A DNA stretch of 64,000 nt, from NCBI GenBank assembly GCA_963719085.1, contig CAVRAL010000001.1, positions 352,378 to 416,377 of the forward strand, written 5' to 3'. The translations under genes were made by a program, and so were the position numbers. Source of the stretch: a candidate division FCPU426 bacterium. GTDB lineage: Bacteria > Oederibacteriota > Muellerivitia > Muellerivitales > Muellerivitaceae. Shown piece by piece: positions 1 through 64,000 of the stretch. Position 1 is the first letter of the stretch, and each line of letters begins with the position of its first letter. The notes beneath the pieces were generated by a model. It made no database searches. It saw only the letters and a list, made by a program, of their open reading frames with translations, and was not told where the DNA came from.

Positions 1-891
1 GATCTTACAAAGCAGGTCCTTACAAAAGGCCTCGAGCTTTGCGGCGTCCTCGGGCCGGTCGTTCACGTCCTTTAAAAGGATGTATTCCAGGGTGATCGGC
101 AAGCGGCGCTTGTAGGTGAAGTCCCGCATCAGCTTGCGCAATTGGTCCAGCGGGTTGGAGCGGTTGACCGGCATCAGGCGGCTCCTGATTTCAGGGTCGG
201 CGGAGTGCAGGGACACCGCCAGCGAAACGGGCCAGTCATCTTTAATGAAGCGTTTGAGGTTTTCCAAAAGCCCGGAGGTGGAGACCGTGATGCGGCGGCG
301 GCCCAAGTTGAGGCCCTGGGGATCATTGAGGATGCGCATGGCCTTTTCGGTGGGTTCATAGTTATCCATGGGTTCGCCCATGCCCATGACCACCACGTTG
401 TTGAAATGGGTGCCCGAGTCTTTTTCCATTCCCAAAATCTGGCCTAAAATCTCGGCGGTGGTCAGGTTGCGGACGAATTTGGGGACTCCGGTGGCGCAAA
501 AGGTGCATTTCATCCGGCAGCCGGCCTGGGTGGACAGGCAAGCCGTGTGGCGGGTGGCCCGGCCGTCATCGTCCCGAGACATGGGGATGAGCACGCTTTC
601 CACGAGCGCGGTTTGTCCCTTGGCGTCCGGCGTAAGTTCCCAGAGGTATTTCGCCGTGCCGTCTTGGGAAACCTGTTTGGTGTGAAGCTTCAAGGGCGTG
701 AGGGAAGCGCCGGCGGCGAGTTTTTCCCGCACCGCGGCGGACAAGTCGGTCATCTCCTCAAAATGCTGGGCCCTTTTTTGATAAATCCATTGGAAGACCT
801 GTTTGGAGGTGTAACGGGGAACATCCCAGCCTTCAAAAAAAGCCGCGAGTTCGGGCTGCGTGAAATTGTGAAGATGGACCAATTCGGGCAA
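1..891 (-). CDS. rlmN: 23S rRNA/tRNA m2A methyltransferase RlmN (radical SAM), C-terminally truncated by window edge
   Basis: Reverse-complement translation from TTG at 891 (SD AAGGAGG at 900-906) gives LPELVHLHNFTQPELAAFFEGWDVPRYTSKQVFQWIYQKRAQHFEEMTDLS ... CRMKCTFCATG (CxxxCxxC radical-SAM motif) ... runs off position 1. Not in ORF track because it has no stop in window. Confidence 0.85.
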   Translation of the reverse strand, partial: MPELVHLHNFTQPELAAFFEGWDVPRYTSKQVFQWIYQKRAQHFEEMTDLSAAVREKLAAGASLTPLKLHTKQVSQDGTAKYLWELTPDAKGQTALVESVLIPMSRDDDGRATRHTACLSTQAGCRMKCTFCATGVPKFVRNLTTAEILGQILGMEKDSGTHFNNVVVMGMGEPMDNYEPTEKAMRILNDPQGLNLGRRRITVSTSGLLENLKRFIKDDWPVSLAVSLHSADPEIRSRLMPVNRSNPLDQLRKLMRDFTYKRRLPITLEYILLKDVNDRPEDAAKLEAFCKDLLCKI

Positions 892-1069
892 GCGGATGTC
901 CTCCTTTTAAAGTGAGCGTAATTTTAAGACGAGAATCCGTAAATAGAAAGCGCCGCCTCGGGTCTTTTAAACCCGGCCAAACAAAACTTGCCAAACCCGG
1001 AGGCAGGTTGTTAAATACCAGGGATTTTGGCCCTGGTGGCCCCACCCTTACCCCATCAAAGGAAACCTC

Positions 1070-1945
1070 ATGCCGAACCTATTGAAGCTTGGATTGCCCA
1101 AAGGAAGCCTTCAGGAATCCACTTTCCATCTTTTTTCCAAAGCCGGTTATAAAATCTCCTCCACTTCCCGGTCCTATTTCCCCAATATCGACGATGCCGA
1201 GATCAAGGCCATGCTGATCCGCGCCCAGGAAATGAGCCGTTACGTCGAGGACGGCACCTTGGATGTGGGCATGACGGGCCGGGACTGGGTCCAAGAAAAC
1301 GGATCCGACGTGGTCGAGATCGCGGAGCTTATTTACGCCAAGCAGGGCCTTCGGCCCGTGCGTTGGGTTTTGGCCGCGCCGGCGGGCTCCGCCATCAAGT
1401 CGGTCAAGGATTTACAAGGCAAAAAGATCGCCACCGAACTGGTGAATGTCTCGAAGGCCTACCTGAAAAAGAACGGGGTCGCGGCCAATGTGGAATTTTC
1501 CTGGGGAGCCACCGAGGCCAAGCCGCCGGAGCTGGCGGACGCCATCATCGAGGTCACCGAAACCGGATCCTCTTTGCGGGCCAACAACCTGGTGATTTTG
1601 GAAACCATCATGGAATCCAACACGGTTGTGATCGTGAATAAGTCGGCTTGGGAAGACCCTTGGAAGAAAAAGAAAATCCAGGATATGGTCCTGATGCTCA
1701 AGGGCGCTTTGGCGGCGGAAGAGAAGGTGGGGCTTAAAATGAACGTGCCGCGCAAGAGCCTGGAGGCGGTTTTGAAGGTTTTGCCCGCGCTGAATTCGCC
1801 CACCATCATGGAGTTGAACGATAAAGACTGGGTGGACGTGGATACGATCGTCGACGAGAAAATCGTCCGTCAAATCGCCCCGAAGCTAAAAGATGCTGGC
1901 GCCGAGGGGATTGTGGAGTATCCTTTAAATAAAGTGATTCCCTGA
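1070..1945 (+). CDS. hisG: ATP phosphoribosyltransferase, long form (with C-terminal regulatory domain)
   Basis: 291 aa; typical HisG N-terminus [16 protein letters not shown]...; length fits long-form HisG. Confidence 0.9.
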
Positions 1946-1961
1946 CCAAAGCGAAAGACCT

Positions 1962-2462
1962 ATGCCGAGTCCTTCCGATCTAAATAAAGAAGCCGTCGAA
2001 CTTTACCGGGCCCAAGATTTCAGCGGCGCCGAGGAACTTTATCGGGAAGCGCTGAAACAGGACGCTTCCTATTTTCCCTCCCAGTTAAACCTTGGCATCC
2101 TTCTTTTTAAATCCGGCCGTTATGACGAGGCGATTAAAGAGTGCACCAAAGCCGTTTCCTTAAAATCCGACAACCCTTCCGCCCATTTCCATTTGGGCAA
2201 CGCCTATTACGCCAAGATGTGGTGGGAAGAGGCGTTGGTGGAGTATGAGCGGGTTTTCACCTTGGATCCCCAGCATATTGACGTTCATTTCGCGCTGGGC
2301 GGCATTTATCTCAACCGCGGCCATAAAGAAAAAGCCGTGGAATGCTGGCAAAAATATTTGGCCATCGCTCCCACGGACTCCCCCAAGGCCAAGCTGGCCG
2401 AGGAATACGTGAAGGGCGCCGTCGCCAACCAGGTCCACATCGGAAAGTACATCGCCGAATAA
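1962..2462 (+). CDS. TPR repeat protein
   Basis: 166 aa with repeated W-LG-Y / A-F-G TPR-like 34-mers; 17 nt after hisG stop, likely co-transcribed. Confidence 0.7.
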   Translation: MPSPSDLNKEAVELYRAQDFSGAEELYREALKQDASYFPSQLNLGILLFKSGRYDEAIKECTKAVSLKSDNPSAHFHLGNAYYAKMWWEEALVEYERVFTLDPQHIDVHFALGGIYLNRGHKEKAVECWQKYLAIAPTDSPKAKLAEEYVKGAVANQVHIGKYIAE

Positions 2463-2471
2463 GCTGGTCTC

Positions 2472-2659
2472 CACCAAAACCAACTGCTCACGCAAAGACG
2501 CTAAGACGCCAAGGAAACATTGAGAATTAAATGATTTTTTGAGAGTCTATTCTTGTTGTTGGCGGCTTAGCCGTTTTGAAAACCGTCTCTTTCATTCTGC
2601 TTAAAAGATTTGCCTTCCTTTGCGTCTTAGCGTCTTTGTGTGAGCGGTTTGTGTTGGTT
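2472..2659 (+). repeat. family-A octamer-arm inverted-repeat element, copy A1 (long ~45-bp arms, ~100-nt loop)
   Basis: Left CACCAAAACCAACTGCTCACGCAAAGACGCTAAGACGCCAAGGAA; right CCTTCCTTTGCGTCTTAGCGTCTTTGTGTGAGCGGTTTGTGTTGG (near-perfect reverse complement); upstream of GT2 gene. Confidence 0.75.
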
Positions 2660-2746
2660 AAGTTTTTCGAGTAGCCGGGTTGCTTTTCCCCTTCGGTTTT
2701 CTTAAGTTCACAAGGATTTAACACTCTTCATTCCCTCAGGAGCCTT

Positions 2747-3451
2747 ATGCGGTTCGCGGTGATCTTGCCGGTTTATAACGAGGAAGCGACCCTCGAAAAA
2801 GTCCTCAAACAAGTCTTCGAATATAAAGAAGCCGACGTGGTGGTAGTGGACGACGGTTCGGTGGACCGCACCCCCAAAATCCTCAAAAGTCTTCCGGTCA
2901 AGGCGGTGATCCGCCATCCCCAAAATCTTGGCTACGGCCAGACCCTGATCGACGGTTTCCGATTCGCGATCGAAAATAATTACCAACATTGCGTCACCAT
3001 GGACGCGGATGACCAGCATGAGCCGGGGTTTATCAGCTGCTTTCTGGAGAAGCTGGACAAATTCGACATCGTTTCGGGCAGCCGCTATTTGGACCCCTTG
3101 CTGGCGGGGGACCATCCTCCGGCGGACCGTTTGGAGGTGAACCGCCTGGTCACCCAGAAGGTGCGGGAGCTGACCGGCTATCCCTTGACGGATAGTTTTT
3201 GCGGTTTTAAGGGCTACCGGGTGGAAGGTTTGAAAAAGATGAAGCTCACCGAGACCAATTATGGGTTTCCCCTGCAGGTTTGGATGCAGGCCGCCCGGCT
3301 GGGGTTGAAAGTCACCGAGTGTGCCGTGCCCCTCATTTACCTGGATCCCAAGCGGAATTTTAATAATCAATTCACGGGCCAAGACGAGCGTTTAAAGCAC
3401 TATTTCGCTGTATTGGAACGTGAAAAAAAGTTATGGGACCAAAACGCTTAA
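2747..3451 (+). CDS. family 2 glycosyltransferase (polyprenol-phosphate sugar synthase / Dpm1-like)
   Basis: N-terminal ILPVYNEE...VVVDDGSVDRT GT2 signature, DXD-like DADDQ; SD CAGGAG upstream. Confidence 0.8.
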   Translation: MRFAVILPVYNEEATLEKVLKQVFEYKEADVVVVDDGSVDRTPKILKSLPVKAVIRHPQNLGYGQTLIDGFRFAIENNYQHCVTMDADDQHEPGFISCFLEKLDKFDIVSGSRYLDPLLAGDHPPADRLEVNRLVTQKVRELTGYPLTDSFCGFKGYRVEGLKKMKLTETNYGFPLQVWMQAARLGLKVTECAVPLIYLDPKRNFNNQFTGQDERLKHYFAVLEREKKLWDQNA

Positions 3452-3543
3452 CCCTTCCCGGCATTTTCAGAGTTTTTTAATCGGCCGATTCCGTTATCAT
3501 CTGAAGGTTGCCTTGAAACGTTTTTTCGTTCCCATTTCAGGAG

Positions 3544-5136
3544 GTGGTCATGGCCGATTCCGCGAACCCCGTTCCTCTGCGCCACGGCGAGTTTTATTTT
3601 GAGCCGGCCTTGGGACAGTGGAAGGACCAGATCCTCCGGAATCGCGAGCGGCTTTCCAAGGAAACCTTTTGGGGCCAGAGCCCCTTGAAGGTCCGCGCCG
3701 CGATGAAGATTCCCGCCGACCGTCCCGTTGTCATGACCGGCCATCAGCCGGTTTTTTTCCATCCCGGCCTTTGGGCGAAAAGCCTGGCGGCCAGCGTGAT
3801 GGCCCAAGCGGTGGGCGGGGTGGCTTGCCAAAAATTAACCGATACGGCCATGCCCTTGGAGACCCTGCATTACCTTCCTGAGGTGGAAGAGGGCGGCCAA
3901 TCCCGCCGCCGGCCCCTTGAGTTTTTCACCTCCAAAGAAGGCCAAGAGCTGGTGAAAACAATGCCTTACGCTTTTTTAGGCGTTCCGGAAAAGGCGGCCC
4001 TTCAAAAAATATTGGAGGAAGGCAAGCTCAACGCCCCCGCGGACGTCCGGGAAAACCTGAAATTTTACGAGGACCGGCTGATGGCGGGGCTTCGGGAATG
4101 TAAAACTTGGGACGAGTATCATATTTACACCCTGCGGATTCTGGATGAGCTTTCCGGAACCCAGCGGCTTTATTTCCAGGGAAGCAAATTTTGGAGTATG
4201 GAGCCCTTCCAGGAATTCGTCGCCTATTGGCTGATGAACCTGCCGGCCATGACGGACGCCTATAACCACTCGCTGATCGAATACCGGGCCCAGCACCAGA
4301 TCAAACATGAACTGACGCCCTTGCCCAACTTGAAGTTCGAGGATTGGTGGTTCGAGCTTCCTTTCTGGGGCCTGAACAAATATCACCAGCGCCATTCGCT
4401 TTGGGCCAAGACCGACGGGGACCGCATGATCCTTCGCATGAAGGGAAGCGACGGCAATTATTCCATCTCTACCAAGGATTTTGTACGCGAACTCAAGGCC
4501 CTGCCCATCCAGTTTTGGCCCAAGGCCCTGACCCAAACGCTTTTTTGCCGGCTTTATCTTTGCGATTATTTCATCCATGGGGTGGGCGGCGGGATTTACG
4601 AGCAGGTGAACAACCTCTTATGGGAAAAGGTCTTCAAGTCGAAGGCGGCCGAGTTGGGCGTGGTGACCGCCACCTGGCGGGTCGATCCGGCCCAGAGCGC
4701 CAAGATCGACGAGATTGTCCGGCACGAGGAACGAATCCTTTTTTGGGAAAGGGCGCTGGCCAAAAATCCCGAGTATCTATTCACCCGGGCGGAAGCTTGG
4801 GAAAAGGAACTGCCCGAGTTCATCCGGAAAGAATTTGCCCTGGCTTTCGAGAATCCGGTTTTGAAAAACCTGGCGGTGGAAAAAACCCAGTGCGTGGAAA
4901 ACCTCAAGGATCCCAATAAAAAAGCCGCCGCGTCCAAACGCATCGGGGAGATCAACAAGCTCTTAAGCGACAATACCACCGCGGTTTTGAAGGCTTTGGA
5001 AAAGGGCCTGATGGATATTGAGAAACTTAAAAAAGTCCAGGAAACGATTTCGTTCCGGGAATATCCTTTCTTCGTCCACTCGCCGAAGATTTTCCCCGAG
5101 ATGAAAAGGATGATTGAGGAAGGCATGAAGCTTTAA
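3544..5136 (+). CDS. 530-aa cytoplasmic hypothetical protein, possibly BshC-like (putative cysteine ligase family)
   Basis: Long clean ORF with SD GGAGGTGG; segment VVMTGHQPVFFHPGLWAKSLAA resembles the conserved GGQQ-GLxxGPLYxxxK region and size (~540 aa) of BshC; product call is weak. Confidence 0.55.
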   Translation: MVMADSANPVPLRHGEFYFEPALGQWKDQILRNRERLSKETFWGQSPLKVRAAMKIPADRPVVMTGHQPVFFHPGLWAKSLAASVMAQAVGGVACQKLTDTAMPLETLHYLPEVEEGGQSRRRPLEFFTSKEGQELVKTMPYAFLGVPEKAALQKILEEGKLNAPADVRENLKFYEDRLMAGLRECKTWDEYHIYTLRILDELSGTQRLYFQGSKFWSMEPFQEFVAYWLMNLPAMTDAYNHSLIEYRAQHQIKHELTPLPNLKFEDWWFELPFWGLNKYHQRHSLWAKTDGDRMILRMKGSDGNYSISTKDFVRELKALPIQFWPKALTQTLFCRLYLCDYFIHGVGGGIYEQVNNLLWEKVFKSKAAELGVVTATWRVDPAQSAKIDEIVRHEERILFWERALAKNPEYLFTRAEAWEKELPEFIRKEFALAFENPVLKNLAVEKTQCVENLKDPNKKAAASKRIGEINKLLSDNTTAVLKALEKGLMDIEKLKKVQETISFREYPFFVHSPKIFPEMKRMIEEGMKL

Positions 5137-5165
5137 TCGATATGCTAAAGAAAAACTGAATTTTA

Positions 5166-5250
5166 CAATGATGAACGCAGATGAAAACAGATTTTCAAAA
5201 AATTAAGGCTTATCTATTTTCATCAGCGTCCATCTGCGTTCATCATTGTT
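5166..5250 (+). repeat. family-D inverted repeat (ACAATGATGAACGCAGATG arms), copy D1
   Basis: CAATGATGAACGCAGATG ... CATCTGCGTTCATCATTG flanking 48-nt AT-rich loop. Confidence 0.7.
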
Positions 5251-5302
5251 CCAATAGTTGTTATTCTTGTTGCGGATTCTGATTTTTGTTAAAGGATTTT
5301 TT

Positions 5303-5752
5303 ATGGAACAACCAACCTTGCAAATTGAGATCCTGCCGGGCAATGAGGATTTGGGATTGCCCGCTTACGCCACCGAAGGCGCCGCCGGGCTTGACCTGAA
5401 GGCCGCTTTGAAAGAACCCCTGGTTTTGAAGGCGGGGGAGCGTACCATGGTCGCGACCGGTTTGAAGATGGCGATTCCCGTAGGGTTCGAGGGCTGTGTG
5501 CGGCCCCGCAGCGGTTTGGCCGCCAAGCACGGCGTGACGCTGACCAACTCGCCCGGCACGGTGGACGCTGATTACCGGGGCGAGGTGAAGGTGTTGCTCG
5601 TCAACTTAGGCAAGGAAGACGTGACCTTAAACCGGGGCGATCGGATCGCCCAAATGCTCATTACGCCGGTGGCCCACGCCAAGGTGGTCCAGGTGGCATC
5701 GCTCGATGAAACACTCCGGGGCGCCGGGGGATTTGGACACACGGGACGCTGA
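5303..5752 (+). CDS. dut: dUTP diphosphatase
   Basis: MEQPTLQIEILPGNEDLGLPAYATEGAAGLDLKAA...RSGLAAKHGV dUTPase motifs; start moved to ATG 5303 with SD AAGGA 7 nt upstream (track ORF begins upstream at 5258). Confidence 0.9.
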   Translation: MEQPTLQIEILPGNEDLGLPAYATEGAAGLDLKAALKEPLVLKAGERTMVATGLKMAIPVGFEGCVRPRSGLAAKHGVTLTNSPGTVDADYRGEVKVLLVNLGKEDVTLNRGDRIAQMLITPVAHAKVVQVASLDETLRGAGGFGHTGR

Positions 5753-5753
5753 A

Positions 5754-5853
5754 AACCCAAAACAAGTTTTGAATTTTGAGTTTTAAGTTTTGGCGTGTTT
5801 TTGTGCCATGGGCTCAAAAACGTCTTTAACTTAAAACCTAAAACTTAGAACTT
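5754..5853 (+). repeat. inverted-repeat hairpin with tandem AAGTTTTG-type 8-mer arms
   Basis: CAAGTTTTGAATTTTGAGTTTTAAGTTTTGG ... TTAACTTAAAACCTAAAACTTAGAACTTAAAACTTTTG; between dut and GH5, ends 20 nt before ATG 5873. Confidence 0.65.
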
Positions 5854-5872
5854 AAAACTTTTGTGAGGTCTT

Positions 5873-6925
5873 ATGCCTTTTCCATTGGTTCGGCCGGTCG
5901 GCTTTAATTTCGGCGGCTGGATTTCCCAATCCACATTGGAAGACTCCCATGTGGAAACCTTTCTGTCCGAAAAAGATTTCAAAACCGTGGCCCAATGGGG
6001 TTTCAACTCCGTGCGCCTTCCGGTGGATGGTCCGTGGCTTTTTGAGAACGGCGGTCAGGGGCCGCTATCCAAGAAAAAACTGGAAGTCTTGAAAACCATC
6101 CTCCGCTGGTCGGCGGAGGCCGGGCTTTTAACCGTGTTGGACCTGCACCAGGTGCCCTGGCATTCTTTCGCGAAACCTGAGATCGAGAATTTGTGGAAAA
6201 GCGAAAAGGACCTGGATTCTTTCCGCGGTCTTTGGGCCGAATTGACCCACGCTTTGAAGGGGTTTGAAGGCCCGCTTTGGTTTGACTTGCTCAACGAGCC
6301 GACCGCCCAATCACCCTTGGATTGGCGAAAACCCGCCAAGCTCTCTTATGAGACGGTCCATCGGGAAGACCCGAACCGGATCATCGTTTTAGAATCCACC
6401 CGTTGGGGTTCGGTCCAAACGATTGAGGATTTGGCCCAGGCCGTGCAGGGACCCCAATTGGTCCATAGTTTTCATTTTTATGAGCCCATGTGCGTGACCC
6501 ATCAAAGGGCGCCTTGGTGGAAGGAAGGCCATCCTTATAAGGAGACCGTTCTTTATCCGGGACCCATTCCCAAAGCGAAAGACTACTTGGCGGGAGAACT
6601 TCCGGCGGATACCCGCAAAAGGCTGGAGTTTGAGGGTTCGCTCGAATGGAATAAGGACGCCCTGCGGGAGTTGTTGAAGCCGGTGGAAAAATTAGTGAAA
6701 CAGGGTTTCACCCTTTATTGCGGGGAATTTGGGGTTTTCGAACAGGCGCCCCGGTCTTCCCGGCTGAATTGGATGGCGGACGTGGTTGAGATTTTTGGCC
6801 AATTGGGGGTAGGTTGGGCCTATTGGAACTATAAGTGGCTTGATTTTGGCATCTGGCCCAAGCAAAGTGGGCGGACGGGCCCGCTGGATCAAGAAATGTT
6901 GTCGATTCTTCAAAAGGGGATTTAA
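5873..6925 (+). CDS. glycoside hydrolase family 5 (cellulase-like), no signal peptide
   Basis: (beta/alpha)8 GH5 hallmarks incl. catalytic NEP (FDLLNEPT) and C-terminal GEFG nucleophile region. Confidence 0.75.
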   Translation: MPFPLVRPVGFNFGGWISQSTLEDSHVETFLSEKDFKTVAQWGFNSVRLPVDGPWLFENGGQGPLSKKKLEVLKTILRWSAEAGLLTVLDLHQVPWHSFAKPEIENLWKSEKDLDSFRGLWAELTHALKGFEGPLWFDLLNEPTAQSPLDWRKPAKLSYETVHREDPNRIIVLESTRWGSVQTIEDLAQAVQGPQLVHSFHFYEPMCVTHQRAPWWKEGHPYKETVLYPGPIPKAKDYLAGELPADTRKRLEFEGSLEWNKDALRELLKPVEKLVKQGFTLYCGEFGVFEQAPRSSRLNWMADVVEIFGQLGVGWAYWNYKWLDFGIWPKQSGRTGPLDQEMLSILQKGI

Positions 6926-6928
6926 CGA

Positions 6929-9238
6929 ATGAAAAAGAAGCGGTTGGCGGAGGGCGTTTGGCTGGCCTTGGGGCTGGCGGGGCTCCTGGCGGGTTGCGGC
7001 GGCAATCGCTCGATGGTCCAAAACCAACCCGCGCCCGCCCCATCGCCCATTGTGGCCGCCCCCGCGGCGGCGGCTCCGGTGCCGGCGTCCGCGAACGCCG
7101 AGGTGAACCAGCCGGTGGCGGACCCAGACTACCAGCAAGCGGTGACCGACGCCAATGGCGCCACGGTGAGCTGGCGCAATATGGCCGACTATTACACCGT
7201 GGCCCAATATCAGTATAACCACTCGGATTGGGCGGACTCGCTGAAGACCTATCAAAGGATTTTGACCGAACTCAGCGCTTCCCCCAAATTAGACCGGGCC
7301 CAGTACATGGTGGGGCAGGTTTATTTCCAGATGAAGAATAACCTGTCGTCGCTTTCGGCTTTCCAGAACGTCCTTCAAAATTATCCGAGTTCGTCTTACG
7401 CGGATCCGAGCCGCCAAATGATGGAATACATGATCCAATATTCCTTGAGCCTGGATGAGCTGAAAAGGTTCGAGGCCAATTATCCGGGGTCGCCTTTAAA
7501 GTGCCCCACCTTGTTCCAATTGGGAAGCCGGGAAGCCCAAGCCGGCGACACCACGGACGCGGTGCAAACCCTGAACAGCTACCTTCAACAATGCCCCCAG
7601 GACGCTTCCGCTTCCTCCGCGCAGCTGCTGCTTCAGTCCATGCGGGACCAGCAAAAGGGCAAGACCTGGCGGCTGGGAGTCTTGGCGCCTTTAAGCGGAC
7701 GGTTTAAGGGATTCGGCCAATCTTTCGTCAATGGAATCACATTGGCTTTTGAGCAAGCGGGCCAAAGCGGCGTCCCCCATAAAATGACCCTGGCCGTGGT
7801 GCAGGACACGGGCGGCGACTCGCTCAAGGCCGTCAAATTATTCCAGCAAATGACCCAGGATGGATCGGTGGACGCCATCCTGGGCCCCGTGGTGAAGTCG
7901 GAAATCGACGCCGTGGCGCCCTTGGCCAACCAGCAAAAGATTTTACTTTTAGCCTCGACCTATCCGGTGGACGGACTCTCGGGAATCGGACCCTATATTT
8001 TCAGCAACAGCATGACCAACGAGATGCAGGGCCGGGCGATGGGCCACTACGCGGTGGAACATTTGGGGCTCAAGCGCTTCGGGCTGCTTTATCCCGACGA
8101 TGGCTACGGCCAGACGCTGTCGCAGGCGTTCAGCCAAACCGTGGAAGCCTTAGGCGCCACCGTGACGGCCCAGGATACCTATGAACCCAATTCCACCGAT
8201 TTCCAAAAACAAATCGCGGATTTGGGCGGACAAAACCCGGAAGCCGCCAAAGAAAACGACCGCGATAACCAGCGGAAGCTGGATGAGCTTCATTACAATT
8301 TAGGCAAAGAAATCCAAAAATTCCTTTTCAAGGCCCAGCAAGCCGATCCCACCAGTTCCACGGTGGCCTTTGTGGCGCCGGCGGAAGCCCTGGCCAATAC
8401 CCAAAGCCCTTCCATTCAAAAGGACGTCAACGCGGTTTTGCTCAATGACATCCAAGGTGCCAAGGGTTTCACCTTGCGCAGCGACGATTTGGTTCAGCAG
8501 GCTTTGACCCGGCTTCCGGTGGAATATCGGGGAACCACGCTTCCTGTCAGCGCGGACCAATGGGACGATGTGGCGGAAGACCTGCAGGCGTCCGTCATCG
8601 TCACGGGCCGGATTTTCGGAATGAATCCGCCGACCGACACCACCGATCCGACCTGGGACTATTCGCTGGAATTGGAAGCGTTTCAAACCGACCCGAAGAG
8701 CGGGCAGTTGACCAAGTTGGCCGGCGATAAATTGTCCTTCAGTGTTTTTAAACCCATCGGCCTGGTGCCGAATAGCTTGAAGTTTGACGCTTTATATATG
8801 CCCGCCCATTCGGTGGAGATTCCTTTGATCGCGTCCCAATTGCATTATTACAACTTGAGCCCAACGCTCTTGGGGGGGCATCTTTGGCTGAACGACAACT
8901 TGTTGCAGGATGATCCCAAGGATGTGGAAGGATCGTACTTTGTCACGGGCTTTTTCCCCGACAGCCAGCAGGGCACGACCAAGGATTTTGTGACCGCTTA
9001 TTTGCAGCGTTTCGCCGCCAAGCCCGATCTCGTGGCGGCGGAAGCTTATGACGCGGCCAAGCTCTTGATCAAGGCCGGAGACACGGCCGTCAGCTCGGAC
9101 GACCTGCGCAACCAATTGATGGCGATCAAGGATTTTGACGGCGTGGGCGGGCAAACTTCCTTCAACGGACACGCGGAAGCCGATAAACAAGTGCCGGTCA
9201 TCCAGATCAAGGACGGGAAGTACCAGCAGGTTCAATAA
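6929..9238 (+). CDS. LpoA-like lipoprotein: N-terminal TPR-like region + C-terminal type I periplasmic binding (LivK-like) fold
   Basis: Lipobox LLAGCGG; Pro/Ala-rich linker; TPR-like middle; LGVLAPLSGRFKGFGQSFVNGITLAFEQ typical of Peripla_BP_6/LpoA C-domain. Confidence 0.65.
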   Translation: MKKKRLAEGVWLALGLAGLLAGCGGNRSMVQNQPAPAPSPIVAAPAAAAPVPASANAEVNQPVADPDYQQAVTDANGATVSWRNMADYYTVAQYQYNHSDWADSLKTYQRILTELSASPKLDRAQYMVGQVYFQMKNNLSSLSAFQNVLQNYPSSSYADPSRQMMEYMIQYSLSLDELKRFEANYPGSPLKCPTLFQLGSREAQAGDTTDAVQTLNSYLQQCPQDASASSAQLLLQSMRDQQKGKTWRLGVLAPLSGRFKGFGQSFVNGITLAFEQAGQSGVPHKMTLAVVQDTGGDSLKAVKLFQQMTQDGSVDAILGPVVKSEIDAVAPLANQQKILLLASTYPVDGLSGIGPYIFSNSMTNEMQGRAMGHYAVEHLGLKRFGLLYPDDGYGQTLSQAFSQTVEALGATVTAQDTYEPNSTDFQKQIADLGGQNPEAAKENDRDNQRKLDELHYNLGKEIQKFLFKAQQADPTSSTVAFVAPAEALANTQSPSIQKDVNAVLLNDIQGAKGFTLRSDDLVQQALTRLPVEYRGTTLPVSADQWDDVAEDLQASVIVTGRIFGMNPPTDTTDPTWDYSLELEAFQTDPKSGQLTKLAGDKLSFSVFKPIGLVPNSLKFDALYMPAHSVEIPLIASQLHYYNLSPTLLGGHLWLNDNLLQDDPKDVEGSYFVTGFFPDSQQGTTKDFVTAYLQRFAAKPDLVAAEAYDAAKLLIKAGDTAVSSDDLRNQLMAIKDFDGVGGQTSFNGHAEADKQVPVIQIKDGKYQQVQ

Positions 9239-9261
9239 AGATAATTATCGAAAACCTATTT

Positions 9262-9356
9262 CACCACCAAGGCACCAAGACGCCAAGGACGGCTAAACTG
9301 AGGGTATTTAACCCAAATTATTTTTGCTTTCTTGGTGTCTTGGTGCCTTGGTGGTA
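9262..9356 (+). repeat. family-A element, copy A2
   Basis: TCACCACCAAGGCACCAAGACGCCAAGGACGGC ... GCTTTCTTGGTGTCTTGGTGCCTTGGTGGTAAAA; ends 42 nt before hisS GTG. Confidence 0.75.
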
Positions 9357-9397
9357 AAACATTCTGTGACTTTACCCATAATAAAAAGGTTTGAACC

Positions 9398-10726
9398 GTG
9401 AGCGACAACACTAAATTCGGCCCGCCCAAGGGGATGCGGGATTGGCTGCCGAAAGAAACCCTCCTGCGCCAAAAACTGATCCGCCTCATCGAAACTCATT
9501 ACCAACTTTACGGCTTTGAACCTATTGATACCCCGGTGATGGAAAATATCGAGGTGTTGCAAGGCAAGGGCGGCGGCGAGAACGAGAAGCTGATGTTTAA
9601 AGTTCTCAAGCGCGGTGAGGAGCTTGAAAAGGCCAAGGCATCGGGTGATTTAGCTGACATGGGCCTGCGTTTCGACATGACGGTTCCTTTGGCCCGCTAT
9701 TACGCCAATCACGCCAATGACCTTCCTAAGCCTTTCCGTTGTTCCCACATCGGCCCCGTCTGGCGGGCGGACCGGCCCCAGCGCGGGCGCTTCCGTGAAT
9801 TTTACCAATGCGACATCGACATCGTGGGCGGGGCTTCCGATTCCTACGAAGTGGAATTACTTTTGGCCACGGACCGGGTTTTGAAAGCCTTGGGCGTGGG
9901 GAAATTTAAAATTCGAATCAGCGACAAACAATTGCTCACCATGGTGCTTCGCCGCATTGGGACTCCGGTGGAAAAATTGGCGGGCGTGGCGGTGGCCATC
10001 GACAAGATGGACAAGCTTTCGTTCGACGACGTGAAAAAAGAAATCGCCGGTTTGGGCTTGGAGAGCGAAAATCTTGAAAAGATCGCGCTTTTCCTCAATA
10101 GCGCCAAGAGCGGCTTCCTTGATTTGACTTTATTTAAAGAAGTGAAAATCACCGAACTCGGCAAAAAGATCCAGTCCATCTGCGACCGGGTCAAGGCTGT
10201 CAATCCCGAAGCCAATGTGGTTTTTGATCCTTTGCTCGTCAGGGGATTTGACTATTACACCGGGCCGGTTTTTGAGATCAACGTGGAAGACAAGGACTTT
10301 ACCTTTTCGATCGGCGGCGGCGGCCGTTATGACGGACTCATTGAAAAATTGGGCGGCCCCAAAGATACCCCGGCGGTTGGCTTGTCCCTCGGTTTTGAGC
10401 GCATCCTGACCATTCTTTTAGAAAAAAACACCACGGGTCCCCAGGCGCTTCAATCCCGGGTTCTAATCGTGAACAACGGCCAAACTGAAAAGGACATCCT
10501 GGACCTGGCGGAGAAACTTCGCTCCGGGGGCCTTTCGGTGGAAACGGTTTTAGAAAGTAAAAAAATGGGCCAGCAGTTGGAAGCGGCCCAGAAGAACGGC
10601 GTGGAGTTCGCCGTGACTGATTTCAAACCCGGCGGCGAAACCTTCAAAGTGCGCCGCCTGTCCACCCGGCAGGACGCCGAAATGGGCCTGGAAGAGTTGA
10701 AAAAACAAGTTAGAAGTTTGAAGTGA
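9398..10726 (+). CDS. hisS: histidyl-tRNA synthetase
   Basis: GTG start; class II aaRS motifs (HIGPVWRADRPQRGRFREFYQCD, GGGGRYDGL) plus C-terminal anticodon-binding domain (so HisS, not HisZ). Confidence 0.85.
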   Translation: MSDNTKFGPPKGMRDWLPKETLLRQKLIRLIETHYQLYGFEPIDTPVMENIEVLQGKGGGENEKLMFKVLKRGEELEKAKASGDLADMGLRFDMTVPLARYYANHANDLPKPFRCSHIGPVWRADRPQRGRFREFYQCDIDIVGGASDSYEVELLLATDRVLKALGVGKFKIRISDKQLLTMVLRRIGTPVEKLAGVAVAIDKMDKLSFDDVKKEIAGLGLESENLEKIALFLNSAKSGFLDLTLFKEVKITELGKKIQSICDRVKAVNPEANVVFDPLLVRGFDYYTGPVFEINVEDKDFTFSIGGGGRYDGLIEKLGGPKDTPAVGLSLGFERILTILLEKNTTGPQALQSRVLIVNNGQTEKDILDLAEKLRSGGLSVETVLESKKMGQQLEAAQKNGVEFAVTDFKPGGETFKVRRLSTRQDAEMGLEELKKQVRSLK

Positions 10727-10865
10727 GCCGGGTCTTATTTTCCCGTCGCTGGCTCCGGAGCCCCGGCACACCCAGGGCGCGGTCTTCGACTCCTGGCCGA
10801 AGATCTGGGGGGGGTTAGAAGTGTTTTGAAAATGAAGGTTTGTGTTATTATACGGCTCCTCAAAA

Positions 10866-10889
10866 CCGGCCCTTTCGGGGCCTTTTTTA
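10866..10889 (+). terminator. intrinsic terminator after hisS
   Basis: CCGGCCCTTTCGGGGCC followed by TTTTTTATTT. Confidence 0.6.
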
Positions 10890-10896
10890 TTTGTCT

Positions 10897-10934
10897 CGCC
10901 TTCCTTGGCGCCTTGGCGTCTTGGCGGTGAAATT
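10897..10934 (+). repeat. family-A solo right arm, copy A3
   Basis: CGCCTTCCTTGGCGCCTTGGCGTCTTGGCGGTGAAA with no upstream partner; ends 20 nt before aspS GTG. Confidence 0.7.
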
Positions 10935-10953
10935 TAGGTAATAGGAGTTTTTC

Positions 10954-12744
10954 GTGGCGGAAATGCTCGGCGGCTGGAAAAGATCACACAAGTGCGGGGA
11001 CCTGCGGGCCTCCGATGTGGGCAAGACCGTGACCCTGATGGGCTGGGTGCATCACCGCCGCGACCATGGCGGCCTGGTATTCGTCGACCTGCGCGACCGT
11101 TACGGCGTGACCCAGATCGTGTTTGATCCCCAATTGGCCGACAAGGTCCATAAGCAATCGCATCTCATTCGCAACGAATGGGTTTTGGCCGTGAAAGGTG
11201 AAGTGACCAAGCGGCCTGAAGGCACCGTGAATCCGAAACTCGCCACCGGTGAGATCGAGATCCGCTGCAGTGAAGTGAAGGCCTTGAATCCATCCCAAAC
11301 CCCGGTGTTCCCGATTGAGGACGATGTGGATGTGGCTGAGGAAGTGCGTTTGGAATACCGCTACCTGGACCTGCGCCGGGAATCGATGAAAAACAAATTG
11401 GTCCTGCGGCATAAAACCGCCCAGGCGATCCGTTCCTATATGAACGCCAACGACTTTTTGGAAATTGAGACGCCCATCCTGATCAAAAACACCCCGGAAG
11501 GCGCCCGGGAGTATGTGGTGCCGAGCCGTATCTATCCCGGAAAGTTTTTCGTCTTGCCGCAGAGTCCTCAGTTGTTCAAGCAAATTTCCATGATCTCGGG
11601 GTTGGACCGCTATTACCAAATCGCCCGTTGTTTCCGAGACGAGGATCCCCGCGCTGACCGCCAACCCGAGTTCACCCAAGTCGATATCGAGATGTCCTTC
11701 ATCGACGAGGACGATATCTACGCCATCGGCGAGGGCGTCATGAAGACTGTCTTCAAAGAAATCCTGGACGTCGATTTGGTCACGCCTTTTCCCCACATTC
11801 CTTTCAACGAAGCCATGGAAAAATACGGCTCGGACAAGCCGGACCTGCGTTTTGACCTGCCCATGGTCAATGTGACGACGATCGCCAACCAAGCCGACTT
11901 TAAAGTTTTCAAGGATGTGATCGGCCGGGGCGGCGTGGTGAAGGCGCTCAACGCCAAGGGCTGCGCGGATTTTTCCCGCAAGGACCTGGAAGACCTGACC
12001 GGCTTCGTGGGCAAATACGGCGCCAAGGGGATGGCTTGGTTCAAGGTGAAGGATGGCAAGCTTGATTCCAACATCACCAAATATTTCAATGAGACAGTCC
12101 AAAAGGAATTGCTGACGGCTTTGAAGGGCGAGGAAGGGGACTTGTTCCTCTTTGGCGCGGACAATTTGGACGTGGTCAACGAATCCCTCGGCGCGCTCCG
12201 GGTGGAGATCGCCCGCCGCAAGGGCTTGATCGAAAAAGGACCCAAGTGGGCCTTTTGCTGGGTGGTGGATATTCCCATGTTCGGCACCGACGAAAAGGGA
12301 AGGCGCTTCGCGATGAACCATCCTTTTACCTCGCCCAAGGAAGCCGACGTGGCTTTGCTGGATACCGATCCGATGAAGGCCCTCTCCAAGGGTTATGACT
12401 TGGTTTTGAACGGCTTTGAGCTGGGCGGCGGCAGTATTCGTATTCATGACGTGGAACTGCAGTCCAAAATTTTCAAACTGCTTGAGATCAGCCCCGAGAA
12501 GGCCCAAGAGCGTTTCGGCTTCCTGTTGAAAGCCCTCAGCTATGGCGCCCCGCCGCACGGCGGAATGGCTTTCGGTTTGGACCGGGTGGTGATGCTTTTG
12601 ACCGGCGCGGCCAACATCCGGGAAGTCATCGCTTTCCCCAAAACCGCCAAGGCCATCGATTTGATGACGGGCTCGCCTTCCGAAATTGACCCGGACCTGA
12701 TCAAGGATCTCAAGATCAAGATCGAGCTTGAGGATTTGACTTAA
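10954..12744 (+). CDS. aspS: aspartyl-tRNA synthetase
   Basis: GTG start with SD AGGAG 6 nt upstream; N-terminal OB fold (HKCGDLRASDVGKTVTLMGWVHHRRDHGGLVFVDLRDRYG), class II core, GAD insertion, 596 aa. Confidence 0.9.
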   Translation: MAEMLGGWKRSHKCGDLRASDVGKTVTLMGWVHHRRDHGGLVFVDLRDRYGVTQIVFDPQLADKVHKQSHLIRNEWVLAVKGEVTKRPEGTVNPKLATGEIEIRCSEVKALNPSQTPVFPIEDDVDVAEEVRLEYRYLDLRRESMKNKLVLRHKTAQAIRSYMNANDFLEIETPILIKNTPEGAREYVVPSRIYPGKFFVLPQSPQLFKQISMISGLDRYYQIARCFRDEDPRADRQPEFTQVDIEMSFIDEDDIYAIGEGVMKTVFKEILDVDLVTPFPHIPFNEAMEKYGSDKPDLRFDLPMVNVTTIANQADFKVFKDVIGRGGVVKALNAKGCADFSRKDLEDLTGFVGKYGAKGMAWFKVKDGKLDSNITKYFNETVQKELLTALKGEEGDLFLFGADNLDVVNESLGALRVEIARRKGLIEKGPKWAFCWVVDIPMFGTDEKGRRFAMNHPFTSPKEADVALLDTDPMKALSKGYDLVLNGFELGGGSIRIHDVELQSKIFKLLEISPEKAQERFGFLLKALSYGAPPHGGMAFGLDRVVMLLTGAANIREVIAFPKTAKAIDLMTGSPSEIDPDLIKDLKIKIELEDLT

Positions 12745-12823
12745 GCGAAGAGCCGTTTAAACGGTTCGTTGATCAGCGCCGCTTAAAATCCCTTCAAAAT
12801 AAGGGCCTTTTCCGGGGTTCGGC

Positions 12824-12852
12824 TTGACGAATGAAAGTCCTGATTCGATAAT
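12824..12852 (+). promoter_or_regulatory. candidate sigma70 promoter TTGACG-17-GATAAT upstream of LysM gene
   Basis: Hexamers read in sequence; ~60 nt upstream of ATG 12912. Confidence 0.4.
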
Positions 12853-12911
12853 AAAACCAGGCAAACAAGCGGACTATTTTAAGAAGGCTTGAACTTCTAG
12901 GAGAGACCCAA

Positions 12912-13400
12912 ATGCTCAAATCGAAAGCTTTTTTCATGATCGCTTTAATCGCCACCCTCTGGACCATGGGTTGCGCCGGTAATAAGCGCATTGAGGGAAC
13001 TGACGCTCCTGCCGCGCCGGAAAGCGTTGATACCGCCGCCGCGCCCGCGCCTCCTGAAGCCCCGCCTCCTCCGGAGGCCCCCGCGCCGCCCGCTCCGACC
13101 CCGGTTGCCACCGCTGAGGGCGGCGCCGGTACCCGCTATATCGTGGTCAAGGGCGATACCCTTTGGGATATCTCCTATAAGTCCTTGGCTTATCACGACA
13201 GCTTTCAATGGCCCTTGATTTTCAAGGCCAACCGGGACCAGATTAAGGACCCGGACTTGATCTATCCCAAACAGGAATTTATGATCCGCCATGATTATTC
13301 GGATGTGGATGTGACGAAAGCGAAGAACGACGCTTCCGCGACGCCTAAATACGTGCCGCATACCCAGCCGCGGGAAACCCTGCCGGTTGATTACTTTTAA
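12912..13400 (+). CDS. secreted LysM-domain protein with Pro/Ala-rich linker
   Basis: Signal peptide, PAPPEAPPPPEAPAPPAPTP linker, LysM-like YIVVKGDTLWDIS...LIYPKQEFMI. Confidence 0.75.
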   Translation: MLKSKAFFMIALIATLWTMGCAGNKRIEGTDAPAAPESVDTAAAPAPPEAPPPPEAPAPPAPTPVATAEGGAGTRYIVVKGDTLWDISYKSLAYHDSFQWPLIFKANRDQIKDPDLIYPKQEFMIRHDYSDVDVTKAKNDASATPKYVPHTQPRETLPVDYF

Positions 13401-13444
13401 GTTCGGGAAGCGAAGTCCGGAAAAGCAGGATTTTAAAACCGAAA

Positions 13445-13489
13445 ACTCCCTTTTTCCCGGTTGGGAAGAGGGAGTTTTTTTTTAATGTT
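13445..13489 (+). terminator. intrinsic terminator after LysM gene
   Basis: AACTCCCTTTTTCCCGG-ttgg-GAAGAGGGAGTT then TTTTTTTTT. Confidence 0.55.
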
Positions 13490-13506
13490 TTTAATTGAAA
13501 CAATTT

Positions 13507-13686
13507 TACCGCCAAGGCGCCCCGCTGGCCCATTGGGGGCCAAACGAGCGGGACAGTGCCGCCCCCATTAATTTTTTTATGGAGGGGCGGCCGCCAAGTT
13601 CGCCAAGAACAGCGAAAGACGAAGGCTTTTAAAACATATTTGGATTTAGCCTTTCTTGGCGAACTTGGCGCCTTGGCGGTGAAAAA
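13507..13686 (+). repeat. family-A element, copy A4, with module-G insertion (13522-13587) in left arm
   Basis: TACCGCCAAGGCGCC[insert]GGCCGCCAAGTTCGCCAAGAACAGCGAAAGACGAAGGC ... GCCTTTCTTGGCGAACTTGGCGCCTTGGCGGTGAAAAAG; ends 39 nt before phoH TTG. Confidence 0.7.
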
Positions 13687-13724
13687 GTTTTTTTTGAGAT
13701 TTAAATCTATCAGGAGTTTTTGAA

Positions 13725-14714
13725 TTGACCCAAGCCGTCAGCCACCGCATCACTTTGGATGACCATCAGGAATGCGTCCGATTATTCGGGGAAAAAGACC
13801 ATACCCTGAAATTGATCCGTGATTCTTTCGCCGTGACCCTCATCGCCCGCGGGAACGAACTGTTGTTGTCCGGGGAACCGCTGGAAGTTTCCCACGCGTC
13901 CCAGGTGATTGAGCGCTTGCGGCTTCATTTAAAGAAAAACACCGAAGGCTACCTTTCGGGGGCGAAAGTCAGCCAGACCATCGCCGAAGCCAAGGGCCAA
14001 ACGCTGGAAGAACCGGAGCCGGCGGCGGCGCGGGAAACCATCCTCATCTCGTCTCGTAAAAAGCCCATCGCGGCGCGCACGGACAACCAGCAAAAATACG
14101 TGGACGCCATCCGAAGCCACGACATCGTCTTTGGCGTGGGGCCGGCGGGAACGGGAAAAACTTATTTGGCGATGGCCATGGCGGTCTCCGCCCTGCGGGA
14201 CGGGCTGGTGGAGCGCTTGATCCTGACCCGCCCGGCGGTGGAGGCGGGGGAAAAGCTCGGATTTTTGCCGGGGGACCTGCAGGATAAGGTGGATCCCTAT
14301 TTGCGTCCGCTTTATGACGCGCTTTATGACATGGTGGATTACGAAAAGTTACAGCGCCTGTTCCAACAGCGCGTGGTGGAAGTGGCGCCGCTGGCCTATA
14401 TGCGGGGACGGACCCTGTCGAACGCTTTTATTATTTTGGACGAGGCCCAGAACACCAGCCCCGAGCAAATGAAGATGTTTTTAACCCGCACCGGCGCCGG
14501 ATCCAAAGTGGTGGTGACCGGCGACGTGACCCAGGTGGACCTGCCCAGCGGCAAGGCCTCGGGCCTGGTCCACGCGCAGGAAGTCTTGAAGGGGCTGCCG
14601 GGCATCGGCGTGATTCATTTCCAACCGCAGGACGTGGTGCGGCACAAATTGGTCCAGACCATTGTGCGGGCTTACGACAGCCATGAAGCCGCCAAAGCCG
14701 AAAAACCGGTTTGA
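13725..14714 (+). CDS. phoH: PhoH-like ATPase (YbeZ)
   Basis: TTG start, SD AGGAG; Walker A GVGPAGTGKTYLAMA; conserved ybeZ-ybeY-corC gene order. Confidence 0.9.
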   Translation: MTQAVSHRITLDDHQECVRLFGEKDHTLKLIRDSFAVTLIARGNELLLSGEPLEVSHASQVIERLRLHLKKNTEGYLSGAKVSQTIAEAKGQTLEEPEPAAARETILISSRKKPIAARTDNQQKYVDAIRSHDIVFGVGPAGTGKTYLAMAMAVSALRDGLVERLILTRPAVEAGEKLGFLPGDLQDKVDPYLRPLYDALYDMVDYEKLQRLFQQRVVEVAPLAYMRGRTLSNAFIILDEAQNTSPEQMKMFLTRTGAGSKVVVTGDVTQVDLPSGKASGLVHAQEVLKGLPGIGVIHFQPQDVVRHKLVQTIVRAYDSHEAAKAEKPV

Positions 14715-15169
14715 CGATGAAACTATTGATCCGTGACGGACATGCCCGCAATCCGATTTCCCCAGTCTTGGCCCGCCGTTGGGCGGCGAAGGTCGTCCGC
14801 GCCGTCAAGGGCGCTTCCTTCGAGCGCCAATGCGAGCTTTCGGTGGTCTTTACCGGGGACGCCGAGGTGCGGAAGATGAACCGGCTTTACCGGAAAAAAG
14901 ATAAGACCACCGATGTGCTGGCTTTTCCCTTGCGGGAAGGAAAATTATTGCGCGCCGGGCTTCCGGGTTCGGGGGCTTTGGGGGATGTGATGATCAGCGT
15001 GCCTCAAACCCTGCGCCAGGCGAAAGCCGCGGGCAAGAAGCCCCGGGAAGAAATGGCGCTGCTGCTGACCCACGGAATTTTGCATCTTTTGGGATATGAC
15101 CACGTGACCCTTCGGCAGGAAAAGCGCATGTTTGGCTTGCAGAACCGTCTTTTAAAGAAATTGGTCTAA
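14711..15169 (+). CDS. ybeY: rRNA maturation endoribonuclease YbeY
   Basis: HGILHLLGYDH metal-binding motif; ATGA overlap with phoH. Confidence 0.85.
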   Translation: MTMKLLIRDGHARNPISPVLARRWAAKVVRAVKGASFERQCELSVVFTGDAEVRKMNRLYRKKDKTTDVLAFPLREGKLLRAGLPGSGALGDVMISVPQTLRQAKAAGKKPREEMALLLTHGILHLLGYDHVTLRQEKRMFGLQNRLLKKLV

Positions 15170-15178
15170 AGGGAAAAA

Positions 15179-16564
15179 TTGGATTACTACCTCGCCACCC
15201 ATTTAATCGTCCTGGCCGCCATGCTTTTGGTCTCCATGTTTTTTTCGGCGGTCGAGACAAGCCTTTTGTCCGCCCCCCGGAGCCTGATCCAGGCGCAATC
15301 CGAAAAGTCGGGGCTTTTGGGGATCGCTTTCCGGGAATGGGCCGAGCATCCCAACCGCATCCTGACCACGGTCTTAATCGGAAACAACTCGATCAACGTT
15401 TTAGCCACCATCCTGGCGGCCTATACGGCCGTTCACTTGGCGGACCTGAACCAGTGGAGCCAGGTGGTCACGGGAACCGTGACCTCCGTTTTCGTCACCT
15501 TCATCGTGATCGTTTTCGGGGAAATGATCCCCAAGATCACCGCCCGCAGTTTGGCGGCGCGCGTGGTGGTGTGGCTCATTATTCCCATCTACTTGATTGA
15601 CCGGGCGATCCGCCCCATCACGGTCGGCATGGCCCGTATTCTTATTTTCTTCGTTCCGAGCCTGGCCAACACCACGGTCTCCCAAGTGACGGAAGAGGAC
15701 ATCAAGCACTTGATCGAGGTGGGGCGCCAGGACGGAACCATCCGCGAGGATGAGCAGGACATGATCCACTCGGTCTTCAAATTCAGCGATACCACGGTGA
15801 ACCAGCTGATGATCCCGCGCACCGAGATGTTTTGCGTGGACCTGAAAATCGAGCTTAACGCGCTTTTGGACATGGCCATCCAGACCGGTTATTCCCGGGT
15901 GCCGGTTTATAAAGGCAACGTGGACAATATCATCGGCATCATCCACACCCGGGACCTGCTTTCCATTTGGCGCAACCAGGGGCTGATTGTGATCCAGGAT
16001 CTTTTGCGAAAACCCTATTTCGTGCCGGAGACCATGCGGGTGGACCGGCTTTTGCGGGAATTTCGCCGGGGCAAAATCCATATGGCCATCGTGGTGGATG
16101 AATACGGTGGCACCTCGGGCCTGGTGACCCTGGAGGATTTGGTCGAGGAAATCATCGGCGAGATAAGAAATGAGCACGAGCCCGAGGATAAGTCCATGGA
16201 GCGGCAGGAAGATGGATCCTATGTCATTGAGGCGGGCACGTCCTTGGACGAGATTAATGAAAGCCTGGGCACGCATCTCACCCCCCAGGGTGAAGTCACG
16301 ACCTTAGGCGGTTATTTGACCGAGCAAAACGGCAAGGTTCCGAAAAAGGGCCGGGTCTTGGACGAATACGAAATCACCTCCACTGTTTTGGAATCCGATG
16401 AGAAGAAAGTCATCAAGGTGAAGCTGGTGAAGAAGGACGTTCCTTATCCGCCCCAGGAAGCGGAACAAAAACCGGCGGCGCCCAAACCGCGTAAAAGGCG
16501 GGTTAAACAGCCGGCCCCGGCGCAAGAACAAGTGGCCGAGTCGGAAGCGCCGAAGGAAAAATAA
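15179..16564 (+). CDS. corC: CorC/HlyC family transporter (CNNM TM domain + CBS pair + CorC C-terminal), Lys/Pro-rich tail
   Basis: 4 TM DUF21 N-term, tandem CBS, transporter-associated C-domain. Confidence 0.85.
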   Translation: MDYYLATHLIVLAAMLLVSMFFSAVETSLLSAPRSLIQAQSEKSGLLGIAFREWAEHPNRILTTVLIGNNSINVLATILAAYTAVHLADLNQWSQVVTGTVTSVFVTFIVIVFGEMIPKITARSLAARVVVWLIIPIYLIDRAIRPITVGMARILIFFVPSLANTTVSQVTEEDIKHLIEVGRQDGTIREDEQDMIHSVFKFSDTTVNQLMIPRTEMFCVDLKIELNALLDMAIQTGYSRVPVYKGNVDNIIGIIHTRDLLSIWRNQGLIVIQDLLRKPYFVPETMRVDRLLREFRRGKIHMAIVVDEYGGTSGLVTLEDLVEEIIGEIRNEHEPEDKSMERQEDGSYVIEAGTSLDEINESLGTHLTPQGEVTTLGGYLTEQNGKVPKKGRVLDEYEITSTVLESDEKKVIKVKLVKKDVPYPPQEAEQKPAAPKPRKRRVKQPAPAQEQVAESEAPKEK

Positions 16565-16574
16565 AAAGTTTGAA

Positions 16575-16712
16575 CCACAGAGTACACAGAGTTACACGGA
16601 GTAAGGCGGCAGGCTGCATCAATTGAAGTTTGAACAAGTTTTTAACCAAGTGATTTATCTGTCATAAAAGGACTTTGTTTTACTCTGTGTAACTCTGCGT
16701 ACTCTGCGGTAA
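16575..16712 (+). repeat. inverted-repeat hairpin with tandem 9-mer arms (CACAGAGTA units), same architecture as family A, ending GCGGTAAA
   Basis: ACCACAGAGTACACAGAGTTACACGGAGTAAGG ... TTTACTCTGTGTAACTCTGCGTACTCTGCGGTAAA; followed by T-run; between corC and PHP gene. Confidence 0.7.
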
Positions 16713-16787
16713 ATGATCCGAGGTTTTTTTGAACTACTTAGACTGTCACAATCCCTCGCTAACGCGTGGGGCCCGTTTCACGGATAA

Positions 16788-17588
16788 ATGTTTTGCAGTT
16801 ATCTGCTGTTTTGGAAGGGTTTCGTGAATTTATTAGACTGTCATAATCATACCGCCGAATGGTCGGATGGGCGCCAATCCATTGAGCAGGTTTTGGAAAA
16901 GTCCAAAATCGAGAAGGTGCGGGTGGGGCTTTCGGACCACGCGGGGCTGGGGGAATATCTCAATTCCAACGACCGCTTGCTGGCTTACGCTGATTTTCTT
17001 TCCCAATATCCGGTGGCCCGGGGATTGGAAATGGATTTGGGTCGAAGCTTTTTAGTCCAGCCTGAAACCAGGGCCCGGTTTGATTATATGATCGGAAGCG
17101 TCCATGGCATGGAAGTGGCGGGGGTGAGGCTCGGTTTCAGTCCCTTGATTCAATTCATCAAAGGGGAAAAGCCGGACTACAATCCGCTGGAGCAAATCAA
17201 GGACCTGGATCTTTTTTTTAAAACCCACCTTCAAATTTTGACCCGGGAATACCAAACCCAAAAGTATGACATCCTGGGCCATTGCACCATGTTGCCGCCC
17301 CTGGCGCTCGGCAAGCCCGAGGATGTTTTCCCCGAATGGTGGGAAGACCAGTTGATCGCGCTTCTTTTAAAACAAGGCGTGGCCATGGAAATTTCCAACC
17401 GTTGGAAAACGCCTTACGACCGGTTGATGCAAAAAGGCGTGGCGGCGGGTTTAAAATTTTCCGTGGGCTCGGACGGCCATGATCCGGCCAAAACCTGCGT
17501 GCTGGACTATCCCAAACAAATGATGAGCCGTTTCAAACTTCCTGAGGCCCGGGTTTTTGACATTGCCCGTCCCCTCGAGGCGGCTTAA
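16788..17588 (+). CDS. PHP-family phosphoesterase, possibly histidinol-phosphatase HisK
   Basis: LLDCHNHTAEWSDG... PHP N-terminal His motif; 266 aa; true start may be GTG ~16824. Confidence 0.55.
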   Translation: MFCSYLLFWKGFVNLLDCHNHTAEWSDGRQSIEQVLEKSKIEKVRVGLSDHAGLGEYLNSNDRLLAYADFLSQYPVARGLEMDLGRSFLVQPETRARFDYMIGSVHGMEVAGVRLGFSPLIQFIKGEKPDYNPLEQIKDLDLFFKTHLQILTREYQTQKYDILGHCTMLPPLALGKPEDVFPEWWEDQLIALLLKQGVAMEISNRWKTPYDRLMQKGVAAGLKFSVGSDGHDPAKTCVLDYPKQMMSRFKLPEARVFDIARPLEAA

Positions 17589-18542
17589 ATGAGCGAAATG
17601 GACATTGTCCCCCAAGCGGATTTGACCCCGCCCGAGGACTTTATTTGCGGCGCGGTGGCGATTTTAGGAAAGCCCAATGTGGGCAAGTCGACCTTTATGA
17701 ATACCGCCATGGGCCACAAGCTGGCCATCGTGTCGCCCCGGCCCCAAACCACCCGGGGCTCCATGGCGGGCATTTACCAGGAAGAGGGATGTCAGATCGT
17801 TTTTTATGACACGCCGGGAATCCATCAGCCGAAGAACAAACTTTCCAAATTTATGCTTCATGAAGTTGAGGAAGTTTTGGACGGAGCCGACGCGGCGTTA
17901 TTTTTAATCGATGTGCGCCTAGGGATTACGGATGAGGAACGGCTGGTGGCCGAGTGGCTTAAAAGTTTTAAAAAGACCGCCTGGGTGGTTTTGAACAAGG
18001 TGGATCAGGTGGCCTTGACCCGGGTGGGGGCGGTGGCCGACAAGGTCCGCAAGGAACTGGGGGATTGGCCCATCCGGTCAATGGCCGCCCTGACGGGGAA
18101 GGGCGTGAAGGACATCATTACGGAGCTTAAGCGGGTGCTGCCCCGGCAGGCGGCGCTTTTCCCGCCGGAAGAATTGACCAACAAGAACATGCGGGAAATC
18201 GCTTCCGAATTGATCCGGGAACAGTGCTTTTTGCAGTTAAAAGACGAAATTCCTTACGGCGTGGCCGTCGTGGTGGAAAAATATGAAGAGCGGCAACCGC
18301 CCGAGCCGATCCTGATCCAAGCGACGATTTACGCCGAAAAAGACAGCCAAAAGGGTATTTTAATCGGAGCCGGGGGCAAACAGCTCAAGGCCATTGGGAC
18401 GGCGGCGCGAAAAGAGATTGAGGCCCTGACTGACCAAAAAGTTTTCCTGGAATTATGGGTGAAAGTCCTTAAGAATTGGCGCAAGGACGAGTCAGTTTTG
18501 AAGCGGCTCGGCTATCAGGCGCCGAAGAAACCAAAGAGTTAA
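17589..18542 (+). CDS. era: GTPase Era
   Basis: G1 ILGKPNVGKST, G3 DTPG, G4 NKVD, C-terminal KH domain; abuts previous stop. Confidence 0.9.
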   Translation: MSEMDIVPQADLTPPEDFICGAVAILGKPNVGKSTFMNTAMGHKLAIVSPRPQTTRGSMAGIYQEEGCQIVFYDTPGIHQPKNKLSKFMLHEVEEVLDGADAALFLIDVRLGITDEERLVAEWLKSFKKTAWVVLNKVDQVALTRVGAVADKVRKELGDWPIRSMAALTGKGVKDIITELKRVLPRQAALFPPEELTNKNMREIASELIREQCFLQLKDEIPYGVAVVVEKYEERQPPEPILIQATIYAEKDSQKGILIGAGGKQLKAIGTAARKEIEALTDQKVFLELWVKVLKNWRKDESVLKRLGYQAPKKPKS

Positions 18543-18557
18543 TCCAACGGAGGCCTC

Positions 18558-19610
18558 ATGAATCGTGTCCATCCCAAAACCAAGCTGGTTTGCACCATCG
18601 GCCCCGCTTGCCGCTCCGACGCCATGCTGGAAAAACTTCTGGTGGCCGGCATGAACGTGGCCCGGATCAATTTCGCCCACGGCACCATTGAGAAGAACGG
18701 CGAGGACATCCACCGCGTCCGCAAGGCTTCCCTCAAAACCAAGCGCCCCTGCCAAATTTTGGCCGACCTGCCGGGCCCCAAGATCCGCGTAGGCCAATTG
18801 CGGCACGAGCCCGTGAACCTGGTGCATGGCAAGACCGTTTGGCTCACCACCCGAAAAATTTCCGGCAACGTGGCCCATATCCCCATCGAGTATCCCCAGC
18901 TTACCCAAAGCGTGAAGAAGGGGAGCGTGATCTACCTCAATGACGGCTTCATGCAACTGCTGGTCCTTTCGGTCAAGGGGACCGAGGTGGAATGTAAGGT
19001 GCTGGTGGGCGGGGAATTGTTCACCCACAAGGGATTGAACCTTCCCTCGGCGAAGCTTTTCGTGGACCCTGTGACACCCCATGACCTGGAGATTTTGGAG
19101 TACGGCATGAAGGAGGGGGTGGACTTCTTCGGGGTTTCCTTTGTCCAACGGGCAGCCGATCTGCTGAAAGTTCGCGCCTTCGCCAGCAAGCGGGGGAAAA
19201 TCGTCAAGATCATCGCCAAAATTGAGCGTTCGGAAGCCATCCGCAACATCGATTCCATCCTCAAGGTCACCGACGGAATCATGGTGGCCCGGGGCGACTT
19301 GGGCGTGGAAGTTCCCATTGAGACCATGCCCATCCTCCAAAAGCGGCTCATCGCCAAGGCCAACTGGGCCGGGGTGCCGGTCATCACGGCCACCCAGATG
19401 CTGGAATCCATGACCCACAACATCCGCCCTACCCGGGCGGAAGTCACCGACGTGGCCAACGCCATTTTGGACGGAACCGACGGCGTCATGCTCTCGGGCG
19501 AGACCGCCATCGGCGAGGACCCGGTCAATACGGTGGAAATGATGGGCAAGATCGCCGTTTCGGTGGAAAAAGCTTTCCTGAAGGAAAAATCAGCGGTGCA
19601 TTGGTTTTAA
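18558..19610 (+). CDS. pyk: pyruvate kinase, short form (A+B domains only, ~350 aa)
   Basis: [11 protein letters not shown]...[11 protein letters not shown]...; barrel and lid present, ORF stops where the C-terminal effector domain normally begins. Confidence 0.75.
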
Positions 19611-19628
19611 AGTCTTCCGGCAAAAAAA

Positions 19629-19800
19629 TTAGCAATGATATCCCGGGATTCCATATTGTGGTTAAAGATACCCGGGACAATGTCGCTCTCCCCTAACTTC
19701 TAAATGAGGAAGCGACGCGAACGCAGATGGAAGCCGATAGAAGATTTGTGAACCATTTGAATTTGTTTAATCCGCGTGTATCTGCGTTCATCATTGCTAA
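19629..19800. repeat. family-D inverted repeat, copy D2 (split left arm with internal CCCGGG hairpin)
   Basis: TTAGCAATGAT[...ATCCCGGGAT...ATACCCGGGAC...]GCGAACGCAGATGG ... TATCTGCGTTCATCATTGCTAA; overlaps GT1 stop codon. Confidence 0.6.
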
Positions 19801-20951
19801 TAGGTCTTTTGATTTTTCTTTTCCAATAACTTCCGGTAAAAATCCATGTTCAATTGGCTGAGGGTTTCCAGGCTGAAGCGAAGCGCGCTTTTGCGGTTGG
19901 ATTTCCCGAGCCGCGTCAAATCCTTCGGCGCGCGCGCGAGGGCCAGCAAGGCTTTGGCCCAATCCGCCGGATTGTCCGACTCCATTAAAATTCCGCCGCG
20001 GGAGTGGATCACCTCGGTATTGAGGATGTCGCCGACCCCGCCCCCGGCGCGGGCGATGACCGGCCTTTCGCAGGCCATGGCTTCCACGATGGCTAATCCG
20101 AAAGACTCCGCCGGAGCGCCATGGACCGCGATGTCCAAGGCGGATAAAAAGCCCGGAATGTCGGACACGTAGCCTTCGTAATCAAACAAACCGTCCAAAC
20201 CCAATTCTTTTTTGAGGCGAAAAAGCCCTTCGGCGTAATTTTTCTCATCCGGCGCGGTTTGGCCGGCGACCTTGAACCGAAGCTTAGGATTTTTTTTCAC
20301 CATCAAGGCCGCGGTTTTTAAAAGAAGTTCCTGGCCCTTGCCGGGCGTAAGCCGGGCCACCATGCCCACAATAGTATTTTTTTCCATCCTCCAAGCCGCG
20401 CGGATTTTCTCGCGTTGGGCCGCGTGAAATTGGAAGCGCTTCGTGTCCACCGGCGCGTAGCCCACGGCCACCCGTTCCGGGTCCACCGGGCAGGTCTCAA
20501 TCACATTCTCCCGGATCATGGTCGAGCATCCTAAAACCCGGTCCACGCGGTCATAGAGGAAGCGGTGCAGGGGGTCTTTTTTTTGGACCCGGGACTCCAC
20601 ATGCTTGGAAAGCAGCAGGGGGCCTTTCCACTTAAACGCGCGCAAGATGGGCACCAAAAACCAAAGGTCCCGGGAATGATGGACGTGGATGACATCGGGC
20701 TTGAATTTCAAAAGGGCGCGGGCGGTATCCCAAAACCCGCTGGGATTCAGGTAGGACCGAAAACGATAAGGGAAAAGCGGGAAACCCTGGCGGACGGTTT
20801 CCTGCCCTAAGGAAGTATCCGGGTTGGTCCAAAGGACGGCTTGGTGGCCCAAGCGGCGGTATTGTTCGGCGAAAAGCAGGGGCACTTTTTCCCGGCCGCC
20901 CCAGCCCTTGGAGGCGATGACTTGGGCGATCTTTAAAGAGTTCTTTTTCAC
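19797..20951 (-). CDS. family 1 (GT4-type) glycosyltransferase
   Basis: 384 aa; C-terminal E-x7-E region (ESFGLAIVEAMA), GT-B fold pattern. Confidence 0.8.
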   Translation of the reverse strand: MKKNSLKIAQVIASKGWGGREKVPLLFAEQYRRLGHQAVLWTNPDTSLGQETVRQGFPLFPYRFRSYLNPSGFWDTARALLKFKPDVIHVHHSRDLWFLVPILRAFKWKGPLLLSKHVESRVQKKDPLHRFLYDRVDRVLGCSTMIRENVIETCPVDPERVAVGYAPVDTKRFQFHAAQREKIRAAWRMEKNTIVGMVARLTPGKGQELLLKTAALMVKKNPKLRFKVAGQTAPDEKNYAEGLFRLKKELGLDGLFDYEGYVSDIPGFLSALDIAVHGAPAESFGLAIVEAMACERPVIARAGGGVGDILNTEVIHSRGGILMESDNPADWAKALLALARAPKDLTRLGKSNRKSALRFSLETLSQLNMDFYRKLLEKKNQKTY

Positions 20952-21104
20952 GGGAGTTCATTCCGGTTGCTGAATGTGGGACAACCGCTTGATTTTAGCA
21001 GGAGGACGGCGCGGCCGCTTGGAATTCGAGTCCCCGGCGACCTTCGAGGACAAAACTTTTGGATTTATATACCGGAGTTCCTTTTTCCTGATTTTGCCGT
21101 GTTT

Positions 21105-21264
21105 TGTCGTTGCGAGGGACGAACTTTGTGGCGAAGCGACCCCAGTTCATGGATTGTGTTCACTTTGCGGCGGACGGCCATCTCCAAAGGCATATTAAAT
21201 ACCCACTAACTGAGGTTGCTTCGTCGCTAACACCCATGAAAGACGCTCCCCGCAATGCCGTCGA
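21105..21264. repeat. MITE-like element B, copy 1 (imperfect ~16-bp terminal inverted repeats)
   Basis: Left TGTCGTTGCGAGGGACGAACTTTG, right GACGCTCCCCGCAATGCCGTCG; interior ~70% identical to copy 2. Confidence 0.6.
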
Positions 21265-21369
21265 ACCCCAGCTCTGCTTTCGCCTCGGGTTAAAACTTTT
21301 CAGGAAAAAAGGCCTGTTCATTCAGCCTCCGCCGGGTAAAATCGGGGCACCTTCTGGAGAAGGAAGCTC

Positions 21370-22224
21370 ATGAATCTTGATTTATCCGTTCGATTCAAAA
21401 AAGAATTCTTATTGGGCGACCTGCTCTACCATTCGAGCCAGGCCATGATGGAACTATTGTCCCTGCCCACCGGCCCGGACTTGAGGGTGGAAATCGACGA
21501 GGACGACAAAAAGATCCAGTTGGACGGCGAGTTTTTGTGCGGGACCCAGTGTCCGATCCTTTTTATCGGCTTCAAAAACCAAACCCCCAAAATCAAGATG
21601 ATCATTTATGAGATCGATCCCAACCAGGATTTTCTTCCCGAGGAAGAAAAGGGCTTGCGGGCGGGCATCCTGGCCGGCGACGGGGAAGACCAATGGGGCG
21701 ATCCGCTCCAAATCGCCCTGGCGGCCAGCGTGGCCATCGCCTTGGCCCGGATTGAGGGATGTAAAATCCGCGACTACAAATCCAGCCTCGGCGCCGGTGA
21801 TTTTCAAACCGCCGGGGAACTCATCCACTCGCTCCGGGTTTTCTCGGAATTTAAGGACATCCAAAAAGCCGCCCAGGTTCTTTTTGAAAAAACGCCGCTG
21901 GCCTTGATGATGGGCCCAAGGTTGAAGTCGATCCAATTGGAAGAAGAGATGGACAAGCTCATGATCGAGATGTTGGGGCTGGTGAAGATCCAAAAACGCA
22001 TCGATATCGCGGTCTTCACCCGGTTTTACCGGCTGTTGGATGAGATGATTGAGGCCACGGATAATGACCCCGGCCCCCGCCGAAATTTGATTGGTTTCCT
22101 TTGCCTGATCTACGAGTATCTGCTCGAGGAACTGCGTTACGCCAAGGATCCGGAAGAGTTTCAGGCCGAGATCCAGCGGCTGAAAGAAAAAATTTCCAAG
22201 CTTGGTTTTCAAATGCCGGCTTGA
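21370..22224 (+). CDS. hypothetical protein (284 aa), no recognisable motif
   Basis: Clean ORF, acidic, predicted cytoplasmic; 6 nt from next ORF. Confidence 0.55.
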   Translation: MNLDLSVRFKKEFLLGDLLYHSSQAMMELLSLPTGPDLRVEIDEDDKKIQLDGEFLCGTQCPILFIGFKNQTPKIKMIIYEIDPNQDFLPEEEKGLRAGILAGDGEDQWGDPLQIALAASVAIALARIEGCKIRDYKSSLGAGDFQTAGELIHSLRVFSEFKDIQKAAQVLFEKTPLALMMGPRLKSIQLEEEMDKLMIEMLGLVKIQKRIDIAVFTRFYRLLDEMIEATDNDPGPRRNLIGFLCLIYEYLLEELRYAKDPEEFQAEIQRLKEKISKLGFQMPA

Positions 22225-22230
22225 GGGCGG

Positions 22231-22620
22231 ATGCGAGTGAAATTAAGCGATTTGTTCACGAAAAATATCTACGTGACTTCCCCCCGCGACCCGGAAGCCT
22301 TTTTCCACCCCCGCCGTTACGCGAAATCCAAGGAAGAGGTGGGAAAGGCCGTCTATGAGGTGGTGGCCCGATTGAAGGGTTGGACGGTCCAGGAATACCG
22401 GGAAAACCAGGGCCGGGTCCACGTTTTACGCCAGGGCTTTTTACCCCTGTGGATGGAAGACGTTAATATCTATATCGTCCAGGGTTTGGACGGGACCACC
22501 AAGCTGGAAGCCACCTCCCAATCCAGGGCGGGCCGGGGCGACTGGGGACAGAACCGAAGAAACCTCAAAAAATTTCTCGCTCAAATGGATTCTTGGATGG
22601 CGGCTTCCACGCAAGTTTAA
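22231..22620 (+). CDS. hypothetical protein (129 aa)
   Basis: Clean ORF immediately downstream of 21370-22224. Confidence 0.5.
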   Translation: MRVKLSDLFTKNIYVTSPRDPEAFFHPRRYAKSKEEVGKAVYEVVARLKGWTVQEYRENQGRVHVLRQGFLPLWMEDVNIYIVQGLDGTTKLEATSQSRAGRGDWGQNRRNLKKFLAQMDSWMAASTQV

Positions 22621-22636
22621 GCGCGCCGGGTCGGTC

Positions 22637-22664
22637 TTGACAGAAGTCTTAAGACACGTATAAT
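22637..22664 (+). promoter_or_regulatory. sigma70-type promoter of the pyr operon: TTGACA(22637-22642)-16 nt-TATAAT(22659-22664)
   Basis: Perfect -35 and -10 hexamers read directly in the sequence upstream of pyrR leader. Confidence 0.6.
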
Positions 22665-22674
22665 TCAATCAGCC

Positions 22675-22710
22675 TTTAAACGGGTCCTGTGAGACCCCTA
22701 AGGAATAAAA
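22675..22710 (+). promoter_or_regulatory. PyrR binding loop (anti-antiterminator RNA) in pyr leader
   Basis: UUUAAACGGGUCCUGUGAGACCCCUAAGGAAUAA closely parallels B. subtilis BL1 UUUAAGGGCAGUCCAGAGAGGCUGAGAAGGAUAA (conserved UCCNGNGAG loop and AAGGA). Confidence 0.65.
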
Positions 22711-22741
22711 GCATGGCGCTCGCTTGCCCGCGCACAATTGA

Positions 22742-23368
<627 letters not shown>

Positions 23369-23375
23369 AAAAAAC

Positions 23376-23480
23376 TACGCACGCTAAGACGCAAAGACGC
23401 CAAGGAAGGCAAAGATTTTTGTTCGATGCCTCCCTAAGAGCTTCGTCGTTCTTAGCGTCTTTGCGTCTTTGCGTGAGCGG
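23376..23480 (+). repeat. family-A element, copy A5 (pyrR-pyrB intergenic)
   Basis: CGCACGCTAAGACGCAAAGACGCCAAGGAAGGC ... CGTCGTTCTTAGCGTCTTTGCGTCTTTGCGTGAGCGG; ends 13 nt before pyrB ATG. Confidence 0.75.
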
Positions 23481-23492
23481 TTGGTGGGCCGT

Positions 23493-24425
23493 ATGAATTG
23501 GCGCTCCAAAGACCTGCTCACGCTTGAGGAACTCACTGCCGCCGAGATCCAAATGATTTTGGATACGGCTTCCTCGCTGAAAGAAGTCTCGACCCGTTCG
23601 GTAAAAAAAGTGCCGGCCTTGCGGGGCCGCACCGTGGTGCTTTTCTTCCAAGAGCCTTCCACCCGCACCCGGGTTTCCTTTGAACTGGCCGCCAAGCGCA
23701 TGAGCGCCGACATCCTGAACGTCCAAACCGCTTCCTCGTCGCTAGTCAAGGGCGAGACCTTGATTGACACGGTCAAAACGCTGGAAGCCATGACCATCGA
23801 CGCGATCGTGGTGCGGCATTCCTGCTCGGGCGTGCCCCAGATGCTGTCGAATGTCTTGAAAGCCTCCGTCATCAACGCGGGAGACGGTTCCCATGAGCAC
23901 CCGACCCAAGGCTTGCTTGACCTTTTCACCATCCGCGAGCACAAAGGCAAAATCGAGGGCCTCACCGTCACCATCGTGGGCGACGTGGCCCACAGCCGGG
24001 TGGCCCGGTCCAATATCCACGGCCTTACCAAGCTCGGGGCCAGGGTCCGGGTTTGCGCGCCGCCCACGCTCATTCCGATGGGAATTGAAAAAATGGGAGT
24101 CGAAGTTTTTCACGACCTGGACAAGGCCCTGGACGGGACCGACGTGGTTTATGTGCTGAGGCTGCAGCTCGAGCGGCAAAAGAAAAATCTGTTTCCCACC
24201 ATCCGCGAATATTCCATGCTTTACGGCATGACCAACGAGCGGCTGAAACGGGCCAAAAAAGGCGCCATCGTGATGCATCCCGGGCCCATGAACCGCGGGG
24301 TGGAAATATCCTCCGGCGTGGCCGACGGGCCGGCATCGGTGATCGACGAACAGGTCACCAACGGGGTCGCGGTCCGAATGGCGGTTTTGTACCTGCTCCA
24401 AGGCGAAAAAAATGAAACCAATTAA
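23493..24425 (+). CDS. pyrB: aspartate carbamoyltransferase catalytic subunit
   Basis: STRTR carbamoyl-phosphate motif, HPTQ, 310 aa; ATG 23493 preferred because track TTG 23469 lies inside the repeat arm. Confidence 0.9.
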
Positions 24426-24547
24426 CCGCCAAGACGCCAAGTCCGCCAAGAGAGGCGTTACAGATAAATCGATTTGGGACACCGAAAATATTTCTTCTCT
24501 AAAATCTTTAATCCGGACTTGGCGCGCTTGGCGTCTTGGCGGTGAAA
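24424..24547 (+). repeat. family-A element, copy A6 (pyrB-pyrC intergenic)
   Basis: AACCGCCAAGACGCCAAGTCCGCCAAGAGAGGC ... CCGGACTTGGCGCGCTTGGCGTCTTGGCGGTGAAAA; ends 14 nt before pyrC ATG. Confidence 0.75.
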
Positions 24548-24560
24548 ATGGAGCGCGTTT

Positions 24561-25844
24561 ATGAAGTCAATCCTCATCCAGGGCGGCCACGTCATCGATC
24601 CGGCGAATCAACTCGACGGCGAAGCGGATGTTTTCCTCAAGGATGGCAAGGTTGAGAAGGTCGGCAAAAATCTCAAGGTCAAAGCCGATCAAGTGATCGA
24701 CGCCAAGGGCAAGATCGTCACGCCGGGCCTGGTCGACATCCATGTGCACTTGCGGGAGCCCGGGTTTGAGTATAAAGAAACCATCGCCACCGGTACCCAC
24801 GCCGCTGTCGCGGGCGGGGTCACCTCGGTGGCCTGCATGCCCAACACCAACCCGCCCATCGACGACCAGACCATCGTTTACTTCATTAAGGCGAAGGCCG
24901 AAAAAGAAGGTTACTGCCACGTGTTTCCGGTGGGTTGTATCTCCAAGCGCCGGGAAGGCGCCGAGATGGCGGAGATCGGCGAGCTTAAGCGGGCGGGCGC
25001 GGTGGCCTTGTCCGACGACGGCGCGCCGGTGATGAACGCGGAGCTGATGCGCCGGGTGATGGAATACGCCAAGACCCAAGACCTGGTCGTGATCGAGCAT
25101 TGCGAGGACATGCATCTTTCCAATAACGGGGTCATGAACGAAGGCGCGCCCTCAACCGTCCTGGGGCTTCGGGGAATCCCGGCGGCGTCCGAGACGGTCA
25201 TGGTGGCCCGCAACATCCTGCTGGCGGAGATGACGGGAGCCAAGTTCCATGTGGCCCATCTTTCCACGGCCGGGTCGGTGGAGTTGGTGCGGCAAGCCAA
25301 GAAAAAGGGCCTGGCGGTCACCGCCGAAACCGCGCCCCATTACTGGAGCCTGTCGGACAAATCGATCAAAAACTACAACGCCAACTTCAAGATGAACCCG
25401 CCGCTACGCGGCGAGGAAGACGTGGCAGCCATCCGCAAAGGAATCAAGGAAGGCGTCATTGACTGCATCGCCACCGACCACGCCCCGCACGCGGGCACGG
25501 AAAAACAATGCGAGTTTGACCAAGCCGCCTTCGGAATCGTGGGGCTGGAAACCCTTTTTGCCCTGACCTACAGCCACTTGGTGGAACCCGGGGTCGTGAG
25601 CTTGTCCCGGGCCATTGAAATGCTGACGGTGGGACCTTCCAAAATCGTAAGCATCCCCAAAGGCACCTTGTCGGAGGGCGCGGACGCGGATGTGGCGATC
25701 TTCGATATCAAAAATGAGAAAAAAGTAGACTCCACCAAATTCAAAAGCAAAGGCAAGAACAGTCCGTTTAATGGCTGGGCTCTTAAAGGTTGGGCGGAAG
25801 TCACGATTGTGAGTGGAATAGTGAAGTACGAACGAGAAGATTAA
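24561..25844 (+). CDS. pyrC: dihydroorotase
   Basis: DIHVHLREPG metal-binding motif, 427 aa. Confidence 0.9.
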   Translation: MKSILIQGGHVIDPANQLDGEADVFLKDGKVEKVGKNLKVKADQVIDAKGKIVTPGLVDIHVHLREPGFEYKETIATGTHAAVAGGVTSVACMPNTNPPIDDQTIVYFIKAKAEKEGYCHVFPVGCISKRREGAEMAEIGELKRAGAVALSDDGAPVMNAELMRRVMEYAKTQDLVVIEHCEDMHLSNNGVMNEGAPSTVLGLRGIPAASETVMVARNILLAEMTGAKFHVAHLSTAGSVELVRQAKKKGLAVTAETAPHYWSLSDKSIKNYNANFKMNPPLRGEEDVAAIRKGIKEGVIDCIATDHAPHAGTEKQCEFDQAAFGIVGLETLFALTYSHLVEPGVVSLSRAIEMLTVGPSKIVSIPKGTLSEGADADVAIFDIKNEKKVDSTKFKSKGKNSPFNGWALKGWAEVTIVSGIVKYERED

Positions 25845-25856
25845 GCCAACAAAAAC

Positions 25857-25961
25857 GGCTCACGCAAAGACGCTAAGATGCCAAGGACGGCAAAGTCTGA
25901 TTTTGAGAAAAACTTAATGCTTTTGTAGTTCTTGGCGGACTTGGTGTCTTGGCGGTGAAAA
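25857..25961 (+). repeat. family-A element, copy A7 (pyrC-carA intergenic)
   Basis: GGCTCACGCAAAGACGCTAAGATGCCAAGGACGGC ... AGTTCTTGGCGGACTTGGTGTCTTGGCGGTGAAAAA. Confidence 0.7.
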
Positions 25962-25991
25962 AAATCTAAGGGGTTTTGGGTGGCTTCTAAA

Positions 25992-27170
25992 ATGAAAAAA
26001 GCGGTTTTGGCGCTCGAAGATGGTACTTGGTTTGAGGGATTGTCTTTTGGCGCGGAAGGAAAGTCCTTCGGCGAAGTCGTCTTCAACACGTCCATGACGG
26101 GCTATCAGGAAATTTTGACCGATCCTTCTTATAAGGGCCAGATGGTCACCATGACCTATCCCATGATCGGCAATTACGGCGTGAACCACGTGGATATCGA
26201 GTCCCGCAAGCCTTTCGTCGAAGGCTTCATCGTGAAGGAATATTGTAAACATCCTTCCAACTACCGCATGACCTCGAGTCTGGCCGATTACCTGAAAAAG
26301 AACAATATCATCGGCATCGAGGGCATCGACACCCGGGCCTTGACCGCTCATTTGCGGGAATTCGGCTCGAAGAAGGGCGTCCTCTCGACGACTGAACTGG
26401 ATCCCAAAAAGTTGGTCAAACAAGCCAAGGACAGTCCGGGGCTGGTTGGCCGGGATTTGGTAAAAGAAGTCACTTGCGACCGGCCCTACCACTGGACGGA
26501 ACTTCCTTACGATCTCAATGAGTTAGGAGTTGGGGGTTCAGAGTTGGGAGTTGAAAAGCAATTAAACCTTCAGCAGGAACACAAGAGCAACGGCAAAGCT
26601 AGAATCAAAATCGCCGCTCTCGATTGCGGGATCAAATACAACATCCTTCGTCAATTAACCGCACAGGGATTTGATGTGACGGTTTTCCCGGCCACCACGC
26701 CGGTGGAGGCCTTGATGGACGCCCATGTGAAAGGCGTTTTTCTTTCTAATGGTCCCGGCGACCCTGAGGGCGTACCTTACGTGGTCGACACGGTCCGCCA
26801 GCTGATCCACCGCAACATGCCGATTTTCGGCATCTGCTTGGGGCATCAAATTTTGGGGTTGGCCATGGGCGGCAAGACCTACAAGATGAAGTTCGGCCAT
26901 CGGGGCGGAAATCAGCCGGTACTGAACCTCTTTACCAAGAAGGTCGAGATCACCAGCCAAAACCACGGCTTTTGCGTGGAAACGGAAAGCCTGAATCCGG
27001 ATGAAGTGGAGTCCACTCACTTGAACCTTTCGGACAACACCAGCGAGGGATTGGCCTTGAAGCACAAGCCGGTCTATAGCGTGCAATATCATCCGGAAGC
27101 CTCGCCCGGACCGCATGACGCGGATTATTTATTCAAAATGTTCAGAGAACTGGTGGAAAAAAATGCCTAA
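25992..27170 (+). CDS. carA: carbamoyl-phosphate synthase small (glutaminase) subunit
   Basis: GICLGHQ class I GATase catalytic Cys; ATG 25992 (track reports GTG 25980). Confidence 0.9.
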
Positions 27171-30100
27171 ACGAACTGACATCAAAAAAATTCTTGTCGT
27201 CGGGGCCGGGCCCATCATCATCGGCCAGGCCTGTGAATTTGACTACTCCGGAACCCAAGGTTGCAAAGCGCTCAAAGAAGAGGGCTTTGAGGTCATCTTG
27301 ATCAACTCCAACCCGGCTACGATCATGACGGACCCGGAATTCGCCCACCGCACCTATGTGGAACCCATCACGCCTGAAGTCGTCCGTAAGATCATTGAAA
27401 GGGAACGGCCCGATGCCATGCTTCCGACCTTGGGAGGGCAGACGGCACTCAATATCGCGGTGGCCCTCGCCGAAAACGGCACCTTGAACGAATTCAAAGT
27501 AGAACTCATTGGCGCCAATTTGGCCGCCATTAAAAAGGCCGAAGACCGCCAACTTTTTAAAGAAGCCATGCTCAAGATCGGGCTCGATCTTCCGAAATCA
27601 CTGACCGTCCACACGCTTGAAGAGGGAATTGGCTTCGCCGAAGGCAATGGTTTCCCGGTCATTATCCGTCCCGCCTTCACGCTGGGCGGAACCGGCGGCG
27701 GTATCGCTTACAACCGCCAAGAGTTTGAGGAAATTCTCTCGAAGGGAATCGACCTTTCGCCCATCCACCAATGCTTGGTCGAGGAATCGGCCTTGGGTTG
27801 GAAAGAATATGAGATGGAAGTGATGCGGGACCTGAAAGACAACGTGGTCATCATCTGCTCCATCGAGAACATGGACCCCATGGGGATTCACACCGGTGAC
27901 TCGGTCACCGTGGCCCCGGCGCAAACCCTGACGGACAAAGAATATCAACGCATGCGCGACGCCTCCATCGCCTGCATCCGGGAGATCGGCGTGGATACGG
28001 GTGGATCGAACATCCAGTTCGGCGTGGACCCGAAGACAGGCCGCATGGTGGTGATCGAGATGAATCCCCGGGTCTCCCGGTCTTCCGCCTTGGCCTCCAA
28101 AGCGACCGGATTTCCCATCGCTAAGATCGCGGCCAAACTGGCCGTGGGTTACACGTTGGATGAAATCTTTAACGACATCACCCGATATACCAAGGCGGCT
28201 TTCGAGCCTTCCATCGATTATGTGGTCACCAAAATCCCGCGCTTCACCTTTGAAAAGTTTCCCGATGCCGAGGATATCCTGAATACCTCCATGAAGAGCG
28301 TGGGGGAAACCATGGCGATCGGCCGCACGTTTAAAGAGAGCTACCAAAAGGCGCTTCGGTCCATGGAAACCGGCAGTACGGGTTATGGGGCCGAGGGCCG
28401 TGAATTCAAGGACGGCCGCTGGCAAAAGACCGGTGTCCGCAAACCGGGGAAATTGCCGGTAGACCTTTTGGAAGCTCAACTGCGTAAGCCGACCTCCATC
28501 CGCCACTTTTTTATCCGCCAGGCTTTTTGGCAGGGTTATGACGTGGATAAGATTTACAAATTGTGCGCCATCGACCCTTGGTTCTTGAATGAGCTGAAAG
28601 AAATCGTGGACATGGAAAAGGCGCTGGAAAAATCCACGGCCAAATCGGGAAAACTCACGACTAAACTGCCGGAAGATCTTTTGCGCCAAGCCAAGGCCAT
28701 GGGGTTCTCCGACGTCCAATTGGCGTTCCTGTGTAAGGCGAAGGAAACCGCGGTCCGGAGCTATCGGAAACTCAAAGGCGTCAAACCGGTCTATAAGATG
28801 GTGGATACCTGCGCCGGCGAATTTGAGGCTTTCACGCCTTACCTTTATTCCACTTATGAATTAGGTAAATCGTCCTTCGCCGGAAAAGATACCGAAGCCC
28901 CTCCGACTAAAGAGCAAAAGATCATGATCTTAGGCGGCGGCCCCAACCGCATCGGCCAGGGAATTGAGTTCGACTATTGCTGCGTGCACGGCGCCTTCGC
29001 GCTTCGAGCCGACGGATATGAAGTCATTATGGTCAACAACAACCCGGAAACGGTCTCGACCGACTACGACACGTCCAACCGGCTTTATTTTGAGCCTTTG
29101 ACTTTTGAGGATGTGATGAACATTTTGGATCGGGAAAAACCCAAAGGCGTTATCGTCCAATTCGGCGGCCAGACGCCTCTAAAACTGGCGGTGCCGCTCA
29201 AACAAGCGGGAGCCCCCATCATCGGCACTTCGCCGGAATCCATTGATGTGGCGGAAGACCGCAAGCTTTTCGGGGCTTTGCTCAAGCGCCTCAAGATCCG
29301 TCAGCCGGACAACGGCATCGCCATGAACGTGAAGCAGGCCAAACCCGTGGCCCGCAAGGTCGGTTATCCCGTTGTGGTGCGTCCTTCTTATGTATTGGGC
29401 GGGCGGGCCATGGAAATCGTATATGACGAAGAATCCTTGGACGAGTTTGTCCAAAAGGCGGCGGAAGCGGCTCCTGACAAGCCCATCTTGATCGACCACT
29501 TTTTGGAAGACGCCTTGGAAGTGGACGTGGATTGCGTGTCTGACGGCAAAGAAGTATTGGTGGCGGGCATCATGGAACATATCGAGGAAGCGGGCATCCA
29601 CTCGGGCGACTCCGCCTGCGTGATTCCGCCCTATACCTTGCGCGAGGACCAGATCGCGGCGATCAAAAAGCACAGCAAAGAAATGGCCTTGGCTTTGAAG
29701 GTGAAGGGGTTGATGAACGTGCAGTACGCCATCAAGAACGACATGGTTTATGTCTTGGAAGTGAATCCCCGGGCTTCCCGCACCGTGCCATTTGTCTCGA
29801 AAGCCACGGGAACTTCCTGGGCCAAGGTGGCGGCCCGCCTGATGGCGGGGAAGAGCATCGCTCTGCTCAAGATAAAAGAAGTTTCCTATCTCAAACACGT
29901 GGCCGTGAAAGAATCCGTGTTTCCCTTCAACCGCTTCCCGGGCGTGGATACGGTTTTGGGCCCTGAAATGAAATCTACCGGCGAAGTGATGGGCATCGAC
30001 ACCGATTTCGGCATGGCTTTTTCCAAAAGCCAGATGGGCGCGAACTCGTCTTTGCCCATGAAGGGAACGGTGTTTGTGTCGGTGAAGAATAAGGACAAGC

Positions 30101-30462
30101 GTTCGGTGATCTTCATCGCCAAGCGGCTTTCGGACATGGGTTTAAAACTGGTGGCCACCCAAGGCACGGCGCAGGCTTTGATTTCCAACGGAATGGAAGT
30201 GACCGTGGTGCGCAAGGTGCACGAGGGAAGACCCAATGTGGTCGACCTCATTAAGAACGGTGAAATCCAACTGATCTTTAACACGCCCGCGGGCAAGGGG
30301 CCCCGGTCGGATGATTTCCAAATCCGCCGCACGGCGGTGGTTTACAACGTGCCCTGCATTACCACGCTCTCGGCTTGCGCCGCCGCCGTCAACGGCATTG
30401 AGGCCATGAAAAAGCATGAGATCCGGGTGAAGTCGCTCCAGGAATACCACAACCTCGCCTAA
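27163..30462 (+). CDS. carB: carbamoyl-phosphate synthase large subunit
   Basis: [30 protein letters not shown] start; two ATP-grasp halves + MGS-like domain; 8-nt overlap with carA. Confidence 0.9.
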
Positions 30463-30592
30463 TCCGTATAAAATTAGTGACAATTAATTAACTTGCCGTT
30501 TAAGTTTGTCCATATAGAATGCTTCGACATAGAAGCTATTTAGATCATTATTTTTTTCAAATATAAAACCGGCTGTTTATTTGAGGTTCCGT

Positions 30593-33500
30593 ATGGCTCT
30601 AAAACGAGTTCCGTCCATTTTTCTGTTTTCCTCGTCCTTCATTGCTTTTTTCCTGTCCGTCCACTCTTTGTGGGCCATCACCAACATCCCCTCCCAAGCT
30701 TGGAACACCGATATCGCGGGCAATACCAGCTACATTGACGGCGCCCCGATCGGGGGATTGGGCGCTGGCACCATTACCCGGAATTTCGCGGGCGATTTCT
30801 ATTTGGGGCGCTTAAAAATCGCGGCGGCTCCCTCCACGGTTACCAATCTGCCCTACACGATCGACACCAATTGCGGTTTCTACATGTACCAGAAGCAAAT
30901 CAATCAGACCGCCGTCACGAGAAAACTGGACGCCGCTGGTCTTGGCGCCGGCCAGGCAAAGTATTACTCGCTTTTTCCCAAAGCTTGGGTGGATTATTTC
31001 GGAACGGACTTTCCTTGTGAGGCGAAGCTGACCCAGTTTTCCCCGATCATCCCCGGGGATTATCAGAGGACCAGTTATCCCGAAGGGATTTATGAATGGG
31101 ACGTCACCAACAGCAAGACGGTGTCCTGCGATGTGGCCGTGATGTTGACGTGGGATAATACTTTCGGAGGCAATACCTCGGCGGTTTCGATTTTAGGAAA
31201 CAATACGGGGATTGTGTTGAGCCGTTCGGGCGGAGTGGGCACCCTCGCGAACACCGGTGAATTTACGATCGCCACCCAAAGCTCAGCCGGCGTTAACGTC
31301 ACTTATCAAACGGGGACCTTGGCCACACTGCAGTCGACCTTTTCAAGCGCCGGATTACTGAACAAGACTTCAACCTCCACTATCACGGGCGCGATTGCCT
31401 TCAAAGTCACCCTGGCCCCCGGTCAATCGGTCAAAATTCCAATTGTGTTGGCTTGGGACCTTCCCATTTGCCAGCCAGGCACCGCTTCCTGGTACCGGGA
31501 ATACACCCGTTATTACGGGCGGACCGGGCTTAATTCTTTTTCCATCGCCAATGACGCGCTGAACAACTACCAAGCTTGGGAAGCCTCAATTGACAGTTGG
31601 CAGAACAGCGTCTTGAGCCAGGCTTACCCGGATTGGTTGAAATCCGCCCTGTTCAATGAGCTTTATTATTATTTCGCCGGTGGAACCATGTGGGAAGCGG
31701 GGGCGGCTTCCGGACAATTAGATAATCCGAATGAGGACATGTTTTCCAGTTTGGAAAGTTATATCTATCCTTTTTACGGGACCTCGGATGTCCGCTTTTA
31801 CGCTTCCTGGGCATTGGCTCAACTGTGGCCCAATGTGGACAAGCAGGAAGTCGAGCAGTTTTGCGATAGCGTGACCACGACCCGATCCGATCGGCCCGCC
31901 CCTCTGGGCAGCTGCGCCCATGATTTTGGCGCTCCGATCAGCGTTTTCCAACAATGGGATTCCTACGGCACCAGCGCGCTGAATTGGAAAGACTTGAATT
32001 CAAAACTGGTTTTGATGGTCTACCGGGATTGGAATTTGACCGGAGCGTCGGATACCACCTTCCTCAATTATTGCTGGCCCGCGATTCAGACGGCCATGAA
32101 TAAGGTCCACAGTGAATGTGACGCCAGCGGTCTTCCGGTGGACAGCGGTCCGGACCAAACTTATGACACCATTAATTTGACGGGTAATTCCGCCTATTGC
32201 GGCGGTCTTTTCCTGGCGGCCTGCGAGGCGGCCCAGCAAATCGCCTTGGCCGAAGGCAACCCGACCCTTGCCGCCACTTACCAGTCCTGGTTCAACGCGG
32301 CCCAGCCCAATTTTGAATCCTTATTATGGAACGGCAGTTATTACAACATTGATACGGGCAGCGGCGCGGGCGTTTCCGGGGTGGGCCGGATTATGGCGGA
32401 CCAGCTTTGCGGCCAGTGGTACGCCAAGGCCTGCGGCCTGCCGGGAATCGTGTCGGACGCCCATGCCGTCAGCGCCTGGCAAAAAGTGCACGATGCCAAT
32501 TGGTCGGGATTCGACGGCGGGGCCCATGGGGCGGTCAATATCTTGAACGGCAACGGAACGCAGAATTTTTCCGATAACGAAAGCGAGGAGGTCTGGGCCG
32601 GCACTAATTGGGGCATCGTGGCGGGGATGGTCCAACAGGGAATGACCACTCAGGCCGCCGACATCGGCAGCAGCGTCTACAATACGGTTTGGAATCTGGG
32701 CCAATGGTGGTTCCGCACGCCGGAAGCCTGGCAGGCCGGCTTGACCAATATGCGGGCGCCTTACTATATGCGGGCCAACGCGGTCTGGGCGGTCAAGCGG
32801 GCTTATGACTTCCAACTCGCTCCGCCTTCCTGCGGGAGCATGACCTGCACCCCGACGCCGACCTTTGCCCTGCCGCCGACCCTCACGCCCACCATCACCT
32901 TTACGCCGTTGCCTTGTCTAAACTTTGGGACGAGCCCCACTTTCACCGCTACGAGTACCCCTACCCCGGGAACCTACATGGGAAATCAATTCTTGGCTAC
33001 GTCATCGACCATCAAGTCTTTCAATAATAACTCCTTGGTCTTTTCCAGCCGATTTACCGCCCAAAGAACGGATTCGGTGGCTTCGGTAAAACTTCTTTTT
33101 AGTTCGGCTGTGGGCAATCCATCATATGTTCTTTCGATCCAGGGCGATCAAGGCGGTAACCCCAATGGCGTTCCCTATTGCGATATTTCCAACCCGGTTG
33201 CGATGAGCGGTTTCGCTGGCTGGCAGCAATTTAATTTCAGCGTTCCGGTCCAACTTATTTCAGGGAATGTATACCACTTGGTCCTCCAATGGAGCGGTTT
33301 GGGGAATTCTTTGGCGACTTCAAATATGGTGGGCTTCGTGGCAGGAACCGCCCCCTTAAACCGGTATTATCCTTTCGATTTGGTGCAAGATTCGGCCTTA
33401 AATTTCCTGTCCAATACCGGATCGGGTTGGACCGTGAATGGTCTGCAACCTATTTTTGAGATTAATTATTCCTCGGGCGCTATAGAGGGCAATCCTTACA

Positions 33501-35437
33501 ACGGGCAAACGAGTTACGCAATTGACAATCTATATGTAAGGGCGGAACAGTTCTCGGTGGGACCCGATCCGATGACGGTTACCAGTGTTGGCGCTTATGT
33601 GAATGCCCTCGGCGGACCTCCGGCTGATGACCTCCATTGGGAATTTCGCACCGCGGGGAATAACACGGTCATTCCAGGGGAATCGGGTATTCTGGCTCAG
33701 GCCAGCCAAGTGCCCATGGCGGGCGGATGGGTGGACAAGTCTATTTCGCCGGTGGTCTTGGCGCCCGGAAATTATATCTTTGCCTTGAGCGCTCCCGCCG
33801 CCACCGACAGCCTCGATTACGGTTGGGGCGAGACGCGTAGTTCCTCAGGCACTTCATCAGAGGAACCGGCTTTAAGCTATGGGGGAGCTAATTGGTTTGG
33901 GCTTATCTCCCAGGATGGGGGAAATAGCTGGTCTTCCGACCTGAACGGTGATTTTTGTTTCCGGATGGGGCAGAATCAAACACCGACAGTGACCCCCATC
34001 GGGACCGCCACGGCCACTCCATCGTTTTCATGGACTCCGACCTTGACGCCCAGTGGAACCCCCACCGGGACTTCCACCCCTGATCCAACCGATACCTTAA
34101 CCGCTTCGGCCACGCCGGACCCCACCGATACCGCTTCGCAGACGCCAACCCCGGACCCCACGGATACTCCAAGCGACACACCTACCTTCACTGTTTCCGA
34201 TACCCCGACCGAGACGCCGACTCCAACGGAGACTGCGACGGAGACTTGGACCGCTTCCGCCACGGCTTCGGCCACGCCGGACCCCACCGATACCGCTTCG
34301 CAGACGCCAACCCCGGACCCCACGGATACTCCAAGCGACACACCTACCTTCACTGTTTCCGATACCCCGACCGAGACGCCGACTCCAACGGAGACTGCGA
34401 CGGAGACTTGGACCGCTTCCGCTACGGCTTCGGCCACGCCGGACCCCACCGATACCGCTTCACAGACGCCAACCCCGGACCCCACGGATACTCCAAGCGA
34501 CACACCTACCTTCACTGTTTCCGATACCCCGACCGAGACGCCGACTCCAACGGAGACCGCGACGGAGACTTGGACCGCTTCCGCAACCGCCTCAGCGACG
34601 CCGGATCCCACGGATACATTAACCGCGACCCCGAGCGCAACGCCCACCGCGACCTTCACCGCCTCGGTTACCCCGACAGCGTCATCGACCGCGTCCTTCA
34701 CTCAAACCGCGACGCCGACTCCCACAGCCACGCTTACACCCACAAAAACACCGACCAGCTCACCCACGAATACCGTGACTTTGACCCCGACCCCGACAAT
34801 GACCGCTACCAAAACCTCCACGCCTACCCCCAATTTTACCCCGACGAAAACCCGGACTGCCTCCATTACCCCTACGGCAACGGTGACGGCAACGCCGACC
34901 AAAACCCCCGCGGCCCCGACGGCGACCCTCACCAAGACGCCGACGATTACCCGAACCTTCACGCCGACAATCACGAAAACTCCCACCAAAACCCCGACAA
35001 AAACGCCCACCAAGACGCCGACGCCCAAGGCCGGGAAGGCCTTTTCAAGCCAAGCGGTTATTTTGGATCCGGAGCAGACACTGACCCCCGCGCCTTTCGA
35101 AACCAGGCCGCCGGATGCGACCCCCACGCCTACTCCGGTTTTATCTCCCGGCCCGTTGGTTTCGGTTTGGCCGAATATTTCCCGCAATGGCCAGGCTTTG
35201 CATTGGCGGTTATGGCTGACGGCGCCTGCTCTCATCGACATAAAAATTTTCGACGTGACCGGGGAATTGGTTTATCAAATGAAACTGCCGGGTTCGGCTG
35301 GGATCAATGACATTCCCTGGGAGCTTCAAAATTTATCCGGCAGACCCGTGGCTTCCGGTTTGTACATTTATTGGGCGCAGATAAGCTCCGGAACCGTCGC
35401 AGGGCATCAATCGGGGCATGTGGTCGTTCTGAATTAA
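30593..35437 (+). CDS. secreted GH116-like (GBA2-type beta-glycosidase) multidomain surface protein with Thr/Pro-rich repeats and C-terminal sorting-like domain
   Basis: Signal peptide; GBA2_N-like [25 protein letters not shown]; DUF608/GH116 catalytic region; TPT linkers; two beta-sandwich-like modules; 3x54-aa perfect repeats; C-terminal ~90 aa ending [26 protein letters not shown]. Confidence 0.8.
34111..34596 (+). repeat. 3 x 162-bp near-perfect in-frame tandem repeat inside GH116-like gene (54-aa Thr/Pro/Asp unit)
   Basis: Unit CACGCCGGACCCCACCGATACCGCTTCGCAGACGCCAACCCC... recurs at 34111, 34273, 34435; protein unit [54 protein letters not shown]. Confidence 0.85.
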
Positions 35438-35586
35438 GAGGGGGTTAAATTTCTTCCCCTGGAATATGCCCCTCCTGCATCAAGACTATGAAAAGGCTTG
35501 AAATTCAGTTAAAGTCGCTCCCGAAATACCACAATCTGACCTAACCGCTCCAATGGCGGCCTGAATTTATTGGGAACGGCAATGGC

Positions 35587-37698
35587 ATGGGCTTCAAAAA
35601 ATATTTTTTCAATGACGCTCCTTGGGTTTGTTTTTTTATTTTTCTCGTTTCCAACCTCCTTCTTTCAAATTCAGGGGTGCCCCTTTCCATTAAATTAGTC
35701 GTATTCATTTTTGGAATCCTCGCGCCGCTGGTTTTTCTCGCTCGGCGGCCCATGGAGCCGAACTCATGGGCCGGCCGGGATTTTTTGCCCTCCGCCTCGA
35801 CCGGAGTTTGGTTTCTTTTGGGTTTGGCCGCTGTTTTTATCCGTTTTTATCATTTGGAAACCCTTTTTTCCTGGCCCAATACGGATGAGGGGTTGTACGG
35901 GGTCTTGGCGATCGATCAGGATCAAAAATGGTCTTGGCGTTTTTTTTATACCTTCGGCCAAAATCCACCCCTCCTCGTTTGGGTTCTCAGCTTCTTTTTC
36001 AGGATATTCAAATCCCCCTTCTTGGCCCTGTGGCTTTTACCGGCTTTGGCTTCCACGCTCACCATCGGTTTTTTTTATCTCGCCCTTCGCGCCTATTTCT
36101 CAAAATCCATTGGCTTCATCGGGTTTTGCCTGATGGCTTTCAGCCTCTGGCCCTTTTACTTTGGCCGTTGGTGCCACGCGGGCGCGCTGATTCCGCCCTG
36201 GGAATGTATTTGCCTTTGGTTGTTGGCGATTTTTTTAAAGGAGGCGGATTTTTCCCGTAAGAAAAAATGGGCCGGGTTATTGGGGTTTGCCGTCGGATTG
36301 GGCTCCCTGACTTTTACTCCCTGGCCCTTCGCGGCCTTGGCGTTAATAGCCGCTTTCGGGGCGTCCGTGCTCAACGACGCCCGGAAAAATAGAGTTTTGA
36401 TCTTTTATTTTGGAATTCCTTTTTTCGCCGCCTTGATTCCTTTCTTCATCGGGGTTTGGCGGGAGGGATACGGCGAGCATATCGAGGCTATGGCGGCTTG
36501 GAGCGGGTGGTTTGCCTTGACGCGGCAGGGTTTGACCATCGTTTCTTACGGGGCATCGCTTTTTTGGGGGACCTTGGAAGGGGACTCCATTTATACCGCG
36601 GATTCCGGCGGGATGTTAAACCCTGTTTGGGGGGCGGCTTTCTTCCTGGGAGCCGCCCAGCTTTACCGCGAAAGGGCCAAAGTCTGGGCCCGGTGGACGG
36701 CCCTGTCCTTTTTCATTTGCCTGCTTCCTGGATTTTTTTCAATGAACGTGGAAATGTTCCGGGTGATCCAGGTTCTTCCTTTTCTCTTGGGAATCACCGC
36801 CCTGGGTTTGGCGGTCCTTTTGGCCCGAATCCCAATACCCTGGCGCGGCGCGGCTTTTTTTATTTTGGCGGCTCTGAGCGCGGGAATGGATGGGACCACG
36901 GTTCTCCGGGCCCATGGCCTAAACCCGGATTCGGCCGCGGCGGCGCGAAGCGGCCTGCCCCTGGGCGAAATAAGAGCCTATAAAATACTGAAAGACACCA
37001 GCGTCCATTTTGGAAACGGATTGATTTTCACTGAATTTTCGCAAAGCGCTTTCGACCAAACGCCCTTTGTCACCAGCTACGGTTTCAACTGCGCCGAGAA
37101 TCCGAAACTGGATCCCGCGAAGGCCCAATGGGCGGCGGTTTTAACCACGGTGGACTATCGGGATTTTTTGAGCCCTCGATTTACCGGCGCCCGCTGGTTT
37201 TGGCTGGACCCGGACGTCCCTTCGGGGAAGACCCTGTTGGGGCTCATTCCGGTCAACCCCGACAACCGCGCTCTTTTAACCCGGTGGACCCAGGCCCATC
37301 ATTATTTCCGGGAACTCAGCCGGGGGATTTTCAATATCCAAGGGGACGCGACTTGTTTGGCGGCGGAAAATCTAATTGAACAACCGCCTTCCATCCTTCA
37401 AGGGGACCGGTTTTTAGAATCCTGTTATTGGCGGAGGCGGGCGCAGTTTTATTACGACCACAATTACGCGGTCCACTATCAGGACCAATTGGACGCGCTC
37501 AAACAGGCTGTCGCCGAGGGTTATCCCACTTCCGATTTGGATTATCAACTCGGAAGTCTTTTGCTTCGAAAAAAGGAATGGCGGGATTCACGGGCGGCTT
37601 TTGAAGCGGCCTTGCGTTTGAACCCGGGCGACCCGGACGTGAAGTCGGCCTTGAATTTATTAACGTTCAGGGAAAAAGAAGTCGGGGACAAAAAATAG
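35587..37698 (+). CDS. GT-C fold membrane glycosyltransferase (PMT/ArnT-like, PMT_2 family) with C-terminal TPR repeats
   Basis: ~12 TM helices, DE motif (NTDEGLYG) in first periplasmic loop, C-terminal TPR-like soluble domain. Confidence 0.75.
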   Translation: MGFKKYFFNDAPWVCFFIFLVSNLLLSNSGVPLSIKLVVFIFGILAPLVFLARRPMEPNSWAGRDFLPSASTGVWFLLGLAAVFIRFYHLETLFSWPNTDEGLYGVLAIDQDQKWSWRFFYTFGQNPPLLVWVLSFFFRIFKSPFLALWLLPALASTLTIGFFYLALRAYFSKSIGFIGFCLMAFSLWPFYFGRWCHAGALIPPWECICLWLLAIFLKEADFSRKKKWAGLLGFAVGLGSLTFTPWPFAALALIAAFGASVLNDARKNRVLIFYFGIPFFAALIPFFIGVWREGYGEHIEAMAAWSGWFALTRQGLTIVSYGASLFWGTLEGDSIYTADSGGMLNPVWGAAFFLGAAQLYRERAKVWARWTALSFFICLLPGFFSMNVEMFRVIQVLPFLLGITALGLAVLLARIPIPWRGAAFFILAALSAGMDGTTVLRAHGLNPDSAAAARSGLPLGEIRAYKILKDTSVHFGNGLIFTEFSQSAFDQTPFVTSYGFNCAENPKLDPAKAQWAAVLTTVDYRDFLSPRFTGARWFWLDPDVPSGKTLLGLIPVNPDNRALLTRWTQAHHYFRELSRGIFNIQGDATCLAAENLIEQPPSILQGDRFLESCYWRRRAQFYYDHNYAVHYQDQLDALKQAVAEGYPTSDLDYQLGSLLLRKKEWRDSRAAFEAALRLNPGDPDVKSALNLLTFREKEVGDKK

Positions 37699-37793
37699 TT
37701 TAAGTTTCGTTTTCCCTCGCCGCCGGCAAACCCTGCCCGGGCCGTGAAAAATGCGGAAAATCCGGGGAATCAGCTCGGAGAATGCCGCGGCCT

Positions 37794-38951
37794 TTATAAA
37801 GCCAATTCCGGGAAATAAAACCTCAAAATCTTCCGCCAATCCCAGCCTTTTTTGGCCAGCGCGAGGGCGCCGTCCTGGCAAAGGCCCACGCCGTGGCCTT
37901 GGCCCCGCCCCTCAAAATAATAAGTGTCCCCGGATCGCTTCCAAGTAAACCAAGCGCTGGGAAAAACCCGCCAGCCATTGTCCTTGCCGAATTGGGAAAT
38001 GAACTTTTGCGCGTTAATCCGCCTGTCCCGGGGGGGAGCGTCCGCGGCCGTGAAAATCGCCTCGAAGGTTTTATCGCGGCCGCCGGGGGTTTTTTCCAAG
38101 ACCCGCCAGGATAATAACTTCGTTCCCGGAGGCAAGCCGGCCGTTTCGACCAGGGCTTTTTCCACCTGGGGCGCGGGCGCGGAAGTTTTCCAACGATAAG
38201 ACGCCCCGCCTTGGCACAGCGTCTCGCCGTTGAGCTCATCCCGGGTCCGGGCAATGGGCTCGGACGCGCCGCCCCAAATGTCCCCGGCTGAATCCAGCGT
38301 CCCGCCGCAGTTTCGATGGAAATAATAATTGGGATGGGTTCCGGCGGCGGGAGCGGGAACCCCGGAGACCGTTTGGGCCACGTCGCGCCAATAGTCCATT
38401 CGTTGGGGTAGCCCCTCATATAAGAGGCAGTGGGCCAGGTCGCAGTAGTCATAACGTAAATGCCGCATGCGGTGGGTGAGGGCGTAGAGGCGCACCAACG
38501 CGGCGAGGGATTTGTCGTACTCGGGCCAGAGGCCATGGGGGTCGTCCGACTCCGCCGCGGACACGCAGGCCACGTAATCGTCCAGGCTGGGGTGGTTGAG
38601 GATTTGAAGTTCGGGTCCCGAAGCCTCGTTAAACAAGCGAATGGACAGGGTCCCGGGATAAACGCGGGTCATTTGGTTTACTTTAATTTTACAAAAACCG
38701 CCGACCCGGCCCCAAAGAGCCCCGGAACGGGCTTTGCCGTTGACCCACAAAAATCCACGTGATAATTTTACTTCGTCCCAAGGGCCCTGGCCCGAGGGGG
38801 TTTGAATCAAGATCGAGGCGGGGTTCAGTTTTTCCAGTATTCGGACCGAAAGGTCCGCGTCTTGCGCCGAGGCCTTGAGCGCCCAAGCGAAGACCGTGAG
38901 GAATCCTAAAAGCAGTTTCTTATTTTTAACTGTCAGTCTATTTAACCGCAT
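37794..38951 (-). CDS. SpoIID/LytB-domain protein (secreted)
   Basis: C-terminal GHGVGLCQDGALALAKKGW SpoIID signature; start at ATG (rc of 38949-38951) giving signal peptide MRLNRLTVKNKKLLLGFLTVFAWALKASA. Confidence 0.75.
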   Translation of the reverse strand: MRLNRLTVKNKKLLLGFLTVFAWALKASAQDADLSVRILEKLNPASILIQTPSGQGPWDEVKLSRGFLWVNGKARSGALWGRVGGFCKIKVNQMTRVYPGTLSIRLFNEASGPELQILNHPSLDDYVACVSAAESDDPHGLWPEYDKSLAALVRLYALTHRMRHLRYDYCDLAHCLLYEGLPQRMDYWRDVAQTVSGVPAPAAGTHPNYYFHRNCGGTLDSAGDIWGGASEPIARTRDELNGETLCQGGASYRWKTSAPAPQVEKALVETAGLPPGTKLLSWRVLEKTPGGRDKTFEAIFTAADAPPRDRRINAQKFISQFGKDNGWRVFPSAWFTWKRSGDTYYFEGRGQGHGVGLCQDGALALAKKGWDWRKILRFYFPELAL

Positions 38952-38979
38952 CCACGATATCTTACAGGAGATTTCCCCT

Positions 38980-41900
38980 ATGAAAAAGATTCTCGCTATC
39001 TGGGCCGCCATCGCCCTTCCGTTGGGCCTTGTTTTTCTCGCGGTGCGCTGGGCCAACCATCCCAACCTCGCGGCTTTTTTCCTTCATCCGGGCTTGTCTT
39101 TCTTTTTGGTTTTTGTTTTCGCGCTTTACTTGATCCGCCGATTTTTGCTGGTGAAGCCCGGTTTGTATGTCCGGGGGTTTGGAATTTGGCTGGCGGTGCG
39201 TTATTTCACCCAGTGTTTTTCCACGAACAACGTTCCCAGCCAAAATGACCTGGCTTTAGCCGCTTGGTCTTTTTACGCCGCCCTGGCGGGCGCCTCGCTT
39301 TTTTTCCTGGGAATGGAAGAGTTCGAGGGCCTGGCGTTGAAAGTTTTGAAACGTAAAAAACTTCCGGCCTTTCTGGGCGCGGTCCTACTGGGCCTCTTGG
39401 CGGCCTTGGTGTTTGGGGGCGCCAACGCCTCGGGCTATGGTTTGTCTTCCCGGATCTTGTTTCTTTTAGCCGGCGGTTTTTGCGTCCTGGGCGCTTTGAT
39501 CCGCGCCTATATTCTCAAGGCGGACCCGGAGTACCTCACCGGGTTTGTTTGGCTTTACCTGGCCCTGAAACTGAATACTTTATATTCGCCTGGTTTTGTT
39601 CCCTCGATTCATTTCCCCATGAACTGGCTTTTTAACGCGCATATCTTTTTTTCATTTTTGGTCTATGTCTTTTGGGAAAAACTCCTGCAGCCCAAGTCCA
39701 AGGCCCGGATTTTTATCGGCGCTTTCGCCGTCGCCGGTTTTCTTTTCACCTTTTTCCTGCAATCCACCCTTTGGACCTGCCAAATCCTGATCGTGGCGGG
39801 CTTGCTGATGTGGAATCTGGGCTGGGATAAAAAAACCGCCCAGCTTCCTTGGGTGGTGAAAGCGCGGGCCTGGGCTCAAAAGATTTTGGCCAACCCGAAA
39901 TTGAAAATGCTGGTCGACAAGTCCGGGAAAAAGGCCGCTTCGTTGGGGGGCCTTTTAGCCGCCTGGTCGAAAAAGCCGGTGGTGAAATGGTCGGCCGCGG
40001 GTTTGGCCGGGTTGGTGGTTTTGGCCTTGCTGGGCAATCTGGTTTATCAAATGTTGTCGACTTACGTGATCAGCTTTACCCCCGCGGGCACGTTGACTTC
40101 TGCCAGCACCGTGATCCGGGTGAAATTTTCCAATGACATTACCGTGGCGGGAACCCTGGACTCGGCTTTCCAAATAACGCCGCCGCTTCCCGGGACCACC
40201 CGTTTGGAAGACTCCAAAACCTTGGTTTACACCCCCGGGGCGCCTCTTTTACCGGCCACCACTTATCGGGTGAGGCTGGATACTTCCGAACTGCGGGCTA
40301 AATCCTTATTTCTCCAGGGAAGCGCTAAGACGGTTTTCGCCACCGAGCCCTTTCAAGTGGTCAGCAACCGGCTTTTCTATACCTACGATCTGGTCAAGGG
40401 AACCGAGAAGGAATTGGTGGGGGAATTGGAGTTTAATTACCCGGTGGAGCTCCAGCGCCTGAATCAGGCCTTGAGCGTGACCCGGGGGAACCAATCGCTG
40501 GCTTTTTCCTTGGAACCCGGAACCCTTCCTACGCGGTTTTTCTTTAAGGCCGGGGGGCTGACCCGTGATTTTGATCCCCAGGTCCTGACGGTCAAGATCA
40601 GCGGGGACCTTTCTTGCGTGGATTGCGGAAACTCCCTTGCCAAACCTTTCCAGACCACCCTGGTGCTGCCCGCCCGGCCCAAGATGCGGGTCAACCAGGT
40701 TCAACTCCATCATGAGCCGGGCAACACCCTGATCTCGATTCTTTTCACCCTGCCGGCTTCGGCCGCCGAAGTGAAGAACAACGTCACGATTACGCCCGCC
40801 GTGCCTTTCACGGTCCAGACCGAGTATTGCTACGCGGTCCTTCGGGCCGACTTCCAACCCAACGTGAGCTATCAAGTCAAAATCAGCAAGGGGCTCCGCG
40901 CCCAGTCGGGCGAGATTTTGGACAATGATTATTCCCAGGCCCTTCAACTGCAAGACGTCCAGCCTTATGTGCGTTTCGCCGACCCGGGCCGTTTGATCCC
41001 GCTGGCGGGCGGCAAGCGGGTCGCGGTGAAGACGATGAATTTGGACGCCTATTCGGTGCGGGTGGTAAAGGTATTCCGGAACAACCTGGTGGATTTCCTG
41101 AAACGGGTCCATACCTACAGCAATGAGGACTATAACGGCGGCGAGTCTTATTCCTACGTGGAAGGCGATACCGACAGCATCGGCTCCCAGGTTTGGAGCG
41201 GCAATGTGACGGTGGAAGGCGGACAAATTAATCAGGAAGTGGAAACCGACCTGGATTTTTCCAAATGGCAGTCCGCGCCCTATAAAGGGCTTTTCGCGGT
41301 TTATTTGAACGGCTCCGACGGCGGGGGACAAGACGCCCGTTGGTTCGCGGCCACGGACTTGGGGCTTTTGACCAAACGCTCCGGAAACGATTTGTGGGTG
41401 CAGGCGATTTCCATCTCCACCCTGGCTCCCGCGGCGGGCGCCCATCTGCAGTTGTTGTCCGACAATAACCAGGTGATCGCCGAGGCGGATACGGATTTGG
41501 ACGGCCGGGCTTGGTTCAAGGACATCAACAATAATCCTTATAAGTTCACCCCCTTTGTGGTGGTGGCCAGTTTGGGCGACGATTGGTCTTTCTTGTCGCT
41601 CAATGACTCGCCTTTGGATCAATCCCGTTTTGACATCGGCGGCGACCCTTTCAGCACCGAAGGCTGGGATTCTTTCGTGACGTCGGACCGGGGTTTGTAC
41701 CGTCCCGGCGACACGGCCCATTTCACCGCCATCGTGCGGCACGCGGACCTGAAAACGCCCGAAGCCTTGCCGGTCAATTTGGTGGTGACGGACGCGGCCG
41801 GGAATCCGGTTTCCAAATTGGTTTCCAAACTGCAAAAAGGCGGACTGACGACTTTTGACCTGCCCGTTCCCCTGGATCTCTCGACGGGGACGCTGAACGC

Positions 41901-44900
41901 CGCGCTCCAGCTTGAGAACGGCGTGCAGTTGGGTTCCACTTCCATTAAGGTCGAGGAATTTATCCCGGCCAAGATCAAGGTGCAGGTTTCCTCGCCCCAG
42001 AAGACGGCCAACGCGGGGGAACAGCTCAGCTTCCAGGTTCAAGCCCGCTATCTTTTCGGAGCCCCGGCGGCCAATTTACAGGTCCAGTCGGTGGTCCATT
42101 TGTCCGCCCAGCCCTTTACCAGTAAGGATTGGGCCAGCTATCAGTTCAGCGATTCCAGCCGGGTTTTCGACGGCGAGGATCTCCAGGTGCCCAATGGCCT
42201 GACCGATGACTCCGGAAACCAAACCGTTCAGCTTCCGGTCCCGATTTCCATGCTGCCTCCCTCGATGATGAAGGCTGTGGTCTATACCGAAGTGCTGGAC
42301 AACGGCGGCCGCGCGGTGGGCGCCAACGCGGTCATCAACGTCCATCGCTATCCTTATTACCTGGGGCTCAAGGCACTGCCGGGCAAGGAGGTGGGTCCGG
42401 GTACCAAGGTGAGGATGAAGTACGTGGCCATCACGCCTGATGGGAAGCCTACCACGGTGACCCAGGTCAACTTGATCGTCAAACGCAAGGTTTGGTATTC
42501 CATCTTCCGCGACAGCGGATGGTCGGGCTCGGGGACGGAGTCTTCTTATTACGAGGAAGTCATCCTGGGTAAACAAGTGGACATCCACGGCAAAGGCGGT
42601 TTTACCTTTACGCCCGATAAGCCGGGGGAATACACCGTGTATTTGGGCAATGAGGACTCCATGCGCAGCGCCTTGACGGTCGTCGTGTCGGGCCCGGGCG
42701 GCGCGCCGGCGGCCAACACAAGCTCCGACTTGGAGCTGCCGGGACGGTTGTCGCTGATTTTAAACCAGCCTTCTTATGCCGTGGGCGCCGTGCCCAGGGT
42801 TGAGGTGCGGGCACCTTTCGCCGGACGACTCATCCTGACCCTGGAACGGGAAAAGGTTTTTTACACCAAAAGTTTGGAAGTGCCCTCGGGCTTGAGCGTG
42901 GTGAGCCTGCCGCCCACGGATGAGAATGACCTGCCCAACGCGTATGTGGTGGGCCTGCTGGTGAGGAAGCCCGACGAGTCCATGCGCCGACTGCCCATGG
43001 CGTCGTTCGGCGTGGTTCCCTTGAACCTGGACGCTTCCACCCGGCAAATTGACCTGAAGTGGACCACGGCTGATTCGGTTAAGTCCAAAGACGGCATCGA
43101 TGTTCGTTTGGACACGGGCCATCCGGGCTCCCAGGTCGTGTTGTCGGCGGTGGACGAGGGAATCCTTCAGATCGTGTCCTTCGCCACTCCCGATCCGTTC
43201 AAATATTTCTACCGCAAACGCGGGATGACCACGTCCACCTACAGTCTTTTCGACCAAGTGCTGCCGAACCTGGGGCAAAAGCTGGCCGTGGGCGGCGACG
43301 AGGGCGAGGGCTTCAAGGCCCGCAACCTCAATCCAGTGGCGGCCAAACGGGTGAAGAGCTTCGCCCAATTCACCGGCATTTTGACCGCGGATGAGACGGG
43401 AACCATCACTTACCATTTCCCCACGAAAGAATTCCACGGGGAAGTGCGTTTGATGGCCTTGGCAGTGGACGGCGATAAATTCGGCGGTTCCTCCTTTAAG
43501 GTGCAGGTGGCCGACCCCGTGGTGGTGGAGCCTTCGTTCCCCCGGTTTTTGGCGCCCGGCGATAATTTTGACGTGCCCGTTTTGGTTTATAACCACGCCA
43601 AGCAGGCGGAGTCGGTGGCGGTGAAGCTTTCGCAGACCGGCCCCGTGGCGGTGGATGGCGGCGACCAGCAGTCGGTGGAACTGGAGCCGGGGGACCAAAA
43701 ACAGCTCATCTTCCACGCCAAGGCGCTGATGGCCGCGGGTGTGGCCGACTTTAAAGTCTCGGCCACCGACCAAAACGATCAAACCTATGACGTGGATACG
43801 GAACTTTCGGTGCGGCCGGGGAATCCCCTGACCACCGAGATCAAATACGGCCAGTTGAACGCCCAGGACAAGGTCAAATTGCCGGTTCCGGGCGGGTTTA
43901 TCCCCCAGGGTCAGCGGGTGCGGTTGGCGGTGTCGTCCAGTCCGCTGCTGACTTTCCTGGGCAGCCTGGATTACCTCATTAACTATCCTTACGGCTGCGC
44001 GGAGCAGATGACCTCGCAGGCCTTTCCCTTGCTTTATTTCAAGGACATGGGCCTTTTGACCGGACGGTTTGAGGACCGCGCCAACGCGGTGGATATGTTC
44101 ATCCAAGCGGCCGTGGATAATTTGTGCAAACAGCAATTGGAAGACGGGACCTTCGCCCTTTGGGCCGGGGAAAATGAGAGCGGCGGGGATTACCTGTCCA
44201 ACTATGTTTCCCATTTCCTGTTGGAAGCCAACCGGCTGGGATACAACGTGCCCCAGGACGCCTTGGACAAGGTGACCCAAAGGTTAGGGGCCATCAATGT
44301 TCAAGGGCAGGGGGACCGGCTTGACCGGCGCCAGCAAAATGTCGAGCTTCCGGACAGCGCCTACATCCTTTATTTAAGGACGCTGGCCGGGAAACCCGAT
44401 CTTCAGTCGATGGCGGCTTTCCGCGATGATTTGAAAAACCGCTCCTTGACCGACCGGTGTTTCTTGTCCTTGGCTTACTCCAAGATCGGGGACCGCGCCA
44501 CGGCCGCCGCGCTTTTGCCCCCGCATTACACGCCCACCAGCCTGGAGCGGGCGCTGGGCGGCGACTGGTTCTCGCCGAACCGGGAAAGGGCGATTTATCT
44601 TTACGCCTTGGCTGAGGCTTCGCCCCAGTCCCCGGAGATTCCGGTTTTAATCCAGGCCTTCGGCCAGGCGCTGAAGGACGGGGCTTTCCATTCGACCCAG
44701 GAAGACGCTTGGGCCTTCATGGCCATCGGTCAAGCGGTAAAGGCCAGCACCCAAGCCGAGCCATTGACCGGCGCTTGGTCGATTCCCGGCGGGACCGCGC
44801 ACGCCTTGGCGGGCGACAACGCCTCCGTGAAGGACACCGCCCTTTCGGGCAAGGAGGTCACCTTGAGTAATTTGGGCGACCAGCCTTTCTATTACAACTT

Positions 44901-45378
44901 GATGGGCGAAGGCACGCGGTTGGAGCAGGAAAAGGGGAGCGTGGCCAACGGTTTGAGCGTTGTCCGGGAATACCGGGATGAAAAAGGCGGCTTGGTCAAT
45001 TTAGGCTCGGTCACTCAGGGTGAACTGGTAGTGGTCACCTTGCGGATTCATTGCGCGAAGCCTTTGGACAACCTAGTGGTCGTGGACCTGCTTCCGGCCG
45101 GCTTGGAAGTGGATAATCCCCGGCTGTCCTCGCGCGGAAGCCTGGGTTTCGACCCCGAGTGCAGTTTCCAGCCTGTGTCGGAGGATTTCCGGGACGACCG
45201 GGTTCTTTTGTTCTCGAAGGACGTGGACGGGGATCTGAGCTTTTCCTACAGCGTGCGCGCGGTTACGCCGGGCCGGTTCCAGGTTCCGGGCGTGAGCGCG
45301 GAAGCCATGTATGATCCGGATATTTTCGGCCGGTCCGGTCCGGGCGACGAACTGATCGTCGCGCCCTTTAAGTTTTAA
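38980..45378 (+). CDS. alpha-2-macroglobulin family protein with N-terminal polytopic membrane domain
   Basis: ATG 38980 with SD AGGAG; ~11 predicted TM helices in first ~370 aa; then MG/Ig-like domains; thioester motif YGCAEQ (NYPYGCAEQMTSQAF); receptor-binding-like C-terminus; 2133 aa. Confidence 0.85.
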   Translation: MKKILAIWAAIALPLGLVFLAVRWANHPNLAAFFLHPGLSFFLVFVFALYLIRRFLLVKPGLYVRGFGIWLAVRYFTQCFSTNNVPSQNDLALAAWSFYAALAGASLFFLGMEEFEGLALKVLKRKKLPAFLGAVLLGLLAALVFGGANASGYGLSSRILFLLAGGFCVLGALIRAYILKADPEYLTGFVWLYLALKLNTLYSPGFVPSIHFPMNWLFNAHIFFSFLVYVFWEKLLQPKSKARIFIGAFAVAGFLFTFFLQSTLWTCQILIVAGLLMWNLGWDKKTAQLPWVVKARAWAQKILANPKLKMLVDKSGKKAASLGGLLAAWSKKPVVKWSAAGLAGLVVLALLGNLVYQMLSTYVISFTPAGTLTSASTVIRVKFSNDITVAGTLDSAFQITPPLPGTTRLEDSKTLVYTPGAPLLPATTYRVRLDTSELRAKSLFLQGSAKTVFATEPFQVVSNRLFYTYDLVKGTEKELVGELEFNYPVELQRLNQALSVTRGNQSLAFSLEPGTLPTRFFFKAGGLTRDFDPQVLTVKISGDLSCVDCGNSLAKPFQTTLVLPARPKMRVNQVQLHHEPGNTLISILFTLPASAAEVKNNVTITPAVPFTVQTEYCYAVLRADFQPNVSYQVKISKGLRAQSGEILDNDYSQALQLQDVQPYVRFADPGRLIPLAGGKRVAVKTMNLDAYSVRVVKVFRNNLVDFLKRVHTYSNEDYNGGESYSYVEGDTDSIGSQVWSGNVTVEGGQINQEVETDLDFSKWQSAPYKGLFAVYLNGSDGGGQDARWFAATDLGLLTKRSGNDLWVQAISISTLAPAAGAHLQLLSDNNQVIAEADTDLDGRAWFKDINNNPYKFTPFVVVASLGDDWSFLSLNDSPLDQSRFDIGGDPFSTEGWDSFVTSDRGLYRPGDTAHFTAIVRHADLKTPEALPVNLVVTDAAGNPVSKLVSKLQKGGLTTFDLPVPLDLSTGTLNAALQLENGVQLGSTSIKVEEFIPAKIKVQVSSPQKTANAGEQLSFQVQARYLFGAPAANLQVQSVVHLSAQPFTSKDWASYQFSDSSRVFDGEDLQVPNGLTDDSGNQTVQLPVPISMLPPSMMKAVVYTEVLDNGGRAVGANAVINVHRYPYYLGLKALPGKEVGPGTKVRMKYVAITPDGKPTTVTQVNLIVKRKVWYSIFRDSGWSGSGTESSYYEEVILGKQVDIHGKGGFTFTPDKPGEYTVYLGNEDSMRSALTVVVSGPGGAPAANTSSDLELPGRLSLILNQPSYAVGAVPRVEVRAPFAGRLILTLEREKVFYTKSLEVPSGLSVVSLPPTDENDLPNAYVVGLLVRKPDESMRRLPMASFGVVPLNLDASTRQIDLKWTTADSVKSKDGIDVRLDTGHPGSQVVLSAVDEGILQIVSFATPDPFKYFYRKRGMTTSTYSLFDQVLPNLGQKLAVGGDEGEGFKARNLNPVAAKRVKSFAQFTGILTADETGTITYHFPTKEFHGEVRLMALAVDGDKFGGSSFKVQVADPVVVEPSFPRFLAPGDNFDVPVLVYNHAKQAESVAVKLSQTGPVAVDGGDQQSVELEPGDQKQLIFHAKALMAAGVADFKVSATDQNDQTYDVDTELSVRPGNPLTTEIKYGQLNAQDKVKLPVPGGFIPQGQRVRLAVSSSPLLTFLGSLDYLINYPYGCAEQMTSQAFPLLYFKDMGLLTGRFEDRANAVDMFIQAAVDNLCKQQLEDGTFALWAGENESGGDYLSNYVSHFLLEANRLGYNVPQDALDKVTQRLGAINVQGQGDRLDRRQQNVELPDSAYILYLRTLAGKPDLQSMAAFRDDLKNRSLTDRCFLSLAYSKIGDRATAAALLPPHYTPTSLERALGGDWFSPNRERAIYLYALAEASPQSPEIPVLIQAFGQALKDGAFHSTQEDAWAFMAIGQAVKASTQAEPLTGAWSIPGGTAHALAGDNASVKDTALSGKEVTLSNLGDQPFYYNLMGEGTRLEQEKGSVANGLSVVREYRDEKGGLVNLGSVTQGELVVVTLRIHCAKPLDNLVVVDLLPAGLEVDNPRLSSRGSLGFDPECSFQPVSEDFRDDRVLLFSKDVDGDLSFSYSVRAVTPGRFQVPGVSAEAMYDPDIFGRSGPGDELIVAPFKF

Positions 45379-45387
45379 GCCAAGCCC

Positions 45388-45417
45388 GCCCCGGTTTTGA
45401 AGCCGGGGCGGGCGATC
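45388..45417 (+). other. perfect 11-bp GC hairpin between A2M gene and pbpC (no U-tract)
   Basis: GCCCGCCCCGG-ttttgaag-CCGGGGCGGGC. Confidence 0.5.
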
Positions 45418-45473
45418 GGGTTTACCATTTATGAAACCTCTCGACTTGCTTCGGGTTTGTTAATATTTCCCCC

Positions 45474-47846
45474 ATGAAGCCGCTCCGCCCTCTATTTTTA
45501 CGTTCCTGGCTCCGTTGGACCGCCTTGGGCTTGGCGGTTTTAGCGGGGTTTTACCTGTGCCTGCGTTTTTCCCCCTTGCCCGAGATGAAATTAAAAAAAG
45601 ACTATTCCACGGCCTTCCTGGCTTCGGATGGGACTTTACTCCGGCTCACCCTGTCGCCCAGCGGGAAGTACCGCCTGCCGCTGGAACTGGAACAAGTGTC
45701 GCCCCAAGTGACGAAGGGATTCATCGCTTATGAGGACCGTTGGTTTTGGTGGCACCCGGGCGTGAATCCAATCTCCGCGCTGAGGGCCTTGGCGCTGAAT
45801 CTTTCCCGAGGCAAGGTTTTGGCGGGCGCGTCCACCTTGACCATGCAGGTAGCCAAACTCCTGGACCCCCGCCCGCGGACCTACGGGTCCAAACTTTTGG
45901 AAACATTTCGGGCGCTTCAATTGGAAGCTCGTTATTCCAAAAAACAAATCCTGGCTTTTTATTTAAACAGCGTGCCCATGGGCGGCAATATCGAGGGCGT
46001 GGGGGCCGCGTCCCTCCTTTATTTTGGAAAACCCGCCCAGTCCTTGTCCTGGGGCGAGACGGCGCTTCTTATCAGCCTGCCCAAGTCGCCTTATTCCCGG
46101 CGGCCGGACCGGTTTCCCGATCGGGCGCGGGAAGGACGGGACAAGGTTTTGCGCCAAATTATCCCGGCGCTCGGTCTTTCACCCGGGGAGGCCCGGGAAG
46201 CTTTTCAAGCCGCCGTGCCTCAGGGCCGTTTTGTGAATCCCTCGCCCGCGCCCCAACTGGCCCGCCGGGCCGCCTATCTTTCGGGAAAACCTTTCGGCGT
46301 GATTGAGCTGACCATCAAGCCCGAGCTTCAGGGGCTGGCCCAGCATGTTTTGTCCGCCGCGGTGGCCCGGCTTAAAATCCAAGGCGCCCACAACGGGGCC
46401 TTGATGATCGTGGACAACCATACCCGGCAGGTTTTGGCTTACGTGGGGAGCCCGGATTTCCACGACCCCCACGGCGGGCAGATTAACGGGGCCAATATCC
46501 TGAGGTCCCCGGGCTCGGCCTTGAAGCCCTTTCTTTACGGCCTGGCCATCGATCAAGGCGTCTTGACGCCCAAAAAAATCCTCTACGACATCCCCCGGGA
46601 TTACGGCGGCTACAAGCCGGCGGACTATGAGGGCTCTTACGAGGGATTGGTGACGGCGGAGGAGGCGCTTTCCACCTCGTTGAATATTCCGGCGGTGGGG
46701 TTGGAGTCCCAGTTGGAGCCGCTGAACGGCGGTTTGGGACAATGGATTAAACGGGCGGGATGCGTGGGACGGGGGCGGGACCAACTGGATCCCGGGCTTT
46801 CGGTGGCGCTGGGCGCCTATCCGGTGAGCCTGGAAGAAATGATGTCGCTTTACGCCGCGCTGGCCAATGGGGGCGAGTGGAAGCCCTTGGTCTTTTTTAA
46901 GGATGGCCGTGATTCCGGCCGGGGAACGGGCAAGGCCCTGCTTTCGCCGGAGGCTTGTTTTATGGTCTGCGAGATGTTGTCCCAAGTGGAGAGAACCGAT
47001 ATCCCCGCTTCCTGGCAGTTCGCGCCTTCGTTGAGCAAAATCGCCTTTAAGACGGGGACTTCCTTCGGCCACCGGGACGCTTGGTGTGTGGGCGTGACGC
47101 CGGATTACACCATCGGCGTGTGGCTGGGCAACGCCGATGCCCAAGGGGTTCCCGCGCTGGTGGGCCATGACGCGGCGGCGCCCATCGTGATTGATCTTTT
47201 TGATCAATTGACCCGGACCAATGACCAGTGGTTCAAAAAACCGCCGGGCGTTCAGATCCGCAAAGTGTGCGCCTTATCGGGAGATCCGGCGGGGGACGAT
47301 TGCCCCGAATCCATCGACGATTATTTTATCCCGGGGGTGAGCGACAACCAGCCTTGCCCGATCCATCGGCGGGTGTGGCTGCGCAAGAAAGACGGGTTGG
47401 AGGTCTGTCATTACTGCATGACGGGAAAACCGCAGGACTATCAAAGCCGGGTGTTTGAGGTTTGGCCGCCTGATGTGACGCGTTTTTTAAGGAGCCATGG
47501 GCAAAAATTCGAGGCCATTCCGGCGCACAACCCGGCTTGCGCTTATTTCAACCAGGGTGAAAAACCACGGCTCACGTCACCCAACCCCGAGGGGCATTAT
47601 GAGCTGGTCTCGGGCATTCCGCTGGAAGATCAGAAACTCACCCTGTCGGTCCAAGCGGGGCCCGATGTGGACCAGGTTTATTGGTTCGTCAACGGCGATT
47701 TGGTGGCCCAATCCAAGCCCGACCAGCTTTCTTTTTGGCAATTGCGTCCGGGCCGGTGGGATGTGTCCGTCATTGATTCCCGGGGACGGGCGGATAAAAC
47801 CTCGATCCTGGTGACGCCTTCGAAGGATTCGGCCGCCGCCCATTAA
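45474..47846 (+). CDS. pbpC: penicillin-binding protein 1C (glycosyltransferase + transpeptidase + PbpC C-terminal domain)
   Basis: N-terminal TM, GT51 motifs (ED, STLTMQ), transpeptidase SxxK-like region, 790 aa; classical A2M-pbpC pairing. Confidence 0.85.
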   Translation: MKPLRPLFLRSWLRWTALGLAVLAGFYLCLRFSPLPEMKLKKDYSTAFLASDGTLLRLTLSPSGKYRLPLELEQVSPQVTKGFIAYEDRWFWWHPGVNPISALRALALNLSRGKVLAGASTLTMQVAKLLDPRPRTYGSKLLETFRALQLEARYSKKQILAFYLNSVPMGGNIEGVGAASLLYFGKPAQSLSWGETALLISLPKSPYSRRPDRFPDRAREGRDKVLRQIIPALGLSPGEAREAFQAAVPQGRFVNPSPAPQLARRAAYLSGKPFGVIELTIKPELQGLAQHVLSAAVARLKIQGAHNGALMIVDNHTRQVLAYVGSPDFHDPHGGQINGANILRSPGSALKPFLYGLAIDQGVLTPKKILYDIPRDYGGYKPADYEGSYEGLVTAEEALSTSLNIPAVGLESQLEPLNGGLGQWIKRAGCVGRGRDQLDPGLSVALGAYPVSLEEMMSLYAALANGGEWKPLVFFKDGRDSGRGTGKALLSPEACFMVCEMLSQVERTDIPASWQFAPSLSKIAFKTGTSFGHRDAWCVGVTPDYTIGVWLGNADAQGVPALVGHDAAAPIVIDLFDQLTRTNDQWFKKPPGVQIRKVCALSGDPAGDDCPESIDDYFIPGVSDNQPCPIHRRVWLRKKDGLEVCHYCMTGKPQDYQSRVFEVWPPDVTRFLRSHGQKFEAIPAHNPACAYFNQGEKPRLTSPNPEGHYELVSGIPLEDQKLTLSVQAGPDVDQVYWFVNGDLVAQSKPDQLSFWQLRPGRWDVSVIDSRGRADKTSILVTPSKDSAAAH

Positions 47847-47943
47847 AGCGGCCGCTAGGGGTGGCCTTTTCCCCGCAACTTTTTTTGCCCCGCGTCCGTC
47901 CTACTACCCGAAGTGGTTTTCAACAAAGTTCAGGAGGGCGGAA

Positions 47944-48141
47944 ATGAGAAAATTCCTAATGGTTTTAGCGGCGGTTGTTTCTTTGGGCGCTTCCAGTTTG
48001 GCCATGGCCCAGCCTTGCGGCCCGGTTCCTTACGGCTACCGCGCCCCGTTTCATCGGGTCGTCGTGGTGGTTCCCGCGCGCGCCCATCGGCCCTATTGGT
48101 TCGCGTGGCACCGGGACCATCGTTTTTACCGGTATTTCTAA
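47944..48141 (+). CDS. small secreted His/Arg/Tyr/Pro-rich protein (65 aa)
   Basis: Strong SD AGGAGG 7 nt upstream, signal peptide; mature part PCGPVPYGYRAPFHRVVVVVPARAHRPYWFAWHRDHRFYRYF. Confidence 0.5.
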   Translation: MRKFLMVLAAVVSLGASSLAMAQPCGPVPYGYRAPFHRVVVVVPARAHRPYWFAWHRDHRFYRYF

Positions 48142-48253
48142 GAAGCATTTAAGGCGTGAAAAGGCCCCGTTTATCGGGGGAAACCCCGTGCAACTTTGAA
48201 GGGGGCCGGGCCGTCCAATTTAGCGGAGAGGGAATTACAAATTTAACAAGGAG

Positions 48254-48574
48254 ATGAAAATGAAAAAGACACAAGCTGTTTTGGCCACGCTTCTGGCAAT
48301 TTCGTTCGCGACGGCTACTTTCGCCGAGGACCATCCGATGAGCCCCAAGCATCGTCTGCAGCGCCAGCACGGGCGTATTGAGCAAGGCGTGAAAAACGGA
48401 AGCATCACCCCGAAGGAACACGCGAAATTGGCCCGGGAAGGCCATCATATCAACCAGGAACGCAAAGAAGACCTGCGCAAGGACGGGGGAAAGCTGACCC
48501 CGGCGGATCGGGCGAAATTGGAGCACCAGGAAAACAAGCGGTCCGAGCAGATTGACCAGGACAAACACAACTAA
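48254..48574 (+). CDS. small periplasmic protein, Spy/CpxP (LTXXQ)-like
   Basis: SD AAGGAG; signal peptide; repeated ITPKEHAKL / LTPADRAKL helices rich in H,K,E,R. Confidence 0.55.
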   Translation: MKMKKTQAVLATLLAISFATATFAEDHPMSPKHRLQRQHGRIEQGVKNGSITPKEHAKLAREGHHINQERKEDLRKDGGKLTPADRAKLEHQENKRSEQIDQDKHN

Positions 48575-48610
48575 AAAGTTTCGGATTTCCGGAACCGAAG
48601 CCCGGCTTTA

Positions 48611-48640
48611 AAGCGCGCCTTTTATGGCGCGCTTTTTTTA
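48611..48640. terminator. bidirectional terminator between convergent genes
   Basis: AAGCGCGCC-ttttatg-GCGCGCTT flanked by A-run upstream and T-run downstream. Confidence 0.55.
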
Positions 48641-49779
48641 TTCCGGCTCCAGTAGGTCTGTAATTTTTTTTGGATAAACTGATTGAAGGGCATCTCAAAA
48701 AAGACCCAGGAAATTTGGGCAATCGCTATCACGGTACAACCGTACAGCAAGGCGTAAAAAAAGATCGCCCAGCCGGAAAATAGGGGTAGGAATACCAGAA
48801 AAAAGGAATGAAGAAGGTATATGCCGTAGCTTAATCTGCCGGGCGCGGAAACTAATCCCAAAAAACTTTTGTTGAAGAAATCCCAATGCAATCCTCCTAG
48901 CAAAAAGAGTACGGCGCCGGCCGAAGCCACGGTAGGGGCGAATACCCGGTCCCAATCGCGACTCCAATAATTCGTGAATAGGGCCAAAACCAAGATCAGG
49001 CTGGCCCCATAAAAACAAAACCGTCCGGCAGCGGCTTGGTTTTCGTTGAAGAAGGGTCCCAACTTTTCGGTTAGAAGAAACAAGAGTACGCCCGCGGCGA
49101 TTTGGTCAAAAGCCCCAAACGAGCTCTCAATGGCCAAGGGTACCGATTGAGGGTAGTTCGAATAGGCCCACCAGCGGAATAAAAAGGCGAAGATTACTAA
49201 GCAGAGGAGAAATCCTACGAGTTTTTTTCGGGTTCCCAATAGCAACAGGCAGACGGGGAAAAAAAGGTAGAATTGTTCCTCGACGGCGAGTGTCCATAAA
49301 ACCCGCCATTGGGCGAACCAGGTGGAGCTATCGTGAATACTCACGAGGATTCGATGCCAATTGAAAAAGAAAAAGAAAATAGAACACCAAAAACTGGGTC
49401 CCAACGCGGCTTGATCCGGATGGACCCATTTCAGGGAAGGTGACGAGGGGTTTCCGAAGCGCAGGAGCAGCAGGCCCACGATCGTAAAAACGACCAATAG
49501 GGGAAATAGGCGGGCGAACCGTCGGGAATAAAAATCCTTAAAGTCGGGGTTGTAAAGGCCACCTGGGCATTTGGACAGCACCTGGGTAATCAGGAAGCCG
49601 GACACCACGAAAAAGAGTGTGACGCCCTCGTGCCCCGCCCCGAGTAAAAAGTCTCTAAGTTTCTCCACCCCCCTGGAATGTGCGTGAACCGCCTGGAAAT
49701 AATGGCCGAACAAGACAGAAAGCACGGCCAGGCTCCGAACGAAGTCGATGGCCTGGGATCGGACGGGGGCTATTTTCAT
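48622..49779 (-). CDS. acyltransferase family 3 membrane protein (OatA/OafA-like O-acyltransferase)
   Basis: N-terminal RSQAIDFVRSLAVLSVLFGHYF acyltransferase_3 signature, ~10 TM; start moved to internal ATG (track begins 49845). Confidence 0.7.
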   Translation of the reverse strand: MKIAPVRSQAIDFVRSLAVLSVLFGHYFQAVHAHSRGVEKLRDFLLGAGHEGVTLFFVVSGFLITQVLSKCPGGLYNPDFKDFYSRRFARLFPLLVVFTIVGLLLLRFGNPSSPSLKWVHPDQAALGPSFWCSIFFFFFNWHRILVSIHDSSTWFAQWRVLWTLAVEEQFYLFFPVCLLLLGTRKKLVGFLLCLVIFAFLFRWWAYSNYPQSVPLAIESSFGAFDQIAAGVLLFLLTEKLGPFFNENQAAAGRFCFYGASLILVLALFTNYWSRDWDRVFAPTVASAGAVLFLLGGLHWDFFNKSFLGLVSAPGRLSYGIYLLHSFFLVFLPLFSGWAIFFYALLYGCTVIAIAQISWVFFEMPFNQFIQKKLQTYWSRNKKSAP

Positions 49780-49873
49780 TGGAGTAACCCTCTTGGTTTT
49801 GCCGGGATTATAATTGTTTGAGGGTTTTTGCCAAAGGGGATTCATGGGAGGCCGATAATGTTAGACTATCCCC

Positions 49874-50419
49874 ATGGAACACCGACTCCACGTTTATTAT
49901 GGCTACGGCAAAGGCAAAACCACCTCGACCGTGGGGCTCCTCATCCGGGCCTTAGGCGCCGGCCAAAAAGCCGCCCTGGTTCAGTTCGACAAGGGTTTCG
50001 ACGGCGTGAATGAGCACTATTCGGAGCGCAAAATCCTCCGGACTTTGCCCAACCTCCAACTTTTTCCCTTCGGCAAAGAAAGGGTTTTGGGCCCCAACGC
50101 TTTTCGGTTCAAGAATATCGAGGGGGACTTTGAGGAAGCCCGGGCGGCCTTGGCCAAGGCCCGGGAACTGATCCGGTCGGATTTGGATCTTTTGGTGTTG
50201 GACGAGATTTTGGCCGCGGTCATGGTGAAGTTGATCAGCCGTGAGGAAGTGATGGACTTGATCGCGCTTTACGACCAAAACCGCCGGTGTGAGTTGGTTT
50301 TGACGGGTCATCAAGTTTGGCCCGAACTGGTGGAAAAGGCGGACCTGGTCACCGAGATGCGCAAAGAAAAACATTATTTCGACCAGAAGGCGCCGTCCAA
50401 AAAGGGGATTGAGTATTGA
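49874..50419 (+). CDS. ATP:cob(I)alamin adenosyltransferase (CobA/CobO/BtuR family)
   Basis: YYGYGKGKTTSTVGLLIRALGAGQKAALVQFDKG P-loop region typical of CobA. Confidence 0.75.
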   Translation: MEHRLHVYYGYGKGKTTSTVGLLIRALGAGQKAALVQFDKGFDGVNEHYSERKILRTLPNLQLFPFGKERVLGPNAFRFKNIEGDFEEARAALAKARELIRSDLDLLVLDEILAAVMVKLISREEVMDLIALYDQNRRCELVLTGHQVWPELVEKADLVTEMRKEKHYFDQKAPSKKGIEY

Positions 50420-50420
50420 A

Positions 50421-50640
50421 CCTTTTCACCGCCCCGCCCGGCCTAGTTAGGCCGAAGCAGGCGGGACATACCACCTTCGATATCATTTTATATATGGATG
50501 GTGGTGCCAAGACGCCAAGTCCGCTAAGTGAGGCATGCATCTGTATTTTACGGAATCAAGAATTTTAACCGTTATTCTTAAGCCGAATTTTTTTAATCTG
50601 AAATAAGGTTGATTTAACTTGGCGTCTTGGCGATGAAATA
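50421..50640 (+). repeat. family-A element, copy A8, long form with module G (50432-50499) inserted after TTCACCGCC
   Basis: TTCACCGCC[module G]GGTGCCAAGACGCCAAGTCCGCTAAGTGAGGC ... AACTTGGCGTCTTGGCGATGAAATAGG; ends 27 nt before ATG 50667. Confidence 0.7.
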
Positions 50641-50666
50641 GGTTCATTTTATATTCGTGGAGAAAT

Positions 50667-51317
50667 ATGGATTCTCAAAAAGCAAAAGCGATCCTGCCTT
50701 GGGCTTCTCTTTCTTTCCTGTTTATTCTGGCGGTATTTTCCCACGGGGTTTGTCCTGAATTTTTTTTCCCCGCTTTTGATGGCCGCTCGATTTTGATCCT
50801 GGGAGCCCTGGGCGTGGCGGTTTTTGGAGCGCTGGCCTTTCAAAAAAACGCCGGGATCAACCGCCGCCGCCGCGAGGCCTCGCGTTTGATCCAGGCCTTG
50901 CGCGGGAAACGCGCCCCCTTGGGCGAGCCTACGGAAAACGAGGTGATCTTGGCGGGCCGGGTGGTTTCCCGTTTGACGCGCAACGCGGACGAGGACCTTC
51001 GCGAGATCAATCCTGATTTTTCCCTCGCCTCGCTCCACCGCTTGATTCGTTATCTTCCGCTGCTTCTGGACGAGGTGGAATGCGAGGAGGACGCCTTGAT
51101 CCGCTGGGGCGTGGTGGGGACTTATCTAGGGGAAACCCTCTGCCGCCAGGCGGGCTGGAATTGGTTTTTCAAGCCCGATCCGGCTTTGCGGCAGTTTTCC
51201 TTCCTGTCCTCGGTCCTTCAGCGAGGTCCCGGCCGGGAACTGGACCCTTACGCTTGGGCCGCCGATTTATTCGACCGCCGGCGGGGTTTGGCCGGCTTGT
51301 TGGACGAGGTGAAATAG
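50667..51317 (+). CDS. hypothetical membrane-anchored protein (216 aa, 2 TM + cytoplasmic domain)
   Basis: SD GGAG; clean ORF; 1-nt overlap (TAGTG) with next gene. Confidence 0.55.
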   Translation: MDSQKAKAILPWASLSFLFILAVFSHGVCPEFFFPAFDGRSILILGALGVAVFGALAFQKNAGINRRRREASRLIQALRGKRAPLGEPTENEVILAGRVVSRLTRNADEDLREINPDFSLASLHRLIRYLPLLLDEVECEEDALIRWGVVGTYLGETLCRQAGWNWFFKPDPALRQFSFLSSVLQRGPGRELDPYAWAADLFDRRRGLAGLLDEVK

Positions 51318-52003
51318 TGGCCCGCCGCCCTCAAGGCCTTCATTTAAGCGCCCTCGGGGCCGTGGGGCTGGCCGCCTTGATTCTGGCTTTCCCTCCGGTG
51401 ATGGGCGCGGCCGATGTTTCCCGGCCCGTCATCCATATCATCTCGGCGGCGACCCCGCTTCAGATTCTCCACGACCACAGCACGGAACAAATCACGGCCA
51501 TGCGGCACTCGCGTTTTCCGGGGGCCCATATGCATAGTCCGGGAATCACGGTGGCTGAAAGCGAGATGAAGGCCGATTGTCAGTTGTCGTTCAGCCATAG
51601 GGACGGCACCCTGGTTTATAAGGTTTGGGCCACCTCCGTGACCCTGTTGTTTGATTACAGCCGGATGGATGTTTTTATTTCCAGCCAATACGGCGAGGGG
51701 AGCTGTCCCTACCAGCAGATATTGATCCACGAAAAACAACATGTGGCCATCGATGAGCGGGAATTGGAAAAATACAAAAAGCTCATGGCGGCGGCCCTTC
51801 GGCACAGCCGTCTGATCCCCAGCCGTTCCCATCCGCTCGCCGCCCGGTCGGTTGAGGAGGGTAGGGCCTTGGTGTCCCGGCGCATATTGGGGATCGTGCA
51901 TCCTTATTTCGCGGCCTATGGGCGCGCGGTGAAGGCGGAAAACGCCAAGATTGACACCTTGGCCAATTACCGCCGTGTCCAGGCCCGCTGTAACGACTGG
52001 TGA
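51317..52003 (+). CDS. secreted protein with HExxH zinc-metallopeptidase-like motif (228 aa)
   Basis: GTG start with SD GAGGTGA; signal peptide GLHLSALGAVGLAALILAFPPVMGAA; ILIHEKQHVAIDE contains HExxH; track ORF 51080 start is Arg/Gly-rich out-of-context junk. Confidence 0.55.
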   Translation: MARRPQGLHLSALGAVGLAALILAFPPVMGAADVSRPVIHIISAATPLQILHDHSTEQITAMRHSRFPGAHMHSPGITVAESEMKADCQLSFSHRDGTLVYKVWATSVTLLFDYSRMDVFISSQYGEGSCPYQQILIHEKQHVAIDERELEKYKKLMAAALRHSRLIPSRSHPLAARSVEEGRALVSRRILGIVHPYFAAYGRAVKAENAKIDTLANYRRVQARCNDW

Positions 52004-52015
52004 GACAGATAAAAC

Positions 52016-52122
52016 AAGTTTAAAAGTTAGGAACGAGAAGTTCGAAGTTGGATTCAAAAGAAAATCAAAAAGGCTCACGAAGATGGATGATCGAAACTCA
52101 TCACTCCTAACTTCTAACTGCC
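52016..52122 (+). repeat. imperfect inverted repeat with AAGTTAGG-type units
   Basis: AAGTTTAAAAGTTAGGAACGAGAAGTTCGAAGTTGG ... CACTCCTAACTTCTAACTGCC; ends 15 nt before ATG 52137. Confidence 0.45.
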
Positions 52123-52136
52123 CAAGGAAAACTTGA

Positions 52137-55100
52137 ATGAAACTAATGAAAACTTTATCCCTCTTATTTTTAGTCCTGATGGGATTCAACCCAGTCAGGG
52201 CCGCGGACTTCAATTGGCTGGCCAACGGTGATTTCAGCCACCCCGAGGCCGGGGGAACCCAAGGCTGGGTGGGGAACCTCAACCTCCAGCCGGGCCGGGA
52301 CGGCAAGCCCGCGGTCACGATGGAAAACCTCCAGGTCAATTGGACCGAGGTCAGCCAGAAGGTTCCCCTGCCCGATCCGGCCCCCCCGGCGGTTGAAATT
52401 TCCGGTTGGGTGAAGACCCAGAACGTGGTCCAAGGCGCGCAAACTTGGAACGCGGCGCGGATCAGCGTGGTCTTTTACGACAAGGCCGGCAACCGTTTGG
52501 GGGATTGGCCCCCGACCACGGCTCAAGTGATCGGCACCCACGATTGGACGCTTTATTCCCACGAGTATCCGGTTCCGCCCGGGACCGCTTGGCTGACGGT
52601 GGAGCTTTCCCTGGGCGATTGCTTGGGGAAAGCTTGGTTCAGTGATATCCAATGCTCGGTTTACGATTATGATTCCAATCGATTGGCCGCGGGGGCGAAG
52701 ACCCATCCGGCGCTCAAACCGCAGGCTTCCGGCCCCACGACCAATTGGCTCATCAACCCGGGCTTTGAGGATTTGGGCTCCCGGGATTGGAACGGCGGGC
52801 AAGTGGTCCCGGGCGGACGGCAATCGGCCCACTCGCTTTTCATCCAAAACGACGCGCCTTCCTGGAACTTGGCCGAACAAGATGTTTCCACTGGGGGACA
52901 AACGCCCAGCTCTTCCGATTCGACTTCAATGAAAGCCGGACAAACGCCCGCTTTCATCGTTTATGGCGGCTGGTTAAAAACCGAGGGCGTGGTCCCGGGA
53001 ACCGCGGACTATATGGCGGCCCGGCTCGGCGTGGATTTTAGGGACGCCTCCGGCAAACAGCTGGGCGGTTGGCAGGATTCGGTCTGCAAAATCACCGGAA
53101 CCACCGATTGGACCTATGTCGAGAAAAAATATCCCGTGCCGCCGGGAACCGCCCAAATCCATGTGGACGCGGGGCTGGGCAATTGCGTTGGAAAAGTTTG
53201 GCTGGACGACCTGCGCTTGTCGCTGCTCGATTCCGCGGGCGCGCCCCTCACCACGATCGTCAGGACCCAGCAGGTCAGCGACACTTCGGATTGGTATGCT
53301 TACACGCCTCCTACCGACCCTTCGGGCGCCGCGCTCGACCTTTCATTCCTCAATGAAAAACCGGCGGGCACCCACGGCTTTGTCACGGCCCAAGGCGGGC
53401 ACTTTAGCTTCAAGGATGGGAGCCGGATCCGCTTTTGGGGAACGGATGTGATCGGGCCCAACCTCTTCCTGGCCCACGACCAGGCCGACGCCCTGGCGCT
53501 TCGGCTTTCCAAATTGGGCGTGAACTTGGTGCGCCTGCATATGGCGGACGCCGATTGGACCGACAATAATTTTTTTGACCCCAAGGCCGACAACACCCTG
53601 TCGCTTCAACCGGCCCAGGTGGAAAAGTTCGATTATCTGGTTTCGGCGCTGAAGAAAAATGGGATCTATGTTTATCCCGATTGGATCGTGGACCGTAAAT
53701 TCCGCCCCGGGGACCATGTGCCCGATTATCAGCAATTGGAAGAAGGCGCCAAAGGCGTGATCCATTTCAGCCACCGGATCATTGAGATGAACAAGCTTTA
53801 CGCCAAACAAATCCTCACCCACCTCAATCCCTACACGGGGATGACCCTGGCCGCCGACCCGGTTTACGTGGGCAATGAAATCGTCAACGAGTCCTCGATC
53901 TTCACCAATTTCCAGGAACAAAACTATCCGCCGGCCTATTGGGCCGAGCTTCAAAAGCTTTACACCCGCTGGGGCGGCAAGGGCCAGGTGGCCCATTTCA
54001 AATTCGACTATGACAACCAAAAACTGGTCCCGACCCAAAATCCCGAGAACGCCGACGCCACCCTGAAGTTCCTGCTGGGGGAAGTGGAGGCGAGCGACCG
54101 GGAAATGAAAAAGTTCCTGAAGCTCACCAGCCCGCACGCGCTGTTGACCGGCAGCAATATGGGGTTTCCCGTGCTGGGGAATATCAAAAGCGATTCGCTG
54201 ATGGATTTTATGGATACCCACTGTTATTGGGACCACCCCCAGTATTGGAATATTGAGGGGGGCTGGGCCAACGTGGATTACGCGCCGATGAACAACAACT
54301 CCCAGCTTCAAAATCCTTTTCAAGGGTCGCTGGTCTTCAACCTTTCCCACGACGCCGTGGAAGGCAAACCCTTGATCGTCACCGAGTGGAACGATTGTTT
54401 TCCCAACGAGTACCGGATCGAGGGACCCATGCTTTTGGCCGCCTATGGATCGCTCCAGGATTGGGACGGCCTGCTTCAATTTGATTACGGGATGGAGAAG
54501 CCGGGGACGGTCAAGATGACCAATTTCGCCCTCAATACCCGGGTGGATAATGAGCCGCTTTTCCAAGCGGGCGCCTTGATCTTCCGGGAAGCCCTCTTGA
54601 AGCCCTCGGCCGTCACCGTGGTCGAGCCTTTGGCGGATTCCCAAATTTTAGCCAATGGAAGCAAAAGCCAATGGCTGTTCGACCATCCCTGGCTTCCTTA
54701 CGCGGTGAAGGTCGTGAAGCGCTTCACGGGAGCGGCGGCTGAGAAGGCCTCGGACCTGACGGCGTTGGAGCCGCTGGACCGGGAAGAGGACAAAACCGTG
54801 AACAGCTCCACGGGCGAAGAAAGCCTGGATTACGGAAAGGGGATTTTGAAAGTGGACAGCCCCCAAGCGCAAGGCTTCACGGGCGCCTTGCCGGCGGCCG
54901 GGGAAAAGACCGCCGATATGGCCGTGGCGGTGTCCCCCCGAAACCCCTGGGTTTCGGTGATGGCGGTGAGCCTGGATCAAAAACCTTTGGCCGGTTCGAA
55001 ACGATTGGTTTTATTCGCCGTGGGCCGGGCGGAAAACAGTGGTCAGGTTTTCAACGTCACCCGCAAGGCCCTGAAGAATCCGGGCCACCCGCCGGTTTTG

Positions 55101-55292
55101 ATGCAGGGCGTTTCCGCCGGGATCGCCTTGCGGCTGGATCCGGATGAAACTTACCAGGTTTTCCCCTTGGATAGCGATGGAAAGGAAGGGACGCCCTTGA
55201 AGGCGGCCCAGGTGAAGGGAATCTTGAAATTCACGATCTCGCCCAAGGATCAAACGAGCGATTATTTGGTGAGGGTCGAGGACAAAAACTAA
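52137..55292 (+). CDS. secreted multidomain glycoside hydrolase: two N-terminal CBM4/9-like modules + GH5-like (beta/alpha)8 domain + C-terminal domains
   Basis: Signal peptide; duplicated WLxNGxFE...GW...W...TxDWT modules; catalytic region with VYVGNEIVNES (GH5 NE motif); 1051 aa. Confidence 0.75.
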   Translation: MKLMKTLSLLFLVLMGFNPVRAADFNWLANGDFSHPEAGGTQGWVGNLNLQPGRDGKPAVTMENLQVNWTEVSQKVPLPDPAPPAVEISGWVKTQNVVQGAQTWNAARISVVFYDKAGNRLGDWPPTTAQVIGTHDWTLYSHEYPVPPGTAWLTVELSLGDCLGKAWFSDIQCSVYDYDSNRLAAGAKTHPALKPQASGPTTNWLINPGFEDLGSRDWNGGQVVPGGRQSAHSLFIQNDAPSWNLAEQDVSTGGQTPSSSDSTSMKAGQTPAFIVYGGWLKTEGVVPGTADYMAARLGVDFRDASGKQLGGWQDSVCKITGTTDWTYVEKKYPVPPGTAQIHVDAGLGNCVGKVWLDDLRLSLLDSAGAPLTTIVRTQQVSDTSDWYAYTPPTDPSGAALDLSFLNEKPAGTHGFVTAQGGHFSFKDGSRIRFWGTDVIGPNLFLAHDQADALALRLSKLGVNLVRLHMADADWTDNNFFDPKADNTLSLQPAQVEKFDYLVSALKKNGIYVYPDWIVDRKFRPGDHVPDYQQLEEGAKGVIHFSHRIIEMNKLYAKQILTHLNPYTGMTLAADPVYVGNEIVNESSIFTNFQEQNYPPAYWAELQKLYTRWGGKGQVAHFKFDYDNQKLVPTQNPENADATLKFLLGEVEASDREMKKFLKLTSPHALLTGSNMGFPVLGNIKSDSLMDFMDTHCYWDHPQYWNIEGGWANVDYAPMNNNSQLQNPFQGSLVFNLSHDAVEGKPLIVTEWNDCFPNEYRIEGPMLLAAYGSLQDWDGLLQFDYGMEKPGTVKMTNFALNTRVDNEPLFQAGALIFREALLKPSAVTVVEPLADSQILANGSKSQWLFDHPWLPYAVKVVKRFTGAAAEKASDLTALEPLDREEDKTVNSSTGEESLDYGKGILKVDSPQAQGFTGALPAAGEKTADMAVAVSPRNPWVSVMAVSLDQKPLAGSKRLVLFAVGRAENSGQVFNVTRKALKNPGHPPVLMQGVSAGIALRLDPDETYQVFPLDSDGKEGTPLKAAQVKGILKFTISPKDQTSDYLVRVEDKN

Positions 55293-55304
55293 GGACCGGA
55301 AAAC

Positions 55305-55514
55305 CGATTTGCCGCCCTGCCCGGGCTAACTGGGCCGAAGCAGGCGGGACATACCACGCTCAGTATCATTTTATAAATGGAGGCTGGTGCCAAGACGCCA
55401 AGAACGGCATTTGATTTTTTAAAAAAGACGAATTTAGTTGTTGGGTAAAAATGGAATTTTTACGGTTTAGTTCTATGGTTCACTTGGCGAACTTGGCGTC
55501 TTGGCGGTGAAGGG
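55305..55514 (+). repeat. family-A element, copy A9, long form with module G (55311-55384)
   Basis: TTTGCCGCC[module G]TGGTGCCAAGACGCCAAGAACGGC ... GGTTCACTTGGCGAACTTGGCGTCTTGGCGGTGAAGGGG. Confidence 0.7.
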
Positions 55515-55943
55515 GCTTTTCTTTATTTTCTTCGTGTTTTCTTGCGTCGTTCTTTTTTACGGCGGGGTTCTTTTTTTAAACTGGGGTTTTCGCTCCAGCG
55601 GCGGGCGCCGGTCCGGCGGTCTTTGGGCGCGCGGGCCACGGAAGGTGATTTTTTGAATCCTAGGGCGGCAAGTAAACCATTCAAGAAACCGGCCATGGGG
55701 CGCCTTTCGAAGGACGAATTTCAAGGATGGTAAGGCCTCAACTCCCAAACATCAATCCGGATTTGGCCCCGCTTCCATAGGCTCAAAAATGTCCATTCGT
55801 CCATTATTTGACTGTTCTGGCCTTAGGCGCGTCCGGCCCCGGCTTTTTGAAAGCGCCTTTTTATGGGGCTTTTTCCCTTGGCATTGAAAATGCACATCAC
55901 TTTAGGCGTCTTCAAAATCAGGTTGGGGAAAGCCGCTTATTCA

Positions 55944-56702
55944 ATGAAGTTCGAACGCTTATTCTTATCGCTTTTATTCATGGGGACCCTCGGTTTGGGA
56001 TGGATGACGGGCTGTACCAAACAATTAACCCCGGTCGTTCCCGCGGGTCTTCCCACCCTCCAGCCCACCGCCACACCGACCGAAACTTTTACCGCGCCCT
56101 ACCAGACCCCGACCGTTTCGGTGCCTCCCGCCGGCATTTACCTGGTGGCGGACACCCAGAACAATTTCTTTACCTACGTTAATTTAGCCGTCAATGGCGC
56201 GCCGGAAACGACCGCGACGGTCACTTTGACCACGCCCTCGGGGCCGCTTTCGCTTCCTTATTTTTCGGGGAACCCGCCGAGCGCTTTGGCGCCTTATTTC
56301 ACGAACGCGGGGGCCAATTTGCCCGGTTCGGATTACCAAGCCGGAGGGGTTTATACCTTGACCGTGGCGACTTCCATCGGAACCGTGAGCGCTTCCGTGA
56401 CGGCGCCGGGGGGATCGGTCAATTTCGCTTCGGATGGATCCCAGGTCTCCTGGGCGGTGGAAGGGGATGAGGATTACGCCACCGTCACCCGGGTTTCGCC
56501 TTACGGCACGACCTACCAGTCTTTCGCTACGGTGGAGGATGTCACGTCGCCCTTGTCGATCCCGAGCTCGGCTTATCCCACCACGGGCACCAGCTACTAT
56601 TTGACGCTTTTCGCGCAATCGACGCTTTACAACATTCCGGGGACGCAAGCCGGATCCCGTTGGACCATCACGCAGGTAACGACGGATACCCTGAGCAAAT
56701 AA
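55944..56702 (+). CDS. Thr/Pro-rich lipoprotein
   Basis: Lipobox LGWMTGC; TPTETFTAPYQTPTVSVPP low-complexity then beta-rich domain; start chosen at ATG 55944. Confidence 0.55.
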   Translation: MKFERLFLSLLFMGTLGLGWMTGCTKQLTPVVPAGLPTLQPTATPTETFTAPYQTPTVSVPPAGIYLVADTQNNFFTYVNLAVNGAPETTATVTLTTPSGPLSLPYFSGNPPSALAPYFTNAGANLPGSDYQAGGVYTLTVATSIGTVSASVTAPGGSVNFASDGSQVSWAVEGDEDYATVTRVSPYGTTYQSFATVEDVTSPLSIPSSAYPTTGTSYYLTLFAQSTLYNIPGTQAGSRWTITQVTTDTLSK

Positions 56703-56775
56703 AAGTCGCGCGGGATCCTTAACAAAAAAAAGGCTTACCGGATTCCGGTAAGCCTTTTTTGGTTAAAGTTGAAAC

Positions 56776-57162
56776 TCAGGGTTGGAGGCTGAAGGGTCCC
56801 GAACCGAAATAAGCGATGAGCAGGGCCGCGCCCAAGAGCGCCAGGTTTTTATTGAACATGATCATGTCATGCGTTTTGGCGGTAGGGTCCTTCAAGGTCC
56901 AATAGTTATGGATCAGGAAGGTGACCGGGGCCAAGAAAGCCACAATCAGCCAAGCGCCCCAACGGGCCTCGTAGCCGACGACGATGAGGAGCCCGCCGAC
57001 CAATTCCATCAATCCGGATACCAGCACCAGAAATTCGGCCGCCGGGACGCCCTTGGATTTGGCGTAACCCGCCAGCATTTTGGGCTGAGCCAAATGGCTG
57101 AAGCCGCTGGCGATGAAAAGAAAGCTGTAAAGAATTCGACCCACTAAAACCGCGATTCCCAT
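56776..57162 (-). CDS. DoxX family membrane protein
   Basis: 128 aa, 4 TM, DoxX-like. Confidence 0.7.
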   Translation of the reverse strand: MGIAVLVGRILYSFLFIASGFSHLAQPKMLAGYAKSKGVPAAEFLVLVSGLMELVGGLLIVVGYEARWGAWLIVAFLAPVTFLIHNYWTLKDPTAKTHDMIMFNKNLALLGAALLIAYFGSGPFSLQP

Positions 57163-57219
57163 AAAATCCTCCTATGAATGTTTGGCTTAAAGAAACTTCG
57201 AATTTCCGGCAAAATCGAT

Positions 57220-57254
57220 TTCACCGCCAAGACGCCAAGTGCGCCAAGTGAAGC
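57220..57254 (-). repeat. family-A solo arm in reverse orientation (copy A10), upstream of minus-strand DoxX gene
   Basis: Plus strand TCACCGCCAAGACGCCAAGTGCGCCAAGTGAAGC = rc of GCTTCACTTGGCGCACTTGGCGTCTTGGCGGTGA; orientation follows downstream gene. Confidence 0.7.
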
Positions 57255-57403
57255 AATGATTTTTTTGATTAAGGTGAAATTGTTCTTTGCTTTAGACGTT
57301 GCCTGAAATCCTTACAGGGAACATAGGCGCCTGCCGGCCCAAGTTCAACGATTTAGGCCCCGGACCGGTCGATTTTATTTTGAAATGGAAAGATAATTAC
57401 CCG

Positions 57404-58072
57404 ATGGTAACCACGAACCCCCAAACCCTTTCGTTGAAAGTAAACGAAATTTACCTGTCCCTGCAAGGCGAGTCCACCTACGCCGGGGTGCCTTGCGTGT
57501 TCGTGCGCTTGACCGGATGCCCCCTGCGCTGTGTTTGGTGCGACACCGCTTACGCCTTTTATAACGGCGAGGATATGGAGCTGGAAAAAATCGTGGACAA
57601 GGTCCGTTCCTTCGGGGTGCCGACAGTGGAATTGACCGGGGGAGAACCCTTGGCGCAGGAAGGCGCCTTCCGCTTGTTGGAGCGGTTGGTGGAAGAGGAA
57701 TTTCAGGTGTTGTTGGAAACCAGCGGCGCGGTGGACGTGGCCCGGGTGCCGAAAGCGGTGGTGAAAATCCTCGACATCAAGTGTCCCGGATCGGGCGAGG
57801 AAGGCCGCAACCTTTGGGAAAACCTCAACCACTTGGTCCAGGGCCAGGACGAGATTAAGTTTGTCCTGAAAGACCGCGCCGATTATGATTACGCCAAAGC
57901 GGTGATCCAGGAGCGGCGGCTGGTCGGCCGGTTCACCCTGCTTTTTTCCGCCGTCCATAAAAGCCTGGAGCCCCAAACTTTGGCCGAATGGATCATCGCC
58001 GACCGATTGCCCGTGAAATTCCAGCTTCAGATGCATAAAATCATTTGGCCCGGCGAGACGAAAGGCCGATGA
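57404..58072 (+). CDS. queE: 7-carboxy-7-deazaguanine synthase
   Basis: IYLSLQGESTYAGVPCVFVRLTGCPLRCVWCDTAY radical-SAM QueE signature. Confidence 0.85.
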   Translation: MVTTNPQTLSLKVNEIYLSLQGESTYAGVPCVFVRLTGCPLRCVWCDTAYAFYNGEDMELEKIVDKVRSFGVPTVELTGGEPLAQEGAFRLLERLVEEEFQVLLETSGAVDVARVPKAVVKILDIKCPGSGEEGRNLWENLNHLVQGQDEIKFVLKDRADYDYAKAVIQERRLVGRFTLLFSAVHKSLEPQTLAEWIIADRLPVKFQLQMHKIIWPGETKGR

Positions 58073-58103
58073 AATAGGTTTTTGATTTAAATGTGAGGTT
58101 ATC

Positions 58104-58790
58104 ATGAAACGCAAAGCGATTGTCCTCGTCTCCGGCGGGCTGGATTCCACCACTTGTTTGGCCATCGCCCGTTACCAGGGTTTTGAGCTTTACGCTTTGA
58201 CCCTGCATTACGGCCAGCGGCACTTGGCGGAACTGAAGGCCGCGCGCAAAGTGGCGAAGGCCTTCGGCGCGAAAAGCCATTTGGAACTCAAGGTGCCCCT
58301 GACTTCCTTCGGCGGCTCGGCCTTGACGGATAAAAAAATCAAAGTTCCCAAGTCCCGCACCTTGAAGGAAATGGCGGGGGCGATCCCGTCCACATATGTT
58401 CCGGCGCGCAACACCATTTTTCTTTCGCTGGCTTTGGCTTGGGCGGAAGTCGTGGGCGCGGAGGATGTTTTCATCGGCGTGAACGCCTTGGACTACAGCG
58501 GTTATCCCGACTGCCGCCCCGAATTCATCGAGACCTTTGAGGACTTGGCCAAACTGGCCACGCAAAAGGGAGTGGAAGGGAAATGGCGTTTCAAAATCCA
58601 CACGCCCTTGATCCGCATGAGCAAAGCCGAGATCATCAAGACCGGTAAAAAATTAAAAGTGAATTACGCCTGGACCCATTCCTGCTACGACCCAAAATCC
58701 AAGGGCCGTCCCTGCGGCCGGTGTGATTCCTGTCTTTTGCGCGCCAAGGGTTTTCAAGAGGCGGGAATCGCGGATCCGCTTTTAAAGTGA
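58104..58790 (+). CDS. queC: 7-cyano-7-deazaguanine synthase
   Basis: [22 protein letters not shown]-loop and C-terminal CxxC...C Zn motif. Confidence 0.9.
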
Positions 58791-58826
58791 TAAGAAAGGG
58801 ATTGAGAAAAAATCATTGATTTAGTC

Positions 58827-58969
58827 TGTCGTTGCGGGGAGCGAACTTTGCGACGCGGCAATCTCAGTTCGTGGGTTGTTTAGTCTTAACTCTCAAGATG
58901 TATTAAGAGGCCATAAACTGGGATTGCTTTGTCGCTTAAACCAATGAAAGACGCTCCTCGCAATGACGG
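58827..58969. repeat. MITE-like element B, copy 2
   Basis: Left TGTCGTTGCGGGGAGCGAACTTTG, right GACGCTCCTCGCAATGACGG; shared interior blocks CAGTTC-TGG-TTGT and TTGCTT-GTCGCT-A..CATGAAAGACGCTCC. Confidence 0.6.
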
Positions 58970-59270
58970 TTGACCGGCCTGTTCTGTCGCTCTTGCCGAG
59001 AGTATGGTTTCGAATTCTTTTTCCCGCCCATTTTTCGCCCGCGCCGGGTCCTAGTCCTCATCCCTAAAACAATTTTAGCCCTTTAAATAAACAGGACCGA
59101 CCCATCGGTCGCCAATGGTTGGAGGCGGGAAAATTGGGTAAAAATTGCCCAACTTTTATTTGCTGACTACTTTAGCAACCAAAAAAGGTGGCTGTTAATG
59201 CAGGTTTAACGCCATATTTCTAAATCTAATGATAACATTTAACCCTAAACAAACAGGGGGTTCCTCTACC

Positions 59271-60536
59271 ATGCCAACATCTAAAACCTTGTTACGCGTT
59301 GTCCTTGTCCTGGCTTTCGCCAGTTTGGGCCTCACCTCAACTTGGGCCGATCCCAATTTTTCAATCACGGGGGAAGGCCAACTTTCCCGCCATTTCTATG
59401 ACGCCAATACCACCGCGACGGATTTTGGAAGCTATGGCATCGGGGGAACTCTTTTGGCTGAATTTGAGCCAATCGATCTTTTTTCGATCGGTGTTGAATT
59501 AGCCGCGAATGATTACCTGGGCCTCGGCGGAGTAGGGAAGGTTGCCGCTACCACAGATATCGTTGGGCGTTTCATGCCTTTTCCGAGCAATACCATTTCC
59601 CCTTATCTATTGGGGAGCTATGGCGTGAATCCGCTTGGAGCTAATCATGTCGGGGCTTGGCCCAACAGCACGCACTTTTCTTTGGGTGCGGGCTTCCGGT
59701 ATTTCGTATTGCCTCAGTGGGCGCTCGATTTTGGCGGTGCTTATAACTATTACGATCCGTCCGCGACGCCGCTTCAAAGCATCGAACTTCACGCTGGATT
59801 GGCCTTCTTCGTGAATACGCCTTTCAAAAATTCCGACAAAATGGTTTGGGCCGGCGGCGGCGTGACAGTCATGCAGCCGGTGACCATCACCGAAACCGAC
59901 CAATCGAACCCCTCCATACAGGACATCGCCCAAAATGAGTATGGTGATCGGACCCTCTATCCCTTGATCGTCGACGCCAATTTTAAGGACAAGTCCAAAC
60001 CGCTCATCCTGCCGCCGGGCATGCAGTTGATCATTCCCCAGCATCCCAGCGATGAGATGATGGCTGACGCGCACTTGAAGGCCAAGACGCCCGTTTATAA
60101 AAACGCCGCGGATACCTTCTCCATGCCCGAGTTGGACAACATCCAGTACCGGTTGGAACCGGCGCAGTCGGATGACTCGGTGGACAATGGCCCCAAGGAC
60201 CAACTGACCTTCCAAGCCGATTCGCTTTGGGACATCGCGGCCCGGCCGGATGTTTACGGCGATCCCGAACTTTATCCGCTTTTGGTGGACGCCAATTTCG
60301 AGAAGCTTTCCGATCCCTTGCTCTTAAAGCCGGGCACCCAACTGGTGATTCCGCATGGCCTCTCAAAAGCCAAAATTCAGCAGGCCCGGATCAAGGCCTG
60401 GACCGCCGAATATATCCGCTGGCGCGGCGCGCAGGTTTCCCACGAGGAATACCGCGAGTGGCGTAAAGAAATGGGCATGCCGGCAATTGATGAGGTGACG
60501 GGTGAGGTGCTTCAACCCGGAAACTTGGGTGAATAA
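59271..60536 (+). CDS. secreted/outer-membrane protein with N-terminal beta-barrel-like domain and two LysM-like repeats
   Basis: SD AGGGGG; signal peptide; Gly/aromatic-rich alternating N-half; repeats DRTLYPLIVDANFKDKSKPLILPPGMQLIIP and DPELYPLLVDANFEKLSDPLLLKPGTQLVIP. Confidence 0.6.
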   Translation: MPTSKTLLRVVLVLAFASLGLTSTWADPNFSITGEGQLSRHFYDANTTATDFGSYGIGGTLLAEFEPIDLFSIGVELAANDYLGLGGVGKVAATTDIVGRFMPFPSNTISPYLLGSYGVNPLGANHVGAWPNSTHFSLGAGFRYFVLPQWALDFGGAYNYYDPSATPLQSIELHAGLAFFVNTPFKNSDKMVWAGGGVTVMQPVTITETDQSNPSIQDIAQNEYGDRTLYPLIVDANFKDKSKPLILPPGMQLIIPQHPSDEMMADAHLKAKTPVYKNAADTFSMPELDNIQYRLEPAQSDDSVDNGPKDQLTFQADSLWDIAARPDVYGDPELYPLLVDANFEKLSDPLLLKPGTQLVIPHGLSKAKIQQARIKAWTAEYIRWRGAQVSHEEYREWRKEMGMPAIDEVTGEVLQPGNLGE

Positions 60537-61305
60537 GCTTTCGTCCCAAACCGCCTGCCCGCGGCGCTTTCGGTTTGTCGCTGTCAGCTTGGCCCTTTGG
60601 TTAGGCTTCGCTCCCTTAGCGGTGATGGCCGGGCAAATTCAAGCCAAACCGACTCCCACCAGCTCCGATGACTCTGCCGATGGCATTCCCAGCAACTATC
60701 CCGAATTGGTGATTGGTCCCGGAGACCTTTTAGATATTCATGTCTATGGGGAAAATGGAAGCGCGGTTTCCAGTTTGGAAGGCGGCGGCGGAGGCACGGA
60801 CGCTTTACCGACGGATTACCAAGTGGATTCGGACGGTGTGATTGTGTTTCCGTTTTTGGGCCGGGTCCATCTCACCGGAAAAACTCCCGCCCAGGCCAGC
60901 GATCTTTTAGCCCGCATGCTCAATAAACCCCGAAAAGTGACCGTTCTTATTAAAGAATCGAATACCTATTGGGTTTCGGTTTTGGGCGATGTGGCCAAAC
61001 CGGGCCGATACCAAATTGTGGGGCAACCGACCCTGCTTTCGGCTTTGGCCGAGGCCGGGGGGCCCTTGCCGGACAGCGATTTAGGCGGGACAATTCTTTT
61101 ACATGACGACTTTAAAACCAAACTGAACCTGAATCGTTATTTTAACGGCGAAGGCAAGGTGGACACGGAACCTTACCTATATCCCGGGGATACTCTGATG
61201 ATTCAAAAAAGCGGCTGGCCCACCATCGGCGAAATCGCCATCGTGGCTTCAATTTTAGCCAGTGCCGCCGTCATCACCGTTGAACTTACGAATTTGAGGC
61301 ATTGA
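60502..61305 (+). CDS. wza: polysaccharide export protein Wza/GumB family (PES + SLBB domains)
   Basis: LLDIHVYGENG...VDSDGVIVFPFLGRVHLTGKTPAQASDLL... and YWVSVLGDVAKPGRYQI; exact start uncertain. Confidence 0.7.
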   Translation: MRCFNPETWVNKLSSQTACPRRFRFVAVSLALWLGFAPLAVMAGQIQAKPTPTSSDDSADGIPSNYPELVIGPGDLLDIHVYGENGSAVSSLEGGGGGTDALPTDYQVDSDGVIVFPFLGRVHLTGKTPAQASDLLARMLNKPRKVTVLIKESNTYWVSVLGDVAKPGRYQIVGQPTLLSALAEAGGPLPDSDLGGTILLHDDFKTKLNLNRYFNGEGKVDTEPYLYPGDTLMIQKSGWPTIGEIAIVASILASAAVITVELTNLRH

Positions 61306-62993
61306 TGGAATCCATTTCCCATATCCAGCCCAATGTTGAGGAAGATTTAAACCTGCATGAATTGGCCCGTGTGGCCTTTTCCCACCGCAAAATGATCGCT
61401 TGGGTCACGGGAATCTTCGCGGTGCTCGCCCTGCTTTACGCTTTTCTTTGGCCCAAAACCTATGAAGCCGAAACCACGGTGAAGGTGCCGGATAGTTCAC
61501 AAACGGCCCAAGGGATGCTTCGCCAATTGGTGCCGATGAGCGGAAGCGGCGATCCGATCGAGACCTATGTTGAAATTTGCAGTTCCGCCACCGTGGCGGA
61601 TGAAGTGTCCCAACACTTAGGTTTGGCAGCCAAGCCGGGCTTCGCGAATATGACCGAACAACAAATCATCGGCGCTTTGCTTAAAGGCACCGTGAAAATC
61701 GCGAATGTCAAAACTTCCAACATCATTTCAATCACGGCTCAGTCCCATGATCCCAAATTAGCTTCGGATTTGGCCAATGCTTGGGCGCAAGCTTTTATTG
61801 ATGTGAACTTGAATCTTTCCCATGAAAGCGCTCAATCGAAGCGTGAATTTTTGGAACAACAAGCCAAAGAAATGAAGGCCCGGCTGAATAATCCCGATCT
61901 TCAATTGAATGACGAATCGAAGGCCGATGAAGTGCTCTATGCCCAATTACTTCAAGATCTTCAGCAAGCCCAGATTGAGGAAAAGGTGAATGACGCGGGG
62001 ATCGTCGTTGTGGATCCGGCGGTGGTGCCTGAACGGGCTGTGAGCCCGAAAAAGTCCAGGTCGCTATTACTGGCCTTGATCCTCGGGTTGTTGGCGGGGC
62101 TCCAGGCTGCCTTTCTGCTTGAAAAATTGCGGGATCGAATTATGTCCGAGGAACAGTTGAAGCGGGTGACCCGCTTGCCGAATTATGGTTTGATTCCTGA
62201 TTATCGGGAAGATTATCCAGAAAGCATGGAACCGCCGGCCGAAGGGGAGCGGTTCAGCCCGAAGGTTCTCATTCAGAATCCAGTTTTTCAACATGCCTAT
62301 TACCGGGAAAGCTTCAAAATTTTACGCACCAACTTGATTTTGTCCCAAGCGGATAAGCCTTTAAAAGTATTGGCGGTTCTGTCGCCTGGCGCCGAAGAGG
62401 GAAAAACACTGGTCAACGCCAACTTGGCGATCTCTTTGGCGCAAAATGGAAAAAAAGTTTTGTTGGTGGATGCGGATTTTAGAAAGTCCTCCGTGCGAAA
62501 AATGTTCGGAACGCCTAATGGAAAAGAATCAGGTTTGCCCCTGGCCCTCGCGGGGCAACAGGATTGGCGGAGCATGATTCAGCCTTCCGGTGTGGAAGGG
62601 CTTGAGCTTTTAGCCAATATGGTCACCCCACCCAATCCGGCTGAACTTTTAGGCAGTGAATTCCTCAAACGGCTCATCGGCGAATTCAAGGCCGCTTATG
62701 ATTACGTGATTTTCGACGGCGCTCCCATTTTGCCGGTGACCGATTCGGTGGTTCTTTCGACTCAGCTGGACGGCGTCGTGTTGATGGCCCGCTGGGACAA
62801 AAGCCATTCCGGTGATGTGACGAAGTCCTTGGAGCATCTGAAGGCGGTGGGAACGAACGTGGTGGGAACCCTGCTCAACTGCGTCAACACCAAGGCGGCT
62901 TATTACGGTTTGCGTTATGGCTATAACGGATACGCCTACGGCAACTACCGTTACGCCGAAAAAGAAGAAGGATCGAAGGCGGTTAAAAAATGA
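61305..62993 (+). CDS. wzc: polysaccharide co-polymerase / BY-kinase (Wzc-like) with C-terminal Tyr cluster
   Basis: Wzz N-domain, Walker A AVLSPGAEEGKTLVNANLAISLA, DxD, C-terminal YYGLRYGYNGYAYGNYRY; TGATG overlap with wza. Confidence 0.85.
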   Translation: MESISHIQPNVEEDLNLHELARVAFSHRKMIAWVTGIFAVLALLYAFLWPKTYEAETTVKVPDSSQTAQGMLRQLVPMSGSGDPIETYVEICSSATVADEVSQHLGLAAKPGFANMTEQQIIGALLKGTVKIANVKTSNIISITAQSHDPKLASDLANAWAQAFIDVNLNLSHESAQSKREFLEQQAKEMKARLNNPDLQLNDESKADEVLYAQLLQDLQQAQIEEKVNDAGIVVVDPAVVPERAVSPKKSRSLLLALILGLLAGLQAAFLLEKLRDRIMSEEQLKRVTRLPNYGLIPDYREDYPESMEPPAEGERFSPKVLIQNPVFQHAYYRESFKILRTNLILSQADKPLKVLAVLSPGAEEGKTLVNANLAISLAQNGKKVLLVDADFRKSSVRKMFGTPNGKESGLPLALAGQQDWRSMIQPSGVEGLELLANMVTPPNPAELLGSEFLKRLIGEFKAAYDYVIFDGAPILPVTDSVVLSTQLDGVVLMARWDKSHSGDVTKSLEHLKAVGTNVVGTLLNCVNTKAAYYGLRYGYNGYAYGNYRYAEKEEGSKAVKK

Positions 62994-64000
62994 ATCCGGC
63001 GAATTTGTTCTTTTTCGCCATTGGTATCTTGTCGAATCTTGTCCTGACCCCGCTATTTATCCGCTTCGCCCGCCGCCACGGTTTGGTCGATATGCCAGGC
63101 AACCGCAAAATTCACGAAAAACCCGTTCCGTTTTTGGGCGGTGCCGCCATCCTTCTTTCCATTCTGATCTCGGTTTTTACTGGCTTGGCTTTGCTTGGGC
63201 CTGTTCTTGATTTGACTCCCGAAAGGGAAGCGAAGATGTTGTTGGTTTTGTCGGTCACGACTTTGGCCGGGTTGCTTGGATTTTTTGACGATCTTTATGA
63301 TTTAAAACCCCGCTACAAGCTTCTTTTTCAAACCCTTCTTTTCGGCACCTTTACCATCATAGGTTTTCATTTCCAATTCATGCATATTCCGGGTTTGGCA
63401 CCCTTTGATATGTCGCTCTTTGGGATTCCATTAACTTTGGTTTGGATTTTGGCGGTGGTAAACGGATTTAATTTCATGGACGGGGTGGATGGTTTGGCCG
63501 GTTCGGTTTCGGCCGTTGTGTTTTTAGGAATCGGCGTGACCTCGATGATTTTGAAAGGGCCCAATCACGTGGGCACGATTTGGCTGGCGGCCTTGGGCGC
63601 GGTTTTGGTATTTCTCTTTTTTAATTGGAAACCGGCTAAAATTTATTTGGGCGACGCTGGTTCCAACGCTTTAGGCGCCTTGGCGGCGACATCGCTCGTG
63701 ACATTGGGCCAAGGCAAGCCCTTCCTTTTGGACCTTTTTGATGGTGGAGGTCTTGATCCTCAGCCGATTGAAGAACCCTATCGCTTTCAGTTTTTAGTGG
63801 CGACCCTCATCGTGGGATATCCTTTGGTGGAAGTGGTTCTCTCGACATTGCGTCGAGGGGTGAAACGATTCTTTTTGGGCCGTTCATTGGAATGGTCTGA
63901 GCAAGAGCATTTACATCACCAATTACTGAAGATGGGGCTTAAGGCTGACTCCATCTGTGTTTGGGCGATCTTGTTTCAAGGGCTTCTCACCTCAGCGGCG
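62990..64000 (+). CDS. undecaprenyl-phosphate sugar-1-phosphate transferase (GT4 / MraY-WecA family), truncated by window end
   Basis: ATGA overlap with wzc; MNPANLFFFAIGILSNLVLTPLFIRFARRHGLVDMPGNRKIHEKPVPFLGG typical WecA/TagO N-terminus; no stop in window so absent from ORF track. Confidence 0.75.
   Translation, partial: MNPANLFFFAIGILSNLVLTPLFIRFARRHGLVDMPGNRKIHEKPVPFLGGAAILLSILISVFTGLALLGPVLDLTPEREAKMLLVLSVTTLAGLLGFFDDLYDLKPRYKLLFQTLLFGTFTIIGFHFQFMHIPGLAPFDMSLFGIPLTLVWILAVVNGFNFMDGVDGLAGSVSAVVFLGIGVTSMILKGPNHVGTIWLAALGAVLVFLFFNWKPAKIYLGDAGSNALGALAATSLVTLGQGKPFLLDLFDGGGLDPQPIEEPYRFQFLVATLIVGYPLVEVVLSTLRRGVKRFFLGRSLEWSEQEHLHHQLLKMGLKADSICVWAILFQGLLTSAA

Follow-up and report, generated by a model that had tools for sequence, protein, structure and literature searches.

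Dispersed hairpin elements in a candidate division FCPU426 genome resemble gene-less copies of a GxxExxY nuclease cassette

The stretch of DNA analysed here, 64,000 nucleotides from a candidate division FCPU426 bacterium and referred to below as the window, contains ten copies (A1-A10) of a repeat element, family A, every one of them intergenic. The existence of the family, originally predicted by reading the sequence, is borne out by matches far above chance: CTTGGCGTCTTGGCGGTGAAA, allowing up to three mismatches, matches the window nine times (0.01 expected) and CTTGGCGNCTTGGCG, allowing up to two, matches 28 times (1.1 expected). According to a Pfam check the flanking genes include hisS, aspS, phoH, pyrR, pyrB, pyrC, carA, cobO and doxX. 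Eight copies (A1, A2 and A4-A9) are hairpins with stems of 14-39 Watson-Crick pairs, while A3 and A10 are, as predicted, solo right arms. The loops, also correctly described as non-conserved, are unique to each copy, resembling neither one another nor any locus fetched for comparison.

With the exception of A10, all copies are read on the forward strand. A1 (2473-2658), flanked by TPR and GT2 genes, carries the CTTTGCG/CTTAGCG variant in two 44-nt arms (2473-2516 and 2615-2658; 89% complementary) around a 98-nt loop. A2 (9259-9359) has CTTGGTG in both arms (9259-9287 and 9331-9359; 93% complementary), starts 21 nt past the upstream stop codon and ends 39 nt ahead of the hisS ORF start. The solo arm A3 (10904-10932; CTTGGCG-C-CTTGGCG-T-CTTGGCG-GTGAAA) directly follows a canonical terminator (10868-10895) and has aspS 22 nt downstream. 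A4 (13504-13684) likewise lies behind a terminator, 41 nt ahead of phoH. Three copies occupy successive spacers of the pyr operon: A5 (23373-23482; arms 23373-23419 and 23436-23482, CTTAGCG/CTTTGCG variant) between pyrR and pyrB; A6 (24421-24547) between pyrB and pyrC, its left end overlapping the pyrB stop codon and its right arm ending 14 nt from the pyrC ATG; and A7 (25858-25962) between pyrC and carA, with a drifted left arm showing five G:U pairs and three other mismatches. A8 (50423-50638; left arm 50507-50529, right arm 50616-50638) ends 29 nt ahead of ORF 50667, and A9 (55307-55512; left arm 55390-55414, right arm 55480-55512) some 300 nt or more from the next ORF. The solo arm A10 (57219-57250, reverse strand) sits in the divergent spacer between doxX (reverse) and a radical-SAM gene (forward), 57 nt from the doxX ATG. 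A foreign insert of about 72-75 nt, family B, interrupts the left arm of three copies. In A4 it occupies 13520-13591, splitting an outer left piece (13504-13519) from the remainder of the left arm (13592-13617), the right arm being at 13645-13684. In A8 (insert 50432-50506) it lies between TTTTCACCG and CCAAG of the left arm, and the insert of A9 (55315-55389) is found at the same position.

The arms had been described as tandem octamers, yet comparison of 133 arms reveals no free-running octamer array: each unit consists of a 7-nt core and a spacer. Three CTTNGYG cores, with spacers of first 2 nt and then 1 nt, are followed by GT(G/T)(A/C)AA. Exactly three cores are present in 67% of arms and two in 28%, and the spacer between cores 3 and 2 measures 2 nt in 69%. 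Core positions 1, 2, 5 and 7 are invariant and position 3 nearly always so, whereas 4 and 6 vary, a pattern that speaks for recognition of specific sequence in addition to pairing. The idea that variants change together in the two arms of a copy is confirmed by eight compensated changes, where 0.2-0.6 would be expected. A2 provides a clean case, and several uncompensated mismatches occur in A5 and A7. Selection for pairing only, as originally argued, is not supported in view of these constrained core positions and of the figures outside the window, where G:U pairs show no preference over A:C mismatches (52 vs 41, no over-dispersion); an alignment-based count for family A in the window gives only 9 vs 3. 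In seven of the eight window hairpins the sense strand folds more stably than the antisense strand (p ~0.02-0.03), which could reflect some host-level RNA function.

An orientation-specific placement upstream of start codons, also part of the original prediction, is not supported. Because the palindrome is near-symmetric, full hairpins possess no intrinsic orientation to be read, leaving the two solo arms as the only informative copies in the window. Window genes are almost all co-directional, and the apparent upstream placement follows from this layout. Furthermore, the window elements start 4-21 nt past the upstream stop codon (overlapping it in the case of A6) and nearly fill their spacers, so that they are as much downstream of one gene as upstream of the next. 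In other genomes, where gene calls are crude, 12 solo arms point towards the start of a gene and 9 towards an end, and hairpins lie in 23 co-directional, 11 convergent and 7 divergent spacers.

Family A elements show rapid turnover among related genomes. One related locus (L055) has neither A3 nor A4 in the corresponding spacers. In another (L091) the spacer matching A6 holds a different hairpin composed of heptamers, and that matching A7, between pyrC and carA, holds a heptamer hairpin enclosing an ORF for a four-helix-bundle protein. No movement event or donor/recipient pair was seen, nor was any direct repeat indicative of target-site duplication evident in 62 pairs of flanks, which are A/T-rich. 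At larger scale, at least 114 loci, spread over more than ten phyla, contain the exact 20-base arm; by chance about one would be expected, as estimated from the 596 billion bases scanned. Among these loci, which were selected for a perfect right arm, approximately two thirds of arms (67%) have an inverted partner within 260 nt and around 28% are solo. Arm sequence and architecture are identical between phyla, and the adjoining genes are unrelated. One further setting is a 122-bp MITE in an FCPU426 MAG, with an outward-facing solo arm.

In all 14 independent contexts examined (L060, L092, L102, L198/L205, L211, L212, L217, L218, L219, L222, L225, L226, L230 and L231), arms of family A build adjoin a gene of about 130 codons for a GxxExxY protein (TIGR04256/PF13366); in three of these there is only a right arm, just past the stop codon. 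Here too positions 1, 2, 5 and 7 of the core never change and positions 4 and 6 do, the latter being the two at which the window variants CTTTGCG, CTTAGCG and CTTGGTG differ. The GxxExxY gene is usually inserted among the genes of an operon; in each of the 10 contexts with gene calls its two neighbours are co-directional, and it shares their orientation in eight. The protein has an invariant GPGL-E-Y motif together with D74 and E84-x-K86, and its fold is predicted confidently (pLDDT 90), the nearest solved structures, all weak matches, being Cas4, RecB-type and lambda-exonuclease nucleases. With its invariant D and E-x-K residues, GxxExxY is predicted to be an uncharacterised minimal PD-(D/E)XK nuclease. 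Gene-bearing and gene-less forms are found together within single MAGs, namely JACRFY (L002, L060) and JAJPJW (L028, L048, L059, L102). Neither the window nor the sampled loci of its closest relatives contain a GxxExxY gene.

Several known systems invite comparison. A REP unit is an imperfect palindrome of 20-40 nt tagged by GTAG or CGTC, and a family A arm, comprising three direct cores and GTGAAA, has neither an internal palindrome nor such a tag. As with REPINs, BIMEs and their RAYT genes, short repeats are scattered through intergenic DNA, either single or in hairpin-forming inverted pairs, with many gene-less copies per genome and a small nuclease-type gene itself flanked by the repeats. 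Here, however, that gene encodes a PD-(D/E)XK protein (GxxExxY, TIGR04256) rather than a Y1 (HUH) transposase, the sequence of the arm is common to many phyla rather than species-specific, and the loops are unique. In MITEs the copies share a conserved interior that is related to an autonomous IS element. Family A resembles them in being small, non-coding and multi-copy, with terminal inverted repeats and presence/absence variation, but lacks a conserved interior; no target-site duplication was seen, and neither a transposase nor a classical transposase relative was found. Integron attC sites have RYYYAAC...GTTRRRY ends and form arrays beside an integrase with one ORF per cassette. Family A does not fit this pattern: the consensus GTGAAA departs from GTTRRRY, and the copies are dispersed among housekeeping operons rather than arrayed. 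Some arm ends do fit GTTRRRY, for example GTTAAAC in L219. The earlier statement that the elements are not CRISPR, classical REP or intrinsic terminators was right.

The stems also have a structural parallel in the intervening sequences (IVS) of 23S rRNA in Leptospira and Coxiella, in which a long terminal-inverted-repeat stem within a transcribed region surrounds a small ORF or nothing; those with S23p/four-helix-bundle ORFs are regarded as selfish, and their stem is cut by RNase III (PMC4990558). Family A shares stems of 14-39 Watson-Crick pairs and, in relatives, ORFs in the loops. It differs in that the window copies lie between protein genes, in mRNA spacers, and not in rRNA helix 25 or 45, in that the arms consist of cores plus spacers with period 8-9 rather than 7, and in that the cargo, where present, is GxxExxY and not a four-helix-bundle protein.

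The best reading, which we regard as probable, is that family A in the window consists of REPIN/MITE-like, non-autonomous derivatives of a GxxExxY hairpin cassette, which would be tolerated in transcripts because RNase III can cut their long stems. Family A thus looks like a mobile selfish element and not a control signal for the adjoining genes. Two inverted arms enclose a loop, which holds a short unique sequence (the case here), the gene for the nuclease, or additional hairpins nested inside it. In the proposed scheme a complete cassette carries the gene of about 130 codons, the window copies being gene-less forms. The elements settle in short intergenic spacers, often within operons. We infer that mobilisation is by the GxxExxY nuclease, which would recognise the cores on a folded or duplex arm and promote copying of cassettes and gene-less hairpins alike, analogous to the action of RAYT on REPINs or to intron-less homing by free-standing endonuclease genes. 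Transcribed stems of this length are likely to be cut by RNase III, like those of the 23S rRNA intervening sequences. Such cutting would allow operon spacers to tolerate insertions and, as a by-product, would divide polycistronic mRNAs like pyrR-pyrB-pyrC-carA. Among the roles originally suggested (5'-UTR stabilising or processing hairpin, RNase III site, protein-binding iteron array, selfish BIME-like mosaic) the last is favoured by the evidence; RNase III cutting is a likely consequence of the stems and at most a putative purpose. As a counterpoint, unique loops are unusual for MITEs or REPINs copied as a unit.

A role as host cis-regulatory RNA, with 5'-UTR or intercistronic hairpins selected to stabilise, process or tune translation of the downstream gene, would suit the placement of all eight window hairpins in co-directional spacers (three in the pyr operon), the more stable sense fold in seven of them and the compensated arm changes. 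We nevertheless consider it unlikely, given that the hairpins are not conserved at the matching spacers of L055 and L091, that more than ten phyla carry the same element, beside unrelated genes and also in convergent spacers, and that G:U pairs are not favoured over A:C outside the window, their excess within it being small. Nor is there a match in Rfam at gathering score; at E<=1 the copies gave nothing except an opposite-strand match to RgsA overlapping A4, which is at chance level (E 0.98; 20.3 bits vs a gathering score of 88.4). Function as a terminator or REP-like 3'-end stabiliser of the upstream gene is highly improbable. The stem is followed by GGTGAAA and not by a U-tract, a terminator scan picks other sites, canonical terminators already lie directly upstream of A3 and A4, and several copies separate cistrons that must be co-transcribed; these points outweigh the start of elements 4-21 nt past stop codons and a certain over-representation of convergent spacers (11 of 41).

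A DNA site for a host protein, with the cores acting as iterons, or a promoter in which TTGGCG would be a -35-like element 17 nt from a -10-like TGAAAN, appears very unlikely. The fixed number and spacing of cores and their invariant positions are compatible with either, as are the location of A3 and A10, each with a start codon on one side and a terminator or divergent gene on the other, and the outward-pointing arm of the 122-bp MITE. Yet a sigma-70 consensus scan gave no match at the arms, the A at position 2 of the -10 element is missing, solo arms lack orientation bias, and most copies are inverted pairs inside operons, where no promoter is needed. The short tandem units in intergenic DNA might alternatively be passive simple-sequence repeats like the cyanobacterial STRR heptamers, generated in place as units slip and palindromes form, without a mobility system of their own. 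Arrays of heptamers, either single or in inverted pairs, are reported from Xanthomonas, Nostoc, Beggiatoaceae and Bacteroidetes (PMC4692102, PMC4679880); the unit is GGGNATC in Xanthomonas and Nostoc, with inverted pairs noted in Xanthomonas (PMC4692102), and TAACTGA in Beggiatoaceae, Cyanobacteria and Bacteroidetes (PMC4679880). They too are mostly placed between co-directional genes, and their patchy distribution across phyla has been ascribed to horizontal transfer with no known mechanism (PMC4692102, PMC4679880). Those arrays, however, vary widely in copy number and have neither spacers nor a terminal motif, whereas family A has a copy number fixed near three, ordered 2-nt/1-nt spacers, a conserved terminal motif, an architecture identical across phyla and a tight link to one gene family, all of which make a passive origin quite improbable.

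The papers describing these heptamer arrays draw no link to GxxExxY or four-helix-bundle genes (PMC4692102, PMC4679880). A class parallel to family A has cargo of its own. Genes for four-helix-bundle ("23S rRNA IVS") proteins are flanked by inverted repeats in 64 of 71 tested cases, and the arms are tandem heptamers, of period 7, in 123 of the 126 scored. One member (L157) is a genuine intervening sequence of 23S rRNA helix 45, the kind whose stem RNase III cuts in Coxiella (PMC4990558), and the class extends to the window's own lineage in the pyrC-carA spacer of L091 described above. Its four-helix-bundle cargo is no enzyme, and cargo genes may consequently be passengers, not drivers. We tentatively suggest, as a possibility and not as the expected outcome, that GxxExxY genes with triple-heptad palindromic arms constitute an unrecognised, bacteria-wide class of mobile hairpin cassettes, forming with the four-helix-bundle cassettes a selfish superfamily tolerated through RNase III. 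If so, a minimal PD-(D/E)XK nuclease would recognise CTTNGYG cores and spread itself along with hundreds of gene-less hairpins, selfish elements would persist inside transcripts from which RNase III removes them, and the origin of STRR-type repeats would also be explained.

Finally, a sibling hairpin at 16572-16712 on the forward strand, with CTCTGYG cores and a GGTAAA end, resembles family A in build but has a core spacing of 9-10 nt. CTCTGTG arms also flank the GxxExxY gene of L226.

At least ten copies of family A had been claimed for the window and ten were found, comprising eight hairpins of two inverted arms and a loop (A1, 2473-2658; A2, 9259-9359; A4, 13504-13684; A5, 23373-23482; A6, 24421-24547; A7, 25858-25962; A8, 50423-50638; A9, 55307-55512) and two solo arms (A3, 10904-10932, plus strand; A10, 57219-57250, minus strand). 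The inventory was drawn up from reading of the loci, an inverted-repeat scan and folding. The 21-mer CTTGGCGTCTTGGCGGTGAAA, with up to three mismatches allowed, gave nine matches in the window against 0.01 expected; a two-unit pattern gave 28 against 1.1. The genes beside the copies, confirmed through Pfam, are TPR/GT2, hisS, aspS, LysM/phoH, pyrR-pyrB-pyrC-carA, cobO, doxX and a radical-SAM gene. Hairpin stems contain 14-39 Watson-Crick pairs, and BLAST comparison of the loops with the window and all fetched loci revealed no shared interior, in agreement with the original prediction of non-conserved loops. Each element has its start 4-21 nt beyond the upstream stop codon (in A6, overlapping it), and 14-89 nt separate its end from the next start, with the exception of A9 where the distance is around 300 nt or more; family A elements thus fill the spacers in which they lie.

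The arms were previously described as tandem octamers. Their repetition is clear but the unit is different: measurement of 133 arms, from the window and other genomes, shows a 7-nt core, CTTNGYG, plus a spacer. Exactly three cores are present in 67% of these arms, two in 28% and more in very few, and GTGAAA directly follows the end-proximal core. A 1-nt spacer precedes that core; its length was set by the search pattern, but most arms found independently around the GxxExxY genes discussed below have it too. The next spacer inward is of 2 nt in 69% of the 133 arms. A regular build of this sort is a defined architecture rather than a slippage array.

The two arms of a copy had been said to change together, and eight compensated double changes were indeed observed against 0.2-0.6 expected under independence, almost confined to core positions 4 and 6. 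Of the selection on pairing proposed on that basis, arm concordance is well supported, being either maintained or created within each copy, but an RNA signature specific to strand is weak. A count of wobble pairs from minimum-energy folds (16 G:U vs 1 A:C) was set aside, since the preference of the folding program for G:U biases such a tally. Alignment-based counts gave 9 G:U and 3 A:C for the family A copies of the window, 13 and 11 for all 13 window hairpins, and 52 and 41 for 73 hairpins in other genomes, these last with no over-dispersion per hairpin. The corresponding figures were 84 and 92 for a sister class with tandem-heptamer arms. A single strand-specific signal came from folding, the sense fold being stabler than the antisense in seven of the eight window copies that form hairpins (p=0.016 by Wilcoxon test, and p=0.033 when random window segments serve as the reference).

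Orientation-specific placement upstream of start codons, also part of the original prediction, is not supported outside the window. Full hairpins are near-identical on both strands and so have no intrinsic orientation. Moreover, since nearly all window genes lie on the plus strand, a placement ahead of a start codon, in the orientation of that gene, is indistinguishable there from one downstream of a stop. Genes were called, by a crude heuristic and with the element masked, in 114 loci of other genomes; two earlier callings had been discarded, their ORFs having run through the stop-free arms and aspS having been mis-called. By these crude calls, 23 hairpins occupy co-directional, 11 convergent and 7 divergent spacers, and solo arms face a gene start in 12 cases and a gene end in 9. 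A3 and A4 are each immediately preceded by a canonical intrinsic terminator, a G+C-rich stem with a T-run after it (10868-10895 and 13441-13487, respectively). At 22669-22792, just ahead of the pyrR ORF and extending into it, the window matches the PyrR binding-site RNA below threshold (RF00515; 37.8 bits, gathering score 54; E 0.14); this is plausibly the real attenuator of the pyr operon, distinct from the family A hairpins.

Family A is far from confined to this lineage. Across 596 billion bases, with each species represented by one genome and a perfect right arm required, CTTGGCGNCTTGGCGGTGAAA was found in at least 114 loci, compared with around one chance match by our own estimate from its 20 specified bases. 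Since the right arm had to be perfect, variant statistics from these loci are biased towards the left arm and third core. By the depositors' own taxon labels, the matches listed include Verrucomicrobiota, Planctomycetota, Acidobacteriota, FCPU426, Chloroflexota, Myxococcota, Gemmatimonadota, Bacteroidota and others, as well as Alpha-, Beta- and Gammaproteobacteria.

Two fetched relatives match the window itself, L055 (an FCPU426 MAG) and L091, each with coding DNA 75-84% identical to it. A3 and A4 are absent from the matching L055 spacers, where the terminators upstream of both are conserved and the start regions still align; the complex of nested family A elements that follows aspS in L055 has no counterpart in the window. 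The hairpins in the pyrB-pyrC and pyrC-carA spacers of L091 are of another unit, AGTTAGG, and its pyrR-pyrB spacer holds a family A hairpin closer to window copy A6 than to A5. Given these differences between matching spacers, family A behaves as a mobile or rapidly replaced element, not as a conserved regulator.

A candidate for the associated gene emerged from far-partner searches, which found family A arms around an ORF of approximately 125 amino acids in L060 and L092; in a third locus, L102, an ORF lies between two complete family A hairpins. These ORFs encode GxxExxY proteins (TIGR04256; E 2.7e-42 and 2.5e-31), a family (PF13366) for which about 8000 matches were retrieved. Independent GxxExxY genes were fetched by exact-protein look-up. 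One of these contexts (L198/L205) has the arrangement TTTGAACC-GCCAAG-A-CGCCAAG-TT-CGCCAAG ... ORF ... CTTGGCG-CC-CTTGGCG-T-CTTGGCG-GTTCAAC, the cassette being positioned between two halves of metH; there and in around 45 further contigs a GxxExxY cassette lies between the homocysteine-binding and the pterin/B12 parts of methionine synthase, called as two co-oriented genes. Elsewhere the cores beside the gene are CTTCGTG (L211, Fontivita pretiosa), CTTTGCG (L222), CTTGGTG (L212, L217, L218, L219 and L230), CTCTGTG (L226) or mixed (L225 and L231). The right arm falls within about 20 nt of the GxxExxY stop codon in 14 of 14 independent contexts, and is the only arm in L212, L217 and L218. All conform to a core of C-T-T/C-N-G-Y-G, then GT, whose variable positions 4 and 6 are the same two that vary among the window copies. 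This combination of invariant core positions with variable but compensated ones suggests that a paired arm is recognised in a sequence-specific manner.

In all ten contexts with gene calls the GxxExxY cassette is found between two co-directional genes, with its own gene co-oriented in eight. The spacers include ureB-ureC, PDH E1beta-E2 and, twice, pccB-pccA, the latter occupied in two organisms (L217 and L230) by cassettes in opposite orientations. Gene-bearing and gene-less forms occur together in two MAGs, JACRFY and JAJPJW. The family A copies of the window are best read as gene-less members of this GxxExxY hairpin-cassette family.

The invariant residues of the GxxExxY protein (a GPGL-E-Y motif, E44, R48, D74 and E84-x-K86) include the PD-(D/E)XK catalytic set. 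Its AlphaFold model is confident (pLDDT 90, pTM 0.83) and the nearest solved folds to this predicted structure, all of them weak matches, are Cas4, the AdnAB/AddAB nuclease domains, lambda exonuclease and tRNA-splicing endonucleases. A PDB sequence search gave no solved relative, and a PADLOC defence-system search only weak Cas4-like similarity. A single GxxExxY locus was found in the viral contigs searched, so that phage carriage is without support. The papers found on GxxExxY/PF13366 list it as a family of unknown function, and mixed-phylum clades suggest transfers (PMC3424549).

The sister class came to light in L091, where the pyrC-carA hairpin encloses a 116-residue ORF (1003-1353, minus strand, co-oriented with the pyr operon; heptamer arms at about 955-1000 and 1380-1410) that matches PF05635/TIGR02436, the four-helix-bundle '23S rRNA IVS protein'. 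This is an intervening-sequence-like cassette inside an mRNA. Eighty metagenome loci were fetched for relatives of its protein: flanking inverted repeats were present at 64 of the 71 that were testable, and 123 of the 126 arms scored were tandem heptamers. One of them, L157, is a true intervening sequence in helix 45 of 23S rRNA and carries a four-helix-bundle ORF; because its stem consists of tandem heptamers (CAGTTGA / TAGTTGA type), the classical intervening sequence falls within this repeat-armed class. PF05635 itself returned about 3400 matches. The four-helix-bundle HMM, run on six-frame translations of the window and of L001-L114 (114 fetched loci), matched only the L091 gene; family A is therefore not the four-helix-bundle class.

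We rate family A as akin to known kinds of element: non-autonomous and palindromic, with a nuclease gene that is flanked. The pairing of gene-less copies with an associated gene is comparable to that of REPINs with RAYT and of MITEs with their parent element, and the closest described phenomena are REPIN/RAYT elements, 23S rRNA intervening sequences with S23p ORFs and the tandem heptamer repeats considered below. The GxxExxY nuclease would act on the arms and thereby drive copying. The cargo genes may be drivers or passengers, the sister class carrying a non-enzymatic four-helix bundle. In transcripts, family A stems may be cut by RNase III, by analogy with the 28-bp intervening-sequence stem that this enzyme cuts in Coxiella (PMC4990558). 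CRISPR and terminator readings were rejected on architecture, as originally argued, and so was attC. At the copies, the only Rfam match at gathering score or E<=1 was one to RgsA, at chance level, that overlaps A4. A search for tRNA and tmRNA found neither, and a promoter consensus scan lent no support at the arms.

Tandem heptamer repeats have been described in Xanthomonas and Nostoc, with inverted pairs noted (PMC4692102). Others are on record from Beggiatoaceae, Cyanobacteria and Bacteroidetes, with a suspicion of horizontal spread but no mechanism (PMC4679880). Our literature search, of incomplete coverage, returned nothing relevant for the family A repeat strings and no link of such repeats to GxxExxY or four-helix-bundle genes, so an earlier description is possible. 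Both protein families are very large and still await a role. To our knowledge, short tandem heptamer or octamer intergenic repeats have been the subject of scattered reports over decades, with the mechanism missing. A defined arm architecture tied to one nuclease family accounts for the recurrence of identical 20-30-nt motifs across phyla, and offers a testable model of which protein binds or cuts which sequence. For annotation, the arms are open to confusion with regulatory RNAs and, being stop-free in every frame, seed spurious ORFs. If RNase III does cut them, operon mRNA processing would be reshaped in many uncultured lineages.

Other small repeats accompany family A. Family B (13520-13591, 50432-50506 and 55315-55389), of around 72-75 nt and folding into two hairpins, interrupts the left arms of A4, A8 and A9, where it splits a family A core between CG and CCAAG. 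All three copies retain the predicted structure, with six pairs changed on both sides. No further fetched locus contained family B, which appears to be another small element, with the family A core as its target. A MITE of about 122 bp with ends TGTAATCTCTGAAAAA / TTTTTCAGAGGTTACA is present, essentially identical (one with a 1-base difference), in six contigs of FCPU426 MAG CAWKIF01 (L010, L016, L055, L072, L112 and L113). Close to one of its ends is a solo right arm of family A, and the L055 copy lies within the loop of a family A hairpin. At about 300-750 of locus L109, hairpins are nested concentrically like the layers of an onion, family A arms forming the outermost layer and four or five different heptamer units the inner ones. 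Five further intergenic hairpins in the window (5163-5251, 19717-19797, 5762-5858, 52018-52122 and 16572-16712) are built from CATCTGCG-type units ending GTTCATCATTG, from the heptamers AACTTAA and CTCCTAA, and from CTCTGYG. By a rough estimate from the ORF list, short-repeat hairpins appear to occupy about a third of the window spacers. Finally, a repeat of about 170 nt, TGTCGTTGCGAGGGACGAACTTTG...GATTGCTTCGTCGC...CGCTCCCCGCAATG, is present in two copies (approximately 21090-21265 and 58825-58985) and presumably resembles a motif widespread in environmental bacteria.

Follow-up and report, generated by a model that had tools for sequence, protein, structure and literature searches.

A polytopic membrane domain fused to a thioester alpha-2-macroglobulin in candidate division FCPU426

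In the current model, bacterial alpha-2-macroglobulins (A2Ms) and PBP1C jointly guard the periplasm, and the way A2Ms are positioned at the inner membrane belongs to this model. We analyzed a 64,000-nucleotide stretch of a candidate division FCPU426 genome (the window), in which one open frame joins a polytopic membrane domain to an A2M, raising the question of whether the two parts belong to one protein and, if so, what the membrane part does. Positioning is achieved by a lipid anchor in E. coli and by MagB in Pseudomonas; the window protein offers a third solution, a large polytopic domain on the same chain, which occurs in the uncultured phylum FCPU426 and has a smaller counterpart in Spirochaetota.

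The fused gene and its neighbors

The A2M gene (Table 1) comprises 2132 codons and a stop, uninterrupted by ORF scan and translation; the surrounding open frame spans 38875 to 45378, and AGGAG lies just 5' of the start codon. The first-pass annotation had described a 2133-aa ORF without stops, and its continuity holds, although the protein is one residue shorter because that figure counts the stop codon. Residues 1–365, with about 11 transmembrane (TM) helices, lead into a complete thioester-type A2M, and pbpC is the next gene. Across 15,927 bp, the window is matched without a difference by L001, a Logan assembly of run ERR11630394; a protein identical to the window A2M (P0001) is recorded for an NCBI contig of 1.44 Mb and is also encoded in L001. 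About ten FCPU426 relatives, among them MAGs L002–L006, metagenome locus L011, and the fragments L008, L010, and P0079, share this in-frame fusion, in most cases with 15 helices. The polytopic A2M is a single gene and a real fusion, not an artefact: a sequencing error, named at first pass as a possible refutation, is excluded by the identical assembly and by conservation in relatives, and the orthologues keep the membrane domain in frame with the A2M rather than as a separate upstream gene. A scan of the gene for promoters and terminators returned matches at chance level only.

By domain content and motif, the window protein appears to be a genuine type I (thioester, PBP1C-linked) bacterial A2M. 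Pfam scores of bMG3, MG2, bMG5, A2M, and bMG10 are all above their cutoffs, and the canonical MG-domain array with YGCAEQ reported earlier was recovered, with the Pfam A2M domains following residue 363 and the thioester G-C-A-E-Q (residues 1672–1676) invariant in six orthologues. Solved A2Ms align over about 1500 residues (4u48, E 5.5e-103; 4rtd, E 1.2e-100). E. coli YfhM/ECAM (4rtd, 4ziq, 5a42) and Salmonella SaA2M (4u48) have the same MG array, bait domain, CxEQ thioester, and bMG10, and SaA2M aligns end to end with the window A2M body (query 627–2125 versus chain 126–1642). These alignments start only at query residue 625–627; unlike YfhM, the window protein has about 260 residues, opening with Big_5, between its anchor helix and the YfhM-aligning part. 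As in the YfhM type, the A2M gene lies directly upstream of pbpC, and its product is expected at the inner membrane, on the periplasmic side. YfhM is made with a lipobox and a signal peptide that is removed by cleavage (PMC3328433), whereas the window protein lacks a lipobox and has, in addition, an N-terminal domain of 11 helices with a basic linker in the cytoplasm.

A lipobox is typical of type I A2Ms rather than defining for them, since signal peptides or single helices take its place in other homologues. Each of the 72 other A2M homologues retrieved has zero or one N-terminal hydrophobic segment, with lipobox, secreted signal-peptide, and single-helix-anchor types among them, in line with the earlier remark that a polytopic anchor on an A2M is unusual. 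That bacterial A2Ms are normally lipoproteins, as was also stated, is accurate for the lipobox type but not as their sole state. Lipoprotein signals, another possible refutation raised at first pass, occur only in more distant A2Ms and not in the orthologous clade. Some homologues (e.g., P0008, P0056, P0061) use single-helix anchors, and anchoring by a helix is therefore already established alongside the lipobox. In these proteins (together with P0065) an uncleaved N-terminal helix, not a lipid, provides the membrane hold, as here, and the last window helix, TM11, with its basic cytoplasmic flank, resembles their signal anchor; they have one hydrophobic segment, whereas the window protein has ten more upstream, apparently from repeated 4-helix modules. 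In the literature we found no description of a polytopic A2M.

Membership in type II (MagD/YfaS) is ruled out by the presence of CxEQ and by the neighbors, which are SpoIID-like and pbpC genes rather than mag genes. Pseudomonas MagD–MagB (and also E. coli YfaS) resembles the window protein in that the A2M is held at the inner membrane by protein TM segments and not by lipid (PMC5764988). However, MagD has no thioester and belongs to a six-gene mag operon, whereas the window A2M has the thioester and pbpC as its partner gene; the membrane helix of the MagD system sits on a separate protein, MagB, whereas the window membrane domain is polytopic and part of the same polypeptide.

The A2M–PBP1C pairing, described at first pass as well established, is supported by the TIGR02073 match (Table 1) and by conserved adjacency, with pbpC downstream of the A2M gene in L002–L006 and L009 as well; Pfam places Transgly, Transpeptidase, and BiPBP_C domains in the PBP1C. 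On the other side, the start codon of a divergent SpoIID-like gene lies 28 bp from the A2M start. Its product scores 20.8 bits against Pfam SpoIID (versus 41–71 bits for orthologues), its C-terminal GHGVG motif aligns to SpoIID 4rwr, and the gene is a conserved third neighbor, syntenic in the FCPU426 loci and in the Brevinematales locus L009. This clade links a SpoIID-family glycan-strand enzyme to the A2M–PBP1C pair. An upstream PMT_2/TPR glycosyltransferase was considered as a further member but discarded for its lack of synteny in relatives.

Table 1 Features of the polytopic A2M locus, in window coordinates
Feature	Position	Strand	Basis
SpoIID-family periplasmic protein, 385 aa, divergent from A2M	37794..38951	-	Weak Pfam SpoIID match, C-terminal motif, synteny
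Whole gene: 2132-aa polytopic membrane domain plus thioester A2M	38980..45378	+	Continuous frame, ATG with AGGAG upstream
TM1–TM2 leader, residues 1–58, with periplasmic loop motif W-x-N-H-P (residues 24–28)	38980..39153	+	Hydropathy, insertion scale
TM3–TM6, residues 59–179, probable first 4-helix module copy, divergent	39154..39516	+	hhalign versus module B, 74%
TM7–TM10, residues 180–282, clear 4-helix module	39517..39825	+	Module-B HMM, hhalign
Lysine-rich cytoplasmic linker, residues 283–338, predicted helical	39826..39993	+	Loop charge count, model helices
TM11, residues 339–361, predicted in-to-out anchor helix placing A2M in periplasm	39994..40062	+	Hydropathy, insertion scale, AlphaFold model
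Big_5 Ig-like domain, residues 363–438	40066..40293	+	Pfam PF13205, 35.7 bits
bMG3, MG2, bMG5 macroglobulin domains, residues 791–1114	41350..42321	+	Pfam 76.2, 67.2, 77.7 bits
Bait-region domain (A2M_BRD, 1258–1398) and A2M domain (1464–1550)	42751..43629	+	PF07703, 78.4 bits; PF00207, 36.7 bits
Thioester motif Y-P-Y-G-C-A-E-Q, residues 1669–1676	43984..44007	+	Read from translation
bMG10 C-terminal domain, residues 1991–2114	44950..45321	+	Pfam PF17973, 90.5 bits
PBP1C (pbpC), 790 aa, single N-terminal TM helix	45474..47846	+	TIGR02073, 636.5 bits versus cutoff 494.2

Architecture and conservation of the N-terminal membrane domain

Hydropathy, a Hessa-type insertion scale with loop charges, and the helices of an AlphaFold model agree on 11 hydrophobic helices within residues 1–361, matching the approximately 11 predicted at first pass for the first ~370 residues; TM3 (61–77) and TM7 (185–201) are marginal in hydrophobicity. 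The 11 hydrophobic windows are not a product of chance, since no 19-residue window in the 1767-residue A2M body is equally hydrophobic. Under an 11-helix, N-in/C-out model, 26 lysines and arginines fall in cytoplasmic loops versus 2 in periplasmic loops. The loop at 279–338 holds 13 of these two residue types and has model helices at 290–303 and 306–330; no 18-residue window of the linker exceeds a hydrophobic moment of 0.45, and it therefore has no strongly amphipathic helix. Directly after TM11, all relatives have a conserved [IV]SFTP motif followed by the Ig-like domain. Read by eye, the N-terminal 365 residues appear as 11 TM helices, with no lipobox; their only cysteines are C79, C168, and C267 (contexts QCF, FCV, and TCQ). 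AlphaFold confidence is low both for the window 11-TM domain (pLDDT 51.7) and for the 15-TM domain of the P0004 type (pLDDT 52.9), and Foldseek against the PDB gave no match at E ≤ 0.001, with best TM-scores of about 0.2–0.35, at a model quality too poor for a reliable fold comparison.

Profile comparisons indicate that the N-terminal domain (N-domain) contains tandem repeats of a 4-helix unit. Modules A and B match each other at an hhalign probability of 99% (E 5.8e-18), the module HMMs cross-match, and a module-B HMM from which the window sequence was left out matches window TM7–TM10 at iE 6.6e-11; the TM3–TM6 region is more distant from module B (E 2.8e-5). There are two module copies in the window protein and three in relatives, and the helix total is always odd. 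A search for extra copies in the window and all loci found none (best other match, E 0.1).

W24, N26, H27, and P28 do not vary across 8 sequences, with H27 replaced by Y in L011. A motif W-x-x-x-x-H...F-W-E-K recurs in each module, represented in window TM7–TM10 by W216, H221, and F-W-E-K-L (231–235) where TM8 ends on the cytoplasmic side. Charged residues that are conserved (K3, R53, R175, and E233) lie at helix ends, that is, at membrane interfaces, and H221 is the sole near-conserved polar residue within the membrane; at the corresponding site in module A, the relatives P0003 and P0005 have R or Q.

Residues 1–365 match no Pfam or NCBIfam family, and Pfam searches at E ≤ 10 with each of the 8 N-domains yielded just three matches, unrelated and each confined to a single member, with E at least 0.16. 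An exhaustive phmmer search of 1.84 billion proteins (1.84e9 representatives) with the N-domain returned only three matches: a fused A2M fragment (P0079, 910 aa), a contig-truncated protein from a contig of 1131 bp (P0080, 301 aa), and a short N-terminal fragment (P0081, 151 aa). Judged by these searches, the N-domain appears to be a new orphan domain family, lineage-specific and absent elsewhere among the proteins searched.

The N-domain is kept under purifying selection (dN/dS 0.16–0.23, versus 0.09–0.13 for the A2M body). Amino-acid identity is 25–29% in the N-domain and about 63–66% in the A2M body, and the N-domain evolves at roughly twice the rate of the body.

Possible roles of the membrane domain

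The explanation that we consider reasonably probable is that this type I A2M has had its usual lipid or single-helix anchor replaced by a lineage-specific polytopic domain, the N-domain most likely serving as an enlarged membrane anchor or scaffold; we infer this role and, likewise, contacts of any kind with PBP1C or with the SpoIID-like product. The polypeptide would begin in the cytoplasm, cross the membrane ten times as a 2-helix leader and two 4-helix modules, continue on the cytoplasmic side with about 55 residues of lysine-rich linker, and make its final crossing through TM11. Since TM11 is the last in-to-out crossing, the Ig-like stalk, together with the complete MG, bait, and thioester machinery, would lie in the periplasm at the outer surface of the cytoplasmic membrane, beside PBP1C and the SpoIID-family glycan-strand enzyme. 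By analogy with E. coli YfhM and Salmonella A2M, a protease would cleave the bait, the thioester would react, and the protease would be covalently trapped. The N-domain may have grown by tandem duplication of the 4-helix unit and, if it only anchors, would provide a clear case of a membrane domain enlarged in this way. However, one helix suffices to anchor an A2M, and selection on the 10 additional helices (dN/dS about 0.2) implies some further constraint; W-x-N-H-P, the W-x-x-x-x-H...F-W-E-K motif, and the conserved basic linker could form a binding or functional site, a point against an anchor-only reading.

It seems unlikely to us that the N-domain is an active module, whether transporter- or flippase-like, a binder of lipid-linked precursors, or a TM signal relay, coupling the trap or the PBP1C and SpoIID enzymes to the membrane or cytoplasm. 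Such activity would fit the purifying selection, the W/H/E motifs recurring in each module, the NHP loop motif, a basic linker conserved even in the Spirochaetota versions, and the conserved neighborhood with two peptidoglycan enzymes. Against it, no member matches a Pfam or NCBIfam family even at E ≤ 10, and a copy number of 2 or 3, with a 4-helix form in Spirochaetota, is atypical for a fixed transport or catalytic fold. The conserved charged residues are interfacial and none is invariant within the membrane, histidine is replaced in some relatives at two positions (H27 in L011; the H221 equivalent of module A in P0003 and P0005), and the N-domain evolves faster than the A2M body. The N-domain is probably not a transporter, enzyme, or signaling module, and the first-pass suggestion of a transporter/flippase-like module or a sensor finds no support.

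A broader proposal, which we regard as quite unlikely, treats the 4-helix unit and basic linker as a new functional membrane module that organizes an A2M–PBP1C–SpoIID envelope-repair complex through intramembrane contacts, relays the state of the trap, or binds lipid-linked precursors. If true, this A2M would be the first with a physical connection across the cytoplasmic membrane, and a domain that does more than anchor would offer a direct handle on whether A2M, PBP1C, and cell-wall hydrolases are physically joined in a complex.

The N-domain could also be a dedicated assembly platform, a specific version of the scaffold, whose contacts within the membrane, made with the one TM helix of PBP1C and perhaps with other envelope proteins, co-localize the trap with repair enzymes. 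The strict adjacency of the A2M, PBP1C, and SpoIID-like genes in FCPU426 and Brevinematales points this way, as does the presence of one N-terminal TM helix in PBP1C. Cooperation between A2M and PBP1C has been proposed (PMC3328433, PMC5764988), and since membrane association of the Pseudomonas type II A2M MagD requires the TM protein MagB (PMC5764988), partner-mediated membrane complexes exist in the A2M family. Yet A2M–PBP1C pairs elsewhere work without such a domain, and we consider a dedicated platform decidedly improbable.

Hardly credible is a fusion produced by a frameshift or assembly error, or an internal start yielding TM11 only: Met310 sits in the cytoplasmic linker and a product starting there would be a conventional signal-anchor protein, but Met310 is not conserved and no Shine-Dalgarno-like sequence precedes any internal Met, while an artefact is opposed by two base-identical assemblies, a stop-free frame kept in at least 10 independent relatives, dN/dS far below 1 along the whole N-domain, and no stand-alone N-domain homologue in the exhaustive phmmer search.

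Whether it is the enlarged anchor or scaffold that we favor or something more, the N-domain, as a putative new orphan family, merits a domain-database entry.

Five-helix relatives in Spirochaetota

Two Spirochaetota relatives (L007 and L009, the latter from Brevinematales) carry a 5-helix version of the architecture, with 4 TM helices, a basic linker, and an anchor TM helix. They belong to the same A2M subfamily as the window protein (37–39% identity over the body) and share with it FY[TN]YD[LM][VI]K and TEKEL[VM]GE stretches, which were used in the scan. All three also share one layout, in which an even-numbered set of helices precedes a basic linker, the anchor helix, and an Ig-like domain, and in L009, as in the window, PBP1C and SpoIID-like genes are adjacent to the A2M gene. 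Unlike the window protein, both have only 4 helices ahead of the linker, and homology of this 4-helix region to the FCPU426 module was not demonstrable by hhalign (probability about 1%). The Spirochaetota linker and anchor, by contrast, are weakly similar to their FCPU426 counterpart (hhalign E 1.9e-4).

A polytopic membrane domain on a type I macroglobulin

The alpha-2-macroglobulin (A2M) gene lies in an open frame spanning 38875-45378 (ORF scan and translation) and starts at the first ATG, preceded by AGGAG, to give a product of 2132 residues. All of its Pfam domains follow the N-domain (residues 1-365), the thioester motif YPYGCAEQ occupies residues 1669-1676, and about 1500 residues align with the solved structures of Salmonella A2M and E. 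coli YfhM (E 5.5e-103). The first-pass annotation, which described a fused frame with about 11 transmembrane (TM) helices, an MG array with thioester and a paired PBP1C gene, was accurate on these points, as judged by translation, hydropathy, Pfam and TIGR02073. At the level of sequence, the protein is type I in every testable respect but one: it lacks a lipoprotein signal, a feature characteristic of enterobacterial type I members without being defining. Type II (MagD/YfaS) was ruled out.

Eleven hydrophobic helices were predicted within residues 1-361 by Kyte-Doolittle hydropathy, a Hessa-type insertion scale, and an AlphaFold model (pLDDT 51.7). The domain contains 11 19-residue windows of comparable hydrophobicity, and the other 1767 residues contain none. 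Under an 11-helix, N-in/C-out model, cytoplasmic loops would carry 26 lysines and arginines versus 2 in periplasmic loops, a strong positive-inside signal that is lost if the marginal helices TM3 (61-77) and TM7 (185-201) are left out.

BLASTP gave five full-length relatives (P0002-P0006; 58-62% identity) with longer N-terminal hydrophobic regions of 504-522 residues. These contain two adjacent homologous 4-helix units, modules A and B (hhalign probability 99%, E 5.8e-18; reciprocal HMM cross-matches), each arranged as R-x-x-x-L-K-x-P / helix a / periplasmic loop / W-x-x-x-x-H...F-W-E-[KR] (helix b) / helix c / helix d. A single clear unit, TM7-10 (iE 6.6e-11 with a module-B HMM made without the window sequence), is present in the window protein, while TM3-6 (hhalign probability 74%, E 2.8e-5) look like an older, divergent copy. 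The general layout is a 2-helix leader, modules (2 in the window protein, 3 in relatives), a basic cytoplasmic linker and an anchor helix, for a total of 11 or 15 helices; since the count is odd in every case, the A2M body is outside in every case. All other FCPU426 members have one more module than the window protein. Its unit (residues 180-282) splits ambiguously in a MAFFT alignment, helix a aligning with module A and helices b-d with module B, and loss of one repeat via recombination between copies would fit this pattern.

Two Spirochaetota relatives (L007 and the Brevinematales locus L009; 37-39% identity in the A2M body) share this design, but have just four helices ahead of the linker. 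Homology of these helices to the FCPU426 module is not demonstrable, and the linker and anchor are weakly similar.

About 260 residues (366-625) separate the anchor helix from the part alignable with YfhM and Salmonella A2M; of these, only the first ~75 match a known domain, the Ig-like Big_5. The segment may be an extra stalk, made of Ig-like domains and peculiar to this A2M subfamily.

Coordinates and attributes of features in the window, related loci and phmmer matches
Feature	Source	Position	Strand	Details
A2M gene	window	38980..45378	+	
Big_5, bMG3, MG2, bMG5, A2M_BRD, A2M, bMG10	window A2M	C-terminal to residue 363		Pfam
Candidate stalk	window	40075-40854		
Inverted repeat	window	45384-45413		gcccgccccgg / ccggggcgggc, 8-nt loop
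PBP1C gene	window	45474..47846		next gene after A2M; TIGR02073, 636.5 bits
SpoIID-family gene	window	37794..38951	-	starts 28 bp from A2M start
SpoIID-family gene	L009	12709-13812		
SpoIID-family gene	L002	8740-9900		
SpoIID-family gene	L011	4602-5711		
PMT_2 (GT-C glycosyltransferase) domain, C-terminal TPR repeats	window	35587-37698	+	upstream; 703 aa
Insert of ~4.6 kb	L002	16862-21451		four ORFs (187, 231, 323, 313 aa)
A2M gene	L005 (CAWKAR010000025.1)	10001-16971		stop at codon 1984
Weak N-domain-profile match	window	~15170-16560	+	464-codon stop-to-stop frame; sole other match to the profile; E 0.1, domain iE 0.018; not significant
phmmer match to N-domain	P0079			910 aa; fused A2M fragment
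phmmer match to N-domain	P0080			301 aa; on 1131-bp contig
phmmer match to N-domain	P0081			151 aa; short N-terminal fragment

Anchor versus active membrane module

A helical anchor in place of a lipobox is already common among A2M homologues. The suggestion that a polytopic anchor is unusual is borne out by 72 other homologues (P0007-P0078), each with at most one N-terminal hydrophobic segment, in the form of lipoboxes (e.g. LINSCG in P0007), cleavable signal peptides or single-helix anchors. Pfam and NCBIfam models did not match the window N-domain, no member's N-domain had a curated family match even at E<=10, and a literature description of a polytopic A2M was not found; the domain is outside every described family. 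When 1.84 billion representatives were searched exhaustively with phmmer, only three matches came back, all fused or fragmentary, so the N-domain is an orphan with no demonstrably separate gene.

Tryptophan predominates among the residues invariant in 8/8 sequences (K3, W8, W24, N26, H27, P28, R53, W96, L110, R175, W232, E233, L235, W265 and W278), and the arginines, the lysine and the glutamate sit at helix ends and so at the membrane interface; the metagenome locus L011 has Y for H27. The sole near-conserved intramembrane polar residue is H221; at its equivalent in module A of the relatives, P0003 and P0005 carry R or Q. Nei-Gojobori dN/dS was 0.16-0.23 for the N-domain versus 0.09-0.13 for the A2M body (pairs L005/L006, L003/L005, L003/L006 and L002/L004), indicating that the N-domain is translated and selected, though selection on it is about twice as relaxed as on the A2M body.

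We lean towards the view that the protein is a periplasmic A2M of the canonical thioester kind, carried on a polytopic anchor that is expanded and specific to the lineage. The transporter- or flippase-like module or sensor proposed in the first-pass annotation seems unlikely: an anchor or scaffold fits better than a fixed-fold transporter, flippase, enzyme or sensor because module number varies, conservation is of the interface type, the N-domain evolves faster than the A2M body, it lacks any family match and it occurs exclusively on A2Ms. Confidence was low in both structure predictions of the domain (pLDDT 51.7 and 52.9), and a Foldseek search was uninformative. Since a single helix is enough for tethering, the ten extra helices and conserved basic linker must add something, most plausibly a capacity to associate laterally with partners in the membrane, perhaps the PBP1C TM helix. 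Membrane attachment of the type II A2M MagD is protein-mediated, via MagB (PMC5764988). The polytopic A2M is real, conserved and unannotated, and its likely mechanism, anchoring, is a conservative one.

That the fusion is an artefact was rejected, given an identical second assembly, fused relatives, stop-free N-domains, the dN/dS values and the lack of support for an internal start. Across 15,927 bp the window agrees base for base with a separate Logan assembly (L001), and an identical protein is recorded on a 1.44-Mb NCBI contig. Orthologues carry the same fusion in frame (P0002-P0006, L002-L006 and L011): a scan of GTDB species genomes traced the full-length relatives to 'candidate division FCPU426' MAGs (L002-L006) and added fragments L008 and L010, and scanning metagenomes with the N-domain profile yielded a further fused member (L011). 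Stops interrupted the N-domain in 0/6 loci translated, no Shine-Dalgarno-like sequence was found 5' of internal Met codons, and Met310 is unconserved. In L005, the A2M gene stops early with similarity continuing downstream (P0006 is 1987 aa); a frameshift or assembly error is the probable cause, a pseudogene the alternative.

Neighbouring genes

Every FCPU426 locus tested has, next to the polytopic A2M, a divergent, upstream gene for a SpoIID-family periplasmic protein. The window copy encodes a signal-peptide-like N-terminus and a C-terminal GHGVG motif that aligns with SpoIID 4rwr; it scores 20.8 bits with Pfam SpoIID, just under the cutoff of 23 (orthologues, 41-71 bits). In Brevinematales L009, the gene lies 3' of PBP1C on the same strand, and the SpoIID-like, A2M and PBP1C triad is therefore kept across two phyla. 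This suggests a three-gene envelope module, which fits the proposal that A2M and PBP1C cooperate to defend the periplasm and repair the wall (PMC3328433, PMC5764988). A2M and PBP1C are adjacent except in L002, where an insert separates them. The PMT_2/TPR glycosyltransferase is probably unrelated, lacking synteny to A2M in relatives.

A few bases 3' of the A2M stop codon and 5' of pbpC is a perfect 11-bp GC-rich inverted repeat with no subsequent T-run, which could stabilise the RNA or partly terminate transcription between the two genes.

Follow-up and report, generated by a model that had tools for sequence, protein, structure and literature searches.

A two-hairpin cassette of about 74 nt nested in palindromic intergenic repeats of an uncultured peat-associated bacterial lineage

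Module G is a repeated DNA cassette of about 74 nt (range 72-76 nt) that lies inside palindromic intergenic repeats and is predicted to form two hairpins. Eight copies, falling into four subtypes, were found: four in the window (the whole 64-kb stretch of DNA that was analysed) and four in two metagenome contigs, L050 and L065, which come from the same or a very close species. It is a real repeated cassette without a match in Rfam, yet of a well-known kind of element. The reading that we favour, and consider probable, is that module G is an interchangeable building block of lineage-specific mosaic, hairpin-forming intergenic repeats, analogous to REP/BIME, ERIC, Correia and BOX.

The copies in the window are c50 (50433-50506), c55 (55316-55389), c13 (13521-13592) and c19 (19642-19717), all on the + strand. 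Subtype G1 comprises c50, c55 and the copy in the left arm of the L050 element; G2 comprises c13 and the copy in the right arm of L050; G3 is represented by L065 7803-7877, and G4 by c19 and L065 5154-5229. The first-pass annotation had described c50, c55 and c13 as three homologous insertions, and all three are real; the fourth, the diverged c19 on a different arm family, had been overlooked. Its estimate of about 85% identity between c50 and c55 over some 95 nt agrees with the measured value of 85.3% over 95 nt (83.8% over the 74-nt module), and c13 is indeed more diverged, with 62-66% identity to these two. The 25-mer GGCCGAAGCAGGCGGGACATACCAC, noted as identical between c50 and c55, occurs exactly twice, at 50450 and 55333, with 0 expected in shuffles.

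Two covariance models were used to look for further copies. The first, R1, was built from c50-type copies and searched against about 160 kb, where it picked up all five copies known at that stage and nothing else; c50 scored 106.7 bits (E 2e-21), c55 95.1 bits and c13 35.2 bits (E 1.5e-5). The second, R2, was built from six copies. It scored c50 at 95.4 bits and c13 at 70.5 bits, and added the two G4 members, L065 5154-5229 and c19 (22.6 bits, E 0.003), whose membership rests on E values of about 0.002-0.003 from a model that is only roughly calibrated. Judged by eye on the alignment, the two share about 80% identity over some 100 nt of module and left arm.

Copies beyond the window, which the first-pass annotation had proposed looking for, thus exist in both L050 and L065. 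L050 (Ga0265336_10012780) is the sole genuine locus among five returned by a metagenome scan. It holds a family-A element between convergent genes, with a module in both arms as an inverted pair; the module on the left resembles c50, and that on the right, which is on the opposite strand, resembles c13. L065 is the closest relative reached, its ortholog of a 1051-aa protein encoded in the window being 82% identical. The sample of one relative is a Sphagnum metagenome (PMC9584203). A Logan contig from sample ERR11630394, which carries the same genes, stops within the shared portion of the c50 module, and a second Logan contig passes through the unique c13 module and then stops in the A arms; both end inside elements because these sequences are repeats.

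Wider searches were negative. The degenerate core GGSCSAARCRRGCGGGACAKW was sought in GTDB genomes, one per species, and gave 48 loci, all of them single chance matches in unrelated taxa and mostly within coding sequence; the GTDB representatives therefore do not include the species. A scan of viral contigs likewise gave only chance matches. A peptide profile of the spurious ORFs that run across the module (...SIYKMI..VCPACFG...) had no match among 5.8 billion proteins. Rfam 15 gave no match in the whole window at the gathering score, and none in the region 50380-50680 at E values up to 10, and no tRNA or tmRNA was found in the window. No earlier description of module G was found in a limited literature search.

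The composite elements have inverted termini of the AACCTATTTCACC ... GGTGAAATAGGTT type, and all eight copies share one slot in a long palindrome: an outer stem of 7-19 bp lies on one side of the module and the periodic inner arm on the other, and the orientation relative to the arm is constant. A complete element consists of five parts. A short conserved terminus, approximately AACCTATTTCACC ... GGTGAAATAGGTT, forms the outer stem. This is followed by the optional 72-76-nt two-hairpin cassette, module G; by an inner arm of two to three tandem 8-10-nt units (GCCAAGNN, GAACGCAGAT, CGGAGTT and others); by a central loop, AT-rich but without relation from copy to copy; and by a mirror-image right arm, which may or may not carry a cassette of its own.

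In the c50 element, the left terminus and 5' strand of the outer stem, AACCTTTTCACCGC (50419-50432, +), pairs with GCGATGAAATAGGTT at the right end. After the module come an inner left arm of periodic GCCAAG units, GCCAAGACGCCAAGTCCGCTAAG (50506-50528, +), an AT-rich central loop (50529-50617) unrelated to the loops of other copies, and the right arm and terminus CTTGGCGTCTTGGCGATGAAATAGGTT (50618-50644, +), which lacks a module and ends 23 nt before an ATG at 50667. The c55 element starts with the terminus AAAACCGATTTGCCGC (55300-55315, +) and has its inner left arm at 55389-55408 (+), followed by a central loop and by the right arm and terminus at 55483-55520 (+); it is flanked by the 1051-aa gene (+) and a conserved 57-aa ORF (-). 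In the c13 element, the left terminus is a long outer stem, AATTTTACCGCCAAGGCGC (13502-13520, +), that includes one GCCAAG unit, and the inner left arm, central loop and right arm (13653-13685) together occupy 13592-13685 (+). This element is placed between an intrinsic terminator at 13441-13488 and the phoH start at 13725. Finally, the c19 element opens with GCAATGATA (19632-19640, +), which pairs with TCATCATTGC at 19788-19797, and continues after the module with an inner arm of a different family, GCGAACGCAGATGGAAGCCGAT, a central loop and a right arm (19717-19797, +). It lies between the convergent genes for pyruvate kinase (+) and a glycosyltransferase (-). The central loops are mostly unrelated between copies, the best comparison (z 6.2) being one short stretch.

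Family A follows the formula TTTCACCGCC-GCCAAGACGCCAAG(TCCGCCAAG) ... AT-rich loop ... CTTGGCG(NN)CTTGGCGTCTTGGCGGTGAAA, and its arm motif CTTGGCGNNTTGGCG is found 14 times, where 0.21 matches would be expected. The first-pass annotation had described the module in elements of this family, but it is not specific to them: it also sits on GAACGCAGATG-type and CGGAGTT-type arms. The GCCAAG arm family carries c50, c55, c13 and both L050 copies; the GAACGCAGATG / GAACACGGAT family (GAACRCRGAT) carries c19 and L065 5154; and the CGGAGTT family carries L065 7803. Subtype follows arm family throughout, with G1 and G2 on GCCAAG, G4 on GAACRCRGAT (2 of 2) and G3 on CGGAGTT. The claim that all three first-described insertions occupy an identical point is correct for c50 and c55, which both follow (C)ACCGC(C), and fails for c13, which sits one GCCAAGNN unit deeper, after ACCGCCAAGGCGCC. 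Over the whole set, the left flank of the module varies (CACCGC(C), GGCGCC, GATAAAC, AATGATA, ACAGATG).

That the cassette separates long from short palindromic elements is supported. When the long element at 19632-19797 is aligned with the short one at 5165-5249, their arms correspond and the module falls in a clean gap of 76 nt. In family A, elements that lack the module are found at 24422-24546 and 57218-57247 and also in relatives, so that short and long forms are known in at least two arm families, family A and the GAACGCAGATG family. The homology between c50 and the left L050 copy is confined to some 125 nt, which start at AACCT, include the module and end with the last GCCAAG unit; the loops beyond are unrelated.

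Both RNA and DNA folding give each block two hairpins joined by an ACAU(A) linker. Hairpin 1 is GC-rich and has a 5-nt bulge on its 3' side (AAGCA, AAACG or AAUCA), and the AT-rich box lies in the loop of hairpin 2. In c50, hairpin 1 spans 50433-50465 (+; CCCGCC-CGGCC-loop-GGCCG-AAGCA bulge-GGCGGG), the ACAU linker 50466-50469 (+), and hairpin 2 50470-50505 (+; ACCACC...GGTGGT). The corresponding hairpins are at 55316-55348 and 55353-55388 (both +) in c55, and at 13521-13552 (+; CCCGCT-GGCCC-loop-GGGCC-AAACG-AGCGGG) and 13558-13591 (+) in c13. Both c19 hairpins fall within 19642-19717 (+), with CCCGGG...CCCGGG as hairpin 1, ACAAU as linker and GTCGCT...AGCGAC as hairpin 2. The GC hairpin, with its 5-nt 3' bulge, and the AT-rich box of the first-pass annotation are present, as is the ACAUA linker. 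The segment ACAUACCAC, which had been described as single-stranded, is partly unpaired, but its ACCAC(C) forms the 5' strand of hairpin 2.

The fold of the c50 module has z scores of -3.7 as RNA and -5.8 as DNA, and that of c19 has z -3.9 as DNA. For c55 the values are 0.08 as RNA (55305-55403, module plus flanks) and -2.1 as DNA; this copy has a U-G pair and also a G-G mismatch, and the mismatch makes it fold less well than the other copies. The compensatory change that had been proposed between c50 and c55 is not there: the 3' side reads GCAGGCGGG in both, and the sole difference, C to T, is on the 5' side, where it gives a G-U pair or shifts the register. Between subtypes, true compensatory changes do exist. 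Across the six clear copies, 17 pairs were scored and 96% of the cells were paired, as against 27-51% in slid controls; seven of the 17 pairs had changed on both sides, and none of 500 shuffles reached the observed covariation score. In reading these figures, it should be kept in mind that the alignment was fitted to the model, that the changes represent about three independent splits rather than many separate events, and that the statistics are thin, there being only eight copies, drawn from two or three genomes that are very close. RNAalifold, run independently, returned the same two hairpins. Both stems of module G are kept by compensatory substitution.

Both hairpins are predicted equally well as RNA, as single-stranded DNA and on the complementary strand. 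The arms contain 14 G-T against 11 A-C mismatches, which is no excess of G-T, and the modules show only two one-sided pair changes, both U-G on the sense strand; assignment of the strand from wobble pairs was tried and is uninformative. Equal folding as DNA and antisense, together with the lack of a G-T excess, means that a role at the RNA level gains no direct support from these predictions. The composite elements as a whole fold strongly (c50, -81.3 kcal/mol, z -6.0; c13, -105.2 kcal/mol, z -9.8), and the predicted composite is a four-way junction made up of the outer stem, hairpin 1, hairpin 2 and a long inner stem. In these models, it is through the cassette that an otherwise simple long hairpin becomes a four-way junction. 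Twister, twister-sister, hammerhead, K-turn, attC and tRNA-like readings were considered and rejected, their defining motifs being absent and Rfam giving no match.

Seven of the eight copies begin 11-40 nt past a stop codon, sense to the gene concerned. The six copies in single-cassette elements are all on the + strand, which is the gene-sense strand, and in the window the + strand also has a positive GC skew. For a sample as small as this, the bias is compatible with use at the RNA level or with a replication-tied process on single-stranded DNA. The adjoining genes are functionally unrelated (cobA, the gene for the secreted 1051-aa protein, lysM/phoH, pyruvate kinase and queE). Elements of this system fill most of the co-directional intergenic spacers of the window, and some are placed within conserved gene strings (queE-queC, lysM-phoH).

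Comparison of orthologous spacers shows rapid turnover. Between lysM and phoH, the window has a terminator followed by an A element with G2, L068 has the terminator only, with no element and with the phoH start directly after it, L055 has a CACAAAG-type palindrome, and L060 and L067 have other elements. The queE-queC spacer is 31 nt in the window; in L065 it holds an element of about 200 nt with G3, and in L066 an A element, also of about 200 nt, with a different cassette, H, in both arms. A third spacer, that of the 1051-aa gene and the 57-aa ORF, holds an A element with G1 in the window, a G4 element in L065 and an element with cassette H in L066. Orthologous sites gain, lose or exchange whole elements, and no site differs by the module alone. 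For whole elements, the mobility suggested in the first-pass annotation is plausible, given the filled and empty sites in relatives. Turnover of whole elements on so short an evolutionary scale fits mobile or recombining repeats and not a locus-specific regulator.

The sister species (L055 and L066, 94% AspS identity) has A arms but no module G. The same slot is occupied there by the two-hairpin cassette H, of which six copies were found in 37 kb, with the consensus ACRC-GCCSAAGGGCG-GCCCCGTTTCC...ATGTGGGGGC. Cassette H occurs on both strands (three copies each) and in both arms, with no strand bias. This weakens the strand argument for module G, as do the near-balanced arm mismatches and the failure of tblastn to find a Y1 transposase in the window. 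A rule that the module is found only on arms facing a gene 3' end was examined and rejected: it describes 8 of 8 G copies, but with three informative cases (p ~0.125), and it is contradicted by cassette H, which is present in both arms in a co-directional spacer.

The evidence is best accounted for if module G is a modular sub-element of the same general kind as the long forms of ERIC, the mosaics of BIME, the variants of Correia and the modules of BOX. Wilson and Sharp reportedly described, in 2006, short and long versions of ERIC, the difference being blocks of ~70 bp whose internal positions are fixed. The elements described here are likewise intergenic palindromes with length variants that arise from a block of ~70 nt at a fixed internal site, and they resemble the ERIC (IRU) elements of Enterobacteriaceae, which are imperfect palindromes in transcribed intergenic regions near gene ends. 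The likeness to ERIC is one of architecture only: no sequence similarity is evident, and ERIC copies have their whole internal sequence in common, whereas module G elements share only terminus, cassette and arm, with unrelated central loops. ERIC-type elements also have TA target duplications, and none is consistent in module G elements. Co-transcription of ERIC affects mRNA decay (PMC3184786).

REP/BIME/REPIN repeats offer a second parallel, being GC-rich imperfect hairpins that occur as singlets or inverted pairs and in mosaics with other short motifs. They are intergenic, often between convergent genes, stabilise upstream mRNA and bind host proteins (PMC3184786). Module G elements share with them imperfect GC-rich palindromes repeated intergenically (8 copies); the inverted pair in L050 and the cassettes in both arms in L066 recall two inverted REPs. 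They differ in that their arms are periodic tandem units, not palindromes, that the cassette comprises two unlike hairpins, and that their loops are not conserved, in contrast to REPIN spacers. In Correia elements (NEMIS/CREE, Neisseria), length variants of ~104-157 bp arise by presence or absence of an internal block, and in the BOX elements of pneumococci the number of modules is variable (boxA-boxB(n)-boxC). Both are co-transcribed and form long hairpins, and some copies have promoters or processing sites (PMC3184786). Neither has homology to module G; Correia elements are bounded by defined terminal inverted repeats with a TA duplication and contain an IHF site, and BOX modules follow one another in tandem instead of being nested within the arm of a palindrome.

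Comparison with MITEs shows a resemblance for the whole elements. It is these, and not module G alone, that have terminal inverted repeats (AACCTATTTCACC ... GGTGAAATAGGTT), and presence or absence at orthologous sites was observed for them at queE-queC and lysM-phoH. No target-site duplication is consistent around the composites of c50, c55 and L065 7803, and the AGTTTTTTTT repeat around the c13 element sits in a low-complexity T run. A shared internal sequence, as in MITEs, is lacking, the loops being unrelated, and no parent IS was found in the available DNA. Nor does the cassette resemble a PATE derived from IS200/IS605, which would have two similar subterminal hairpins in direct orientation, no terminal inverted repeats and insertion 3' of a fixed tetra- or pentanucleotide, since its hairpins differ in sequence and shape and its left flank varies.

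It is worth considering the promoter, terminator and coding readings of the module. The AT box had been proposed as a -10 element, and the module as a mobile promoter. A consensus scan of the three regions of c50, c55 and c13 for sigma-70-like -35/-10 pairs (16-18 nt spacing), which the lineage's own promoter consensus may not follow, found none in the AT box on the sense strand. The sole sense-strand match in these regions, TTGGCG-17-TATATT at 50627-50655, is downstream of the c50 module; other matches were weak antisense sites in c50 and c55, with TTGGCA of the arm as -35 and AATGAT as -10. The box itself is not conserved as TAnnnT, and reads TATATAT, TATAAAT, TTTTTAT, TTTTCAA, TTTATAC or TCTAAAT across the subtypes. 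No terminator-like site (GC-rich hairpin plus U tract) overlaps a module in the three scanned regions, and the sole strong terminator there is the separate hairpin at 13441-13488, upstream of c13. A protein-coding reading was rejected: frames from the ATG of ATGGAGG have 17-24 codons, run into arm and loop, and are not conserved.

Three other explanations of module G were weighed against the mosaic building block. The one that we rank highest, although we think it unlikely, takes module G to be a tiny non-autonomous mobile element, moving either by site- and orientation-specific insertion into the outer palindrome arm or by hairpin-recognising single-strand transposition, as in PATEs of IS200/IS605 or RAYT-driven REP. 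The former mode has a precedent in IS1397, ISKpn1 and IS621, which insert at one position and orientation inside REP-type repeats (PMC3184786); these are autonomous IS of 1-1.5 kb that encode a transposase, whereas module G has only 74 nt, codes for nothing and co-varies with the arm family that hosts it. Nesting at two unit positions of the A arm, CACCGCC for c50, c55 and both L050 copies and ACCGCCAAGGCGCC for c13, would be expected of an insertion, but the c13 position is also explicable by gain of one arm unit on the outside. The constant orientation, the existence of many A arms without the module and the presence of two different subtypes in the arms of L050 all favour movement, yet subtypes do not mix between arm families, and no solo copy outside palindromes was found in the ~330 kb searched. 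Direct repeats of 3-4 nt flank several copies (GCC in four, AAAC in L065 7803), but they are short and inconsistent (none in either G4 copy, imperfect in the right L050 copy) and overlap the module's own GC-rich ends. Two terminal hairpins recall the ends of IS200/IS605, but those of module G are unalike, which is not so for the left and right ends of IS608. The + strand location of all six single-cassette copies might reflect a single-strand process, but the sister cassette H has no such bias. Finally, no transposase was identified: tblastn of the 64-kb window, part of a contig of at least 1.44 Mb, with the one Y1_Tnp protein seen in a relative, the IS200-like one of L060 (7764-8288), found no Y1/HUH transposase.

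Somewhat less likely still, in our view, is a dedicated structured RNA domain of the 3' UTR or intercistronic region that lies incidentally inside palindromic repeats and serves as a protein-binding or RNase-processing platform or as the source of a 3'-UTR-derived sRNA. Preservation of both helices by compensatory changes, conserved unpaired segments (the CGGGA-CA-nU linker, the AAnCR bulge and UAWAU-GGA in the loop) and the placement of every copy in sense to the gene whose 3' end it faces are what such a domain would show. On this argument, the elements inside conserved gene strings must also be transcribed or transcribable. Both one-sided changes are U-G on the sense strand, but two wobble pairs do not suffice for assigning a strand, and the module folds equally well antisense and as DNA. 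Rfam has no match even at E up to 10, the neighbouring genes have no function in common, and the module is absent at the same sites in relatives with 80-94% AspS identity, so that there is no locus-level conservation of the kind expected for a regulator. The original proposal, in which the AT box is a -10 and the module a portable promoter for the downstream arm and the next gene, ranks last and is very improbable. It draws on the AT-rich strings TATAAAT (c55) and TATATAT (c50), on the strong terminator upstream of c13, which leaves phoH in need of read-through or of a promoter in the element-filled 236 nt, and on the promoters carried by Correia and REP2 elements (PMC3184786). The three scanned copies have no sense-strand -35/-10 in the box, however, the box diverges in other subtypes (TTTTTAT, TTTTCAA, TTTATAC, TCTAAAT) and is a hairpin loop between conserved stems, and in three contexts (c55, c19 and L065 5154) the next gene is convergent, leaving nothing to drive. 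In L068, moreover, phoH directly follows the terminator with no element between them, and the operon is therefore independent of an element-borne promoter. A promoter reading of module G is thus unsupported.

We return to the interpretation of module G as a building block of mosaic repeats. The co-variation of subtype with arm, together with the 125-nt unit of homology, suggests that the cassette is inherited and dispersed as DNA together with its arm, and not as a free-standing mobile unit. Since the copies begin 11-40 nt past stop codons and elements lie inside conserved gene strings, the elements are most likely transcribed as 3'-UTR or intercistronic RNA, judging from position. The extra hairpins may then add to a stable multi-branch RNA, and could affect the stability of mRNA 3' ends, processing or upstream translation termination, by analogy with the structures of REP, ERIC and Correia, which alter mRNA decay, processing or translation termination (Delihas 2011, PMC3184786).

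A bolder interpretation, to which we give little weight, is that these are half-elements of an undescribed class of repeats, with cassettes G and H as the most conserved core, acting either as a recognition structure for mobilisation or gene conversion or as a four-way-junction RNA domain. If this were true, a unit of terminus, two-hairpin cassette and periodic arm would have spread around unrelated local DNA, and the machinery would be specific for hairpins (HUH/Y1-like or other); as an RNA domain, it would control intercistronic processing in an uncultured peat lineage.

Module G alters no major open question. Its interest is that small mosaic repeats, which shape mRNA stability, operon polarity, genome plasticity and the quality of assemblies, have so far been characterised in few cultured groups, and here a modular system is seen in an uncultured lineage associated with Sphagnum and peat, where it turns over between relatives whose AspS is still 94% identical. 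On the practical side, these repeats break short-read assemblies, as seen in the Logan contigs that end inside them, and produce spurious ORFs. The cassette gives a direction to palindromes that are otherwise symmetric, and this makes it a marker for the spread of the elements and for action on one strand.

The majority of the co-directional gene spacers in the window are occupied by a long palindrome (2473-2658, 5165-5249, 5764-5853, 9259-9359, 16574-16710, 23373-23482, 24422-24546 and 25870-25960). The arms are built from a unit of 8-10 nt in 2-3 tandem copies, the unit types being GCCAAGAC, GCAAAGAC/GCTAAGAC, CACAGAGTA, CACCAAGG, GAACGCAGAT and AAGTTTTG, and the AT-rich central loops are unrelated to one another. 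Several palindrome families have the termini TTTCACC...GGTGAAA in common. From the right end of the palindrome to the next start codon the distance is 21-46 nt. In a relative's locus (L056, GCA_003163255.1), two palindromic blocks of repeated TTGTGCCA / TGGCACAA units lie 3' of aspS at 11840-12130; these are a further periodic-arm family within the same clade.

Arms can also exist unpaired, as demonstrated by two half-elements of the GCCAAG-type A arm. A right arm stands alone at 10904-10929, where it directly follows an intrinsic terminator and precedes aspS, and is kept in the 94% relative (L055, 9950-9975); a left arm stands alone in a divergent spacer at 57218-57247. Right arms with three units read TTGGCG-N17/18-TGAAAW just 5' of genes, and these arms, or a terminus-like string, are found at 10904-10935, 13655-13690, 24518-24550, 55483-55515 and 58068-58082. 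The pattern loosely mimics a -35/-10 pair. Given that the 'empty' queE|queC spacer also holds the terminus-like string GATGAAATAGGTT (58068-58080), the 'right terminus' of the palindromes may be part of the ordinary sequence upstream of genes.

The slot taken by module G in the window is occupied in the sister species (L055 and L066) by a different two-hairpin cassette, H, consisting of GCCSAAGGGCG and GCCCCGTTTCC..ATGTGGGGGC, immediately after TTTCACCGC-ACRC. It is found in L055 at 4301-4360 (+) and 18500-18560 (-), and in L066 at 13149-13195 and 15186-15230 (+) and at 15335-15386 and about 13860-13912 (-), one co-directional spacer having it in both arms. There is a loose likeness between the second hairpin of H and hairpin 2 of module G subtype G2 (CCCCCATTAAT).

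The family-A element c55, which carries a copy of module G, ends at 55520, 3 nt from the end of a very basic 57-aa ORF (MAGFLNGLLAALGFKK...RRKKERRKKTRRK) on the minus strand at 55523-55696, and its spacer is therefore convergent. The ORF is probably a real gene, since the gene calls of a close relative (L065) include one of 57 aa in the matching position and on the matching strand (5352-5525).

A separate repeat family comprises hairpins of ~150-160 nt that start GTCGTTGCGRGG...AACTTTG and end GACGCTCCYCGCAATG(A/C)CG, with two copies in the window (21106-21267 and 58828-58975) and a similar one in the 80% relative L060 (about 9820-9990); it has no Rfam match at the gathering score. The hisS-aspS spacer of L060 contains an inserted block (4331-9742) with a ParB-like gene, a DDE transposase and an IS200-like Y1 transposase (7764-8288), the last followed by a hairpin, CCCCGGGC-TTTA-GCCCGGGG, and being the sole HUH/Y1 gene among the clade loci viewed.

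Two Logan contigs from a sample with the same genes as the window end inside repeats, L001 at 3581 and L061 at both its ends; the repeats in question are module G, where the break comes after ...GGCCTAGTTAGGCCG, and A arms. The module G and A-arm repeats break up short-read assemblies of this organism.
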